From: Bilabrum cf. latius | Lineage: Eukaryota | DNA: 64,000 bases | NCBI GenBank assembly: GCA_965178125.1 | Contig: OZ237738.1 | Location: 62,001-126,000 of the forward strand | Reading direction: 5' to 3' | Shown: piece after piece, positions 1-64,000 of the stretch | Layout: the number at the start of each line of letters is the position of its first letter | Numbering within the stretch: the first letter of the stretch is position 1 | Translations under genes and position numbers: made by a program | Notes under the pieces: model-generated | Database searches by the model: none | Seen by the model: the letters and a program-made list of their open reading frames with translations, nothing else | Told to the model about the DNA's origin: nothing

Positions 1-34
1 GTGAATATAAGTCCAATAAAGCAACGCATGTCAA

Positions 35-1291
35 TTACTTGCGTTTTGGCCTGGTCTTTCTCCTCGCGGCCCCCGTCGCGCTAGAGGCACTAGCTGCCCC
101 TCCACCTCGTCCTCGTCCTTGCCGAGTCTGCTCCCCGGTCGCACTCGAGCCTCGACCAGCCTTCCAACTATTCTGCGGCCCTCCATCCCTTGTGTCAAGT
201 TCCTCATTCCCGGCCCCTCGCCCCTCAAGCCGGAAGTGGTTGATCAGCTCCGCCATGCGGCCCGCATTCATCTCGAGCCCCTGCAGCAGGCGCTGGCGGG
301 GTCCACCTCCACCAGTGACCGGCGGGACACTGCTCGGATGCATCGGGTGCGAGGATTTGCTACTACTAGCACTGCGGCTGCTCGGCTGCTCCCCGCTCCC
401 GCTGTCTGCTCCACCTGCCCCTGCCCTGTCACCATTCGCTTCACCCAAACCTGTAGCCTCTTCTACTCCGCCAGCAGACCGCTCCTCCCCATCAGCTCTG
501 ACGTCCGCATCCCCCATTTCTTCCTCCTGTCCTGACCCTCCTTCCTCCTCGAGGTCAAGCCCGCCCAGACCACCGCTCTCGACACCCTCGAGGAGCATGT
601 CAGCCAGCTGGCTGTACACGGTCTCACCCCCGCCTGGAGGAGGAAGAGGACTCGATGGGGACCCGCCCCCGCTACCCCCTGCGCTGCGATCATCCATGCT
701 CCTGGCTCCTGCACTGAGAGGCGCGCTCGTCGGACTCCCCTGCCAGCCCCTGAGCAACCCGCTGCCGCCCGAGTCCCGTCGCACGCCCAGCGAAGTCTGG
801 CCGACTCCAAACATCGCCCGGCGAGAGGCGTGTTGTGCTGATCCAAACGCGCTAGAAACGAACACTCTGCCTGTATCATTACTGCTGCCGCTCATATCCC
901 GCCGCGGCCGCTTGCGGTGCGGCCCCAAAGCCTTTGGCAATGATTCTGCTTCGGTGCCTGGGCCTGCCCAGCCCGAGCTGCGGAGGGCAGTGTAGTCAGC
1001 CACAAGCTCCTAAATACCAGCAAGAGTTTTCTAGAGGTGGTCTGCGGCCGCCTCTCTGTTATTTCCCATGGCCACCAGCCTTTGCGCCTCCTCACGTTTC
1101 AAACGATGATAGTCCGTGAGAACATCCAGCAAGGACTAGGCTTGAGCAGCATTTCTAGGTAGGGCCGATGCATCTTTGGTCAGATCCAATGAGTCCACAA
1201 TCAGCTGCTAACAAGTTCTGTGAAACCCCTACGCATGCAAGAAAGAGTAGCACACCGAAAGCGCATGAAAGGACTGCGCACCTGCTTGCAT
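35..1291 (-). CDS. LisH-domain (NPAT N-terminus-like) protein with low-complexity tail, ~418 aa if TAG=Gln
   Basis: One frame from ATG 1291 to TAA 35-37 with 5 TAGs (1229, 1208, 1136, 1031, 1010). The N-terminus CYSFLHA*GFHRTC*QLIVDS...SLLDVLTDYHRLKREE resembles LisH/NPAT N-termini. Confidence 0.6.
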
Positions 1292-1511
1292 TCTCGCAAG
1301 CAACGCAACGGCCTGCTCTCGTTAGCTGGCAGCAGAATCAATAGGAAAAGGAAAGTTTATGTAATCTCGGACCTGAATGGACCTCACCCTTCGTGCACTT
1401 TGAGGCAAGCAATTCGGCCATCGTCACATGCGTCGAGCAACCAGCGTGGGGCAGCATTGCTTCATACAATAAGCTTGACCGGTAGCTTCGATGTCGCCAA
1501 TCATGAATTGA

Positions 1512-2635
1512 ATGGCTGCATTGCTTCGCCGCGCGATCAACCGCTGCCGTCGGCAGCTCCAAAGGTTTTTCGCAAATGTTCGCTCAGGTGAGGTGCTGCA
1601 TGCCAGGGTTAGTGCTGCGTGAGAGCTGTGATACGCCAATAAAAGGACTGCATTTGAGCATTTATCGCAGCACTTGACCCTCACTCGTTTCACGAGCTTG
1701 ACTTGCTTCGCTTCGATGGTGTGGACGACATCGAGCGATTCACAGTCAGCACCGATCGCTCTATGGGTGGAGCATCGTACGCTACGTTCAGTGTGCGAGC
1801 GGCGAGACGAAAGGGGCATGCAGATATTATACGAGGGGTATTTGAGGGCGTAATTTTGGGCCCTCGTATCCGCGGTCACGACCAGACAGATGTACTACGC
1901 CTCGGCGACGGAGGCAACGTTGAGCAGGTCCTGCTCGGCGAGCCGCAGAAGGACTCAGGAGCTCGAGCGTTTGCTTCAAGAGACCTTCGCTCGAACGATC
2001 CCCGCCGCCCATCCGCTGCACGCGAATCCCCCGGCCAGGGAGGGCGCCTGGTGCTGGAGCACGGCGAGTGGAGGAGCGGGGTGGGGGCCGGCAGCCTGGG
2101 CTGGGCTATGACCCGCACCAAGCCAGCAGACGTGTTCCCCAGGATGCCTTCCATGTCAGGTCTGCTGCTCACCGTGCGCGGGGACGGGCGCGCCTACCAG
2201 GTGGTCTGCAAAGGGGGCCAGCGCCAGTTTGGGCACGTCCCGGGTGTCGAGGCAGAGGCCACGTACGTCTGCCACCTGCAGCCCCCGGCGGGGAGGTGGG
2301 TCACCGTGGCAGCGCCCTTCCCGTCCTTCCTGCGGGTGTCTCGCGGGCACGTGTGGGGGGAACAGCGCTGGGAGGACGTGGACAGGTTTGACCTGGGGCG
2401 GGGGCTCAACCCGAACGAGCTCTCCGGACTGGGCTTCTTGCTGGCGGACGGGATGGACGGGCCCTTCTCGTTGGAGGTGCGGTCTGTGAAGGCGGTGAGG
2501 CACATCGAGAAGGTTACGGACGAGGAGGAGGAGGCACTCATACGCGGTGGCCTGCTCGCTGCGAGGAGCCACAAGAAGCAGCCAGGCAGGCAGGGCGAGG
2601 GGCGAGGGCTCCCTAGGGTCGAGGCCGGCGGCTGA
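1512..2635 (+). CDS. CIA30/NDUFAF1-family complex I assembly protein, 2 exons (1512-1587, 1671-2635)
   Basis: Arg-rich presequence MAALLRRAINRCRRQ and a frame-preserving GT..AG intron at 1588-1670. CIA30 motifs DRSMGGAS, LTVRGDGRAY, WVTVAAPFPSF, DGPFSLEVRSVKA. TGA stop. Confidence 0.8.
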
Positions 2636-2644
2636 AAGCATGCT
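1692..2644 (+). repeat. Direct repeat copy 1 (~953 bp) of the CIA30 exon-2 segment
   Basis: Colinear with 14586-15538 (offset 12894). About a dozen substitutions by eye. Confidence 0.95.
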
Positions 2645-3054
2645 TTCATGTGTCGGCACGATTTGCTCTCAAGCGACCCGCTGGTGGATCTCGCAGCAAC
2701 GAACAAGGTAGACATGGTTGAACTGCGCCAACCTTTTGCGATCTAGAATAGGTGAGAATGGTCGCAACTTGAAGGCCGCAATCAAGCTGTTGGCAACCGG
2801 ACCACGACAGGGAGGAGGAGCCAAGACACAGCCAGGGCAATGGCGCAAGCACACAACCAAACAGGAAGGTATTGGCAACCCAGCTTCCAGTTTGTGTGCG
2901 ACCACACCGAAATCCATTTGATAGTAGTAGCGTGTGATTTGGAATACCAAATCCAGATTAAGATTGGTCTCAACGGCGGGGGACCAACTCTGTGGGATAC
3001 TGTATCGTATTGGTATTAGGAATCACGATTACTAGGAATAGAGCACACGTCAAC

Positions 3055-6000
3055 ATGTATGGCGTGGTGTGCGTTCATTTGTGGCCTGTCGCGGCCGTGC
3101 TTGCCGTATGTGAGAGAGAGCTATCGGAATCCTTCAGCAGTACGATAGATCCTGCCTGCTGCGGGGCCTATCTGTGCTGTGCGACCTTACCATTAAATGT
3201 TCCTTTGTTCTATTACTATGCTTGGATCTAGAAGGACCCTAAAGGGAGGCTGTTTGGCTGGTAGTAGTCTCTGCCCAGTTGGGTCAACTTGGTTGGCATC
3301 ATGCGCCTCTCACCAGACGTTGGTCAAGTGGGAAACCTCGAGCATTTTCAACATGCAATCAATCTATGCGCAGTGATACTACCAGCAGAAGCTGGTGTGG
3401 CACAGCGACCAGGTTCCTTGGCATTTGACCAGCTCCGTACTCGGTCACAAGACATCAACCAGCTTAACCAGCTCGAGCACCCTATCGTGCAGCTCCAGGG
3501 CCATATTTTTGGTCCGAACATAAGTGCAATCTCAAGCTCTAGTGGCACTGTCACGGGCGCTGTCGAACCCGGCACGGATTTTGGGGAGTCCATGGTCGTT
3601 GTGCCAGACCTGTGTAGAGACGGCCAGGCAGACCTCCTCGTGATCGTGCCTGGCGTGTGGGAGGCGTACCAGAACCAATGGCGCAGCATGACTGGCCAGT
3701 CATGCGTGGGACATGTTGAGTACTGGAATTTCAACGGGAGTTTTTCGACAGCGTCGAATCACAAGGTGTTTGAGGTGACGCCCGACCAAAATTGCGGTGT
3801 GAGCGAGCCGACGTCATCCGTGTACGCCGACCTGACCAGGCTGGGTGGTCCCTACGGTGCCGCATACCTCGGGGTAGTCCCAGTGGACACGTCTTACTAC
3901 AAGCCATCGACGCGTATTTGTAGTGGCGCAAACACTGGTCAGGCAGCCTCCGCTGAGCCCCATCGAGAGCAAGGCGGTGACGACCTGTGGTGCGCGTTCG
4001 CGGCCGTCGTTTCCCGCGGAATGCACGACAGAGTGCCGCGGATATAGACACTCGGAGCTACGTGGGTATTTCCTCTGAACTGCACCGCCCACCTACCCCC
4101 TCCACCGGACGAAGCCGCCATTGATCCCATGTGCAAGGGGGTGTACAGCCAGACGAACGGTGCCGCCATCTGCGTGCGGGTGAACAATGCGAGCCTGCCG
4201 CAGCAGTTTGACGGTATCTCTGCGCTCCCACCAACCCCCGACGGTCGTCTGGCAATGGGGAAAATATTGCGTGGCATTGGTATCGCCACTCCTGCCATCA
4301 TAGCTGTCGATCCCAACGCTTACGCCTCAATCGACTACGTTCTCCACAGCCGGATCGGGATGATTGATGGCATGAAAGGGTGCAATAGCAGGCATTTCGG
4401 TTCATCGATCAGCACAATCAGGTACGGAAGTACGAGCAATCCGGATGACAAGAGTACCGCCGTTGTCGTTGGTCAGTACGATATTGGCCAGAGCGACTGC
4501 TCAAGCGGCGCTCTCTTCGTCATTCCTGACCCGTTCGATGCGTCCTCTAAATCGCGAGTCATCACGTATGGGCAGCCGGACAAATTCTTTTTGTGGGGTG
4601 CTGGCATTGGCTTCCGATCGATCAACATCGGTGACGTGGACTTGAACGGGGTCGATGACCTGGTTACTAGTACGATCATTGGGGGAGAGCTCTGGGTCTT
4701 GATGCTCTCTCCGGAGCTTGACGTCCCCGATGCCAAATCATTATTCACTGTCCTAGGAGGTGTTGATCAACTGCGCGTAGGAAGACCGCTTGCTGCTCCC
4801 TACAACCCCCTATTTCCTGCTGACACGACTGGCGTAGGCCTCTTTATGGCTGGTGAGCCTTCAATTCAGCTTACCACCGGAGCTGCGTCCGGCCAAATTT
4901 TCATTGTTCACGTAGGACAGCAAGCAGATGGAAATGTTGAAGTCGACTACGTGGCAGGTGGTAGCTCAAGTGATTTGGATGTTTTCATGGACGGGGTGAA
5001 CCCAGAGCTCGTTGCAGGCAAGCACCTCGCTGTCGTGCCTCCATCGCAGCCGTTTGATGCAACCGCAACGAACCCTGACATTGGGTACATCTGTACCGCA
5101 GTTGCAGGTCGATACGTTGCAGTATTAAACCGAACGTACAACCCATATGGCACTAGCAGGCTGTACCCTTTCAACGTAGAGTCGAGCGCTTCCCAGTCAA
5201 CTACTCTGCCTGGTGGACTGCAAGGTGCCTTCGACATGCTCACGTAGGCGGAGCAGCTTGCTCCCCTCGGCGCGGAGGAGCAAGCCGGTCCGACATCACT
5301 GTGCTCGATGCCACAGAACTCCATCCCGGATTGGGGTGCGCAGCCGCTCAACGGGCTTCAAGTATGCAACTCTGTGGCTAGTCTAGATGCAAGCGAAATC
5401 GGTAGCTTTGCGTCGGCTCCTGGGGCGGATGCCGTTTATCTTGCGGTGGGTCGACCGCTGGAGCCGTGCCCGTCCAGTAGGGCTCCGCACGGCTCCAAGG
5501 GTGCAAATGCCTTGGCATGCGGCATCGTCTCATTCGTCGTGCTGCATGGCGACTCCATGACGCTGCAGAAGGAATGGGCATGTCCAGACTGGCTGCAAGG
5601 CTCCAACTCCGCGTTTGGGGCTTCAGTTCGCTCTGTTGGTGTTGTGGGGTCTGATTCAACGGCATCATTGGTGGTCTCTTACTTTGGATTCAAAGGCCTG
5701 TTCACGAACCCTAGCCCTGGACTCGCTCTGATCCGAGATGCTTTCATTGCAGGTGCGAGTCCGTGCCCATTGGTATTGCCGGAACAGGTGAAAATGTCTA
5801 CCACATTGGCTGATGGCGCACCCTTTACCGTGTTCAAAATGTGGGTGATCGTCCCAGCGCAGCATAGCGTTGCGCAAGGAGACCCACAGCCAGGTATCGC
5901 GGTCATTGCAATCGATGATCTCCAGTACGATGTTGCAGCTGCTTGCAAGAATTGTGCATTCTTTCCCGCTAGGATCGGAGACAGTGCGAATTCCGACAGC

Positions 6001-9000
6001 AGCACTAATGCAACCTTTGATGATTGGCTCACCTCGATCGAGACGTGGGAGAGCAGTGAATGCTTGACAGCTGAGAGTGCCAGAGATTTTTCCTATAGCC
6101 CTTGTGGCGGTGGCGTGGCTCTAGGATTCTCCCGTTATCGTTGCACACAGGCAACGATTGAGTTCGGGGCAACTTGGATCGCAAAGTTTAATGACCTGCA
6201 GCGTCCTGTTGCGGGCGGGGTAAGCTGGAGTATTGTGCAGCCAGTAGCACACCAGTGCAACTCGTTTACGGCAGCAGGAGCTACCGGGTTCGGCTCAGTT
6301 GCGATTCCCGTTGGTGACATTGACGGAAACGGTGCGATCGATTTCGCCATTTCAATGACAACGGGGCCTGGCTACTACGGGTATGGCAGCATGTCTAACA
6401 TTCTCGGATACGTGTGGGTTGCAAGGCTGTACTGCAACGGAACCATGATCGCCATTGATCAGCTGGTGAACACCCCGCTCGTTGGTGAAGCATTTGATAA
6501 CGTGTTCTATTATGGGGACTCGATGGCTCCACTCGGTGATATTGATGCCAACGGACAGGTAGACTACGTCGTGGCTTCGAGAAACAAGAACGACTAGAGC
6601 CCTCCAATATACCTTGCGCTGGCCGATTCTAATGGCCGTGGGAGTCTGTTGTCTTCGTTCCAGGCCTTGCCAGGAGTGCAGGCCGCAGTGACAAACTCCA
6701 ACGGTGGCACCAACCGAAACGATGCAGGCACTGTGCCGAGACTCGAAACTGTCCAGACGTGCTTCAGCTCCAGCAGTCGCACCCAGCAGACGAATGCTTT
6801 CGCTGTTATCCTGTGCAACAACAATATCGTCATGTTTCGATGCTCCAGTGTCTAGACCTCTATTGCAGAGCCCGCATTTCGAGATGACGGGTCGATATCG
6901 CTTAGTGGGCTGCACGTGGCAGGTGGGATGCAAAAGATCCAGGTTGCTGGCCTTCCCAAACCTGTCAACACGATTGGAATCGCTCTGCATGCCTCCGTTG
7001 AGCACGTACTGAGGGATCACTCCTCCGCCGCAATTGGAATCGTGAGAGTGCTGCAGCATTCTCTCGATCCATCAACCGGGACTTACAATGCCGAACTGTT
7101 GGCCGATGTTGAGCAAGGGTTTGCCTCCAAGGCACCGCTGAAGTGGTGCTAGGGGACAAGCTGCGCGATTCAGAAGAGTACTGTGTCGTACGCCTCGCCA
7201 ACTGTGACGGGACTTGTCGCTGGTCTAGTCAACTAGACCGGCGGTGTCGTAACCATAATCGGCGAGGACGTGCAGGACAGCGAGATGAGCATCAACTACT
7301 CCTTCTACTCAAATGGTACTGGAGAAGTCCTGAAATGCTCTAGCCTGAGTTTTGAGTCGTCATCAAGACATCAATGTTAGTTGAGTCCAGGTGTCGGCAT
7401 CGATTGGCATCTGCAGGCGCATTGGCACCGAGACAAAGTGCCGCTGGGTGGGTGCCCTGATCCCGAGTCTTGCCTTGTATCATTTGCACCACCTGGGACG
7501 CTGCAAGTGCAGTGGAGGTATTCGTCGCACTCGCCAGACAATACATGGCACGACGGGAGCTCAATGCTAGACTACCCCTAGTCCAGCTGGAATACTAGCG
7601 ATCTGGCTGACTATAGCTTCGCAGGCGACGATTTGAGCTGCTTCAACACGTCGTTGCCTGTACATGAGACTGTTCGCTCCCTGTCTATCGGCTAGCTCAA
7701 TCTCATGGATCCACCAATGGGGTACGAAGATTGCACGTGCAAGTGGAGTATGGCAAGCTTGGCTGGCGCTCGTATCGAGTGCCTTAGTTGTCCTCTGTCG
7801 CGATTCGTCAGTGGCAACACAGTTAGCCTTTCCGACCTCTCTCACGGATTGCTGCGACTGCCAGCTTCGATTTCTCTTGGCTTCAAAGGTACGGACTGGT
7901 CACACTTTTCTAACTCTACGACTAGCTCTGCACTGTTCGTGCAGCCAGCTCCGCACGCAACACCTGAATACGTCAAAGCTTCTACAGTTGATCCGGCTGG
8001 GGATATGCTTGAATTGGATTTTGAGACAGATACAGGAGATTTCATTCGTCGCTCGGGATTCATTGCAAGAGTGGAATTGTTCTGCAAGAAGCACGGAAAG
8101 GAAGCCGTCAAGTAGTGCCAGGACGTCAAGTCGAGCTACGTAGAGAGTTTCTGTGGGAGCGAATTGAAGTACCCCGAGTGCTTGGACGCTCGCGTACGCG
8201 TTTCAAGCCTTACAGGTGGTGGCGATCTGCTGCAACCCGAAGCGCAGGAGCTTCTTGGCACCCATGCCAAGCGCGCTACCACACCGCAGATTTGCTCTGT
8301 ATCCACCACGGGGCTCAGTAGCGTGCTTGTGTCGCCATGGATAGTGTCGGTCACCCCGTTCAGCTACCATAAACCCCAATTTGCGGAGAACGGTACCTGT
8401 ATTCGCGGGCCTTCAAGCAAAACGTGGATTGCGCCATGCATGAATGGCTCGCAGTACTTTCACACAAGCTTGGGCTTCTGCGTGCCTTGCCCATCTGGAT
8501 GCCAGTGCCCGAACGGGGCGACACAGAAGGAGGTGTCTGCGCAGCGTGGCCACCGAGTCATTGTCCCTCCGTGTACACGGCCCGATGCGCCGATGCTCGT
8601 AGCTTGCGAAGCCTGTTAGGAACAGGAGAACTGCGAAGAGGAGCATGATCTACTCGGCGAAGGCAACGCGTGGAGTGACGACGACTGCAAGTGGCTGTCT
8701 TGCGAAACGAATTCCAGCTGCATCAGCGTGCAACAGGGCTGCAGCAAAAAATTCTCTGGCGTAGGCTGTGCCGAGTGCGCGAGGAATTTTTACCGGGAGT
8801 GGGGTAGAACACCCGAATATACAGAAAAGTGCAGGCGGTGCCCGCCGAAATCGAAAGTTTTTAGAAAGTTCTGGACACATCGGATGGTTTTGTGTGCGAT
8901 TTTCGGCTATGCTGCCATATATGTAGCTTTTACCGTGTGGGAAGGGAAAAGAACACTCGTGGAGGAAAACGTGATCGAGTTCATGCTGCACTCGACCCAG

Positions 9001-11829
9001 ATCCTGATTGCCTTGCTCTCATCTTCGAGCACTGAAGAGACCTCGTCGTCTGAATTTGATGATGTGCTTGCCATCATTCTGAACTATGCGGAGCTGACTT
9101 CATTCCATAAAGTCGCACCGCAGCTTCTGACGTGCCCAAGCTCAGAAAGGGAGACTCTCAATGATGGACTGCTGTCACAAGCCCGGGCGTCCGGACTGTA
9201 CGTCAGGCTGCTCATGGTACTGGTAATGCTATTGCTGCAATCCTGCATTGTGTGGATTGTGCCATGCGTTTGTCAGTACCCAAGGCAGCGCACTTCTGCC
9301 CATTCTGAGGCCAGGCAACGTCTTGGGCGGAACTCACCAATGATGTGCGGGTGCATCCCACAGTGCAGCTGTGCCCAACAATCGTTAGCTATGCAACATC
9401 CTGATGGTCGTGCGGTTGGAAGTGGTTCACACGGCTCTTCAAACAACCATTTGGCACGTGCACAGAAGTAGATTGCAACGCCTTGCTGCGATGGAAAGTG
9501 CATTGAGCTACCGCGGACATTCCTGCTGTGCTTGGATCGGTCTCTTGCCGCGCTGGTGCTCATGTTCAAGTTCATGTACATCCCTACCACAAAGCTTGCA
9601 ATATCGCTGCTACAAGAAGTAGATGTTAAAGTCGATGACAATGATATCCTAGGCCCCGCGGCGGAGAGCCCTCGAATGAAGGAGAGTCTGACTGTTTGGA
9701 CGAACGGATCAGCTGCTGAGTACGGCTTGCCACGAATGGAGAAGCCAGGCTATAAATCATATGGTCCTTCATCATTAACTACTGAAGGTTCGAGCTCAAG
9801 ACTTCAAGTGCTTGGCTATTGTCTTTTCTGTGTCGTCTTTCTGGGCCTCGCCTTGCAGTTGGTTGGTCAATCGTACTTGGGCAGTATTTTGGGAAGACGC
9901 CGAGCAAAGGTGAAGTCCAAGCGAGTCCAACGAACCACTGCTGTTGGTAACCAGGCAGCACATGCCGAGGATCAGGCGGTAGCACTGAGGGAGCCACTTC
10001 TCAGGTAGGATTCCTCGGCGTCTGAGAGCACAGCCTCGAGCCTTTCTGAGCCAGACTATGGTCGGCAGGTGTCTCCAGCATCACACCCGCCACCGCTTGG
10101 TACTCCATAGGATTGTGCTCAAACACTGGTACTCCCAGGCAGCGCATCAGATCTCCATCACTCGCATGGACATCAACCACGATTCCATGAGCTAAAGTCG
10201 GAGCTCTTCTCTGGTCTCGCAGACGACACCAAGTTCTGGTGGGTCCACGCAAGCACTGCAGGGACAGTCGCAATCATTGCCCTTTCAGTGACAAACATTG
10301 GGATTCTGGCAGTTCGCATGTGCTGGGTCATCGTGGTCCATTTACTTCTCACGGTCTTACAGTACTGCGGAAGGCCGCTCTCCACACCTGACATGCGAGC
10401 AGTTGGAATCGCAATTAGGTTGTTGTCGGTTGTCTCAACCGCTGGAATCCTAGGAATTACATCGCCAACGGACAAGGCTGCATTGGAAAATACGTTGGGG
10501 GAATAGAACAACAATAAGAAAGGATTGTTGCGACATTTGTAGCTCATCGTGATTGTGCCATTCATTTTACAGCTTGCCTTGGGGGTGTCTGTGCTCATCG
10601 CGGAGTGCCGCCGCCGGCTGCTTCACGACGTCGGGCACATAGCGGATTCCGGTATCCTTCCACTTCAAGACAGCCAGTGTCCGTGCTGCTGCCTGTGGTG
10701 CATCCGTTGTGGCCTTCTTGATCGAGTGATGTGCGCGAGGATCTGCGGTGGCGGACTCATCTACTGCAACTGGTTTGGACGCTATGGCTGCTGCTAGGAG
10801 TTCTGCGGGAAAGCCGCACTAGTATCCAAAGATGTGCACGCGTGCCTGGAAAGCCCACCCTCATGTAGGTCTACACTGTGCTGCGTGCGCACACCTGAGC
10901 TTGGCAGCATCCGCACCAGACGTATCACAGGCAGACACTTCATCGCCGGCCCAGCTGATACGGTAATTGGAGCTGGCTGCGGCTGCATGCCGTTCGCCCC
11001 AATCGAAGACTCTGTGATCGTTGTTGTGGGAGAATACCTCGAGGCCGAGGTCGCTCGACTCTCAGGTGAGACTCCCGAAGAAGCCGCAAGGCGTTTTCTG
11101 GCTGTCCATGAGGTTGGGCATGGGCTACACGAAGAAACGTTTCGAGAAATCGTCCGCTAGTTTAGCCTGTCCGGATCATCAAGCCCGCACGAGTCTCTCA
11201 CCAGACCACAGAGAAGCGCTCAAGCCACTACAGGTCTTACCGCGCAGCGGCTCAGAGCATCTTATCGTGCACCGCGTTAGAACAGTGGAGGCAAGGTCGG
11301 CAAACCACGTGGTGGAGCTGCATATGTCCCTCCGCAAATCCAACATGAGAGGGTGCTGCAGTCAAGCATAGCAAGTGCAATGCAACACAAACCCTCGCTT
11401 CCTCCCACAAGTGGATTGCGCATGTCGCATCGTCAAAGCTCCCACTCGCCAATTGCTGTGGGTGGCACTACCGGTTTGCTTCTGCCTCTGCCTAATGCGC
11501 CTGGTGCGCGCAATATCCACCGAAACCGCAGGGCAGTTCCGGGTCTGCTACCCACCGTTGCTGGACAAGGAAGGAGCGTGAGCCAGGGTGCAGTTGCCGA
11601 ACGCGATCTACGCTCAGGTAGAGCTAGTGTTGGGGGGCTGCTGCAACGTGTGCTTGCTCGGGCTATCTCGGGACAGCAAATGCAAAACGTTGATGAAACC
11701 GAGTCGGGCGATGGTGGCAGTGCGGGACTTGAGCTGCACCCGCGCCGTGTCTCAAACGATGTCAGCTCCGCAGGAGTACTTGATGAGCTGCAGTCGCTGC
11801 GAATGAGTGCGGATGATGAGCTCGGATGA
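3055..11829 (+). CDS. Giant intronless surface/receptor-like protein (~2,924 aa): signal peptide, FG-GAP repeats, IPT/TIG-like, CUB-like, Cys-rich region, multi-pass TM region, cytoplasmic tail
   Basis: All frame +1 ORF pieces (3289, 4129, 5308, 6649, 6916, 7381, 7705, 8164, 8728, 9532, 10288, 10549, 10834, 11353) are separated only by TAG (~22). No in-frame TAA/TGA until TGA 11827-11829. Motifs IGDVDLNGVDDLV, VGDIDGNGAIDFA, LGDIDANGQVDYV, MLELDFETD..RSGFIA, CVPCPSGCQCP. Hydrophobic segments after ~8880. Confidence 0.8.
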
Positions 11830-13537
11830 TATATGGTGCCCTGCGGCAACTACATGACCCTCAATGGATGGCATGCCATCGCTCTAGAGTATCACGCGCT
11901 ACAGGATCACACCACCGTGCAATGCAGGCCTTGCATTCATTGGTTTCTCCAGATTCAGGCGAAGACGTTCCCAGCCAAAGTAGGCAAGGCCCCGACGGGC
12001 TAGAGGTGTGGACTTGCCCTGCTGCAGAAGACGGCCCCTTGTCCTCGCTGTAGCATGTGTGACACTGTGGTGCTCATGAACGCTGCCCTGCACGGCAGCG
12101 GTGACTCTCAGGTGTGGCCATTCGATCCAAGCGAAGTGGTGCATACGAAACGGCGCACCAATTAACGGCTCTCTCCTACTGCATATCTGTTTTTCTGCCC
12201 TCGGGCTTGGCTGCATAAAAATTCGGTGTGGCCTTTGATTGGACGTACTAGAGGAGATGTGGTGCTTCTGCGGTATGTCATCTTTGCTTTAAAGTACCAC
12301 CCGCGGTGTGGGTGGGTTTGACCAATTCGGTAACATCAAGGTGACCTACACATTTGCAGATTGACTTGTTCTCCACTCCCTGCTCTGACAATGTACAGTT
12401 ATGGAGCCAGCACATTGCTGGATCAGAGGACACCTGGCCACACCCCTTGTCCCGTAAAGGTCCCCCGAGGGGACCACTACCGCATTGAGCTCCAGACTCG
12501 TAGACACACCGGGTCACGCATGTTGCCGACGGCGTGGCGAACAGGTTTACCATGCTCCTGCCGGCGCTTACGAGACTGCGCCACACATCCATCCCGCTGC
12601 CTGCAGCGCATCACATTTTCTTCGAGTTTGAGGCATCTGTCCATGGCAGACTACAGCCCATGTGGCTGAGGCGCTTGCCTTTGGTGGTAGCAGGCGCGAA
12701 GGTGAGTCAATGGGAGACATCACGGGAAAGCCGGGGCTGGAAGGCCTCGACCAAGTGTTCAATACAGCCGGGAGCAGCAAGGTGAGCAGACGCTCAGCTT
12801 GCCTACGGTTTGCATGGGCGGATGACCTGCCATGGCCTCGATGGCGGATAGATCGTTGTCGGCGTGTGCTGCATCGTGCATTCAGCTGAGGAGGTCAGCA
12901 TTGTCTCCCTCGCGCTGATGCGCATGCCCTCTATGTATTCAGGAGAGCGGTTGTGATTGGATTGTTTCATCCACACATCGCTCGAGACGATCGGGTCCAC
13001 GGCGTCGCGGTCCAGACTGACCTCACAAGGCCGAAGGTCTGCAGACGACGAGTCTTGACTGATAGTGCTCTGCTGTACCAGGAAGGGCCACTCTGCGTGG
13101 TGGGATCCGGCCAATCGCAGAGGAGCAGCTTGACACAGGTGGTCCGGCCGATCGCACGAGTTTTAGGCAGTGATGCGTCTGGACCGAGTTCCAGTTGTGT
13201 TTGAGATGTTTGTGAGATGTGGCAGTCAGCATCTCCAACCGAGGTGCTCACGTGCGGGTCACAAAATGGGGCTTGTTTGCTGCAGAGATCGGCGGCAGCA
13301 ATCTCGATCTGAAGAAGCCATATCGGGTCGTGGCCTACGCGCTGCAGCTGCATTTGGTGATAGCTACTTCTGCTGCGTCGTACTTTATTTGTCAGAGCAA
13401 ATGAAGGGGGGTGGTGTATGTGCTCTTTCGAGCCCCAGATACGCCTGCCGAGGGTAGCGCACTTGCACAACTTTGTTAGGCGTTGCCATGCCTGCTTGAA
13501 ACAGAGACTAGGTTGCGCGTGCACTCTTTCATCGTAA

Positions 13538-14536
13538 TCCGAATGCCACTTTGGGGTTCATGTCGATGTCAGAGCGGTAGATCTAGCGCTCTTGGATGAT
13601 CTCACTGCGGCACGCTGGCGGTTGCAGCTTCTAGTGCGGTCGATGCCAGCGGATTGCTTTGCTACGGCGCGCATACCCTCTCTGTATCCTAGGGAGCAGT
13701 GGAGGTTGGGTGACTTCGTTACCCGCCTTGTCAACCCCCTCCTCTTTGATGGAGGGGTGCACGTGCTCTTCTCAGCCCCGGTCACGGCGGGGCAGGGTCG
13801 TCCACTGCACAGCTTCCATGTCTGCTTGATTCACAGACTAGGTTACGCGTACACACTGTCATCAAGAATTGCAAATGGGCATCCATGTCCACCATCTCCA
13901 CCTCTACACTACGTTCCTACCGTGCGGGTGGTGGTGCGTCTGCATGATGCAGCATTGCACCTAGACTACAGATTTGATTTAAGAAAAGTTCCTGCCTCCG
14001 GTCCCGCGGACCCACTGGGCTTCACCCCGAACGACTGGTTCTTCACCAGCCCACGGGAATACGTTCTACCTTTGATCCGGATTCCGGATCCTACGAATGT
14101 ATATACCATTTCTCCAATGCACGTCGACTGGCCTCGTCGCTGCATGGCTCCCTGTCCCTGTTCCCCGCCCTAGGGTCCGTGTGGGCTGCTCCGTGCATCG
14201 CCACGTTGGCCCAACTGGCATCCTACCAGTTTGCACGTACAGGTCCTGGCCGATCTGCCATGCGCCCCGTCTATCCACTCGCCTGTAGCCTTCTGCGCGC
14301 TGCTGGCCATGCAGCCCGCTGCCACTCGCGTCTCCCTCGTGCATTGCACCTGGAGCCCCCTTCCTCCCGTTGTGTCCTGCCTATTGACGCCGAACTATCG
14401 TCGCGTGTGCCGGTGTCCCCGTCTTGTTACTCTCCATCTCCTGTCCGTCTGCGCCCACCTGGACTTCCGGCTCATCTCTACTCCCTGTCGCTTTAAGTCT
14501 GATGTCCAATTACGTGAACTAGAGCCTGTTGCGTAA
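13538..14536 (+). other. Unrecognised open frame (one TAG at 14171), possibly a degenerate gene
   Basis: Frame +2 is open from TAA 13535 to TAA 14534, first ATG near 13643. A diverged partial copy lies just upstream. No family recognised. Confidence 0.25.
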
Positions 14537-14585
14537 CATTCCTAGAAAATAACTTGCCTGAGGCCAAATCACACGCAACACTGTT

Positions 14586-15538
14586 ACGAGCTTGACTTGC
14601 TTCGCTTCGATGGTGTGGACGACATCGAGCGATTCACAGTCAGCACCGACCGCTCTATGGGTGGAGCATCGTACGCTACGTTCAGTGTGCGAGCGGCGAG
14701 ACGAAAGGGGCATGCAGATGTTATACGAGGGGTATTTGAGGGTGTGATTTTGGGCCCTCGCATCCGCGGTCACGACCAGACAGATGTACTACGCCTCGGC
14801 GACGGAGGCAACGTTGAGCAGGTCCTGCTCGGCGAGCCGCAGAAGGGCTCAGGAGCTCGACCGTTTGGTTCAAGAGACCTTCGCTCGAACGATCCCCGCC
14901 GCCCATCCGCTGCACGCGAATCCCCCGGCCAGGGAGGGCGCCTGGTGCTGGAGCACGGCGAGTGGAGGAGCGGGGTGGGGGCCGGCAGCCTGGGCTGGGC
15001 CATGACCCGCACCAAGCCAGCAGACGTGTTCCCCAGGATGCCTTCCATGTCAGGTCTGCTGCTCACCGTGCGCGGGGACGGGCGCGCCTACCAGGTGGTC
15101 TGCAAAGGGGGCCAGCGCCAGTTTGGGCACGTCCCGGGTGTCGAGGCAGAGGCCACGTACGTCTGCCACCTGCAGCCCCCGGCGGGGAGGTGGGTCACCG
15201 TGGCAGCGCCCTTCCCGTCCTTCCTGCGGGTGTCTCGCGGGCACGTGTGGGGGGAACAGCGCTGGGAGGACGTGGACAGGTTTGACCTGGGGCGGGGGCT
15301 CAACCCGAACGAGCTCTCCGGACTGGGCTTCTTGCTGGCGGACGGGATGGACGGGCCCTTCTCGTTGGAGGTGCGGTCTGTGAAGGCGGTGAGGCACATC
15401 GAGAAGGTTACGGACGAGGAGGAGGAGGCGCTCATACGCGGTGGCCTGCTCGCTGCGAGGAGCCACAAGAAGCAGCCAGGCAGGCACGGCGAGGGGCGAG
15501 GGCGCCCTAGGGTCGAGGCCGGCGGCTGAAAGCATGCT
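14586..15538 (+). pseudogene. 5'-truncated second copy of CIA30 (direct repeat copy 2)
   Basis: Near-identical to 1692-2644 but lacks exon 1, the intron and the start codon. Frame still open to TGA 15527-15529, with 6 aa differences. Confidence 0.8.
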
Positions 15539-15620
15539 CGCGGCCATCCTCAACTGCGCCAGCCAACTGCAGAAGTAACTGAAAGACTTGGCAACTCGGG
15601 GATGGGCACCCAATGAAACG

Positions 15621-15646
15621 AACCAACCAACCAACCAACCAACCAA
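15621..15646. repeat. (AACC)n microsatellite
   Basis: aaccaaccaaccaaccaaccaaccaa. Confidence 0.9.
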
Positions 15647-15928
15647 GTGTGACTGATGATAGCGAGACAAGAAGTGCTGTCACACTGCTGTGTACAGGCA
15701 GGAACAAGAAGCCAGATTGAGCACTGGCCTGTGCGCTGCAGCTGTGTTTGGTGATGTTTACTTCCCATACTCTCGTAGCTTTTCTTTTCTTTTAACTTAC
15801 TGAGCAAAGCATAGCTCCTGCCATAGAAACTAGTAGTATGATATTTGCTCCGATTTTGGATTTGCTCGTGCCGCGCGCTTGCCGCCCACACTGCATCATC
15901 AGCGCAGAGCAACCTCAGATTTGCAGGA

Positions 15929-17608
15929 ATGCGATCAATCGTTTCCATTTTGGTGGCTCTCGTCGCTTGTCATGCGCTCAGTGTGCAAGGGCGACGAGCA
16001 GCAGGCCAGCAGCACCTTCGCAGCGCTGGCTCTACGTCGTCGACATCGGTCTGCGCCAGCAGCAGGCACCAGAGCGGCAGCAGCTATGTGAAAGACACCA
16101 AGTACAGCTTTGACAAAGTTGACATGTACTCCTGCGACGTGAGCGCATTGGCCGCGAGGAAGCCGGCAGGGGACGACAGGCTCCGCAGAGGCGAGATTCT
16201 GCATTCCGCTCTCGACCAGCCCGACAACGCCTTGTCCACGGATTCGAAGATGGTGTGGCTCCGGGCTGACTGCAAGCTGGCCGTCGATGGAAAGAAAGAT
16301 GGAAATTTGTTCCTCTCGGATAATCCCTAGTGGCAGGCCGACCACTGCGCGCTGGTCTTGACGGATGCATCGTGCAGCACGCAGGGAGACCTGGCCATCA
16401 TCGACACGGATACGGGCAAGTACCTCTGGCGTGTGCATTCCTCTATCTTCACACCCGAGGTGGACACGTTTCTGGTCCAAGGGGACGGCAATGTCGTTCT
16501 CCTTCAGGAAGGCGCGCACATGCTGTGGAGCACCGATACCGGGGGCCACACGGCCGGGTCGGGGCACTTCCACTTCGCGCAATAGGTGCGGGAGGACTTG
16601 CACAGTCTGCACTGCGATGCAGGGGCCCTGCAATCGTCATACCACCAAGTGACCAACGGCGACGTGCTGTCTCCGGGGCAGGTGCTGCGAGCCGGGGCCG
16701 CCTTGAGGGCGGGCGAGGGAGAGGGGGTCGAGCTGCGCATGCAGGGAGACTGCAACCTGGTGGTGTACCGAGAAGGTAAGGACGTGTTTGCAACAAACAC
16801 GAGGGGCAAGGGTACCAAGGGGAAGTGCGCACTCGTCATCACGGGGGACGGCTGCGACACCCAGGGCGACCTGGCCATCGTGGACAGCGCCTCCGGGCAG
16901 TACATCTGGCGGGCGCCTGCCTCGCTGATGGACCCGGTTGCAGACACCCTTCGTCTGTAGGGGGACGGGAATGCCATCCTGTTCCAGCAGGGAGGTGCTA
17001 TCGCGTGGTCCACGGGGTCGGCGGACCTGGATAGTCCTCACGAGGATGCAACCTTCGGCAATGGTCGCAAGACGGCGGCGCTGCAGGCGGCCATCGAAAG
17101 GTGGACTCCTCGCTGCGACCCCAAGGCGCTCGCTAAGCGACCTGCCGCCCGGGGGTACTCTCTGTGGGACAATGAGCTGCTGCCCATGGGGCATTCACTC
17201 TGGAGGGGGGGGTTCAGCAAGGCCTCTCTGACGGTACAGGACGGCTGCGACCTGGTGGAGAAGGCCAAGGACGGAGACGTAAGCTGGAGGACGAGAACCC
17301 GTGGCAAGGCCCAGAAGTGCGCACTCGTCATCACGGGGGAGGAGTGCGACCGCGTGGGAGATCTTGCTCTCGTAGACATGGACAGCGGGGCGTACCTGTG
17401 GAGCGTCAACACGTCCTACATGCGGCCCACAGCCAGGGTAATGAAGCTTGAGGACAACAACTTTCGCCTGATCCAGCAGGCTTCGTTCAAAAATATCTGG
17501 TGGTCGGATGCCCACCAGATGGGCCACCACAATCCGACCTCGAAGGGAAACCCGGATCCCAGCTTCGATGCGGTGTTTAGCTATTTAGGCAAGTCTCAGG
17601 ATGGATAA
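15929..17608 (+). CDS. Secreted bulb-type (B-/GNA-like) lectin with three tandem domains, ~559 aa
   Basis: Signal peptide MRSIVSILVALVACHALS. Motifs FLVQGDGNVVLL, LRMQGDCNLVVY, LRL*GDGNAILF and repeated CALVITG..C...GDLAIVD. TAGs at 16328, 16583, 16958. TAA stop. Confidence 0.85.
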
Positions 17609-18187
17609 GAGGCGTGTTTGTTTGGCGGTCGTGAAAGCACGGGTGGCGTACGGTGGACCGGTCACACAGAACGCTCTAGGCCACGGCGGTCACGACGCGA
17701 ATTCGGGAGATGTTGAAAGCGTCGATAATGCCATCACTGGCAGTGATGACTCACTCGGAGGCGCTGAAGTGCGCTTCGGCAGGTGAGGAGCCGGGGTTGA
17801 TCCGCGGAGATAAACGACAGATGGGCGCTTTCTCACGAAGGAGCGGCCGGGCGGGAGCCATACCGAAAATTGATGTTCTTAATCGGCTCGGGGTATTCTG
17901 GATTGTCACAGTCCTCAGTGCGGTGCCTACAACGTCATGCTCTGCTCGCCCCCGAAAAACAATTGCCTAGATCTACTAGCCTAAGGCTCAGGGCTGCGAC
18001 CCCAACAATGATGTTCGTAAATAATGTAAATCTGACAATTATCATTTGTTTGCGCTGATTTTGAATTGAAATGTAAATGTGGATAGGTGCAGCGCACTGT
18101 TCTCATTAACGCGCCCTGCGCAGTGCGCACTAAGCTCGCTTGCCAAGCAGTCTCGGGATCACCGCAAACTTGAAGTCTATAGCATCA

Positions 18188-19432
18188 ATGTCTTGGATGC
18201 GGACTGTTCGCAAGCTCCGCAGCTGCCGGCTTCCGACCCGTTGCTGTCTTGCCCATCGCTGCTTGCCAGCCTGGGGCGCTCATCAAGTCCGGACGATGGC
18301 GTTTGGAGCTGAGGTGCACAAAAAGCTAGATGAAATGGCAAAGATGCACGCCAATTTATCTGACTAGCTGGCAACCGGCAAGATTGACCCGCAGCAAATG
18401 GCCAAGGTCATGAGGGAGTTGAACTAGCTCGAGAAGGTTGTAGAGCGAAGGAAGCAGCTGTAGGATGCCCAGAATGAGATATCGGATCTATAGTAGGTTA
18501 TTAAGGATGCAGGGTCTGCTTCTAATCCATCGGAAGAAGAGCTTGAGCTTGCATCTATGGCGAAAGAGGAGATTGAAGAACTGCAAGAAACTGCGCAAGA
18601 AGCCGAGGATGAACTGAAACGTTTGCTGCTCCCGAAGGACGAAGCCGATAACCGCAGTGCCATTCTGGAAGTCCGCTCGGGAGCTGGCGGGGACGAAGCT
18701 GCCATTTTCGCGGGGGATCTGCTCGAGATGTACCGCGGCTTGGCGGCCCACCAGGGGTGGAGCTTCAAGGTGCTCGACGAGTCTCGAGCTGGGCTAGGAG
18801 GGATCGCCAAGGCGCAGGCAGAGATTGGCGGAGACGAGGTATTCGGTGCCCTAAAGTACGAGGTGGGCGTGCACCGCGTGCAGCGCGTGCCTCAGACGGA
18901 GAGCCAGGGCCGCATCCACACGAGCACTGCCACTGTGGCGGTCCTGCCGCAGGCCGAGGAGGTGGACGTGGACATCAAGCCTTCTGATCTAGTTGTAGAG
19001 ACAATGCGGGCTGGAGGGGCGGGTGGGCAGCACGTCAACACCACGGACAGCGCTGTCCGCATCACGCACAAGCCCACCGGCGTGGTGGTGAGCATACAGG
19101 ACGAGAGGTCTCAGCACCAGAACAGAGCCAAGGCCATGCTCGTGCTCAGGGCCAGGATATTCGAGGCGGAGAGATAGAAGGCAGCCCTGGAGCGCGCGCA
19201 GTCCAGGCGCACCCAGATCGGCACGGGGGACCGCAGCGAGCGCATCCGCACCTACAACCAGCCCCAGGACCGCGTCACGGACCACAGGTGCGGGCTGTCG
19301 GCCTCTGGGGTGGAGGCGCTCCTCAGGGGGGCCAGCGTGGACGCTTTGCTACAGATGCACGATAAACTCAAGCTGGACGAAGAGGAGCGCATGCTGGCTG
19401 AGCTGGAGGCAGGGAACAGTGGCCGGTCATGA
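18188..19432 (+). CDS. prfA: Mitochondrial (bacterial-type) peptide chain release factor 1, ~414 aa
   Basis: Presequence, [23 protein letters not shown] (PxT), [15 protein letters not shown] (GGQ), and [19 protein letters not shown] beyond TAG 19175. TAGs also at 18365, 18425, 18461, 18491, 18494. TGA stop. Confidence 0.95.
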
Positions 19433-19561
19433 GGACTTGTGTTTGAGTTCGACCCTTGGGAAGAAAATTTCATACCCACATGCATTATGCACTGCTAGCA
19501 GACGGATACATCACGGCTGTGTCCCACAACACACCTGCCCCTGCCCCTGGGCCCTGACGCG

Positions 19562-20464
19562 TCAGCTGCGTCCCCTCCCGCTCTCCTCTGCTGGGCTCAA
19601 GCCAGAGGCCCGCGCCGCTGCCTCTGCCACCGACCTGGCGCTGTCCCGCTCCACACTTACTGGACAGGCGGCAGTGGCAGCCGCCGCCACAATCCGCTGC
19701 ATGGGCCCTTCGCCTTCGCCCTCCCCCTCGCCACGGACCACCGCGCCATCGCTGCTGCCCCCAATCCCCGCCCCGCCTCCAGAGCCCCGGTCCTGGGCCA
19801 AAGCAGCCTCCAGCGCGAGGTCCACCTGCATATCGGCCTCGACCAGCGCACCCGTCTCAGCGTCCAGTGGTCGCTCCGCCGCCTGTCTCTGCTGCTCGAT
19901 GGCCGCCCTCATGCTGGGCTTGAGCAGCTCGTGGGGGCACGCCTGGCTCAACTGCCTGCGCACCGCCGCAGTTGCCTCGGGCATGCCACGCAGCTGCCTC
20001 TCCACACTAGCCAGAAAACTGCCCCACACGTCCCGTCGGAAATACATGTCCGTTTCACTCGCATCTTCTCCCTGGTACTGGACCTGCCTCCCGGCTGCAA
20101 GCCCCTGCTCCTGCTCCTGCTCTTTCTCCTGCTCTTTCCATGCTGTTGAATGGAAGCCCATCAGCACCATGAACAGAGGCAGGTACCACAGACTCAGCAG
20201 GAACACCTTGCGCGCGCTCTCGTCGCTCCTGTCCCTCCAGAAACGGAAGGCCAGCGGCATCAGCAGCGCGCCCAGAGCCGCCCCCTCGATCGCGAACATG
20301 GCCCCCGTCACGCCCGCCCACGTGGTTACCAGAGGCAGGGCGCTCAGCAGCCCAGAGTACCCCAGGATCCGACTCGCCGTCTTGCCCCCCGAGCTGTCCC
20401 CCCTCGAGATCATCTGGTAGCCACCGTTCTCGTAGTCTTGCCTGAACCTCCAAGCGAGCGCGTA

Positions 20465-20502
<38 letters not shown>

Positions 20503-21529
20503 GCGCAGCCGCCGCCGGGTCCGTGAGAGCCCCGCCTGCCGCCGCCCAGCCCATGAGCGGCGGGATGGCCCCCACCACGGAGCCCACCACGGTGTTGAAG
20601 GGCGAGGCCTGCTTCATGGGCGTGTACACGGCAGCGTACAGCGCGATGTTGCCCACGCCCAGAGCCGCAGCCACCGGGTTGCAGCCCATGAGGAGCACGG
20701 TCCCGCCTGCCGCGCCAGTCACAGCGGCAAACACGCCGGCTTGCTGCATGCTGAGGCGTCCCGATGGCAGGGGCCGGGCCCGGGTCCGAGCCATCCGACC
20801 GTCGTTCTCTATTTCGTACATTTGATTCAGCGCGCTCGCCGAGGCCGAGCACAGTGCTGTGCCCAGCGACACGGCTACCAATGATGCTCCAGATCCGGCT
20901 GGGCCTGCCATAACGAAACCGAAGGCGCTGGAAGCGACCACAAGGGCGCTCAAATTGGCTTTTGACAGCGCTGCGTACGCTCGCAATATCCTCCTCGCCG
21001 ATTTGAGGCTCAGAGAAGAACCATGCACATTTCTACTAGCACAATGCTATCCCTACGTACTCGCTGATGGGGCTGCTGCCTGGGGTGAGTGGCTAGCCTG
21101 TACCTGACCGAAGCGCGCTTCCCCGGCCCTGGGAAGCTCGGCAGTTCCCGCCTGGTGACTGCTCTGTGATCCCGATGAGTATCCCCGGCGAATCTCTTGT
21201 GTGGATTGTGTGCTATCGGCATGGCGCACTGGCAACGTTGGTCCAACATAGGCTCTGCTTTGAGTTCTTGTAACCGATGAGGTCTGCAACTACCTTTGAT
21301 GATCACGCAGCCGACCTATCCTGCATTTGTCAACGACTCCTCGTTCCAGCGAATGGTAATGCAGGTGACGTCTAGCCAAGCAAGATGCGCGGCTCAGTCT
21401 CTGACCGTGCCGCATCCCAGGGTCGATCGTGATTGGTTGACGCTGCACTGACTGGAGTCGCCGCGCACGTGCTGATAGGTTCCGCAAGTTGATTGTATGG
21501 TGCTGTTTCCGAGTTGCCAATCTCATCAT
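19562..21529 (-). CDS. COX10: Protoheme IX farnesyltransferase (heme O synthase); start 21529 or 21415
   Basis: NQMYEIENDGRMARTRARPLPSG, GSVVGAIPPLMGWAA, LFLWQMPHFYAL. The N-terminal extension stays in frame through TAGs 21290, 21053, 21047. TGA stop. Confidence 0.9.
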
Positions 21530-21653
21530 TCATTTGCAGGCACATTCTGCCTGCATACGGAGTTTCTGTACTTGGCTGCGTTCAAGATAGTTTACCCATC
21601 CCTATTTTGGTCTATTGCTGGATAGGTTGGTCGGAGAATCGATAATTGCAAGA

Positions 21654-22493
21654 ATGGCTGCAGTTCCTGAGCCAGCCAAGCAGGATGATACCTCAGATGC
21701 TGCGGCAGCGGCACCGAGTGGCTAGGAAAGTGATGAAATCAAACATGCTATTGAGAGTGACCACTATGCTTGGGCAAAGGATATGAAAGGTCGAAAAGTA
21801 GAGGAGCAGAGCCCCGAGCAGCTTCAGGAGGAAGCCGAGGCAGATGAGGGCGCCCCGGGCAGCGCTTGGAATACAGCTGGAACATGGTGAGGTGTGGGTA
21901 ATTTTGATATACGCGAGACCGTGTCCGTCGTTTTGCGTATGGGGCCTGCGAAGTGACGAGATGTCTTCGTATGCTCTGCCCTAGCCACGTGGCCGCGATG
22001 GCACGCTACTTGGAAGCTCTACACGTCCTGGTGGATTTGACATGCACCTTTGTTGTATACTTTTAACCTATGCGTGTGCAGGGAAGATTAGGATATCAGC
22101 GATAAGGCTTCTAAGACTCTCAAAGAGACGTTGTTGGCTTTGCGAATCCCGGTAGAGGTCGCTGGAAGCAGTTGCGTTGTGGTGTTCAGAGAGATCCCAG
22201 AGTGCAGTGGGACTGCAACTGTGGTATTCGTGCGGGGAAGGGTGAAGCCAGGCTTCGAGATGAAGCTAAAGGCGTCCTGGGCGGCGGTCGAAGCCGAGCA
22301 CGCAGACGATCCGAGTGCTGCCGCCCTGTCGAGCGGGACGCTGGAGATAGAGGAGATGACAGACTACGAGGACCCCGAGGACTACGATATGGAGATAGAG
22401 GCAGAGGAGGGCACCGCGGATTGCATGGAGGACGCCAAGGAGGCCCTCTGTGAGGCCATCACCGCATGGAAGGCTACCCTAGCCGAGAAGTGA
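21654..22493 (+). CDS. Aha1 N-terminal-domain (Hsp90 activator-like) protein, 2 exons (21654-21886, 22082-22493)
   Basis: GSAWNTAGTW|ED*DIS spans a GT..AG intron at 21887-22081. Also GTATVVFVRGRVKPGFEMKLKASW. TAGs 21723, 22089. TGA stop. Confidence 0.8.
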
Positions 22494-22873
22494 AATCAAG
22501 CGGTGGAGTTGGGGGTGTAGCAGGCAACCCTGCGGGAGAGTTGGTGGCACCATACTCTTTGGGACTAAAGAGTCACCTCTTTTGGAGCCGCCAACCAAGG
22601 CGGGTCAAGACGAACGACAATTCAAGACCCACTGTGTGACACGGCCGCCGTTGCGCGGCGCCGCCGCCTGCGATCGACGATTTTTGTCTCTCAACTTAGG
22701 CCTACTGCTGCTTTCGTTCCGAATTTCCCAACGTTATAGATCCGTGCAAGTACTAGTAGACTTTCTGGGGACCCCGGAAGCCGACGCTTTCCGATAGACT
22801 GGGCACGACTCCACCAGGAAGGACTACAATGCTACCATTGAGCTTGCGTTCGCGAAGGCATGCATGATTCCAT

Positions 22874-25280
22874 TCACTCGATTGTGATCACGTTGGCACC
22901 GTCCACCTGCTGCGAGCCTCCAGCCGCCCCCGGAATGCCACCGCCTCCCGCGCTGTCGTCCTCATCCGTTCTGCCCAGCTGCCCGCTGCGATAGGCCTCC
23001 AGCTTCCACTGCAGCAGCTTCTCCACGTCCACGTAGCTCTGCTTCTCGCGCTGCAGCGCGCCGGCATTGTCGTTGATGTGCCTCTGCCTCTGCCTGAGCG
23101 TCTTGGCGGTGGTCTCGAGCTGGCCTGCCCTCGTGGTCAGCAGCTCCTTCCACGTCTTGAAGTCGCGCATCAGCCGCTTGTCCCCCGCCTCGAGCTCCGT
23201 GTCGCGCTCAGCCCGATCCAGCTGCTCCTGCATCAGGGTCGCCCGCATCCGCAGTGTCTCCGCCTCCCTGCCCCTATCGATGAGGTCCTCCTGCAGCTGG
23301 TCGCACAGCCGCTCCAGCTCGGCCCGCTGCGCCGCTAGCCCCGCCCTAGTGGAATCGAACCTGCGCTTGGCCCCCACATAGCGCGCCTCCAGCTCAGAGT
23401 ACTCCATGCGCACCGCTCGCAGGTCCTCGATCTGAGGGGCCAGCTTCTCCTTGCGCACGGCCAGCGACTGGCTGATGTCGGTGACAATCCTGGATATCTC
23501 CTCGAGAGTCTTGCCCTTGGTGGCGTCCACGGCTGCCTTCTGCTTGGACAGCTCCTCGAGACTGGCCTGCACGCCCGTGTACCCCGCCACGCCCCTCCTC
23601 TCCTCGAGTTTCTTCATGAGAGAGTCCACGCCACTGGCCCGAGACTTGAGCAGCTGCTCCGTGCGGGCCAGCACCACGGTCTCGGCCTGCAGCCGCCCCA
23701 GCTCGGCCTTGCTCCGCTTCACCTCCTGGCTTTTGGCCAGCAGGCTCTAGCGATACCTCTGAAAATCGTCCCGGCGCATGTACCTGGGCCCGCTCATCTG
23801 CTGCAGCACCGCCTCCCGCGCGTCCACCGCCCGCCTCGCCTCTTCCGCTCGCTGCCGCAGCACCTCCAGCGCCTCCTCCTTCTCCGCCAGGCGACTGGCT
23901 ACCAGCGCGCCCTGCTATCGAGACACAACAAGGCTGCTCTGGCCAGCTTTCTGCTGCGCATCCGCCACTTCCTGCGACAGCCGCTTCACCTGGGCCTCGC
24001 TCTCCGCCACTGCGGCCTGCATCGCGTGCACGTCCGCATCAGTGCGAGGCGCCTCCCGCAGCTTGTTCTGCAGCTGCTGCAGGGCCTCTCGTCGGGAGGC
24101 CAGTGCGGCGGGCAGCCCCTCCTGCAGCAGCCTCCTGCCCTCCTGCGCCTCGGCCCGCGCGATCTCGAGGAGCCTCTCCGCCGAAGCGTCCTCCCTCGTG
24201 TTTGCCCTGGTCTCTGCCAGCCTGCGAGTGGCCTCCAGGTACTTGTGCTCGGCCTGCTGCAGCTGCTGCCGCTGGGCGTGCATCCTCTCCTGCAGTTTGC
24301 TCTCCTCCTCCTGCTCGTGCCGCATTGCCGTGGTGGCTGCCAGCAAGGCCTTGAACCCCGGGACCTCTGCCGTGCTCCTGCTCTGTTGGGCGATGCGGTC
24401 CCGCAGCTGCGCCCGCTCCGTGTCCAGCTGCTGCTTGTCCTTGCGCAGTTCGGCGGGGTCTTTCGATCGGGATCGCTGCGAGGAATGGGCGCTTGGAGGA
24501 GCAACGGAACGAGGGGGCTCGGCTAAGCTCTACAGCGAGCATCCGACATGCAGCGCAGCTTCCGACACGGCGAAGCACATGCCATGAAATGTAAGATCCA
24601 GTCACTATGATCATTGTACTAGCGCGCTGCACGTGCATCCGCAGTCGACCGGCACACTCACGAGCTGCTCGACGGCCTTGTGGGCAGTCTTGAATTCCTG
24701 CTGCTGGCTGCGCAAAACCTGCAGCTGCTCCTGCACCTGCTCATCGTGCATGAACTCCGGCGGAAGCTCTATTCGAGACAAGAATTTTGCAATGTACGCC
24801 CGTTTTTTCAGTATCTCGCGCTTCGACAGGAGGTAGTGCAGCGCCGGGTACACTGCGTCTTTGGCACCGTCGGCAAGCTTTTCCTAAAAGGCCTCGGGGG
24901 ACCCCCCTCCGGCTGCCCCAGACCCACTGGCAGCACTACCGCTACCAGGAAAAGGAAATCGAAGCGTCTGCAACATTCTGCAAAGGCGTGCCGCTGTCAC
25001 AGCTTTCACCTCTGTTCTGATATCCTTCTAATGGGATTCATCCAAGTGAGCCACAACATCATTCAGCAGCTGTAGTAGCTCCTATGGCGATTTATCATCA
25101 AACGCTACCTGCAATGGTCGAAATGGTGGTGCAGGCAGAAATGTGCTTGCAGCTGTCTTCTGCCTGCCACTGTGTTGGATGCTATTTGGTCACGCGCAGC
25201 CTCACCAGAGACAGATCCATCTTGAACGGCTCTTCATTAAGATATTTAACAACTTGCATGATCACATCTGAAGAAGCCAT
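22874..25280 (-). CDS. IFT81: Intraflagellar transport protein 81, 3 exons (25280-25206, 25108-24662, 24475-22874)
   Basis: LNEEPFKMDLSL|VAFDDKSP*ELLQLLNDV, LKKRAYIAKFL, LARTEQLLK, KGKTLEEISRIV, KLAPQIEDLR. GT..AG introns at 25109-25205 and 24476-24661. TAGs 25082, 25028, 24884, 23915, 23747. TGA stop. Confidence 0.93.
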
Positions 25281-25388
25281 GTTTATGGGCGCAGGAAGTG
25301 CCAAAACGCGTCCGAAGCCGTTGGTTCGAGCAGCGGAACCTTCGCTGCATTGCAGAATTTCAGCGACCGCTCAGGCGCGTCACAAGCG

Positions 25389-28300
25389 ATGAAAAAGCGA
25401 CTACGACGAGAATTAAGTTTCAAATCACTGGTTCCCTCCGGATCTGCGGTGGTCAGAGTGCTATCACTCGATGTTCTTGCTGCACTCCGAGCCGTTCCAG
25501 GCCAGTTTCCATAGAGCAAGAAATCTTCATTGGTATGGGCTAATCGTCGAAGGCTTATCCGTGAAGATCTAAAGCGTTGCGGTGCAGACATATTCTTGCT
25601 GCAGGATGTGGATAGGTTTGAGGAGTTCTGGCAGAAAATCCTTTTTGATCTAGGCTACGACTGTTACGTCGGACAGCGGCGGGACTCCAGCGGCATCGGA
25701 GCAGCTATATGCTGGAGGCGAAGCTCTTTTCGCCCTGTGCGAACTGACACAATCCATTTGAGTGAATGCGCTCCGTCAGTCACCGCCGGAAGCGATCGGA
25801 TCAGGCTTGAACGGCTCTCGGACTTGGCAGTGGTTGCCTCTCTGATGCCGAGGCGATACTTGGGGGAACGACCAAAGACGCACAATACCGGCCGTGTCAC
25901 ATCCCCTACTCGATCGCGCCGCGCCCCGAGCCCATCCCGGCGCCCCACACCCCCTCCTCGCCGAGCTGGAAGCAGGAGTGGCAGCAGGAGCGGCACGGCC
26001 TCTCCCACGCGGGCGACCTCCCCTCTGTCGAGGACTGCTGACATCGGCAGCGGCATCAGTGGCGGGCTACCCGGGTCCAGGCCGCGTAGCACAGACAGCA
26101 GCAGCACCAGCAGCACCAGCGGTGGTGCGCCAGGCCCTGGCCAGCAGTTCCCCGTGCTGCCCTGGGGGGGCGAGGACGGGCGCGCCACCACGCCTGTGGA
26201 CCCCGAACTGGGGCACACGGGCCCACTGGGGGAAGGTGGTGGGGACGATGGTGATGGTGCCGGGATTACTCCCGGGTACATCAGCTTAAACGAGGGCTAC
26301 TATCCTCCCAGACTGCGCCCGCTGGGCAGCGCCATCCACCTAGTCTCGGGCACTCTGCTGCACGCGGAGCCAGACGGGCAGAACAGGGCGCTGCGGAGGC
26401 TCCGGTGCCTGCAGGCCAAGTACCTGTGCCACAAGGTGGGCGAGTTCAGGTCCTAGTTCGGGGCGAGTCCCCTGTTCATGGGCCTCTCGGCAGGGACGGT
26501 GCCCGGGTCCGAGACCCACTGTGCTCTGAGGCTCGGGCGCATCCCTCGGGGACCGCTGCCTCCCATCCCCCCCGTGCGGCCCGCGTGCAGGCCGCTCTCA
26601 TGCTCCTCTTGCCTGGTAGCATGGCCCGCGCACTCGCACGAGGCGCAGGGCGACAGGCCGGTGCACGCCTACCGAGTGCTGGGCCGCATGGTAGCCGAGG
26701 CACCAGGGGACGAGGACGGGGAAAGGGGGGGTTAGCAGCAGGACAATACGGTCAGCGGTGCCCTCTCCTCGAAACATGTGTCGTCCTCTCCGTCGAAGGG
26801 GGGCGGGGTGTGGGCTCAGCGACTGGAGGTGGGTGCAGCTGACGCGGCGCTCACCGGTCGATTACGAGTGCAGCCAGTCCCCGTGGCAGCTGCATCGGAC
26901 TGGAGGGAGGGTCCCCAACTGCTGGCAGCCATTGCCACTGGGCTGCCCTCGGGGTCCTCGTGGCAGTTTCGGGTGCAGGCTGTCAGCGAGATAGGGTCAT
27001 CCACGCTCTCATCACCCAGCGCGGCCGTTGTGCTGCCCAAGGATCTGCAGCAAGCAGCTGTGGTAGGGGGTGAATCGCTGAGGGCAGGCCTCACAACCGA
27101 GACAGGGAGGGGAGTTTTTCAGGATGCGAAAGCCAGTGGTGGCGCTGTTGCCAGTGGAATTGAGGCCGCTGCAGTTGCAGGGAGGGTGGAAGACGGCGCC
27201 GACGCTGACGTGCTGGCGGCATCGGTTCGCACCGGCGACGATGCGATGATGGCGGGTGCATCAACCAAGTCCGCGGCCAAGCCGACTATTTCCGCCACCG
27301 GGCACGAGCACGAGCACGGGCATGGCAAGCAAGAGGCCTTTGAGTGGGCGGTGCGCGCCTCTGGGCAGCGCGCTGCCGACGCCAGCAGTGCCTCCCAGCT
27401 CGTGGCGCGGAAGGGCGGGGTAGCAGCGGAGCGGCGGGTGCAGGTGATGCCCCCGCCCGAGTGGGTGCTGCCCCTCCCCCTCGGTAAAGGGGCACTGGGT
27501 GCCTCGCAGGACCTGGCTGCACAACAGGGCATGCCCCCCACGCTGGCGGGTTCTAGAGGAACTGCTGCCTTTGCGCTGACTCGGCCGGGGGAGCCTCTGC
27601 AGGACACAATTCAGGAGGATGCTGCGGGTGGTGACGACTAGAGCAGCTACCGGGAGGACGGCTCGCTAGTGCCTAGCGGGTCGCTGACAGGGGCCAGGCC
27701 CATGGCCGGGGCCCAGCGGTGGCACGAGCGCGCGCTGCTGGGCCGCGGGAGGGACGAGGCCATTGGTCAGCCTGCCAGCGTGAAGCGAGGAGCAGAGGAG
27801 GCGAAGGCCACCGTGTTGAGTGCATCGCATGGTGGTGCAGGTTCCTCACAGGGTCCATTGAGTGGCCCCACCGAGAACGAGCCGAGGACAGCAGCAGCCC
27901 CTCCCCGGCCCCAGGAAGGCGCCCCAGTCGCGGGAGAAGGCACGGAGGTAGGCAGCGCAGAGGCCGCGCTTGCACTTGCGCGCGGTTTGCACGTGCACGA
28001 GCTGGGGCTGCGGTCTGCGTACGAGGACCCCGATGGCAAGGGCGAAGGCGCGCCTGCCTCGGGGGAGGTAGGCGCTGGGAGCGGCCTGGTCCCTGTGCCA
28101 TCGCTGATCCCGCCCTCGTTGCCTGGGCACTGGACCATGTGGGCCCCTGCGGACACGCTGGGGAGAGACTCGGCGGATACTCTGCAGCTGCCTTTGGGTG
28201 CCAACGGGTATCGCCCCGAGGACGAGCATAGGGAGGTGCGGCGTGGCGTGCCGGGCTCGCAGGATGACGCCTTCGAGGTAGACTACCTCATGTATTCGGC

Positions 28301-28667
28301 CGCCAGCGCCGTGCCCGTGTCTGTGCTGATGGCCCCGGATAGGACATCAACGATCTCGGCATCCTCCCGGCCAGCGAGTCCGGAGAAGCACACCGCAGCC
28401 GCAGCTGTTGTTTCAGGACAAGAAGAGGAGGAGGCGTCCGAACTAGATCTTGCCCTTAGTGGTCTCTTTGGTGGAGTTGCTGCTGGCGTGCTGGGCATCG
28501 GGGGAGGAGAGGGGCTGACGCAAGAGGAAGAATTCAAGCGAGCGGTCACTCCCGCCCAACGGCGGCGGGAGGGGCTGCCGGACGCGGACTTCCCGAGCCA
28601 CCACGTGTCTCTGTGCGCTGATTTCGCCATTTTGCCAGGCGCGTCATCCACGTCTGCCATCAAATAA
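25389..28667 (+). CDS. CCR4/Angel-like EEP-fold protein with inserted FN3 domain and low-complexity insertions, probably catalytically degenerate, ~1,092 aa
   Basis: VRVLSLDVLA, LVWANRRRLI..GADIFLLQDVD, VDYLMYS, LPDADFPSHHVSLCADF. FN3 motif TGLPSGSSWQFRVQAVSEIGSS. TAGs 25512, 26454, 26733, 27639. TAA stop. Confidence 0.75.
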
Positions 28668-28774
28668 TTAAAGTTGTGACCATTTCTGTACATACTATCC
28701 AAGCTGCATCTGCTCTTTTCAAAACCTGATCGAATCCAGCCAGCGCCACTTTACCTGACACTCCGCGATTGATG

Positions 28775-31700
28775 TCACGACCGGTCCATCCCACACCAAA
28801 CCTGCAGACCAGCCCGCGCGTCAAGCAGCTCGGCCTCCCACAGGGTCGCTGGGTCCATGCGGCGCACGACGTCTGCCGTGGTGGACGCTACCTCTGCCCT
28901 CTCCTATATCCTCGCCGAGTTCTCCGTGGTCAGCGAAGCCAGTGGCAGCCGTAGCAGCGGCTCGTATCTCCGCCTCAGGCCCGCTGCGTCGAGCTGCTGG
29001 CCCCCCTCCGCCTCATCCCTCTCTCGCCCGATCCCCGCCTCGTGCATGCGCTGCACCACCTGGTCCATGGGCACGCCGGTCAGCTGCAGCTTGCCCCCAC
29101 TCACCGCTCCCACAAAGGCAGCCTCCTCCCTCGAGCGGGCAGCCTCAGCGTCCAGCGCACGCCCCGCAACGTTCAGCCGCTCCCTGTACAGCCGCATGCG
29201 GGTCTCCGCGTGCGCGTCCAGGATGTCGTCGGGGCGGTGGAACTGCCTGATCATGCCGTCCTCGCCGATGAGGTGCATGTTAGACACTGCCGCGCGGCCC
29301 GATAACCTCAGCTTCTTGTCCAGCGCGGCCTCGCTCAGGGGTACCCCGTCCGCGAACTGCACGAGGAAGCGAACCTTTGTCTCGGTGTGGTGCTCCTGCA
29401 CGTCCTCCACCTCTCCCGCGGACGTGAGACGGTGCAAGGTCTTTTTGAAATCGTCCGTCCACCGCTTCAGGGGCAGCTCCACGACCTCGACCCACTGCGA
29501 GTCACCCTCCACAGCGGCTCCTCGCTTCAGCAGCCCCTGAGCCTTTGCCTCCGCCCCGCTCAGCACCCGCGCCCTGCCCTTGCTCAGCAGTGCGCTCGCC
29601 CCACGGTCCCCGTAGTCCACTCGCAGGTCGCCCCCGAACCCCCTGTACCACGGGTCGAGGCCCCACTGGTGACCATTCGATCCCTTCGCGCCCTCGCGCC
29701 GGATCCGATCCAAGGTGGCGTCCACCACGGCCACGGGATGAAACTGCGGCACCTGCGTGCTCCAGCCCGTCCCGATGCCCTCGGCCCCGTTCATCAGCCC
29801 GATGGGAGCCACTGGACAGAAGAAGCGCGGCTCCACCAGCTCGCCATCGTCCGTCACCCGGTCCAGAAGGGCATCGTCAGCGCGCGGCAGCAGCAGTCGG
29901 GCCAGTGGCGACAGCCGCGTGTACACGTATCTCGGGCTGGCAGCGTCCTTGCCTCCTTGCAGTCGGGTCCCAAACTGCCCCAGCGGCAGCAGCAGCGGCA
30001 CGTTATTCGATCCCACGAAGCTTTGCGCCATCCCGATGATGGCCCCGTTGAGGCTGGCCTCGCCGTGGTGGTAGGCGGACTGCTCCCCCACGAAACCGGC
30101 CAGCTGCGAAACCTTGAGCTCTTCCTGCTCGGCCTGCTCGGCCACTTCCTTACCCCGCGCTCCCCGCGTCAGGCCTGAGATCGCGGCTGCCAGCTGAGAG
30201 GCATCCGCGTCTGCGATGCCCCTTGCGTCCACTAGCAGCCCCTGGTCCGGATCCTCCATCAAGCGCAGATCCGTGGCGCCAGGGAGGCCGTTCGTGCCCG
30301 GTTGCTGCCTGCCCATCCAAGGGGCCAGTCGCTTCTTGAGGTCGCCCGCAGCTCCTGTCCCGGCTGCGTCGCTGCCCCTGCCCTCCTTCCCTGCGAAGCT
30401 GCCCTGCCGCTTGAAGCACGCGAACAGCACTTTTCTCTGAGAGGGCTTGAGCCCATCCACTGCAGAGGGAATGGACCGCCGCACGTCTGCCAGGGAGAAG
30501 TGCACCAATTCGTCGTCCACGAAGCGCGAGTACGTCGCCTGGGCCTCCCCCACGCCCACATCCCCGGTCCCCACCCCCGCCTCCTCCTCGTCCACACCCC
30601 ACGCACCCTCGTTCGACAGGAGCCATGCCTTGCGGTCCCCCGCCCTTTCCTTGTCAAATGCAAGGGCCAGCCTGTCATCGTCCTACTCCCCCTGCCAGCT
30701 CATGTCGATCCGGTGCTTGTCCAGGTCCCTAAAGTACGTGCGGCCTTCCTCCGCGGTGGACGTACCCAGGCCCTTGTAGTACTTGACTCGCCAGTCCCCC
30801 GCGGCGGGGCCCTGTTCCCTGAGCCAGGCCCGGAAGCTGTGCACCGAGAAGAACTCCACCTCTCGCCGGGGTCCCTTGTTGCTGCGGGCCTTCACCACGG
30901 GCGTGATGAACAGCTGCAGGAAGTTGTCCTTGGGTGCCTGTCTCCGCACCAGCCCGGGGAAGAGCGAGTGGAACACGTTCATGACGAGGCCCTTAATGTG
31001 GGAACCGTCAGTGTCCTGGTCCGCCATGATCATCAACCGGCCGTACCGCAGACTCCCCAGCGCCGCCTTGGTCCGTGCTGCCCCTGGAAGGTACGAGCAG
31101 GAGGGGTCGATGCCCAGGATCTTGACCAGGTTCGCAATCTCCTCGTTCTGGAGGGCCTGCTTGAGCTTCATCCCGCGCACGTTCAGCAGCTTGCCTCGGA
31201 GCGGAAACACGCCGTACTGGTCCCGCCCTACCGCCGCAAGGCCAGCCACAGCCAGCGCTTTGGCCGAGTCACCTTCGGTCACGATGAGCGTGCACTGATT
31301 GGACCGCTTGGTGCCCGCCCAGTTGGCGTCCTCCAGCTTAGGCACGTCCATCGACTTGAATCGCTTGGCCTCCTGCCGCAGCTTGCGCGCGTCCCTCGCC
31401 GCCGCCGCCTCCTCCCTCGAATATGCCTCCTCTCGCAGCACGTCCATGAGCCCTGCCTCCAGGACCTGTTTGGCCACCCGCTCCGGGGGCGCCCTCCCGC
31501 TCACGTACATGTCCCCGCCCACGAGGTGGTCCTTGGACTGAGAGTCGAACTGGGGATTCTTCACCTGAGCGCTCACCACCACCTGCAGGAAGGACTTCAC
31601 CAGCGACGGAGACACGGCCCCCGCGCCCTCCTTGCCCAGCTCCTTGCTCGCAATCGCGGCGCACTGCTTGGCCAGAGGCTCGAGCAGCCCAGAGACGTGG

Positions 31701-33001
31701 AGCCCTCCCCCATCGGTGCGCATCCCGTTCACGAACGACACCTTCAGGGGTCCATCTCTGCTCTGCAGACCGTGGATCCCCACAGATGATGCTAGTGCCT
31801 GCCTCTCTTCCTTTGACAGTACGCGCACCACGGCCGTGTATCGCTTGGAAGGGCTCCACCGCACCAGCCCCCTCCCCCTCCCACTCGCGCTGAGCGGCCT
31901 GCCCTGCCCGTCCGCCCCTCGCAACGCCTCCGCATATGCATCCACGGACCCCAGGCTGAGCTCCTTGCCGTTGAAGCGCACCCTGAGTCCTGAGACAGCG
32001 GCAGCATCCAATGCTCTCCTCCTCATCACCTGCAGAGATCCTTCGAGAGCGGCCCGCGCCTCCTCCTTGGCCATAGCCTTGCCATTGCTGCTGCTGCCAG
32101 CCGAGTGCGCGCCAAGCTCGAATCGAGACAGCTCCGGCTCGAACTCGATGCGAGTATATCCACCTCGCACGTCCAGTCCCGTGCCTTTCGCTTCCCCGCT
32201 GAGTTCGGAAGCAGCGGGCTCGTCCACCTCGGGGGCACCGGCATCGCGCATGTTGCGCTCCCAAGTCTGCCTGAACCGGCGGCCCGACTTAGAGTCAAAT
32301 GTCTCCACGGCGAATTTGCTGGAGAGAATGTTTGACAGCTTGGCTCCCAGGCCGTGCTGTCCTCCCGTGGACAGCTCGTCCTCTGCAGCAGCGTCGCTCT
32401 TGGCGCCAGCTCCTGCCTTGAAGAAATTTGAACCGGTCATCAAATGGCCAAACACGAGCTCTGGCACCCACATTTTCTCCTTCCTGTGGCGGACCACTGG
32501 CAACCCCTGACCATTATTCAGAATACTAATTCGGATTCTGGGAGAGGCGCCGCCACTGAGTTCCACCGCAATGTCGAGGCCTGTCGTACCCTTGGCATCT
32601 CTGGTGCGGTTGTCAAGCGCGTTTACCAAGATCTCATCGAAAAGCTTTACCAGGGCTGGCACGTACTTGGTTGGTTTGAATATTAGTAGCTCGGAACCCT
32701 TCTTCTTCCCGGCTTGCGCAGTCCAAATCGGCGCGTTGTGCGATCCAATCGAACCAACGTACATGCCGGGCCGAAGGAGAACGTGCTCGATGGGACTTAG
32801 GCGCTAATACGTTGAATGCACGTCATCATTGCGCACCATCGAGCTGCCAGATACGCTGCGGTGACCGACGGCCGGTGCACCGATGCCGCAATCCTGCTTG
32901 CATTTTTTGGCGGAAGAAGCATGGATCCTGCCGCATAGCGGGCGCCGATTCCGCAGCTGGCGCAGGCCGACTCGCATTAATCGACCAAGGGATCGTCGCA
33001 T
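28775..33001 (-). CDS. TOP2: DNA topoisomerase II (type IIA), probably mitochondrion-targeted, ~1,408 aa
   Basis: Y*RLSPIEHVLLRPGMYVGS, LFDEILVNALDN, TEGDSAKALA, PLRGKLLNV, DQDTDGSHIKGL, YYKGLGTS, DGLKPSQRK, AASPRYVYT (catalytic Tyr). TAGs 32804, 30683, 28904. TGA at 28775. Arg-rich N-terminus. Confidence 0.95.
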
Positions 33002-33196
33002 TCCAAGAAGTGTAAGCTAGAGCTGAATCACTGCAGTCACGGTTAGTTCGAATTTCCGCAGGGGCTCCGGATCACGAAACGGAACAGTGTGGTGGTGGTG
33101 GCATGCTTGGATGAAGCATGCAGTCTTTATGAGCAAACGCTTGCCAGCTATTTTCGTTCCAATTTGATCTGTATCGTTGTCTCGCCGGCAGCATTT

Positions 33197-34330
33197 TCAG
33201 TAGAAGACGGTCCGTGTCCTGTGGTGCGGCGGCAGCTTGTCCTTGTTTGCTTCCCCATGGGTCCACAGCCACCAGTCGATCTGCACCGATGCAAGCGGGT
33301 GCCCTGCCTCGGCGAGGCTATCCTTGAGCCGCTCTACGCACTGTATGGAAGCCGCCCTCAGCTCCACCTCCTGCTCGCTCCCAGAAGGCACCTCCTCGCC
33401 CCCGTCCACCTGCCTCCCGAGCTCCTCGGACAGCAGCAGCAGACCCAGCTCGCGCAGAGGCTGGGGCACCCTGTAGTCTGCAAACATCGTCAGTTGATCC
33501 GCATCCCAAAATGCGCAAGGGTGGGGGGTCTCCTCCGACCCCGACTCGCCGCTGGCTGTGGCTGGGCCACCGTCGGCCTTGGAAGCTGACCCAGCGCCGC
33601 CTGATGCAGCAGCAGCAGCAGCAGCAGCAGCATCTGCACTGCCAGCAGCCGCAACGGAACTCGATTCAGCTGCTTTGCTGTCAATCGCGGGCTTCTTGCG
33701 TGTTTGGCATCCGAACGCAAGCCATAGGTCGGCGGCCAAGATCTGTGCTCGCTTGTAGATGCCGATCTGCCTGCCTGCGTACACAGTCTCGTCCCGAAAT
33801 CCTGGAAACATTGCAGTCACCCTGCGGACTAACTCAGCCGCGCTACCCCTACAATCAATGACTAAATCCATGGCGCTAGAGTATCCAGATCGCTGCAGTG
33901 AGCTACCTACCTGCCTCAGGAGCCTCGCACGCTCAGCAAGCTCTGGGACGTCAACATCTGGGGGAAACCAGGAATCTAGCTCGTCTTCTGTCAACTTTGC
34001 GAGCCCGGCTGGTGACAAGGCAGATGGCTTCTCCGTAGCTATTCTTCGGACCGCCCGCGCCAGGATGTCATACTCAAGCCCAGTCTTTGAGGGCCAAAAG
34101 CAGAAGTTGATCGCATCAACCGTGAAAACGTAATTGTATGTGGTAGCTGTTCCATCAAAGAAGTGAAAGTCTCCATCTAGCCACGATGGAATGGATTTGG
34201 TTGCACCAGAATCAACTAACATGGAAGCAGCCTTCTTGAATGCTTCGCTCTTCCCAATTTGAACGTGCTTAGCATGTTCAGTCACCCATTTTGTAGATTT
34301 TCTGATAAAATCCAGCGGTGAGTCGCCCAT
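33197..34330 (-). CDS. QNG1: Queuosine 5'-phosphate N-glycosylase / Q salvage protein (DUF2419, C9orf64)
   Basis: DAINFCFW, FPGFRDE, YKRAQILAADLW, LTMFADYRVPQ, EVELRAASI, PHHRTRTVFY. No TAG. TGA stop. Confidence 0.92.
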   Translation of the reverse strand: MGDSPLDFIRKSTKWVTEHAKHVQIGKSEAFKKAASMLVDSGATKSIPSWLDGDFHFFDGTATTYNYVFTVDAINFCFWPSKTGLEYDILARAVRRIATEKPSALSPAGLAKLTEDELDSWFPPDVDVPELAERARLLRQVGSSLQRSGYSSAMDLVIDCRGSAAELVRRVTAMFPGFRDETVYAGRQIGIYKRAQILAADLWLAFGCQTRKKPAIDSKAAESSSVAAAGSADAAAAAAAAASGGAGSASKADGGPATASGESGSEETPHPCAFWDADQLTMFADYRVPQPLRELGLLLLSEELGRQVDGGEEVPSGSEQEVELRAASIQCVERLKDSLAEAGHPLASVQIDWWLWTHGEANKDKLPPHHRTRTVFY

Positions 34331-34584
34331 GTTTGCACAATAATTAAATTATCTTTCTGTGTATTTCAACTCCGAATTGCATTGTAACGAGTTGTTATCA
34401 ATATAATTCTGCATTGAATTCTCGAAGTCGAGGAAAATACAGCAATTCTGCACCACGCTGCCCCTTGTTTGGGCATCCAGTAGCTGCACAGTTAAACGTA
34501 TCATTTCCAAGGCTCTTCAGGGATCACAATCATCCCTGAGCCGAGTGTAATTGTCGAGACTATCGTTTCGGTTGCCCCCGTATT

Positions 34585-37243
34585 ATGGCGGCCAGCGGGA
34601 GCGGCAAGCCTCAGCCTCGCCCAAATGCCTACTTCGAGACCAAACGCGGCGAAGTACATGAGCTGCGCAAGGTGAGTTTGCTTGTTCGTATGCGCGGCCA
34701 TGCTCGTGCGCACTTGCACTGTGCTGATCCTGCCAGCTCACCCCACGCGTACGCCCACGCCACCGCAGCTCATGGACAAGGTGAATGCCGGCCGGGAATT
34801 GAAACCGAAACGTGACGTCATCAAGAAAGTTGTGGCGTACATGACGCTCGGTGTGGACGTAGCGCCTCTCTTTTCCGCCATGGTGGTTGCCTCCAACACG
34901 AAGGATCTCGTCATCAAGAAGATGATCTACTTGTACTTGACGACGTACGCCCGGACAAACCCGGATCTCACATTGCTTACTATTAATACTCTGTAGAAGG
35001 ACTGCCGCGACGAAGATCCCGTTGTGCGTGGGCTCGCGCTGCGATCCTTGTGCTCGCTGGGGCTGCCCTCCATTATCGAATACGTGATTGCGCCCCTGCA
35101 GACCGCCATCGAGGACGAGTCGCCATATGTGAGAAAAACCGGCGCACTTGGCGTGCTGAAAGTGCACCACCTTGCCGCCAGCGCGGTGGAGGACGCCGGG
35201 CTGGTGGACAGCCTGCAGGGCATGCTCAGGGACCGGGACCCGGGCGTGGCCATGAACTGCCTGCTGGCCCTCAACGAGATCATGGCACCCAAAGGGGGCC
35301 TGCCGCCCGAGGGCCCCACCATCCGACTGATGCTCAACCGCATCAAGGAGTTCAACGACTGGGGCCAGGTGGCAGTGCTGGACCTCGTGGCTAGGTACTC
35401 GCCTGCCAGCCAGGAGGAAACCTTCCAGATCATGAACCTGCTCGACCTGTGCCTGCGGGTGGCCAACAGCGCCGTGGTGCTGGGGGCGGCCAAGTGCTTC
35501 CTGGCACTCACCAGGGGCAATCCCGCCCTGAGGAGGCAGGTGTACCTGCGGCTGAGGGTGCCGCTTCTGACCATGCTCAACGCGATGGGCAAGGAGACGG
35601 GGTATGTGGTCATCTCGCACATCCGCATGATTGTGGAGCGCGCGCCCGGCATCTTGAACGAGGAGTTTAAGCACTTTTTCTGCCGACACGACGACCCCAC
35701 GTGCACCAAGCTCCTCAAGCTGGAGGTGCTGCCCCTCCTCGCGGACGAATCGAACGCGGCCGATATCGTCACTGAGCTCACCGAGTACGTCGACCCGCGG
35801 GAGAAGGACCTGTCCTGCGCAGCGGTCCGTGCCATCGGGGAGATCGCCGTGCGCCTGCCGGTGGGCGCGGAGGCCGTCGTGGAGAGCCTGGGCGGGCTGC
35901 TGGAGCTGGAGCAGGACTGGGTGCGCTCCCAGACCGTGGTGGTCATGAGAGACCTCCTGCGCAAGTACCCCTCCAAGGCCTCGGATGTCCTGCCTGCCGT
36001 GCAGCGCTGCCTGCACACGATCAGAGACCCCGTGGGCAGGGCGGCCATCGTCTGGATGTTCGGGGAGTACGGGCACCTGATCGACGATGCGCCCTACCTG
36101 CTCGAGAGCCTCATCGATGGGACAGGAGCGGGGGCCGAGGACGAGATGGGCGACTTGCTGGCGGGCGGGGGCAGCTCGGGGGCGGCCAGTGGGGCGGGCG
36201 AGTCCGAGAAGGCGGTCGGGGACGAGGGTGACGCTGTGGGGGACGAGGCTCGGCTGCAGCTGGAGCTGCTGACGGCCACCCTGAAGCTGTTCTTCAAGCG
36301 GCCCCCCGAGATGCAGAAGATGCTGGGTCGGCTGCTGCAGCGCAGCCTGCAGGAAGACGCTGTAGCCGAGGTGCGGGACAGGGCCCTCCTGTACTTCAGG
36401 CTGCTGCGGCAGGGCGTGCCAAAGGCAGAGGCGGTCGTGTTCGGCACAAAGGAGGCCAGGGAGGTGCTGGCCGGGGGCGAGTTCCTGCCCGAGGTGTCGG
36501 ACGAGGTGAGGGATCAGATCTTCGCAGAGTTCAACACGCTCTCCGCGGTGTACCGCAAGACCGCGGACGATTTCGTCCCAGAGGAGTACCGGTTCAAGAC
36601 ACCCCCGTCGGACAGCGCTGCGGAGGAGGCGGCCGCAGCCGAGGCAGCGGGCATCCCACCGGCCGGCACGGATACGGCCGAGGCAGCGGGCAATGGGGCG
36701 GCCGTAGGAGGAGCGGTGGAGGCGGACCCCTTTGGAGAGCCCAGCGCGGCCCCAGCACCCGCGCCAGCTCCAGGCCCAGCGCCTGCCCCTGCACCGGCGC
36801 CTGCCCCAGCCGACGATGACAGCGACGACGACTTGCTCGGGCTGCTTGGCGGGGCACCTGCACCCGCGCCAGCGCCTGCCGCGGCGGCCCCTGCGGCCTC
36901 GCTGGCCCCGTCACCTGCGGCCATGGACCAGGCCGGCTTCAAGGCGAGGTGGGGCTCCCTCCCAGCGGGCCCCGCCGTGTCCATCCGCATGCCAGGGGTG
37001 CCCGGGCTCGAGCCGCTGGTGCAGGCGCTGGCCGGCTCCGGGCTGGCCTGCGTGGCCAAGGGGGACCAGGGGCCGAGCATGAAGCTCTTCGTGTACGGGC
37101 AATTGCAGGGTAGCGGATAGTTTGTGGTGCTGCAGCTAGTAGTCGACAAGGCATCGCAAACAGCGAACGCCACGGTCAAGGCAGATGCCGGTTTCCCTCA
37201 CTAGATTGTGGACTTGGCGCTGAGACAGGTCCTGGGTGGCTGA
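34585..37243 (+). CDS. AP4B1: Adaptor complex beta subunit, most like AP-4 beta; 2 exons (34585-34671, 34769-37243)
   Basis: KRGEVHELR, KKVVAYMTLGVDV, INTL*KDCRDEDPVVRGLALRSLCSL, LFFKRPPEMQKMLGRL, Pro/Ala hinge and C-terminal appendage. Intron 34672-34768. TAGs 34994, 37118, 37202. TGA stop. Confidence 0.88.
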
Positions 37244-37460
37244 ATCCGCATGCTGTGTGGTCAGATCTCGATTTATTTCACATTTCGAATCATTCATCTT
37301 TAATATTGTACAGCCGAGGCCGCAGCGCTGCCAGCGCAGCGTGAACTAGTGCAGCACAGCATCGCGGACCGGAGCAACTGCTTACGGGCCACTCCAAGCG
37401 CTGCTGGAGCGTTGTGGGTGACTTTGCCTGCCATGGAGGATGATGGAGCCTAAGCTAATC

Positions 37461-40400
37461 TCACACTCCGTCCTGCAAGAGCAGGCTTTCGACATCGCGG
37501 CGGATCTGCTGACCGAAGCGGAAGCAGTTGACCGCTGGAAGCCCCGATACCTTGACAATTGCGTCGAAATCCGGCACTGGGTCTGGTGCAAATCGAGGCA
37601 TCTCATTCAGGCAGATGGCTTGCCCTAGGATCTTGCGTCCAACTTTGACGTACAGGATGCGGCGGCCAAGCAGACAATGCTCTCGGTGCAGGCCGACGTT
37701 CCTGGGCCAGCCGCCGTGCACAGCCGCCACTTCGGGGTAGAACCACAACCGCTGCCCGATGACCCAGGTCGCGCCATTCTTGTCGCGGCATACTGCGAGT
37801 ACGGTCAGCACGATTGGCGGCCCACCGTCTCCATCTCCGACAACAACAGCGTCTCGCATGGACCTCCACAGCTCGCCCCGGAAGGCCGCCCGCCCGAAGC
37901 CGCCCCGCAGCTCGGCCAGCTCCTTGCTCAGCATGCCCGAAGCCACTGCAACGTTGAGACCACTACCTCCGTGCCCATCCACGCGCATATCTCGCAGGCA
38001 CAGGCCTGGGTAGAAGGACACTGGCGGCTGCGGCAGTGGCAGCAAGCGGTACTGCCGGCAGGACTGGCAAGTGTCAGACGGGCACATCCATTGGTGTTTG
38101 CTGCACGCCGGCAGGTCGATCCGGTTGTCTGGCTTGAAGGGAGGAGTGGGAAACTCCTGGCCCAGGAAACTGACCGACATCCACCTGGGCACCCCATGGC
38201 TCCGTGCTGCGGGAGAGGGAGAGGCAGAGGCAGCCTGGTGGAATGGCGCCGCCGGCTGCATCGATCCACCGACTCTCGAGAAATCCAGACCGTGAGCCTC
38301 GCCCTCCACTCGCCAATGCTGCTACCTGAGACGTGCATCTGATCTCTCTTTCTTGTACTGCTCGTAGAAGGACGACGCACCCTCGTCCCGCGATGGGTCT
38401 AGTGCTGCATGACCTGCGCCACCCTCGCCGGTCTGCAGCAGCTGGCCAGAGCGGATGCCCCTTGCACTACGCTCCGCGCGAGCCGCAAGCGCGCCTAGCC
38501 CGGCTGTCTTGGCATGCAGCTGCTCCAGCTCTAGTCCGGGCGTGAACACGGCGACATCCATTAGCGAAGACTCCGGCTTCTCTGCCCCCTCTTTGCTTGA
38601 GCCATGGCCAGCCGCCGCACCCTGGTGCACAGCCGGGAGACCCACGCTAGAGCCTGCTGACATGCGTGACAAGCTTGCAACGGTGTCTACCAGACGAGAA
38701 GTGGCGCTCACATAGCCACGGTTGCGTTCTCCTGGCCCCTAGTGCCCACAGGGCGGGTCCCTCGGCTCGTCGGGCATTAGCCGTGGCAGTCGCTTGGGCA
38801 TCATTAGGCTCACTGCCGAATCCGAACCGATGCTGGGTTTTTGCATGGCATAGCTCATCCTCGCCTGTGTCTGACGCAATGAAGCTCTCTGCACGAACCC
38901 CAACGACCGCAGGATCGTCTCTAGTCTATCGGCAGCATCGCCGCACGGCTGCAGCATCCTGTGCACCTTGGCCCGAAGGCCCGAAGGCATGTCGAGATGG
39001 TCGGGTACTGCGCCTGTCCTCACCGCCGTGACCACCGCAGCCCAGTGCTTCTCGAAGAATGCGTTGTAGTGCATCAGCATCTGAATCACCTCCTGGGGGG
39101 GAGACCTGTGCACGAGCTCGCCCCCGCCCTTGGCCAGCCTCAGGGCCAGAGTGGCCACCAGCGAGCCCTCGTCTTGCACCAGGCTAAAGTCGCCGTCTAG
39201 GACTGCCACGGTGCCGCCAGATCGGCGCTATGGTCCAACACCTGCAAGGATTGCAGTGGGTTTGCTCTGCTTGGCCTAGTCCTTGCACATGGTCATCACG
39301 TCGGTGGTGATCCTGGTGAGCGCCTGGTTGTACTGGACCGTCGAGCTGGTGGCCGCTTGATCCTCCAGGGAGTCTACTGTGTCAGCAGCGTGACTATTCC
39401 GCCGCTTGTCTCTCCTTAAGAGTGCCTACTCTGCCACTTTCCTGCTCTCGTCATCCAGCGCCCCCAGCATGGCGGTGCCGTACGGGTCCAGCCGAGCCTC
39501 AACTCTCCTGGTTGACGAAGATGCATTGCCTGCTGAAATCGGCGCGATGCTTCCTTGGCCTGCCTCTCCACGCCGAGCTGTTTCTCCAACAATATTCACA
39601 TCCCCGTTAGATATCGCCAGTGCGCCGTTCACCACCCGCTGGTAGTCTTTCCGGTCGTGCTTCCATGCGGCTGGGGAGCCCTTTTTACCCATGTGCCTCA
39701 CCCGTCGACATGTCTGGCCGGCCAGCTTGCCGCTCTCCATCTCGGCCAGCTGAAGATAGCTCTTCATTGCCTTGCTGCGCTGGCGGAGGGTTTGCAGCCG
39801 ATCCCGCTTGGATGCGCCAATCTCCAGAGCGTCAGGCTCGCACGCTTCAAGGGCCACCTGGCCCACCCCTGGCACGTCTACCACGGCCTCGGTCTCTTCG
39901 ATCGGATCCTTGGTACGCCCTGAATCTCGTTTATACATGTCGGCTCCGGCTACCCATGGCTGCGGTTGGGGCAGTGTCCCGTCACGTGTGAGCTCGAGGA
40001 CCGGGTGCAGGAAGTGTCCCTCCTCCGGCCGGATCCGGGGCCTCTGCCCGTTGAGCCGGCCCCCCACTCTGGACTCGCCCACCAGGAACCGGATGAGTCC
40101 CTGGTCTCGGCTCGTGTCGTCAAACAGCCAGCGCACCAGCTCGTGCCAGTTGGACCGGTCCGTCCTGACCTCGTGGTGCTTCTTCTGCAGCGCGCTGGCC
40201 GTTTTAGCTGGGATCCCGCACTGCCGGAGCACGCGGCGGAAGGCGGTAGGATGCAGCAGTCCAGTGTTGGCGGGCTCTGCAGCTGCCAGTGTGACCGCCA
40301 CATCTACCAGCGCCACCTCGATTTCGTCCTCCTTGGACAGCAGGTCACCCCGGACCAGCTGCTTGCTCGCTCCCGGCCAAGTGGAGCAGTCCTCCTGTTT

Positions 40401-42171
40401 GCCTGTTGCATGAAACATGCCGCCCCCTGCCTTGGCAATCGCCTCCCGTTTCAATGCCTTTGCCGCTTCCCCAGGACTCTGCAGCCCGAGCTCTGTCCTG
40501 ATCTTGCCCACGGGAATGCTGGCGTCCAGCCACCTCCACACCTCTCCGTTCCTCCTCCTCGCCCGCTTGGCTTTCGCTCTGCCTAGAAACCCGCGGCACG
40601 CTGCCTAAATGCGGACTATCTTGGCACGATACAGGTGGATTACACTGCTTGCAAGTCGCTTGTGCGTCTATTTTCTCCACCACCTTTGCAGCTCCGTCGC
40701 AGTCTTTGCTTGGCTCTCCTTCTTCTTGAGCTCCTCGAGGACTGCATCCTTGTGCAATCGCCCCAGCCACTGGCGGACGGCCTTCTGCATGACCCGGGCT
40801 GCCATCTTGCGGCGGGCGTCTAGCAGCCGCAACTTGCGGTACCTGTGCCTGGCCAACCAGCCCAGGATCACGTTCGACACCATGATGCGGGAGCGCGCCT
40901 CTGCCAGCCCAACGATCCTAGCGCGGAGCCTCTGCCGCATCGTAACGAACGTCTACATCAGCCACCGCCTGCGGATCCACCTCTGGATGCGCATGGCCGC
41001 TCGCTTCACTTTGATTTCGTACTCTGCTCTCCTCCTCCACCTGGCGTACCTCCAGTTGCGCTGCACCACGCGCACGGCCAGCTGCCTGGCCAGCCGGAGG
41101 GCACGCATCTCCTCGATGACCCGCTTGCCGCGGTACACCAGCTGCAGCCGGCGCACGGCCCTGTCTCTCTCCGCTGCATCCTGCTCCCTCCTGTACCTGA
41201 GGTATGCCCTCCTCACGCCCAGCATCCGGAAAGTGGCCTGCGCCCTCGTGATCCCGCGCAGCACCTTGCCACGTAGCATGCCCGTCTCCACCATGCCGCG
41301 GGTCACCCACTGGCCGATGCGGTCGAAGACGTCCTGCTCCAGCTCCAAGTCTGCCAGGCTGGGGTCGTCGTATCCCTCCGCTCTCGCCCTCTGCAGCCCG
41401 GGCTGGGCCTGGTACGGGTCACCACCCCCCGCCTTCGGGCGCAGTGGGTGCTTGCTGCTCGTATACATGCCCACCACGACCCCCTCGACGTGCAGTGGGT
41501 CTTCGATTTCATCGGGAGGCTTACCATACTTCGCGATGTAGTGCATGGAGCAGAGCCCGTCCTGGTTAATGGGGTCAACCTTGGCGGGCTTCCCGGCGTG
41601 CTCTTCGGCGCAAGCGTCGCAGTGCCAGCCGCACCGGAACAGCAGTTTCCCTGTGACCGGGCTTCGGATGCATCGATTGTTGCATAGAAGCAGCATCCCG
41701 CTAGCAGCTTTATGCTTCCAGCCACAAATCGCCCTTGAGCGAGGCACCGGTCGCGGTTGCTCCAACACATGCTCAGCGATGTCCTGCTGCACGATTCGTT
41801 CCAGACGGCGGCGATCTATTGACTGGTGATAGTCCCACTCCCCAGCTTTTCGTTTTATCTATGAAATGGCATGAAGGTCCTTGATTTCCATCTATTGCTC
41901 GGATAACAGCTCTCTGCGGACGGCTTGAGGTCTAGGAACGTTTGAGTTGTGCCAGTGGTGCAGCCGGATGGTACGCGGCTTCATGCTACCCACCCAGTGG
42001 CTCTTACCCTAGCGTTTTCTTGTCATCCTCTGCAGTTTTTAATTTGGGAGGCCCCACTTCTTCGGCTTTGCTACCTCTCGTTCGACGCGATCGCTTGGAG
42101 GTCGAAGTTGTCCCCACAGATGCTACAGAACTCGATGGGGATACAGGACCGGAATAGTCTGAAACACTCAT
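37461..42171 (-). CDS. Large IQ-motif (calmodulin-binding) protein with Cys-rich segments, ~1,544 aa, 2 exons (42171-42008, 41931-37461)
   Basis: Same-frame pieces joined by ~10 TAGs. IQ-like motifs RIQRWIRR, VVQRNWR, LQRWWRK and RI*AACRGFLGR. GT..AG intron at 41932-42007. TGA stop. Confidence 0.75.
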
Positions 42172-42392
42172 CTTTGTTGTGTTATTGCTTTAGTCCATGG
42201 TAGTGTATCGGAGTGGAGAATTAAGATGAGCTGAGCATCCAGTAGCGAGCCATCCGGAGCAGAGCGAGAAGCAACAACGGACACTTTCAGTGAAAAGAAC
42301 TGGATAGCACGACCGCTCGAAGTTTTGTTTTAATCTTACTTAGGCAGTACCATCAACGCCTTGTGTTCGAGTCTCTCGTCGTTGTTGATGCT

Positions 42393-43481
42393 ATGAGGCG
42401 CCCAGCCCTAACTGCGCTGGCTATCATAGTATCGGTATCCTGTTGCAGCAGTCAGAAAAGATTAGAGTCGGTCGCATCTGCCCGAGCAGGATTACTTGGT
42501 CCAGGATAGATACACCACGAGCTGCTGCTCCAAGGCTCGGCCCAAGAGATGGACTCTGTGGAAGCCCGGAGCGCACATCAGATTATTCCAGGGCTAAACC
42601 AAATTTTGGAGCTGTGCATGAAGCTGCTGCTGCCGCCGGTGTTCGATCCATTCCTAGAGAAGTTTCAGGATCACCTTGGCCACGTTCTTGGCGAGGAATT
42701 TGCCAGAGACGTGGCGAACACCGTGCCGCAGGACGCCGCCCGGAAACTGGAATCTACGCTATCCACGAATCTGGCTGCAATGCTTCCAGATGGAGTCGTG
42801 GCAGCATTGTAGGATGATGCCACGGAGCGAATTGCCCGCATTGTTGACGAGGATGCAAGTCCGCATCTCGAGGCAGACATCGTGCAGATGTCCACAAGCG
42901 TGATTGCGGACAGGACGGCTGCACTTCTCAGCAAGCGCTTGCCCAAAACTCTAGGCGTGTCTATCGAACGAGCTTTGGGCCCACCCCTTACAGAATCCCT
43001 GACGAAATCGCTCACAGCATCGCTGGCAGGGACCCTGGGGGCCTCCATGCGCAGCCAGCTGCGAGGCTCGAGCTCAGGCTCGCCGCAGGGCCTCGCGGGT
43101 GCCAATGGAGAGGGCGTGCTGCGGCTTGGTGCATTCACGCAGGAGTGCAGCATGTGTATCAACCGCACCGAGCCAGTGTCCCCGCGGTCCCCAGGGGGAG
43201 GAGGAGGCATCACTGCCGGAAGGAGCGATGGGACGGCGGCACTGGGGATGGCGTGCGCAGCTTGCGCCCGGTAGGAGCAGCAGGTGCTCGGGTGGCTGTA
43301 CGGCAGGTACTTTGGGGCGTACTTTGCCCAGTACTACGCGCACTACTACTCTGAATCACTGCAGGCAGCTGACCTGCGACAGCATCCGCGCGAGCAGCAG
43401 CAGCAGGAGGAGGCGGAGAGGACGGGGCCGGGCTCCCAGAGGCCAATGACTGCGGCGGGGACCGTGACTGACTTCGGGTGA
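42393..43481 (+). CDS. Secreted hypothetical protein with helical repeats, CxxC pairs and a Tyr-rich C-terminal motif, ~362 aa
   Basis: Signal-like MRRPALTALAIIVSVSCCS and YGRYFGAYFAQYYAHYYSE. TAGs 42507, 42810, 43272. TGA stop. Confidence 0.65.
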
Positions 43482-43629
43482 CACAACCGCACTGATCAAA
43501 TTCTTTAGCCAACGTGAACAATATTTCTATGCAACTGGCCCAATCTAGCCTCAAAAAAGTAGCGGCAAGCCGCACCGCCAGGCAGGCAGGCAGGCCACGC
43601 GACTCATTGCAATGTGCCAGCACCACCCA

Positions 43630-46600
43630 TTACATGGTGCTGCCCTCTCCCGTGCTCCAGATGGACGTGAGCCACACCTGCTTGCGCACGCCCGCCGCCC
43701 CCCCTCTCATCTTGAGCTCCCTGCGCTGCTCCTCGAGACTCTTCCCGTCCATCACCTCGGGCCGCCTCGGCAGGTCGAACCGCTGGTGCACGAGCTCCTG
43801 GAAGAAAGAACTCATCTCGCCGGGCTGCATGACCTGGAGCAGCAGCGCGCGCGCGTGCCTCCTCAGGTCCCTCGTCTTGGGCGTCAGCCCCGGGCCCATG
43901 ACCTCGCTCATCTGGCCCCGCAGCAGGAAATCGGCGGCCTCGTGGAAGGACGATGTGCCCGCGAGCAGCTTCTCCACGTTGCGACGCAGGGCCATCCTCT
44001 GCACTGGGTCCCGCAGGGGCAGCTACGGCCTGCCCACGGGCGAGGAACGCAGCATCGTCTGCATCACCATCCCGTCTCCAAAGGGGTGCTCCAGCTGGAC
44101 GTACCAGCCCACAGGCACCACAAGGGTCTCGCCGGGCCGCACGGTGCAGCACGCGAACTAGGCGTACCTGTGGCGCGGGTATCGCCACATGTTGGGGGCG
44201 CGAATGTCCACCTGGGCATACCTGTCCATGGGATGCGCCACGGGGAAAGGGTACATGCGGCCCCAATGGTGCGGCGGTGCCATGATCGCGTGCACGGATC
44301 CCCTTATGCAGGTGAACAGGTGCGAGGACTCGTCGTACTCGATGGGGTGGATCACACCCCTCTGCCCGATGATGAGAGACTGCGAGACCACGCCGCCGAG
44401 GAAGAGCCTTCTCTCGAGCTGCTTGATGAAGGACCAGTCGCACCCGAACAGTTCGTGCAGGCTCTGCTTGCCCATTCCCGTGAAGAGAGTTTGTCTCAGA
44501 CAAAGCTTGCGCTCACCTTCGCCAACCACTGGCTGCCAATCCATCCCCTGCATCGCTGGGGACTCTCGTAGCTTGAGAGACACTTCACCAGCCATGCGGA
44601 TCATCTCGTTGGCAACCACCAGCACGTGACCGGTGGCCTTCTGCCTGGCATCGCTTGCATCCCCCGACCCTGACTCCGATTTGACTTTGTCTCTGCCAGC
44701 ACGTGCATCATACTTGCCCCTCTCTGTTGCCTCTGCTGACTTGGAGCCAGCTCCTGTGGAGGCAGACATCGAAGCGGCCAGCAGCTGCCCGGGCGTCGGC
44801 CCAGCGGATGCTTTCTTTGCCAGTATCTTCTCCTTTTCCTTCTCCTTCTTGGCAGCCTTGGAGCGGCGCCCACGACGGCCTCGTCGCCCTCCAGACGCCA
44901 CCATCTTGGTCGTCTGGGATGGAGCCGTATCCGGCTTGCCTTGGGTGATGGCGCGCCGCTAGGCGGAAGTTCCAATTCCTTGTCCTCCTTTCGTCGCCTG
45001 GAATGCGTCTGTCTCGCTCTCGAGCGTCATGGGTCCGTCGGAAAAGGGTTCCTGCGCTGGCAGCGAGGCCGGCATGGGGCAGTAGTGCACCGACTGCTCC
45101 GCTCGTTCCTTCTGCTCGTCCTGCCAGCGCCTCCAGGTCGGCGCATCGGGGATGCTGCCTGCTTGGGCCAGCGCGGCAGTCGCTCGGCGGTGATCCACTG
45201 CATGCTCCATATCGTCGTTACGATCCCCTGCAGGCTGGCTGCCGGACGAAGTGTCGAACGACTCGGGCGGGATTTCTTGAAACGGGGCTCTAGCGGGAGT
45301 CTCGCGCTTGGTGGCGGATGCGAGCTTTACAAAAAACTCCGCGATGGGCATGTCACAGGGCACCGTACCCGCATCGTGCACATAGCCCACCATGTTGGCA
45401 GCGTGCTGCACGAACACCCGCGGGGAGCCTTCGTACACCCGGAACAGAGACCGGATCCCAGCTGCCTCCGTCAGAGCCGCGGGGCTGGACCAGCGCTCTA
45501 CGAGGGGCTGCATGAAGTTCGTGTCTGTGAGGACGGCAGGGCGGTTATGGAAGATCCATTCGTATGACTGGGTGTCGTAGGCGGACAGCCGTGGCACAGC
45601 CCTCTCGCAGAGTCTGCCGTGCACCGTGTCCCAGTCCATGCCCCGCTCCTCGGTGGGCGCGATGCCGTAGTACTTGCGCCTGGTCAGGGTCTCCTGCAAG
45701 TCGCGGTCCTTCGCAGCATCTGTAGCTCCTTCACCGGCTGCCTTCTCGCCCCTTCCAGGCTCCTTCGACTTCCCAGCGGCATCACCTGCAGACTTTGCTT
45801 CTGCGGCTTTGCTTGTAGAGTCTGCACACACGTCCCCCTAATCAGGCTTATCGGCTCGGCTTGCCTTGCTTTCAGTGCCAGCATTATCAGGGCTCTTGTA
45901 CACTGCGTCCGCGTCTCCTAATGCGGGCAGACGACCCCTGGAGCACTCTGCTTCGAGCAGCATGGATGTGGGCCGGAACACGGGCGCAGACAATCGGTAC
46001 CCGTTGACCTATCGAGTCACCACCATGCCTTGGTCCTTGCCCGTCCACAGGAACATGTCGCTCTCGGGGCCATCGGTGGGCCGAATCAGGCTGCAGTCCT
46101 CGGCCACCCCGCAGGCAAGCCCACGCCTGACCAGGTCCTTGGCGAGAGGAGACCGGCGACGGGCCTCTTGGATGCAGATGAATTGCTCCATGTCCTACCG
46201 GTGCTGCCGCAGCACCGTCGGCACATCCTCTCCGAACCGATGCAGCCGCTGCTCCGCCCAGGCCTCGTCGAGCTAGCCCGGATCTGCAGCAAACGAGAAG
46301 GCGTACCAGGGCAAGTGCAGGGTCTCCGTGGGCAAGAACCCGCTCTGCAGCTTGAGCCTTGAGAGGATCCTAGTCATGCAGTTGTGATGATGCATGAAGA
46401 GCTCTGCTGCCAGTGCCCGTCGAAACTTGCGCTGCAGGTCCGGTGAGATTCCCAGCAAGGAGCCAGGGAGTGGCGAGGTCGGGTCAATCTGAATAGAAGC
46501 CGCACTTACTGCCTGCTTCAAGGACGCGGCCTGTGCTTTGGTCGATTTCACGAGAGCAGTGGAATGAGATGGCTCGGAGGCCCCAGCAGCAGACGGCACG

Positions 46601-49248
46601 GATGCAGCGGCTGACTCGGCGCGGGATGCGCTGGCAGCCAGACCCGACTTGCCTGGACCTGCTCCTGCTCCCGCCTTGTCCCCTTTCGCACTAACCCCCT
46701 CATCGGATGCATCGATTTCACCGCCTTCATCGCTCACCTCTTTCGAACCACCAGCAGCCGCACCCTGGTGCGACTCCGCTGTGTCCTCGGTGGTCAGGAT
46801 CGTGTAGTCGGTGGGCCGGCTGGCCCGTGCCACCAGCCCACGGAAGAGAGAGAGGAAGATGGACCGCACGGGGTACACGGCCTCCAGAGAGTCCAACGGG
46901 TCGTTCCCTTGCTCGCGTTCTTTCTCTCCGCTGCTTGGATCACCCCGAGACGAAACACCAGCGGAATCATGCTGGGGCGCAATGGACGCGGGCCGTGCAT
47001 GGCTGCCGGTCAATCGATCTTGTGCACTTGCAGCAACCCCAGCCTTCTAGCCCCGCAGCGCCTTTGCCCGCATGATAAACAATCGCGTGGCCTTCTAGAT
47101 TCCAGCCGCGTGTTCAACTGCCCTGGGCTCTCCGATCCACGCCATGGCCCGGAAGAGCTCCAGCTGCCAAGGGGCTGCAGGGCCAGTGGGACTGTCTGAG
47201 TCAGCCCCAGAGACTGCGTCAGCAGTGGACGTGTGGCCGCCTTCCTTGTCCGTTGCTGCCTCCACGCTCCTGCTCGCAACCCGCAGCAGATCCGGGAGTG
47301 CCTCAGCATACGCTCGGTGCACCAGCATCGGTCCGAACTCGGCGTCGTACCACGATACCAGCGCGATGGCATGCCTGGCCATGCGAGAGGGAATCGCGTT
47401 GCACCACACCTCCGCAGCCACCCGCAGCCCAACTGGAACCCTGTTCGTCTGCATGAGTCCGGCGTAGACCGCGTCTAGAGCACGCACCAACGGAGAATCT
47501 CGTTTGAGATGGCCAGGCTTCACGTCGATCGCAGTGATGGGCAGCTGCAGCAGCCTCTCTGCAGATACCTCAAGGCAATCGGACTGCCACACAGGCTCAG
47601 GGAGGTTCAGCTCCAGGGCCACGTGGGTCGTGCTGCCACTCGCAGCTCCTCCACCTCCACCGCTAGCCCCTGCCGCGCCCAGCAAGCTCCGCCCCATCGC
47701 TTTGGCGGCGCCTGCCAGGGCCGCGGCTCCTAACTGACTCTTTCCCTTTGACTTCCCCTTGCTCTTGCCCGCTGCAGCAAACTCCTTGCTGAACTGCGCT
47801 GCCGCCGCCAGGTTCTCCTCCCGCTCGATCTCCCGAGAGTCACGCAGCCTCTCTGGGTCCTGGGCGGGGTTCCGAGGGAGCGGAGGCGGGGCTTGCTGCG
47901 GCCCGTAGGCGACCGGAAACCGCCGGAAACCTTCCTACTGCGGGATGCATTTCGGGCATGCGCGCGGCCCTGCCGATGCCCCCTGTCCCTGGCCCTATCC
48001 CTGGCCCGGGGCAGGCATGGTCCTGAGGTAGTGGTCCAGACACATGGCAAAAGTTAGGGCCCGGCCCGCCTCGCAAACCTCTTCGATCGCGGCTGGCAGC
48101 TGAGGGCTCTCTGCTTCCTCTCTGAGCTGGGCCAGAGGGGGCAGGGTGAGGGCAACTGAGCTAGCTGCTGGTGCTGGTGCTGGTGCTGGGGCTGGTGCTG
48201 ATGCTGATTCACCTGGCTGGTGGCTAGACGTGGACGTGGCTGCATCGTCCATGCCAGCCGGGTCCTTCCCTGCCGCTGCAACGTGCGCGATGGTTTGCTG
48301 CGCGACCCTCACTGCGTCCAAGTTCCTCTAGCTCGCTCTGTCGGTCGCGGCTGCCATTGCCTACCGAGCTGCCTCCAGCACTGCCGCCCGGCTGCCCTGG
48401 GAGGCCTCCACGAGCCGCTGCAGGGCCAGTCGGACACCAATGCGCTGGCGAGCACCCTTAGCCCGGGAGGAGTGCCATGCGGCCATGCGCTGCAATAGCC
48501 GAGCCGCGGCACGGGCCAGCGGGTCTGGCTGCACCGGGAGGAACCGCCAACGCAGCACCTCGTTGATCTGAGTGAGCCTCTCGGTGATTTCGTCCGTGCC
48601 AGTCTCTCCCGACGCTATTGATTCAAGAAGTTGGTCCATCCCAGTTATGAGCATCGTAATGTTCTTCACGCACGCCACAAACTGCGGGGTCTGGCACCAT
48701 GGACGAATGCCGTAGTCTATCCTCGCTTCACCGACTGGAATACCAGAGTTGTGCCCGTCTATGCTACCGAACTCCGCCGCACACAGGTGAGGTTTATACA
48801 ATGTTTTAGCGATGCCGCAGCACACCGCTTTCTTGGAGAGCGATAGCAGCTTGCAGGTTTGCTCTGGCACTCCAGGTAGTTTGCACCATTCCATAACAGT
48901 GTCCCGGGCGAGAAGCGAATGTTCAAGCAATCCACTCCAAAGCTCAGTTTCAGCCCAGTAACGGGTAGTCTCTAACTCCATTGCTCCAAATGTTGGCTCG
49001 ATGACCAGCTCGCCTTGTCGTCCAACACTATTGGGCTGCTCAAGGCCTCTTGATAGTAGCAGCCCTGCGATCTGCTCCCCGACCACATGGCAATCGTCAG
49101 AAGAAGTTTCGCATCCAATAACACACTTTGCTACAGTCTGAGCTATGCAAGCTTGCGCAGCGGCGCTGAAGGATGGCTTCCCTCTTTGCTAGTGCAGCGC
49201 ATCGACAATGGCAGTTAGCCCGCTTCTCAAGCCAGATCCAGCTGCCAT
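43630..49248 (-). CDS. Large intronless protein (~1,872 aa) with a C-terminal FIH/HIF1AN-like JmjC domain with degenerate metal ligands
   Basis: One frame from ATG 49248 to TAA 43630 with ~14 TAGs. RPAVLTDTNF, LIIGQRGVIHPIEYDE, MYPFPVAHPMDRYAQVD, TVRPGETLVVPVGWY, QRMALRRNVEKLL. Confidence 0.8.
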
Positions 49249-49521
49249 CAATTATAAACGTGAGCAAAATGTACAATCGAATTTAAGTTAGGAACAGGTA
49301 GCACGCAGACGGTGCACTCAACATTATTGATCCACACGTAGTGTGTGACGAGCGTGTGGGCCGGGCAGGCAGTTTTGGATAGATTCGCGCACCGTTGGCC
49401 TGCAAGGCTACTAAGTTGATTGAAAGTTGTACGGAGACAATGGTACGACAATAGTAGCGGTAGGCACAAAGGTCTTGAGACCGAAAAAGACAGACACACC
49501 GTACAGCAAGGCAGAGCCGGT

Positions 49522-50351
49522 TCAGCCATTCCAGCCGACGTCAGCATTTACGTTCATCCAGTAAGCGGGATTCACCCAAGCCCCTGCTTGGCCCTGCTGT
49601 GCCCTGGCAGGGTCGCATAGACTCGCATCCGGGAAGCGCATGCACACCTGAGAAACCCGCACTGATACTGCGCGGGTATCGAGGGACTCTGTGTCGCCGG
49701 CTTGTGCCCCAGCTTGTACGCTAGACCCCCTAACAGCCCCCCGCAGCAGGGGCGAGGGCCCGTGACCCACCCCCTCCTCGCCATCCTCAGCAGACCCCCC
49801 TGCAAGTCCCCTATCTCCCGGTCCCCAGTGCCCCACCCACCGGCCCGTGTGGAACCCGCCCCAGCCCTCACCCAAATAGCCAGCCAGTGCGCCGCAGCCG
49901 TCCACCGAATCGCCAGCCCCAGCCCCAGCCCCATCACCCACCTGCATCGCACGAAGGTGCGCCCACTCCTGCGCCGCCTCCCTCGCCAACATGCACTCAG
50001 CCAGCACCTCGTCCTCGCCCACCCCGTGGCCAGCACTGAGCCCCCCACGGATGGCGGAGGCCTCCCCCGCGATCACGATGCAGAAGCCCCTGCCCCTGTC
50101 CAGCATGCACACCGCCAGTGGGGCGCTCCCATCGACTGTTCCGGCCTCGCCGGAGGCATCGCTGTCCCTGCCTGCAACCCAGTTCACCCTTGGACACATG
50201 CCCACCTGCACCTGCGCCAACCCCGGCGCAACACGGCCCGGTGCTGCGGCCCCATGACCATCAAGCCGTGAGAGTGAGGAGCTCGCGCACTCTTCGCCCA
50301 GCAGGCCACCTGCCGGCTGGAATCGATACACCGTGCGGTCTCGATGCACGA

Positions 50352-50397
<46 letters not shown>

Positions 50398-52419
50398 CTC
50401 GGAAGGAGCCTCGTGTTTCTCCTACTTTGACCACTGATTGCAGTGCACTGTGGACACCTGGCTCCAGCTCACGCGTTTTTCTTCCCATTGATGGGGGCAT
50501 GCACCTGCCTGCCCCTGCAATGCCGCGTGCAAGTCTCTGCTGAGCACAGGCTCCAGCAGCGATGCGCTGGGCACCGCCCCTGCACTGGAGCCGTCCTAGC
50601 AACCTGAACGACTCCGTCCACTTGCGCCTAGCTCGGCGCCCAACTCATGTCTTATATCTCCGCAGACGCCAAACGCGAGGCTGCTGTATCCAGCCAAAGC
50701 CTCGTCGCCGTCGCCTTCGCGCCGATGTTCCCCAAACACGAACTCGAGCCCCCGCACTGTGAGGCAGCCACTGCCTGCCTCGGCCTCACCAGCCGAAGAG
50801 CCAGCAGTAGCAAGACCCAATGCCTTGCTTGACGACCCTCCCTCTCGCTCTTGATCCCCCTCTCGCTCTCGGCGGCTAGTCCTCCCCGCCGCCCAGTGCT
50901 CCAGCAGAGCGCACCGCCTCTCCGCTCTGCTGGCCTCTGCAGCGCAGTCGGGGCAGCGGTCGGCTCGGGGCATCACGGACCGCACCGGCACCATCCAATT
51001 CAGTCGGACGCTGCATGGGCCGGCAGCTGGCCAGCTCACCCCCACCACCTCCATGGCCCCAAAGGCATCCGCGTGAATCACCCGGCGATCGCCCGCCAGC
51101 AGTGACCGCACCTTCCGGTCCAGATCGCACCGAGACACGCGCATCACGGTCGCAACTGCACTGCACTGCACCTCTCCAGAGCCAGTAGCGATCCCTGCCA
51201 GGGGCTGCCCTAGTCGAGCGGCGGCCCCTGGCAGCCCCTGTGCAATCGCGCCGAGCAGCTCGGGGGTCACTCTAGGACAGGCGCAGTCGGCTGCCAGCGC
51301 CCACGACAGGTGCATGCACCGGCCTGCAGGAGCAGGAGCAGACGAACCCACACCCCCAGCGCCCTCGCTCACACGGACCTGTTGACTCTCCCTGTTCATG
51401 GGCACGGGCTGGTTCATGCCCAACCCCATAACGCAGTACCCGTGCGGCTCGAGGGGGTGAGGCAGCCCGCACCCATGGCCTACTGCCTCGTGCCAGCACG
51501 TGCTGGCCATGCCCGGCATGGTGCCAGGGTCGTGCCCCGTTGATGCTGTGACGAGTGCACGCATGCGTGTGTGCTCCTCGTGCGCGGCTGGTTTCCACGC
51601 CTCACTCGTCACGATGCCAAGCCCAACGGCTGGCAGCGGCACACGGGGCACTGCTGACTTGAGCGGGGCAGCGGGGCTTGCGGCCGCCCCGGCGCTGCTT
51701 TGATCTGCGGCCTTTGTTGATTCCCTGTCATCCACTGGCAGTGGCAGGCGCTGGTCCCAGATGCGGGAGGCAGCCGCTGCCACCCCTGGCCGAAGGTGGC
51801 TCTCGCTGTCGAGCATCACGGCGGCGCTACCTGCCGCCCGAGTGAGCCATGCAAGCGGTGGCCACATGCTCGGAGGCAATACTCTATCCTGTGCACCAGC
51901 AGTACCTGGATTGGCGCCACTACCCTGCAGCAGGTGGGCCTTGTGTAGCCATTCCGAGGCCCCTTGCCAGCAGGCAAGCCGGGACAATAGCTCCGGTCTG
52001 GCTGCCACGGCCGCCTCGCCCCAATCAAGCATGACGAGTAAACTGACATGCGTAGGCCGTGAACGGAACTACCCGGTGCTGCCCGCAATCGTTGGTCGTG
52101 AAGATGTGAGCACGTCATGAATCTGTTGCAAAGCCGGCCCAAAGAACGCTCTAGACCCCTCGACGTAGCTTGGATCGCTGAAATTATCAAGGCAAGGTAT
52201 CTGAATTAAGCCTTGGATAGCCAAAACCTCTAGTGCTGCGTTGCCTGGCATGGTAGCCGCGTGGAATGCGTGTAGGTCTCGCCCTATTTCAAGAGCCGCA
52301 TCGTTCGCTACTACAGGCTCGTTGCGGTATCGTGCATCAGGCCCAGGCGATGCGCATACAATTATAAGGCCGTACGATTGAGTGACCACATCAGGCCTTT
52401 GGTAGCCGACGCAGTTCAT
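49522..52419 (-). CDS. Putative zinc metallopeptidase-like protein (start 52419 or 52545)
   Basis: WHEAVGHGCGLPH followed by CVMG (Met-turn-like). Frame continuous through TAGs 52069, 50596 and ~50422. TGA stop. Confidence 0.6.
50352..50397. repeat. (GCACAG)n hexamer repeat encoding a (VP)n tract
   Basis: About 7.5 tandem copies. Confidence 0.9.
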
Positions 52420-52543
52420 GCGGAAAGTGAAGGCCCCGCAATTGACACCAGTTGCGTGTACTTTGGAGCAATCGCCGGCCGGGCAGGATCCGCATTGCCA
52501 GGGCCGCCAAGGGGTGTGAAGCCAGACATTTGGACGAAACAAC

Positions 52544-53915
52544 ATGAATTCGTCACGACAAAAGCGAGAACAAGCGCAGCTGGTCAAGGTAAATTAGCTT
52601 ATCTAGGCAGCAGAGCGAAGAAAAGCCGTAAGCAACTTGACTTGGGTCCCGCTCGGTTTTGGATTTTCAGTGGCCTGTATGCTCGGGGTCAGATTTATGC
52701 GCGGTAGATCTGACGTTTTCTGTATTTGCTCTGCAGGCACTGGAATCTGATCGTGCTCGAAGAGACGCGCAGATCAGACTGGCGGAAGAAGAGGCAGATG
52801 CCAGCCGTCAGCAGGCATCGTCGCTCACAGATGAAGCCGAAGGACTTCGACGGGCCATTTTGCGGCATGATGAAGCCGTTGCGCTTGCAGAGCAGCGCGT
52901 GGTAGCTTCGAACAGAGTGAGTTGGTCCCCACGCATGTACGTTGCGTCTGACACATTCTGCCGCAGCGCTCTCCTCGCCCACCCTTTCGACCCAAACGCG
53001 AGTTTGCAGGACAAAATTGCTCTTTAGTAGCAAGCAGATGACGTGCGCGCAGAGATTGACCGGCTGCGGCGCACGTCGGCCACTCGTGAGCAGGAGCATA
53101 CTCGGCAGCAGGCCGTAGCGTAGATCAAGGCGGACTCCCGCGAGCGGGCGCTGCATAGGCAGCTCCTGGATCTCGAGCGGGACGCTGATGACGCAGAGAC
53201 CAGGGTGCTGCACCTGCGCGGGGCCGAGGAGGAGCAATTGCCCGACCTGCGGGACGAGGTGGCCCTGCTTCGGGTCAGCTCTACCACGCTGCAGGCCGCG
53301 CTCGGGGGCCGTCGCAAGCTGCCGGACGGGTCCTTCGGGGGCATGCCTTCGAGCAGGAGCGGCCCCGCGGCTGCTAGAGTGCTGCGGGAGAGGCTGACGG
53401 ACCTGGTGCGGCGGGAGGGCCGGGCCGCCCAGGAGGTGCAGCGCAAGATCGCAGGGGCGCAGTCGGAGAGGCGGAGGCTGGCCAGGGCTGTGGCGGCCAC
53501 CAACGCGCAGGCAGACGAGGCGGCATTCGCGCGGCGAGTGCTGCAGCGGGTGCCACCCTCGGCGGATGCCGTGCGGGAGGCCCTCGCTGATCCGTCGGTC
53601 CGCGGCGACCTGCCAGCCCTGCAGGACCTGCAGCGCGCCATGGCGGTCGCGCGGTCCGAGCCCGAGGACATCAAGGCCCCGGGGTTCGCGGAGCAGGAGC
53701 AGGGGCGGGGGCAGGGGCAGGGGGAAGGGGAGGGGGCGGGCACCAGCGGGGCCTCCATGCTGCAGGCGCTGGCGGCACAGGACCCCGTGGTGGGCGAGGG
53801 CGGGCTGGGGGCTGGTGGCGAGCTGCCAGCGGACATCTCCCGGTTGGTGGTGGGGGCGAGCGACGAGGCAGTGGGCATGATCCGGCGTGCGCTCGCAGGG
53901 GAGGTGGGGGACGAG

Positions 53916-53948
<33 letters not shown>

Positions 53949-56900
53949 AGTCAGTCGAGGGCCAAGCGGGACAGCGGCACGGCGAGTGTGGCATCCATCG
54001 CCAGCAGCGCGAGAGCGAGGGGAGCCCCGCCCCCGCCTCCACCGAGGGCTGTACCCAGGGCACCTGGGAGCAGCGGCGGCAGCGGCTCAGAGCCCCGGGC
54101 GGTGCCTCACCGGGCCAACAAGGCCAAGACTTCGGTCCGCCGTGGGACCTACTTCGGCTCGTTTCCGAGCAAGACCCAGAAGCAGCTTGCCGCGCTGAAG
54201 GTGAAGGGAGCGGCGGGGGAACAGCGTCAGCAGCAGCAAGGTGTCGGTGAGACAGACCAGGCATCTCCCAAATCCAGGGCCGTGCGCGCCAGGCTCAGAA
54301 AGCTCGCCAGGCCGGCCCTCCCTGACGCCGCCTCGTCTCCTCCTCGGGGCAGCCAGCCCCTGCGACAGGGGCCTTTCTCCCCGCTGGTGGTGCCCGAGCC
54401 AGGGGCGGGCAAGAAGAAGGGCCGGGACAAAGGGGCCAAGGGCAGCAAGCGGCGGCCGCCGGCTAGCAGCACACGCGCGCGCAGCACGTCCCCCTCTGCT
54501 CGCCAGCGACTGGACGGCAGCGGGGGCGACTCTTTCTCGGGAGTACAGTCCCGGGTAGCGCGATACATCAACGCGGACGCGGAGTACAGGAGCCAGGAGG
54601 CGCGGCGGGCTACGGGAAACGCCGAGTCGCTGCTAGAGGCGGCCAAGGCGGCCCGGCGGGCGGACCGCGCCCGCCGACTGCGACAGAGCAACCGGTCGCG
54701 CACCTCTAGGAGGAGAGGGACCCACTTCGGGATGTACCCTAAGGCGGGGGCAGGTGCGGGGGATAAACTGGGCGACAGCAAGGGGAAGAGCAAGGCCGGG
54801 TCCAGGACCAATGGTGGGGCCAGCGGGAAGAGGTCAGGCAGCGGCAAGCGACCGAAGGGGTCCTTGAGAGGCAGGGGTGGGCGGGAGAGCGGCGTGAGGG
54901 CTGCTCCCCGGGAGGGCAGGGGTGGCGGTGGCGCAAGGGGTCCCGAGGTGGATCTGAGCGGCAGTGTGACGAGTGTGATCGACCCGTCTCACGGCGTCGG
55001 CCTCCAGTCGATCGCGGAGGAGGACGACGATGACGAGGAGGAGTTGGAGGGGGAGGGCACGTCCAGAGGCACGCGGTCCGATGCGCCGGACTATCGAGAC
55101 GATGCCTCCGTCATGACAGCAGCCACTGCGCCCGCGCTGCCAGCCTCCTCGCACGATGGCCGGGGCCTTGGCTCGTCCACGTCTACATCCGTGGGCGGTG
55201 CGCCTCGCAGAGGCGTGGACCGGTCCTACATGCCGGAGTACTCTGACACGGAGAGCGGCAGCTCGGACATGTCGCCCCCGGGGAGCGTGAGGGGCGGGAG
55301 CAGTGGGCGCGGCAGAGGCAGGGGCAGAGGCAGGGGCAGGGGCAGGGGCAGAGGTAAGGGCAGCAAGGTGTCCTCGTGGCGCAGGGGGACGTACTTCGGG
55401 GCACGGCCTGCCAATGGGCAGGCCCCGAGGACCCCTGAGTCGGGTGTCAGCCCCAGACCGGAGCCGTTCAGGTCTGGTGGCAGCAGCGGCAGAGGCAGCG
55501 GCAGAGTTAGGAGTCGGTCGGCGGGGCGAGGCCAGCAGCAGCGGCAGCAGCCGGAGCGCCGGTGGAACGCCTCGCCTAACCTTCGGTCCCCCCGCCGCGA
55601 GGACTCCGCCAGTCCATCGGCCAGAGCCAGGTCGACCTCGAGGGGGAGGGGGCGGGGGCAGAGCCCGAGGCACTCGGAGTATGACGGGGTGAGGGCGCGC
55701 GTGGATTCGGGCGTGAGGGGACAGGGAGCCGGGCAGCGGCGAGGTGGTGGGCAGCGGGCCGGCGCGGGGTCTCGACTGCTGGTAGATGGGCTGCCGGGAG
55801 ACATGCACGAGGCCGAGCTCGCTGCCCTGTTCCGGCCCTTTGGCACGGTGCAGTCCGTGAGCATCGTGCGGGACGGCATGGGCATGTCTCGCGGGTTCGG
55901 GTACCTGGAGCCAGCGGAGCCGGCGAGCTGCCGCGCCATGGTGCAGGGAGTGCACGGGCGCAGGGCGGGGGGCTCGAGCGGGGCGGTGTTGTCTGTGCGG
56001 GTGGCAGACGGCGCGATGGCGATGGGTTCCAGCGGGAGCGGGAGCGGGGGCGGGGGCCGGCCTGCTGCTCCCGTGCGGGACACGCAGCGCCGCGCGAGGG
56101 CCAGCAAGGACTCTCGCAGGAGAGGGACGCACTTCGGGATGTACTCCCCCGAGGAGGCGGCAGCCAGGGAACAAGCCAGGAAGGGGGGCCGGCGGCAGGC
56201 CCCACGCAGGCAGGGCGCGCGGGATGCCCCCGCTAGCCCTCGGGACCGCACCGACACGGCCCTGGCTCTGCTCGCAGCCCCTGCCAGCTCCCCGGGGGAG
56301 ACGGAGATCGTGCTCAGCCTCGGGGAGCACCAGCACCAGTCGGCAGAGGAAGCCAGCGGCCGGGCTCGCGCACGGAGTTCCTCCACAGGCTCGCAGGACA
56401 GGGACAGGGGCAGCGGCAGCGGCAGGGGCAGGGGGGAGAGGGACCCGAAGGGCAAAGAGCTGGATCGCGCCGCAGTGGCACCACTGGCCCGAGCCGATTC
56501 TGCGTTCTCGGCGGGACTCCGGGGCGGCGCCAGCACCAACACGCGCATGATCACAGCCGTGTCAGAGAAGCAGCTGGGCAGGAGCGCGCAGGCCGCCGTG
56601 GCCACCAGCAGCGGGGCCTCCTCGCCCAGGTCCCACCGCAGCGCAAGCAGCAGCGGCGAGGGCCCCCCCACGGACCGTCCCAAGCCCCAGCGCCGGCTGT
56701 CCAAGCAGCGCCTGGTGCAGCTGGCAGAGCCCAAGTCACCCAGGCAGGGCCGCTCGCCGCTGTCCTCGAGGTCGGCTAGCCCCGAGCCGGGGGAGGGACA
56801 GGGGCGCGGCCACGGGGGCTTGCAGCGGACGGGGAGCAGGTTCAGCTTTGACGCTGCCGACGTGGCGGAGGGCGTGGGTGGGGGCGAGTTCGAGTCGCAG

Positions 56901-57176
56901 GGGCAGCAGGTGGCCCGTTGGAGCGGGGGCCTGCGCGCGGAGGGCGCCCGTCCCCTGCCCTCGCCCTCGGCCAGGGGCGGCAACGGGGTCAGGGCCTCCC
57001 CATCCCCGCGCGGGGGACATGGCAGGTCCCCGCAGGGGGGTGGGGGTGGGGGTTAGTCGCGCGTGGTGGGCAGCAGGCCGGCCCGCACTGTTCCCCAGTC
57101 GTTCCGCACGGCGGGGCACAGCGGCAGAGAGGACTACTTCGGGCTGTACGGGAATGGGAGTGGGGGCCAGCGGTGA
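52544..57176 (+). CDS. Coiled-coil, RG-rich, RRM-containing protein with repeated RRGT[YH]FG motif; likely 3 exons (52544-52588, 52737-52916, 53010-57176)
   Basis: RRM LLVDGLPGDMHEAELAALFRPFGTVQSVSIVRDGMGMSRGFGYLE. GT..AG introns at 52589-52736 and 52917-53009. TAGs 53025, 53028, ~53121, 57054. TGA 57174. Confidence 0.7.
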
Positions 57177-57373
57177 TGCTGGCACGGCGTATTTCGGTTC
57201 GGCTGCTTCGGAGCCCCTGGTGATAGCACGTTGCGATTACTTGTTGGATCTGCGAAGCATATTGTAGTAGACGGTAGATCTAGAAGTGTCTATCTTTGCA
57301 TTCGTGAGCACCAATCGCGCATTCAAGCAACGCCCAGGCAGCTGCGCGGGGAGCAAGCCACGGCTCGCTCAGA

Positions 57374-58231
57374 TCAGATGGCAGTCCAGCCCCCATCCAC
57401 AGACAGGTGCGTCCCCGTCACGGCACCGCTGCCGGGCCCGCAGAAGAAGCTCACCGCATGCCCGATGTCCTCGGGGGTGGCGAACTCTCGCTGCGGCTGC
57501 TTCTCCGAGAGGAGGTCCACCTTGGCCTCCTCGAAGGAGACGCCCATGCTGTCCGCCCGGGCCTGCACCTGCTTCTCCACCAGGGGGGTGAGCACCCAGC
57601 CGGGGCACACCACGTTGCTCGTCACACCCGTGCCGGCGGCCTCCACACCCACGACCTTGCTGAGTCCCATGACGCCGTGCTTCGACGCCACGTACGCAGA
57701 CTTGTTGGCGGATGCAACGAGACCATGTGCGCTGGCGACATGAATCATTCTGCCCCACCCGCTCTCCTTCATGGCGGGAAGGAAGGCTTGCGTGGTGTAG
57801 AAGACCGCGGAGAGATTGACGGCGATGACTTTCTCGAAGATGTCTTCGGGGAAATCTTCGATAGAACTAACGTGCTGAATGCCAGCATTGTTTACCAAAA
57901 TCGAGGCGGATTTCCCGTCAAAGGCCGCCGATACATCGTCTCGCAGCTGCTCCGCCGACTTGCGGCCACCTGCAAGATCAGCTGTTGAAAGCCCCACTTT
58001 CACGTCATACTTTGCCGCGAAGTCGGTTTTAAGCTTGTCAAGCTCATCCGGTTTTCCGAAGCCGTGCAACATGATATCTGCTCCCTACGAGGCCAGCACC
58101 GAAGCCACTCCTTGCCCGATCCCACTTGTCGATCCGGTCACGACGGCGATGCGCCCCGCCAGTGGACGACCGGCTGCGGCAGCTGCAGTGGATAGGCCTC
58201 GCGACAATTTTCCAGCACTCCTGCGAAACAT
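57374..58231 (-). CDS. bdhA: D-3-hydroxybutyrate dehydrogenase (bacterial-type SDR) with mitochondrial presequence, ~285 aa
   Basis: VVTGSTSGIG..LAS*GADIMLHGFG, NNAGIQH, SAHGLVASANKSAYVASKHG, CPGWVLTPLVEKQ, LLSEKQP, DGGWTA. TAG 58085. TGA stop. Confidence 0.92.
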
Positions 58232-58399
58232 GGTGCGCAACTAATCTGTATCTTTCCACGGATCCGGCTCCTGCACGCGACTCCGAGTACCCCAACACGT
58301 GGCTTCGAAATGGTACCGCGTAAACATTGATTTGATGCGAGCCGCAGGCAGTGCTGTTATCAACAAATATTTTGAGGGTCTGCGCGGCAAACGTATGCA

Positions 58400-58957
58400 A
58401 TGATCCGCGGCACGGGCTAGATCCACACCAAACTCACGCATGCAATCCCGACCCAGCAGCAACGGCTGGAGTTTCCGTACCAGCTTGTGAGACACTCGCC
58501 ATCGTCAAACTTAGAGACCTGTGGGGGATTTGATTTCCGGCGCAGCAGTGTGTGGGGAGCCCGCAGCAAATCGGGGGTCCCCCGACAAGAGAACCAGAAG
58601 GGAAGGTTCGATTCAATCAATTGCCGAATCTTCCGCCCGGGCTAGACCTCTATGTGTCAGCAGCAGCTTTATTCGAAGTATTCACTGGAGGCGGTGCCAG
58701 CGGCCACGCCCGCCCCTTTGAAGCTCGTGCTGCAAGCCTCTGTGGCCCCGGGTTGCCCCCTGCTCTCCTGCCCTCAGCCGCCGCTCGGTACATGCGGTGC
58801 CGGCCCTAGAGCGCACATCGTGATGCTAGCTGCTACGGAAGTTCCGTACCATGCACATGACATACACCCCGCCGGTTTCCGGCCCAGCCGGCAACCTTCA
58901 AGTTGGCAACCACTGGAAGTGACGTGCCCGCTTGCCTAGTCTGGTGCTCCGCGCTGA
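58400..58957 (+). CDS. Possible hypothetical protein (~185 aa, 3 TAGs)
   Basis: ATG-to-TGA frame open only with TAG read-through. It fills the gap divergent from bdhA. No motif recognised. Confidence 0.25.
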
Positions 58958-59230
58958 TGTGCCACACTGGGCTCGTAGCAGGTATGCGCGGAATCGATAA
59001 GGAGCACCTGACACTTTACAAAGCCTCCATCAAACCCGCAAATGGCGAAGCGGGGTTGGAACCGATGGAGCTCGGCAGCTCCCCAGCACCGTCCCAGCAC
59101 AACTCTGACCGTCCTGAACACCTGTGCAAATATCCACGATACGCCATTTTGTATCGATTGCTTTCTAGTGTTGGCAGCTTGGCATCCACACTTGTAGAGT
59201 CAAAGAGCCGAGCAAACACACTGCCGAGCA

Positions 59231-59652
59231 TCAGAACCCACCTCTTCGGCTCCCTCGAACCAGAATCTTCCTCATGACGTCGTTAACTTCTCTAACAGCA
59301 GTGTAAAACCGTCCAGCACGAGCATTCTCCTTCCGTTTCACGGCGCGCTTCATGTGTCGCTGCACGAATAGAGAGGGCACGAAGACCAGAAATGCAGGCT
59401 TGGGAAAAGACCAGCACGATTCAGGCAGGAGCCATGCGCACACCATTCCCATCTCACCTGGCGGTTCAAGATCCGCTGCTGAATCTTCGCAGCACCAGTT
59501 TCAACGTCAAACTCCTCCATCATTTCTTCCAAATCAAGCTTCGGCCCGGTCGAGCGCACGACCACCTTTGTGCGAACCTATCCACCAAGTCGATGAACTC
59601 CAGACCTAGGAACAGCACTAAGGCGCGAAGCAGATCGCACCAACCTCTGCAT
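59231..59652 (-). CDS. Small basic mitochondrial protein resembling mitoribosomal bS21m; 2 exons (59652-59458, 59359-59231)
   Basis: Presequence MQRLVRSASRL, TAG 59578, intron 59360-59457, and RHMKRAVKRKENARAGR..VMRKILVRGSRRG. TGA stop. Confidence 0.55.
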
Positions 59653-59792
59653 GCTACCTGATTCCTTGTGTTTGAGAGTGGTTTGTAGCCTGAGGGCCAG
59701 TCTTGATTATTTAAACATAACGCTACAACTGCGATTTGACAAGCGAGACGGCCGGCGGTTGGCACGGCTGTGGCTTTTGCTGCGCCCCTACA

Positions 59793-62700
59793 ATGCGAAG
59801 GGGCAAAGCATCGATCCGAAGCAAGCCCTTAGACTTTCATAGACGGCTTCCTGTCATCAGGGAGGCCGCAAAGATAGAAGCAACGCAGCCAGACCCGTCG
59901 GCAGATGCAGCTCAGGTGAGCCTCCAAGCTTGCATGAGCTTTTTCTCACGTGTCGTAGGCTAAGTAGTAACGATGACCGATCAAGTATAAATTTTATGGT
60001 CATATAAACCATGTCCACCTTAAATGCAGGCAAAATTTAAGATAGATCTGCCAATCCCGGAGGTTTCAGAGGTCAAGACCTACGGCGCGGAGGCCAAGGC
60101 CTTCGAGCCGTCCGAGCACTACGTTCGGCACATCCCGGGCTCGCAGCACCAAGCGCGCGCGGGTGCCGAGTATGACATGGACCATGATGATGATGAGTTC
60201 CTCCGCAAGCACCCCCGCTACGGAGAAAACGGAGACCCGAGCACCCGCCTCCAGCCCAGCCTATTCGAAAAGGCCATCACGGTGCTGGAGGAGGAGCAGT
60301 CCAACATCGACGCGGGAGCGGCGGGAAGGGACCACCCGGCCACGAGCCTCGCTACCGGCCTCATGAATTAGAGCAAGGCCGTCCAGCTGCTGGGAGGGTC
60401 CATGAGCCTCCCCGAGCCCACCTGCATCGACCTGCACTCGTACTGGATCGGCAAGCGCACCCAGCGCAAGAAGCCCCTGCTCCGCAGATTCTGGCCCAGG
60501 ACCGCGCTGTCGGACACGAATCCACACAGCGTGTTCCGGCCCCGCGAGCGGGAGGGCTACAAGCTCCGCAGGCAGCGCCGCAACGATCGGGAGGGCCTCG
60601 CCAGCCTGGAGAGGAGGAGGGCAGACCTCGCCGTGGCGCAGCAGATTCTGCAGATGGTGCTGCTGCGAGAGAAGACCAAGCACATGCTCCTCGCGGCAGC
60701 GGACGATGCCTTCTAGCAGGCTCTGCACGAGGCCACGGACACCACTGGTGTGAAGCGCACCCCACTCGTTGTGCAGGGCAAGGCCACCATCCGGGACCAG
60801 CTCATGATGCAGGCATCAAGCGCGCAGGACGACAGGGGGAGGGGGGCGGCGGGGGCCCGCGGCAGGGCACGCAGGCAGCGCTCGGCGCGGCAGAACAAGA
60901 CGATGGAGGCCCTTCGGGAAGCCGTGCTGGAGCTGGGACCCGGGCACGCTGCCGCGGCGGGGGCGGGCTATCCGGGTGCCGCCGCCAAGAGCGCGCAGGC
61001 GGGTGTGGGGCAGCGCAGCGGGCAGGACATGGGGCGGGCCTTCAGGTCTGGCCCCTGGCGGGTGCCGTTCGGGTGCCCCTTGCACGCGGCAGGCGACGGC
61101 AGCGGGAGCGCCGCCGCGCTTGAAGGGCTGGCTGGTCGAGCCACGCGGCAGGCCTCCCGCTTCGGGCCCTCCTCGCTCGAGGACGACGCGGAGGAGGCGC
61201 TGCGGCCGGACTGGCTGGCGCCGACCCTTCCCCTGCGGCCCCCCGTACCCAGGGACCCGGCCGCGCCCTGGGCGCACGCAGGGCAGCTGGCCTCGATCGC
61301 GTTCGCGTCCGGGGCGGCCCCCGCGGTGCTGGGTGCAGACAGGGGGCGACAGCTGCTGCAGCGGGCAGAGGCGCAAGGCCTGGCGCGGCAGCAGGTGGCG
61401 GCGGCGCAGGCTGCGGCGCAGACGCTCGGGACGGGCACCGTGGGCAACGGGCTGGACCAGGGCGTGGGCGCGGGCAGGGGCTCAGCCTCGCAGGGGGACA
61501 CAAGCGGGTCCGCGCTGGCCCGGGCAGACGCGACCGAGGACGAGGACCTGGAGCGTGTCCTGGTGGGCACGGCCGTGATCTCTGCGGCGGCTGCTGCGGT
61601 GGCCTCGCTGGAGAGTCCGCAGGAGCTGGCTCGCTTGCTGACGGACGGCGCGGTGCCGGCGCACATCGGCAGGGGCGCAGGCGCGCTGGACGGGCTGACC
61701 ACGGTGCCGCCCACGGACCGGGGCTCGGACCTGTCGGTGGGCGTGGGCGGGTGCGGCGCGGGAGAACCGGCGGAGGACGCGCTGGGCGTGGCGTGGGCCC
61801 TGGGGCTGCCCGCGGGGCGGTCCATGTCTAGGGAGGTGCTGGAGCGCATGCTGCGGGGACGGTCCAGCGGCGGATTCGCGTCGGGCGCGGAGCAGCTGGT
61901 GGTGAGCGTGCGGAGCATGGTGACGAGGCAGACGATGGGGATGCTGCACGGGGGCTCTGCCTGGGAGCTGGGTGCGGGGCTGGTCCCCGGTGTGGGGTCG
62001 CTGGGGGCGCACGGGGAGGGGTGGGAGCTGCTGGGGCAGCGGCCCTGGTGCTCCGCGCCCCCGCTGCAGCAGGCGCGCACGCGTCCCCTGCAGCGGGACC
62101 CAGAGTACCGCTGGAAGCGCGAGTGGAGCAAGGAGTACCAGGGCGAGGGCACAGGGGGAGCGGGAGCTCGGGCCAGGGGTCCGAGCATCAGGCGCGCGAA
62201 GGGGACAGGGCCAGGGGACGGCAAGGAACAGGAACAGGGACAGGGGGCAGGCGCCTTCTCCGGTGGTCGCCTCGCAGCTGCCGCCCTCACGGGCCGCAAG
62301 CGCAAGCGACCCACAGACCCAAGGCGCAGGTGGGCGGAGCGCAGGCGCCGAGCCGCCGCGGAGGACTCGCTGTACATGCTGCGCCCCCGCATCACGAGAG
62401 ACAAGGTGCTGGCCCTCGACAGGATACCGCTCACGTAGAGGTCCGTTCAGTGGCGCCGGTCCGCTGCCGCCCAGCTGGCGGGCAGGGCGGCCGCCCAGGA
62501 GAGGGTGCGCCGGGAGCGGGTCACGGGCCCGCTGGCCGGGATGGCGCTGGCGGCCGGCGCCGTGGGGGTGCCGATGCCCAGGTCGGGGTCGTTTGCGCGC
62601 GCCGTGCTGCGGGGACAGGGGCAGGTGGCGGACGAGGGCGCCGTGGACGGGAGGGGCCACGGGGTCGCGTACGGGCCCCGCGTGGGACTGGGGCAGGCCG

Positions 62701-63869
62701 TGCTCTCCGAGACGCATGCCGTGCACGCAGCTGCCTTCCCCGGGGGCGCCCCCGTGCGCCTGGCCACCGGTGACGCGCTCGGGCTGGGCGAGGAGGCCAG
62801 GGGCTCGGCTGCCGCGGTGGCTCCCGGGGGGTTGTTCACCGGGTTCCACCGCCGGAGCGCGCCGAAAGGGGCGGCGCACGCGCGGCGCAAGGGGGACATG
62901 GTGCACGGGAGCGCGCCCCTCGGGTGGATGGCTCGGTGGTCGGACGGGTCGGGCGACCCCGACCTGGCGGACAGGGGCGTGGTGGGCCGCGCGTCTGCGC
63001 CCGTGCGCAGCGCGGTGATGGCTGACTCGGCCTTTGCGAGGATCGGAGGGGGGGCGGGGGCCAACGGTGCCGCGCCCCGAGCCGCTGTCGGCGGTGAGGC
63101 GGCAAGCGGGGCCGCTGGGTCTTCGTCTTCTTCTTCCTCCTCGTCGTCGTCGTCGTCGTCTGCTTTTTCGTCCAGGGCGGGCGGACATTCGGTGGGCGGC
63201 GCCGGCGCCGGCGTGCACCCGGACGACACGCAGGTGGTGGATCCAGCGGGGTCTCGAGCGGCGGGGGACGCTCTGGGCTGGGTGCGGGCGGTGGGGCGGC
63301 GGGCGGAGGCTGCGAGCGGGCTGGGGCGGGGGAGCGGGGCGCTGCTTCCGGCCGAGCAGCGGGCGCAGGGGCTGCTGGGCGGGCTGCAGGGGTCGCACAC
63401 GGGCCTCATGAAGCAGCGCGCGGCCTTTGTGTCGTCCACCGGGGGGCCCGTGGGGGTGGTGAGCGGGTCTGCGAGCAGCGGGCAGTCGGCCAGCGGTGCC
63501 TCCGCGAGCAGCGGACAGGGGCTGCCGCTGGGCTCTCTGGCGGCAGCTCACGCGTCCAGCGCTCGCGTGGACGAGACGTACGCCCTGGAGGACTCTGATG
63601 ACGAAAACCTGCTGCTGTCCGCGCACGCCGCCACGGCCGACTGCCGGACGGGCTACGACGGGACGGACGAGACTCCTTCCGCGCCGCTGGGGTCGAGGGA
63701 GAGGTGGGCCGCCAGCATGGTGGAGGGTGGCAGCAAGGGGGTCGGGGCGCTGCAGGCGGCCGACCGCACCGGCTGGCTGAGCACCGCCGGGTTCCACCCC
63801 CAGGCCGGCCGGGACTCGGCGGCTTTCCTCTTCCACCAGCAGTCTCTCGTGGACCAAAAGCTGCTTTGA
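59793..63869 (+). CDS. EPL1: Enhancer of polycomb-like protein (NuA4 subunit), 2 exons (59793-59915, 60030-63869)
   Basis: IRSKPLDFHRRLPVIR, LPIPEV, EYDMDHDDDEFL, YWIGKR..KKPLLRRFWP..DTNPHSVFRPRE..LRRQRRND. Intron 59916-60029. TAGs 60369, 60714, 62436. TGA stop. Confidence 0.88.
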
Positions 63870-64000
63870 AGACAAGATACCAATCATTCGCTGTTGTGAT
63901 TCTGTTTCTTGCTGTTGCCTGGCGGCCCGTACCCACTTGTGCTGTGGCACAGGATGGCATGGCTTGGCCTCATGCGCTCGAAAGAAGCTACTTTAGAAAT

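Follow-up and report, generated by a model that had tools for sequence, protein, structure and literature searches.

In the organism from which this nuclear contig derives, UAG is read as an ordinary glutamine codon while UGA serves as the main terminator and UAA as a minor one, a reading that is given a probability of about 0.9. The strongest evidence is a relative in which TAG and CAG occupy reciprocal sites, together with spliced transcripts that keep UAG. The first-pass annotation of this DNA had already proposed that UAG encodes glutamine, and this interpretation is supported by the reading frames, by mRNA, by the reciprocal sites of the relative and by the glutamine sites of distant homologues and motifs.

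Reading frames that contain TAG

The window, which is the whole 64-kb stretch of DNA that was analysed, has a GC content of 62% and introns of the GT..AG type (Table 1). Its 19 stop-to-stop ORFs hold 92 TAGs in frame after the first ATG among 17,672 codons, and correction for exons gives a total of approximately 96 TAGs, spread over 17 genes and both strands: one of the 92 falls in an IFT81 intron, three are added by IFT81 exon 2 and two by the two-exon gene at 21605-22727. The earlier count had been 90-95 in 18 genes, likewise on both strands, and the five sites that it cited, at 34994 (AP beta), 32804 (Top2), 25082 and 23915 (IFT81) and 58085 (HBDH), all hold. Alongside the 627 CAG and 137 CAA codons of the ORFs, UAG makes up about one ninth of glutamine codons.

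Given that the ORFs were delimited by reading through TAG, their terminal codons (15 TGA and 4 TAA) and the absence of internal TGA and TAA are set by construction. Read-through of TAG yields eight ORFs of at least 1000 amino acids versus one without it, read-through of TAA leaves one and read-through of TGA gives three; as a control, ORF length by itself is weak, because reading through TGA lengthens ORFs too. Since the absence of internal TGA and TAA follows from the delimitation, an independent test of continuity is provided by Pfam matches that cross TAGs, with TAG scored as X. The PCRF match (residues 72-268) runs over five TAGs, and single matches to Adaptin_N, TOPRIM_C, DNA_topoisoIV, adh_short and Cupin_8 cross one TAG each, in keeping with the first-pass observation that the TAGs come without frameshifts and that motifs run on beyond them. 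Long, domain-complete ORFs are thus restored once TAG is read through.

Table 1. Genes and ORFs of the window, with in-frame TAGs and terminal codons
Position	Strand	Feature	In-frame TAGs	Terminal codon	Remarks
35..1321	-	ORF, family not recognised	5	TAA	GC3 0.61, falling to 0.36 past the TAA
2962..11829	+	2955-aa ORF, large Cys-rich membrane protein	22	TGA	search for relatives gave no match
15842..17608	+	bulb-type lectin repeat protein	3		
18134..19432	+	mitochondrial release factor 1 (mtRF1; PCRF + RF-1)	6	TGA	
19562..21529	-	COX10 (haem O synthase, UbiA family)	3, in N-terminal part	TGA	
21605..22727	+	two-exon gene	2, in spliced frame		intron about 21886-22080, GT..AG
22874..25280	-	IFT81, three exons	5 exonic (25082, 25028, 24884, 23915, 23747)	TGA	introns 24476-24661 and about 25107-25203
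25272..28667	+	1131-aa ORF	4	TAA	
28775..33196	-	type II DNA topoisomerase (Top2)	3, after first ATG		
33197..34348	-	queuosine salvage protein	0		
34676..37243	+	AP-4-type beta adaptin	3 (34994, 37118, 37202)	TGA	intron about 34670-34766
37461..42038	-	1525-aa IQ-motif protein	11		
42294..43481	+	395-aa ORF	3		
43630..49251	-	1873-aa protein, C-terminal Cupin_8	14	TAA	
49522..52593	-	1023-aa ORF	3		
52641..57176	+	1511-aa RRM protein	4		
57374..58504	-	3-hydroxybutyrate dehydrogenase (HBDH, SDR)	2		58085-58087 within Rossmann fold
60024..63869	+	EPL1 (enhancer of polycomb-like)	3		

The residue encoded by TAG

The loci L014/L015, both from one metagenome and with a GC content of 0.53-0.56, share the window's gene order for Q_salvage, AP-4 beta and the IQ protein, at amino-acid identities of 64%, 83%/67% and 47.5% respectively. 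This environmental relative has in-frame TAGs of its own, and its three ORFs terminate at TGA, TAA and TGA. When TAG sites are aligned in either direction between the window and the relative, nine of 13 lie opposite glutamine codons (eight CAG, one CAA) and the remaining four opposite T, I, E and H, a result with a binomial tail of 6e-9 at a glutamine background of 6%. Each of the three TAGs of the L014 Q_salvage orthologue faces CAG or CAA in the window. No TAG position is common to both species among the 13 aligned, so TAG and CAG appear to be freely interchangeable synonymous codons. The reassignment predates the split of the window's species from the environmental relative.

Family consensus had been claimed in the first-pass annotation to place glutamine at its cited sites, and this is borne out in Top2, where the TAG at 32804-32806 is in the 'YQ' preceding the ATPase domain and Q is found in three of three solved chains, and at TLQKD of AP beta (site 107), where Q is found in 65 and L in 37 of 120 homologues and the nearest six checked are all Q. 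The claim fails at SR*QGA of IFT81, opposite which Chlamydomonas has R, and it is upheld only in part at two further sites: KSP*ELLQ of IFT81 is Q in Chlamydomonas but the column of 150 homologues has L 32, F 24, E 11 and Q only 10, and at LAS*GAD of HBDH one enzyme has Q but two others A. Across IFT81 exon 2, Chlamydomonas has Q at two of the three TAG sites and the fragments P0280 and P0262 (identities of 71% and 90%) show Q, K and Q there in turn, while the exon 3 sites are variable columns (R, E, K). Within repeated motifs, the TAG at 16958-16960 stands at the Q position in the third Q-x-D-x-N repeat of the lectin, the other two repeats having CAA and CAG, and the TAG at 40605-40607 does so in an IQ-like motif, for which three others with full context have CAG or CAA.

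Some columns raise the possibility that UAG is a sense codon for a different residue, be it Glu, its meaning in peritrichs and Blastocrithidia, Leu, its meaning in the rhizarian exLh, or else Lys, Ser or Tyr. At the six TAG sites of mtRF1 compared with 120 mostly alphaproteobacterial RF1s, Q is not favoured: site 98 is acidic in 114 of the 120 (E 82, D 32) and others have R, K, N or A, columns that are uninformative or point to E/D. Site 838 of Top2, in a variable column, has E; at IFT81 site 26 the close fragment P0280 and 40 of 150 homologues have K; and L is the residue of those 37 homologues at AP beta site 107. Nevertheless, a residue other than glutamine is highly improbable for three reasons: first, the close-relative test gives nine Gln of 13 against one E and no L or K. 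Second, the nearest AP beta homologues and the Top2 chains agree on Q, and TAG stands where the IQ and lectin motifs have Q. Third, CAG to TAG is one transition, and eight of the nine partner codons are CAG.

Gene ends and the remaining stop codons

Having taken UAG as glutamine within genes, it might still be asked whether the code is ambiguous, with UAG also acting as a stop for some genes towards their 3' end, the situation in Condylostoma or karyorelict ciliates. The gene ends number only 19 and belong to ORFs defined by TAG read-through, so that rare termination at UAG could still occur, and the AP beta of the relative has two TAGs in its last five codons. However, no ORF among the 19 requires a terminal TAG, and if TAG made up a quarter of gene ends the probability of finding none in 19 would be 0.004. 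Furthermore, AP beta and its relative share a C-terminal position only when the late TAGs are read through: an ungapped comparison of the C-termini adds one further pair of relative TAG and window CAG, and both ORFs then end alike. The Pfam match to the beta-appendage has reached only profile position 96 of 112 where it breaks off at residue 837, and the residues beyond the TAG at 843 are therefore still required. An ambiguous code is accordingly about as improbable as a different residue.

Lower again in probability is a code in which UAG and UAA both encode glutamine (table 6, the code of Amoeboaphelidium, hexamitids and some green algae), with UAA rare on account of the high GC content. UAR-to-Gln is described as the commonest nuclear variant (PMC5304391), and codons ending in A or T are indeed avoided here, as the ratio of CAA to CAG indicates. 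From that same ratio, though, approximately 20 in-frame TAAs are expected and none is seen (Poisson 2e-9), a zero due in part to the method, in which each TAA ended an ORF. Independent support for TAA as a stop comes from the fall in GC3 past each of the four terminal TAAs, by 0.02 to 0.25, the smallest drop resting on a 3-codon extension; the extensions past these TAAs are short or non-coding. Reading through TAA alone lengthens no ORF, and the TAAs upstream of EPL1 are intronic, lying in an intron that sets off an upstream exon. TAA is not a sense codon here.

Independent contigs and spliced transcripts

A single DNA contig from run X1 spans 18000-37900 with no differences from the window, and contigs from three more studies (X5, X7 and X6) have no differing letters, which answers the concern that the T calls might be base-calling errors. 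In two of these studies (X5 and X7) the contigs are gene-sized and contain GT..AG joints that are absent from the X1 DNA contig, at 21885>22081, 24475>24662, 25106>25204 and 34669>34767; both are assembled contigs whose RNA nature is inferred from the spliced joints only. Of the 24 TAG sites in 18000-37900, X5 covers 22 and X7 covers 15 (in the pieces listed), all unchanged, no splice joint removes a TAG site, and the six TAGs of mtRF1 lie within one unspliced transcript contig. The TAGs are thus retained in mRNA, as the first-pass interpretation entails. An artefact, whether from assembly or base-call errors, pseudogenes, UAG-to-CAG RNA editing or unrecognised introns, is the least probable explanation of all, and nothing was found in its favour: where regions are unconserved, a few TAGs among the roughly 96 could be intronic or untranslated, as the one in the IFT81 ORF proved to be intronic, but the same sequence recurs in contigs of four studies, TAG is kept in the spliced contigs with the mapped introns elsewhere, domains are uninterrupted across TAG and a second species has in-frame TAGs at other positions.

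Decoding of UAG

By analogy with other stop-codon reassignments, UAG would be decoded by a tRNA-Gln whose CUA anticodon differs by one base from that of tRNA-Gln(CUG), and eRF1 would no longer recognise UAG while still recognising UAA and UGA. Scanning of the 64-kb window and of 13 related loci found no tRNA genes. The gene reported earlier as RF1 does encode a release factor, with PCRF and RF-1 domains, but of the mitochondrial, bacterial type and not eRF1, and hence gives no information on the mechanism of reassignment; the window contains no eRF1 gene.

Comparison with known code variants

The codon table is that of Iotanema spirale (NCBI table 15), a fornicate for which Panek et al. 2017 (PMC5304391) report that UAG alone is reassigned to Gln and that UAA and UGA stay terminators; UAA is given there as the predominant terminator, whereas in the window it is TGA (15/19). 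Among the genes of the window are those for COX10, for a complex I assembly factor and for mtRF1, indicating that the organism has respiring mitochondria. Iotanema is an anaerobe from an unrelated supergroup.

Further reports of UAG alone being reassigned to Gln, with UAA still a stop as here, concern Protocruzia tuzeti and two cases among phyllopharyngean ciliates, and the change is described as having arisen repeatedly and recently (PMC11687900). Iotanema and the phyllopharyngeans, named as precedents in the first-pass annotation, are both valid, but the list was too narrow in that Protocruzia tuzeti belongs on it (PMC11687900). The AP beta tree does not group the window with the alveolate Vitrella. 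Moreover, ciliate macronuclear DNA is gene-sized or AT-rich, unlike this 64-kb, 62% GC stretch with its GT..AG introns.

The table 6 code has been reported in Amoeboaphelidium protococcarum, hexamitids, oxymonads, Dasycladales and other ulvophytes; it resembles the present case in that Gln takes over a stop codon, presumably via a mutated tRNA-Gln anticodon, and differs in that TAA is a terminator in the window. The best 120 AP beta matches include no fungal or opisthokont proteins, which argues against an aphelid. In the rhizarian exLh and in Scotinosphaera, where UAG is reported as Leu and Ser respectively, the meanings of UAG and UAA are likewise uncoupled in a non-ciliate nuclear genome, but the residue differs, neither Leu nor Ser appearing at any of the 13 reciprocal sites against nine for Gln.

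Placement of the organism

In a FastTree analysis of AP-4 beta only (121 rows, most of them without names), the query and P0121 fall in an unnamed 15-row clade on the same side of a split marked 100* as all 19 oomycetes, with plants, Rhodelphis, chlorarachniophytes, Vitrella and Ploeotia on the opposite side. This one tree hints at an oomycete-side placement; the first-pass description 'stramenopile-like' has this single tree of mostly unnamed rows as its support. The literature searched gave no case of UAG to Gln among stramenopiles or among other aerobic flagellates of high GC content, and the window probably represents a new, independent occurrence of a rare but already known code variant. 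The fuller proposition, of a separate and previously undescribed origin within an aerobic, flagellated, GC-rich, stramenopile-side lineage comprising at least two divergent species, has slightly better than even odds. If so, the stramenopile-side supergroup would have its first nuclear code change, the code, being common to at least two divergent species, would serve as a clade marker, and a sequenced system would be at hand in which to study how eRF1 separates UAG from UAA. The public RNA and DNA runs suggest that the organism can be sampled repeatedly.

UAG as a probable glutamine codon

TAG is read in this genome, with a probability of about 0.9, as a sense codon for glutamine, while TAA and TGA are kept as stops; the proposal of the first-pass annotation that TAG encodes glutamine is upheld by reciprocal sites in a relative, by spliced contigs and by conserved alignment columns. 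Under the standard code a single frame of the window is open for at least 1000 codons, and when TAG is read through there are eight, the longest of 2955 codons; given that reading through TGA likewise lengthens the ORFs of the window, ORF length discriminates poorly in such GC-rich sequence. The stronger argument is that individual Pfam domain matches, with TAG scored as X, continue straight across TAGs, five of which are crossed by the PCRF match (residues 72-268) of the mitochondrial release factor (mtRF1). Counted after the first ATG, 19 stop-to-stop ORFs (17,672 codons) contain 92 TAG, 627 CAG and 137 CAA. One of these TAGs is intronic (IFT81), and a further three in IFT81 exon 2 and two in a two-exon gene at 21605-22727 bring the corrected total to about 96 in 17 genes, in line with the 90-95 in 18 genes first estimated from the sequence; the five TAG coordinates quoted with that estimate are all correct.

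The ORFs end at TGA (15/19) or TAA (4/19). Past all four TAA ends third-position G+C drops, and what follows is a short extension or one that looks non-coding. Beside the 92 TAGs there is no in-frame TAA, against approximately 20 expected from the CAA:CAG ratio (Poisson 2e-9), although the delimitation of ORFs at each TAA accounts for part of this absence; upstream of EPL1, the TAAs occur inside an intron that sets off an earlier EPL1 exon. The code is therefore most probably one in which TAG is Gln and TAA and TGA are stops, which is NCBI table 15, a table wrongly attributed to Blepharisma and truly that of Iotanema, as stated by Panek et al. (PMC5304391).

Reciprocal TAG sites in a relative

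A metagenome scan with the adaptin (AP-4-type beta adaptin, AP beta) as query identified two loci of an environmental relative, L014 and L015, from one metagenome (53-56% G+C), in which the gene order is that of the window at 33197-42038: queuosine salvage protein, AP beta and a 1525-aa IQ protein, with amino-acid identities to the window of 64%, 83%/67% and 47.5% respectively. The relative has in-frame TAGs of its own, at positions other than those of the window. Taking both directions together, a glutamine codon lies opposite TAG at 9 of 13 aligned sites (8 CAG, 1 CAA; binomial tail 6e-9 for a Gln background of 6%), and the remaining four, opposite T, I, E and H, have poorly conserved surroundings; aligned without gaps, the adaptin C-termini contribute another pair of relative TAG and window CAG. 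At none of the 13 positions do both species have TAG, which is what free CAG-to-TAG turnover of synonymous codons would give, and this turnover seems to be fast. Once TAG is read through, the adaptin ORFs of window and relative end at the same place, and the three ORFs of the relative end with TGA, TAA and TGA. At the exon-2 TAG sites of IFT81, three in number, two short fragmentary database sequences of close relatives (identity 71% and 90%) have Q, K and Q. P0121, a public prediction of the relative's adaptin (L015 1-1317), stops at ...EVSDEVRD, just one codon short of the in-frame TAG of the relative: translation with the standard code has cut off the public gene calls of the clade at TAG.

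None of the other 39 of the 41 metagenome loci (at most 59% identity) has an in-frame TAG in adaptin, which for a single gene is no proof of a standard code. Loci L037 and L038, whose ORFs grow with TAG read-through, were rejected as evidence, as they are rich in introns and repeats and their single TAG is apparently intronic. Locus L032 (1409 bases, 25% G+C), an AT-rich metagenome contig, carries an adaptin homologue with two in-frame TAAs, both opposite Lys of the query, and may come from an organism, possibly a ciliate, that reads UAA as sense.

Accuracy of the DNA and retention of UAG in probable transcripts

Two alternatives were named with the first-pass proposal as refuting it: that the T calls of the TAGs are errors, or that the mRNAs carry CAG or splice out these positions. 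Part of 28000-37500 is contained in 15 public runs (9 studies), four of which were compared with the window over 18000-37900. In none of the four is there a differing letter; a DNA contig of run X1, which may be the window's own source, covers the whole interval without a difference. The error explanation fails on these assembled contigs. Runs X5 and X7, from two further studies, yielded gene-sized contigs with joints at 21885>22081, 24475>24662, 25106>25204 and 34669>34767, whose ends are GT..AG, or CT..AC in minus-strand genes, and which are missing from the X1 DNA contig. With the splice joints as basis, in runs labelled just 'RNA?', we infer that these contigs are spliced transcripts. Within 18000-37900 their pieces cover 22 of 24 TAG sites (X5) and 15 of 24 (X7), and no TAG site is removed by the mapped introns. 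UAG is thus kept in the X5 and X7 assembled contigs, and the second alternative fails at contig level.

UAG is in frame, retained in mRNA and interchangeable with CAG and CAA between species. By analogy with established reassignments elsewhere, a tRNA-Gln(CUA), one anticodon change from tRNA-Gln(CUG), would be expected, together with an eRF1 that would be blind to UAG yet still recognise UAA and UGA. A tRNA scan found no tRNA genes in the window or in 13 related loci, and the window does not encode eRF1. The release factor initially listed as RF1 is irrelevant to the nuclear code because it is a mitochondrial factor.

Residues opposite TAG in distant homologues

To judge from these alignments, distant homologues agree with Gln where the column is conserved. 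Of 120 homologues aligned to the adaptin TAG at 34994, 65 have Q and 37 have L, and the six nearest that were checked all have Q. At the topoisomerase (Top2) TAG (32804), Q is present in the yeast enzyme and in both human ones, alpha and beta. Two repeated motifs, which we take to be IQ and the lectin Q-x-D-x-N, offer comparisons within the window: in one IQ-like motif TAG stands at the Q position, which in three others with full context is CAG or CAA, and in the third lectin repeat it stands at the Q position that is CAA and CAG in the remaining two. Two of the three IFT81 exon-2 TAGs are opposite Q in Chlamydomonas, and all three columns are variable among 150 representative homologues, in which the KSP*ELLQ column holds L 32, F 24, E 11 and Q 10. 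The IFT81 exon-3 sites are opposite R, E and K, Top2 site 838 is opposite E, and the site in the 3-hydroxybutyrate dehydrogenase (HBDH) matches Q of a single enzyme and A of two others. The family consensus for Gln cited in the first-pass annotation consequently stands for Top2 and adaptin, holds in part for IFT81 and HBDH, and does not hold at SR*QGA. In mtRF1, among the best 120 RF1 matches (mostly alphaproteobacterial), all six TAG columns vary, with E/D in 114 of the 120 at one of them; these columns are unhelpful for naming the residue.

Placement of the organism and precedents

The best named adaptin matches are oomycetes (40-45% identity), and still nearer matches are environmental or transcriptome proteins; cluster membership attached an organism name to one of these homologues, P0143 (Ploeotia vitrea). 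In a FastTree of 121 adaptins, a single-gene tree in which most rows are unnamed, the query and P0121 (the 84% relative) fall in a 15-row clade without named members, and a split labelled 100* places this clade on the side with all 19 oomycetes, opposite plants, Rhodelphis, chlorarachniophytes, Vitrella and Ploeotia. This topology is compatible with a stramenopile. COX10, CIA30 and mtRF1 point to a respiring mitochondrion and IFT81 to a flagellum, and the adaptin matches include no fungal proteins, all of which argues against either Iotanema or the aphelid Amoeboaphelidium, for which TAG and TAA are moreover both reported as Gln.

Changes of the nuclear code are rare, and a split in meaning between UAG and UAA is rarer still. 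PMC11687900 reports the split in a handful of cases only, namely Iotanema, the rhizarian exLh, Scotinosphaera, Protocruzia, some phyllopharyngeans and one uncultured ciliate. According to that paper and PMC5304391, UAG alone became Gln in Iotanema, in two lineages of phyllopharyngeans and in Protocruzia tuzeti; UAG became Leu in the rhizarian exLh and some ciliates, and Ser in Scotinosphaera. In the literature covered, outside which most subscription journals fall, no stramenopile and no other aerobic flagellate of high GC was found reported to read UAG as Gln. The codon table is already known and the lineage appears to be new; the origin of the window's code is probably new, and the balance tips slightly towards an undescribed, independent origin of UAG as Gln that marks a clade. 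If true, the change is carried by a clade and not by a single odd species, an unrelated lineage provides an independent replicate of how eRF1 loses UAG and keeps UAA, and it can be tested whether UAG capture is favoured where the genome is rich in GC and TGA is the main stop. Until table 15 is used, annotation, orthology and phylogenomic pipelines will mis-handle the genomes of this clade.

Gene content of the window

The window (62% G+C) carries eukaryotic genes on both strands.

Genes and domains identified in the window
Feature	Position	Strand	Basis and remarks
CIA30, first copy	1658-2635	same as second copy	Pfam
Protein of 2955 aa	2962-11829	+	FG-GAP-like and Cys-rich regions, multi-pass membrane part
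CIA30, second copy	14537-15529	same as first copy	Pfam
Type II topoisomerase (Top2)	28775-33196	-	Pfam
Queuosine salvage protein	33197-34348	-	Pfam
Beta adaptin, AP-4 type			Pfam; appendage represented by C-terminal sub-domain only
IFT81			Identity confirmed against IFT81 chains of known structure
Mitochondrial-type release factor			Pfam; PCRF and RF-1
COX10			Pfam; UbiA family
Short-chain dehydrogenase			Pfam and comparison; closest to 3-hydroxybutyrate dehydrogenases
EPL1			Pfam
Bulb-type lectin			Pfam
Cupin_8 protein			Pfam
RRM protein			Pfam

Shorter database proteins yielded no relative of the 2955-aa protein at E 1e-5 or better, so that its 22 TAGs have no alignment columns. The CIA30 copies are nearly identical, lie approximately 13 kb apart and have no TAG after the first ATG; the pair is a recent segmental duplication. 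Top2 has a basic N-terminal extension ahead of the conserved YQ motif and stops shortly past its DNA_topoisoIV domain, so that a long C-terminal tail is lacking, and may be of an organelle-targeted type. The queuosine salvage gene lies between Top2 and the adaptin. Queuosine in tRNA-Tyr influences UAG read-through; the window holds no evidence of a link to the reassignment. Summed contig depth rises 20- to 50-fold at 19992-20655 in all four runs, and many short pieces of other contigs align at approximately 20100-20140; the rise is a simple repeat in the Glu/Gly/Gln-rich C-terminal tail of COX10 and does not reflect copy number. Over 59650-60023, an EPL1 exon whose translation includes SKPLDFHRRLPVIRE precedes the main ORF, with an intron holding three TAAs between the two; in the main ORF the Pfam EPL1 match begins at profile position 89, which fits the absence of the first half from the main ORF.

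Follow-up and report, generated by a model that had tools for sequence, protein, structure and literature searches.

The question raised by this locus is whether UAG has been turned into a sense codon on its own, with UAA remaining a terminator. According to PMC5304391 and PMC11687900, reassignments in nuclear codes usually affect both UAA and UAG, and a change of UAG alone is rarer, so that the background on which the preliminary description of this DNA had called the two codons uncoupled was correct. We curated 20 gene models in the window (the whole stretch of DNA analyzed, 64 kb long, about 62% GC, compact, and intron-poor), and three of these models were adjusted for introns seen in spliced contigs. 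Within their 17,982 codons, we counted 96 TAG, no TAA, and no TGA in frame; these counts describe 20 genes of one window, and rare TAA sense codons or TAG stops may occur elsewhere in the genome. The other two frames of the same genes contained 45 and 64 TAA as well as 299 and 277 TGA. The TAG codons were spread over 17 of the 20 genes and made up 0.53% of all codons and 11% of all glutamine codons. As stop codon, we found TGA in 16 genes, TAA in four, and TAG in none. These data bear out the earlier statements that reconstructed genes carry no in-frame TAA, that TAA ends four genes, and that TGA ends the rest. The four terminal TAA (35-37 and 43630-43632 on the minus strand, 17606-17608 and 28665-28667 on the plus strand) are exactly those named before, and each of them closes a long frame, which is open once TAG is read as sense codon. 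When TAG was taken as sense, the longest open reading frames grew from 1311, 837, and 776 to 2956, 1874, and 1526 codons, and taking TAA as sense left the lengths almost unaltered. Translation with NCBI table 15 reproduces this reading, with TAG as Q. We consider it likely that the nuclear DNA of this organism is read by its cytosolic ribosomes according to this code, with UAG as glutamine and with UAA and UGA as terminators; a tRNA-Gln(CUA) and an altered eRF1 would form its basis.

Four genes end with TAA. A 418-codon frame (35..1291, minus strand, 5 TAG, stop at 35-37) is a low-confidence gene with a weak coding score (0.09), for which neither a Pfam family nor a homologue was found. The second is a B-lectin repeat protein (15929..17608, plus strand, 3 TAG, stop at 17606-17608; Pfam B_lectin 7.1e-9), the third is a 1092-codon frame of no known family (25389..28667, plus strand, 4 TAG, stop at 28665-28667), and the fourth encodes a 1872-codon Cupin_8-domain protein (43630..49248, minus strand, 14 TAG, stop at 43630-43632; Pfam Cupin_8 7.6e-13). 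All other genes are closed by TGA, and three of them carry no TAG. These are two CIA30-domain genes on the plus strand (copy a, 1763..2635, Pfam CIA30 4.3e-13; copy b, 14657..15529), of which copy a lies within a 953-bp duplicate of 14586-15538, and the gene of a queuosine-salvage protein (33197..34330, minus strand, Pfam Q_salvage 4.8e-72).

The remaining 13 genes carry TAG and end with TGA. The longest one (3055..11829, plus strand, 2924 codons, 22 TAG) encodes a cysteine-rich protein with a weak, sub-threshold match to FG-GAP-like repeats. Within this group, it is followed by an organellar RF1-type release factor (18188..19432, plus strand, 6 TAG; Pfam PCRF and RF-1, 1.5e-61 and 5.2e-42) and by a UbiA-family prenyltransferase (19562..21529, minus strand, 3 TAG; Pfam UbiA 6.6e-53), which we take to be COX10-like. 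The contig over the latter gene spans 19492-21425, and its true start probably lies downstream of 21425. The Aha1_N-domain gene (21654..22493, plus strand, 2 TAG; Pfam Aha1_N 4.6e-13) consists of two exons (21654-21886, 22082-22493) separated by a GT..AG intron, and spliced contigs of this gene were present in the sequencing runs X5, X6, and X7. The IFT81 gene (22874..25280, minus strand, 5 TAG; PDB IFT81 1.4e-12) has three exons (25280-25204, 25106-24662, 24475-22874), which are also backed by spliced contigs. DNA topoisomerase II (28775..33001, minus strand, 3 TAG) was assigned by Pfam, PDB, and transcript contigs, and the gene of an AP-4-type beta adaptin (34772..37243, plus strand, 3 TAG) has a 5' leader intron (34670-34766). 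Further downstream there are a 1521-codon frame of no known family (37461..42026, minus strand, 11 TAG), a 362-codon frame (42393..43481, plus strand, 3 TAG), a 1007-codon frame (49522..52545, minus strand, 3 TAG), an RRM-domain low-complexity protein (52935..57176, plus strand, 4 TAG), a 3-hydroxybutyrate-dehydrogenase-like SDR (57374..58441, minus strand, 2 TAG, with Pfam match), and an EPL1-domain protein (60024..63869, plus strand, 3 TAG). Three other frames were dropped. Spliced contigs put the real gene on the plus strand in the case of 21693-22553 (minus strand), 13643-14536 (plus strand, TAA-terminated, without Pfam match) was unsupported, and so was 1876-2715 (minus strand), which overlaps with a CIA30 gene.

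The lack of in-frame TAA is partly circular since TAA and TGA had served to define the ends of the frames, and therefore three further tests were applied. In TTR, CAR, and GAR codons, A rather than G stands at the third base with a share of 0.128-0.195, and scaling by this share predicted 14.1-23.2 in-frame TAA for the case that TAA is coupled to TAG. None was seen, and the probability of this outcome is between 7e-7 and 8e-11. Among 170 TGA-delimited frames of at least 80 codons that contain a TAA, only one was coding-like on both sides of it. This single candidate, from the divergent promoter that separates two genes, is a weak one with 55 codons and a score of 0.16. Past three of the four TAA stops, the sequence had the scores of non-coding DNA (bits per codon: -0.34, -0.11, and -0.22, the first value covering 35 codons past the B-lectin gene and the second one 139 codons past the Cupin_8 gene), and values of +0.09 to +0.33 bits per codon were calculated inside the corresponding genes. 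The fourth TAA stop, that of the 1092-codon frame (28665-28667), is followed by an in-frame TGA within 4 codons. When the tails past the last TAG were scored, they were coding-like (0.07 to 0.59) in 16 of the 17 TAG-bearing genes, the exception being the 2924-codon gene with -0.01 over 182 codons. No distant homologue fixes the C-terminus of any of the four TAA-terminated genes. At their C-termini, the sole match came from a fragment of a relative (P0292), which is 98% identical and ends with the same final residue as the Cupin_8 protein.

Which amino acid is encoded by TAG can be seen from the proteins of close relatives (84-99% identical), where Q was found at four of the five aligned TAG sites. 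For the beta adaptin, this is TAG 99 (Q in the fragments P0001, P0002, and P0003), and for the Cupin_8 protein, these are the TAG sites 20, 992, and 1742; at Cupin_8 site 1018, a close relative carries S. The standard-code reading frames of the relatives provide additional information since they break off just ahead of CAG codons of the window (adaptin position 606, Cupin_8 position 268), just ahead of a CAA (Cupin_8 1073), and just ahead of a TAG (Cupin_8 718). Thus, all four breaks fall on glutamine or TAG codons, and the likelihood of such a coincidence is about 5e-6 (hand arithmetic with a combined codon share of 4.9% for Gln plus TAG). Because the frames of the relatives break opposite glutamine or TAG codons of the window, the code change probably predates the split from relatives with 84-91% protein identity. 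At the break opposite CAA (Cupin_8 1073), a single step would lead to TAA in the relative, and this one site is compatible with TAA encoding glutamine in that relative. The best solved homologues, which are distant, carry Q at six of the 11 TAG columns. In the release factor, the TAG columns were variable among 150 distant homologues, with P, E, R, and Q each leading somewhere, and this tally does not single out glutamine because the TAG sites sit in variable columns. The adaptin alignment included 60 of the best 120 matches.

Contigs with canonical spliced joints were obtained from the runs X5, X6, and X7, which come from two studies, and X1 yielded a DNA contig without such joints. We took X5-X7 as RNA because of the spliced joints; these runs are labelled merely "RNA?", X5 is also labelled "probably DNA", and none of the listed runs is on record as RNA. 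Across the TAG-bearing genes of the release factor, UbiA, IFT81, the 1092-codon frame, and topoisomerase II, the X5-X7 contigs did not differ from the window at a single position. The contig of the release factor (18141-19479, 0 differences) ends 47 nt past the TGA stop. The X5 contig over the 1092-codon gene (25445-28640) ends 25 nt short of the TAA and is silent on the 3' end. An independent DNA contig (17378-33593) was identical to the window. These data are hard to reconcile with a standard code in which the in-frame TAGs come from RNA editing, tiny introns, pseudogenes, or assembly errors. Nothing was found in favor of such a scenario, and frames of up to 2924 codons have stayed intact despite 96 TAG. 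We regard its probability as negligible.

Other explanations accept TAG as a sense codon and differ in the rest of the code. If UAA and UAG both encoded glutamine (NCBI table 6, as in ciliates, Hexamita, and Amoeboaphelidium), TAA might just be rare and the true stops might be the downstream TGA. The genes have GC3 values of 0.58-0.87 and A-ending codons are disfavored for this reason; one relative has its break opposite a CAA of the window, and the TGA 4 codons past the TAA at 28665-28667 is what this scenario requires. However, the share of A is 0.107-0.43 in every other NNA/NNG pair, and about 11 TAA would be predicted even with the lowest of these shares (hand arithmetic) where 0 were seen. 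The 35 codons past TAA 17606 and the 139 codons past TAA 43630 are non-coding, and the latter stretch would run antisense through the neighboring gene. Moreover, non-coding DNA (9,993 bases, with both strands counted) contains 137 TAA, as opposed to 0 in frame. A joint reassignment is therefore very improbable. We give a similarly small chance to a dual TAG, which would be sense within genes and a stop near some 3' ends. Condylostoma provides a precedent, and there all three stop codons are context-dependent. A sample of 20 genes leaves room for TAG-ended genes elsewhere, and the 182 codons past the last TAG of the 2924-codon gene do not look coding. On the other hand, none of the 20 genes needs a TAG stop. 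Tabulating the stops at conserved C-termini had been proposed in the preliminary description, and here the SDR is informative: its alignment with PDB 1wmb (1.9e-84) extends to residue 259 of 260, and TGA stands at the homologous C-terminus. Similarly, TAG 807 and TAG 835 of the adaptin (847-codon model) lie within or just before the C-terminal sequence common to homologues, and the transcript contig of the release factor ends only 47 nt past its TGA. That TAG encodes another amino acid, for example Glu, Lys, Leu, Ser, or Tyr, is less probable still. Distant homologues have E, R, S, A, or C at some TAG columns, and the single S of a close relative might be taken in the same direction. However, only Q was enriched, with four of five sites in close relatives and six of 11 in solved homologues as compared with a background of about 5%, and the frames of the relatives break at Q or TAG alone. 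Taken together, every test run on the window and on the protein fragments of close relatives supports the uncoupling of UAA and UAG.

As to the mechanism, a putative eRF1 that keeps UAA and UGA and loses UAG, combined with a tRNA carrying the anticodon CUA, is what the literature predicts for codes of this kind. A tRNA-Gln with this anticodon would decode UAG and could not pair with UAA, and a single anticodon change may have derived it from tRNA-Gln(CUG). CUA was argued by Pánek et al. to be the sole anticodon that reads UAG but not UAA (PMC5304391). In addition, the single eRF1 would read a G as third base of a stop codon poorly or no longer at all and would still accept UAA and UGA; alterations would be expected at N-domain residues that read this base, in the regions GTS, NIKS, and YxCxxxF, which are named as motifs in the same paper (PMC5304391). 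Within the 64-kb window, no tRNA gene was found with ARAGORN and Rfam, and there was no eRF1 gene. The same code might operate without a dedicated suppressor tRNA if the near-cognate tRNA-Gln(CUG) read UAG via G-U pairing with the first base of the codon and eRF1 recognized UAG poorly. UAG-only specificity follows from this explanation as well. Since CAG accounts for 82% of the CAR codons, a high level of tRNA-Gln(CUG) is to be expected; tRNA-Gln has been described to read through stop codons as a near-cognate tRNA (PMC13192750), and the situation would resemble the reading of UGA in Blastocrithidia by a modified tRNA-Trp(CCA) with a 4-bp anticodon stem (PMC13092985). Nevertheless, we consider this explanation unlikely. 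TAG makes up 11% of the glutamine codons, and a single gene contains 22 of them. So frequent a codon has to be decoded efficiently, and a cognate tRNA would achieve this more easily; the argument of Pánek et al. (PMC5304391) that CUA alone separates UAG from UAA also speaks for tRNA-Gln(CUA). With tRNA-Gln(CUA) as the preferred reading, the lack of its gene in the genome would instead speak for tRNA-Gln(CUG) as near-cognate decoder.

UAG-only nuclear codes have been in print since 2017. The combination of UAG as glutamine with UAA as stop is an already published code type, and the organism of the window is a further case. NCBI table 15 ("Blepharisma nuclei; some phages") gives the same reading and is silent on lineage and mechanism. 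The codon table is shared with Iotanema spirale, in which UAG encodes glutamine and UAA (the main stop) and UGA terminate, and the mechanism predicted there, a tRNA-Gln(CUA) together with an altered eRF1, is also the same (PMC5304391). However, Iotanema is an anaerobic fornicate known from a transcriptome only, whereas the organism studied here is GC-rich and has a mitochondrion of the aerobic type, and its proteins are best matched by organisms other than metamonads. In Protocruzia tuzeti and in two phyllopharyngean ciliate lineages, UAG alone was converted to glutamine (PMC11687900), as in our case; what differs is that the window belongs to a locus with many genes and a length of 64 kb or more. 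UAA and UAG are also uncoupled in the rhizarian exLh (UAG as leucine) and in Scotinosphaera (UAG as serine), as described in PMC5304391 and PMC11687900, but the amino acid is different, since the window organism uses glutamine. Amoeboaphelidium protococcarum and other UAR codes of table 6 resemble our case in that a stop codon encodes glutamine in a non-ciliate protist. There, TAG and TAA are both reported to be read as glutamine (PMC6299283; PMC5304391), whereas TAA was not a sense codon in the genes analyzed here. The few exceptions to the joint change of UAA and UAG are natural test cases for what couples the two codons. Iotanema and exLh were described from transcriptomes, and for confirmation of the tRNA(CUA) their authors awaited genome sequencing (PMC5304391); a further independent lineage with genomic DNA and transcripts would permit this check.

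The source of the DNA is most probably a flagellated, aerobic microbial eukaryote, with the window being part of its nuclear genome. A mitochondrion of the aerobic type is suggested by the genes of the UbiA/COX10-like enzyme, the CIA30-domain proteins, and the organellar RF1. For the adaptin and for topoisomerase II, the best named matches were oomycetes and other Diaphoretickes with about 36-47% identity. There was no ciliate among the named matches in the best 120 of either protein and no opisthokont among the named best matches. In a FastTree phylogeny of 35 topoisomerase II sequences, the query fell next to a red alga, on a long branch, and this placement is weak. Judged by its sequences, the organism seems to be neither a ciliate nor a fornicate nor an opisthokont. 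An aphelid (Amoeboaphelidium) was considered in view of the glutamine code and the association with algae, but this identity is unlikely because the named top matches included no opisthokont. We see about even chances that the locus represents an undescribed deep-branching aerobic flagellated lineage with at least two divergent members, in which the code arose independently of ciliates and fornicates and whose genome would be the first one outside the ciliates from which the predicted changes in tRNA-Gln(CUA) and eRF1, or their absence, could be read. Annotation with the standard code would cut most genes of this genome into pieces, as expected from the fragmentary database entries of the relatives, and we advise the use of table 15. 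When JGI metagenomes were scanned with the Cupin_8 protein, none of 590 pattern matches was a relative, and the organism seems to be absent from that collection. The listed sequencing runs also included small-share ones (X8-X16), some of them labelled as algae or as protist metagenome.

The window has a G+C content of 62%, and under the standard code its reading frames are short. When TAG was translated as sense, the longest frames increased from 1311, 837 and 776 to 2956, 1874 and 1526 codons; translation of TAA as sense left the frame lengths almost unchanged. The long frames correspond to genes for eukaryotic proteins, namely DNA topoisomerase II, an AP-4-type beta adaptin (AP-beta; 34772-37243, plus strand), IFT81, a queuosine-salvage protein, an organellar RF1-type release factor (18188-19432, plus strand; PCRF and RF-1 domains, GGQ motif), a UbiA (COX10-like) prenyltransferase, a B-lectin protein, a Cupin_8 protein (43630-49248, minus strand), an RRM protein, an EPL1 protein and a 3-hydroxybutyrate-dehydrogenase-like SDR. 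An Aha1_N protein and two copies of a CIA30-domain protein are also encoded. Neither tRNA genes nor matches to Rfam families were found in these 64 kb. The window comes from the nuclear genome of a compact, flagellated eukaryote whose mitochondrion is of the aerobic type.

The curated set comprised 20 coding sequences (17,982 codons). Frame 0 of these genes contains 96 TAG, 0 TAA and 0 TGA codons; the other two frames contain 45 and 64 TAA and 299 and 277 TGA codons. Of the 20 genes, 4 end at TAA and the other 16 at TGA; TAG ends none of them. The preliminary description had stated that TAA is absent inside genes and ends four of them. Both statements hold for the curated set, with the four TAA stops exactly where it had placed them (35-37 and 43630-43632 on the minus strand, 17606-17608 and 28665-28667 on the plus strand).

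Since the frames are delimited by TAA and TGA, the lack of in-frame TAA needs independent support. If TAA shared the meaning of TAG, 14-23 TAA codons would be expected (scaled by the A-versus-G third-base share of TTR, 0.128, CAR, 0.178, and GAR, 0.195), and the probability of observing none is 7e-7 to 8e-11. A TAA occurs in 170 TGA-delimited frames of 80 or more codons, and only one of these carried coding-like sequence on both sides of that codon; this weak candidate (55 codons, score 0.16) sits in the divergent promoter of the queuosine-salvage and AP-beta genes. Past the TAA stops, non-coding scores were obtained (-0.34 over 35 codons, -0.11 over 139 and -0.22 over 11), and the TAA at 28665-28667 is followed by an in-frame TGA within the next 4 codons. 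A relative's Cupin_8 fragment from another assembly (P0292, 98% identical) has the same last residue as the TAA-terminated protein. The gene ending at 35-37 is without homologue and has a low coding score, and a distant homologue fixing the C-terminus was found for none of the four TAA-terminated genes. Within this window, the uncoupling of UAA and UAG, as previously proposed, thus has good support.

No gene among the 20 requires TAG as a stop. For 16 of the 17 genes with a TAG, the stretch behind the last one still has a coding score, and the SDR gene has its TGA stop at the homologous C-terminus. In AP-beta, two TAGs lie at most 41 codons before the TGA stop, in or beside C-terminal sequence common to homologues. 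Judged from this sample of 20 genes, a dual use of TAG as sense and stop would have to be rare.

For the identity of the amino acid, close relatives carried the most information. We compared AP-beta with a relative's protein (P0001, 84% identity) and the Cupin_8 protein with four relative fragments (91-99% identity). Glutamine stands opposite TAG at AP-beta codon 99 and at Cupin_8 codons 20, 992 and 1742. The only close-relative site without Gln is Cupin_8 codon 1018, where P0293 (98% identical) has Ser; substitution of one base (TAG to TCG or the reverse) would explain this residue. In distant solved homologues, Gln was found opposite TAG in 6 of 11 columns: E. coli RF1 (S, Q, Q, A), human topoisomerase II alpha (Q, E), a Pseudomonas-type hydroxybutyrate dehydrogenase (Q), Chlamydomonas IFT81 (Q, Q, R) and human AP4B1 (C). 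A tally of the RF1 columns over 150 distant homologues did not single out an amino acid, the TAG sites lying in variable columns. These alignments indicate that the amino acid is glutamine, and translation with NCBI table 15 reproduces this reading.

Gene calling under the standard code evidently produced the relatives' database proteins, which end exactly before a CAG of the window (AP-beta 606, Cupin_8 268), a CAA (Cupin_8 1073) or a TAG (Cupin_8 718). Gln and TAG together make up 4.9% of codons, and four of four break points there would arise by chance at about 5e-6. Because all breaks fall at such codons, the relatives probably share this code, and C/T transitions would convert TAG and CAG into each other. 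A counter-indication is Cupin_8 1073, where a relative's TAA would be a single step from CAA and TAG two steps. P0291 (about 92% identical) and P0293 both come with a 3304-bp longest contig, and we suspect that they represent one contig. For a relative this divergent, the change could plausibly have passed through CAG in two steps.

Over 17378-33593, the DNA contig of the public sequencing run X1 equals the window with zero differences. Contigs of runs X5, X6 and X7, from two further studies, show canonical spliced joints absent from X1: 21885/22081 and 34669/34767 (plus strand, GT..AG) and 24475/24662 and 25106/25204 (minus-strand introns, CT..AC). The corresponding introns (21887-22081, 24476-24661, 25107-25203, 34670-34766) measure 97-195 nt with GT..AG ends, and are the only four seen in the 20-kb stretch compared with run contigs. 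X5-X7 carry the label 'RNA?' (X5 'probably DNA'), and because of the joints we treated them as transcript-derived. The joints corrected three gene models: Aha1_N has two exons on the plus strand, replacing a false minus-strand ORF, IFT81 has three exons, and AP-beta has an intron within its 5' leader. The spliced-run contigs show 0 differences to the window over the RF1 (18141-19479) and UbiA (19492-21425) genes, IFT81, a 1092-codon gene (25445-28640) and topoisomerase II. Thus, the in-frame TAGs persist in processed mRNA, which rules out RNA editing or introns as their cause.

According to the transcript contigs, 3' UTRs are probably short (some 47 nt for RF1), and the convergent Aha1_N and IFT81 transcripts overlap over about 10-25 nt at 22702-22727. 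Runs X1 and X5-X7, compared over 15500-35400 and containing identical sequence, carry three different organism labels from three studies, and the spliced contigs come from runs labelled unlike X1. The organism may live with, or contaminate, other cultured organisms.

Mechanistically, a tRNA with anticodon CUA would read UAG and not UAA. Pánek et al. (PMC5304391) argued that no anticodon except CUA fits such a code, that a single mutation of tRNA-Gln(CUG) yields it, and that the code requires an eRF1 with lost or weakened reading of UAG. Near-cognate reading of UAG by abundant tRNA-Gln(CUG) is a minority alternative; an efficient cognate tRNA is favoured by the TAG share of Gln codons (11%) and by the 22 TAGs of a single gene. 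The mechanism predicted here is the standard one, a cognate tRNA with an altered eRF1. The RF1-type factor at 18188-19432 is an organellar protein, irrelevant to termination in the cytosol; its own gene has 6 in-frame TAGs, and it carries PQT where aligned bacterial RF1s have PAT or PVT. With an RF1 family member present, UAA and UAG may both have remained stops in the organelle, UAG being read as Gln in the cytosol.

Publications since 2017 have described nuclear codes in which UAG alone is reassigned, so that the code itself is already known and the window adds a further instance. Those described include the rhizarian exLh (UAG = Leu) and Iotanema spirale (Gln; PMC5304391), Scotinosphaera (Ser) and, with Gln or Leu, Protocruzia tuzeti and several phyllopharyngean ciliate lineages (PMC11687900); for Amoeboaphelidium protococcarum, TAG and TAA are both reported as Gln (PMC6299283, PMC5304391). 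The window's organism matches none of these hosts; it possesses aerobic mitochondrial genes, and its DNA is GC-rich with a multi-gene locus. In two protein searches the best named matches were oomycetes and other Diaphoretickes (about 36-47% identity); ciliates, metamonads and opisthokonts were absent from the named matches within the best 120. A single-gene tree put the organism on a long branch without placement, and in the literature searched we found no report attributable to this lineage. The code probably originated here independently, outside ciliates, and the interest lies mainly in the existence of genomic DNA and transcripts for such an instance and in the need to use table 15 when the genome is annotated.

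Several minor features were observed. A direct duplication (1692-2644 and 14586-15538; 953 bp, 98.7% identity, spacing 12.9 kb) carries in each copy one CIA30-domain gene of 290 codons with zero TAG. Two stretches, 11830-14586 (2.7 kb) and 58442-60023 (1.6 kb), lack a convincing coding frame, their best frames scoring 0.11-0.18 at 55-56% G+C, and are unusually long gaps for so compact a locus. A TAA-terminated ORF at 13643-14536, without family, was left out of the counts. The B-lectin gene (16000-17500) belongs to a high-copy family: in each of the four runs its summed contig depth exceeds that of its neighbours by a factor of 10-100, and its contigs show numerous variant letters, skips and loose ends.
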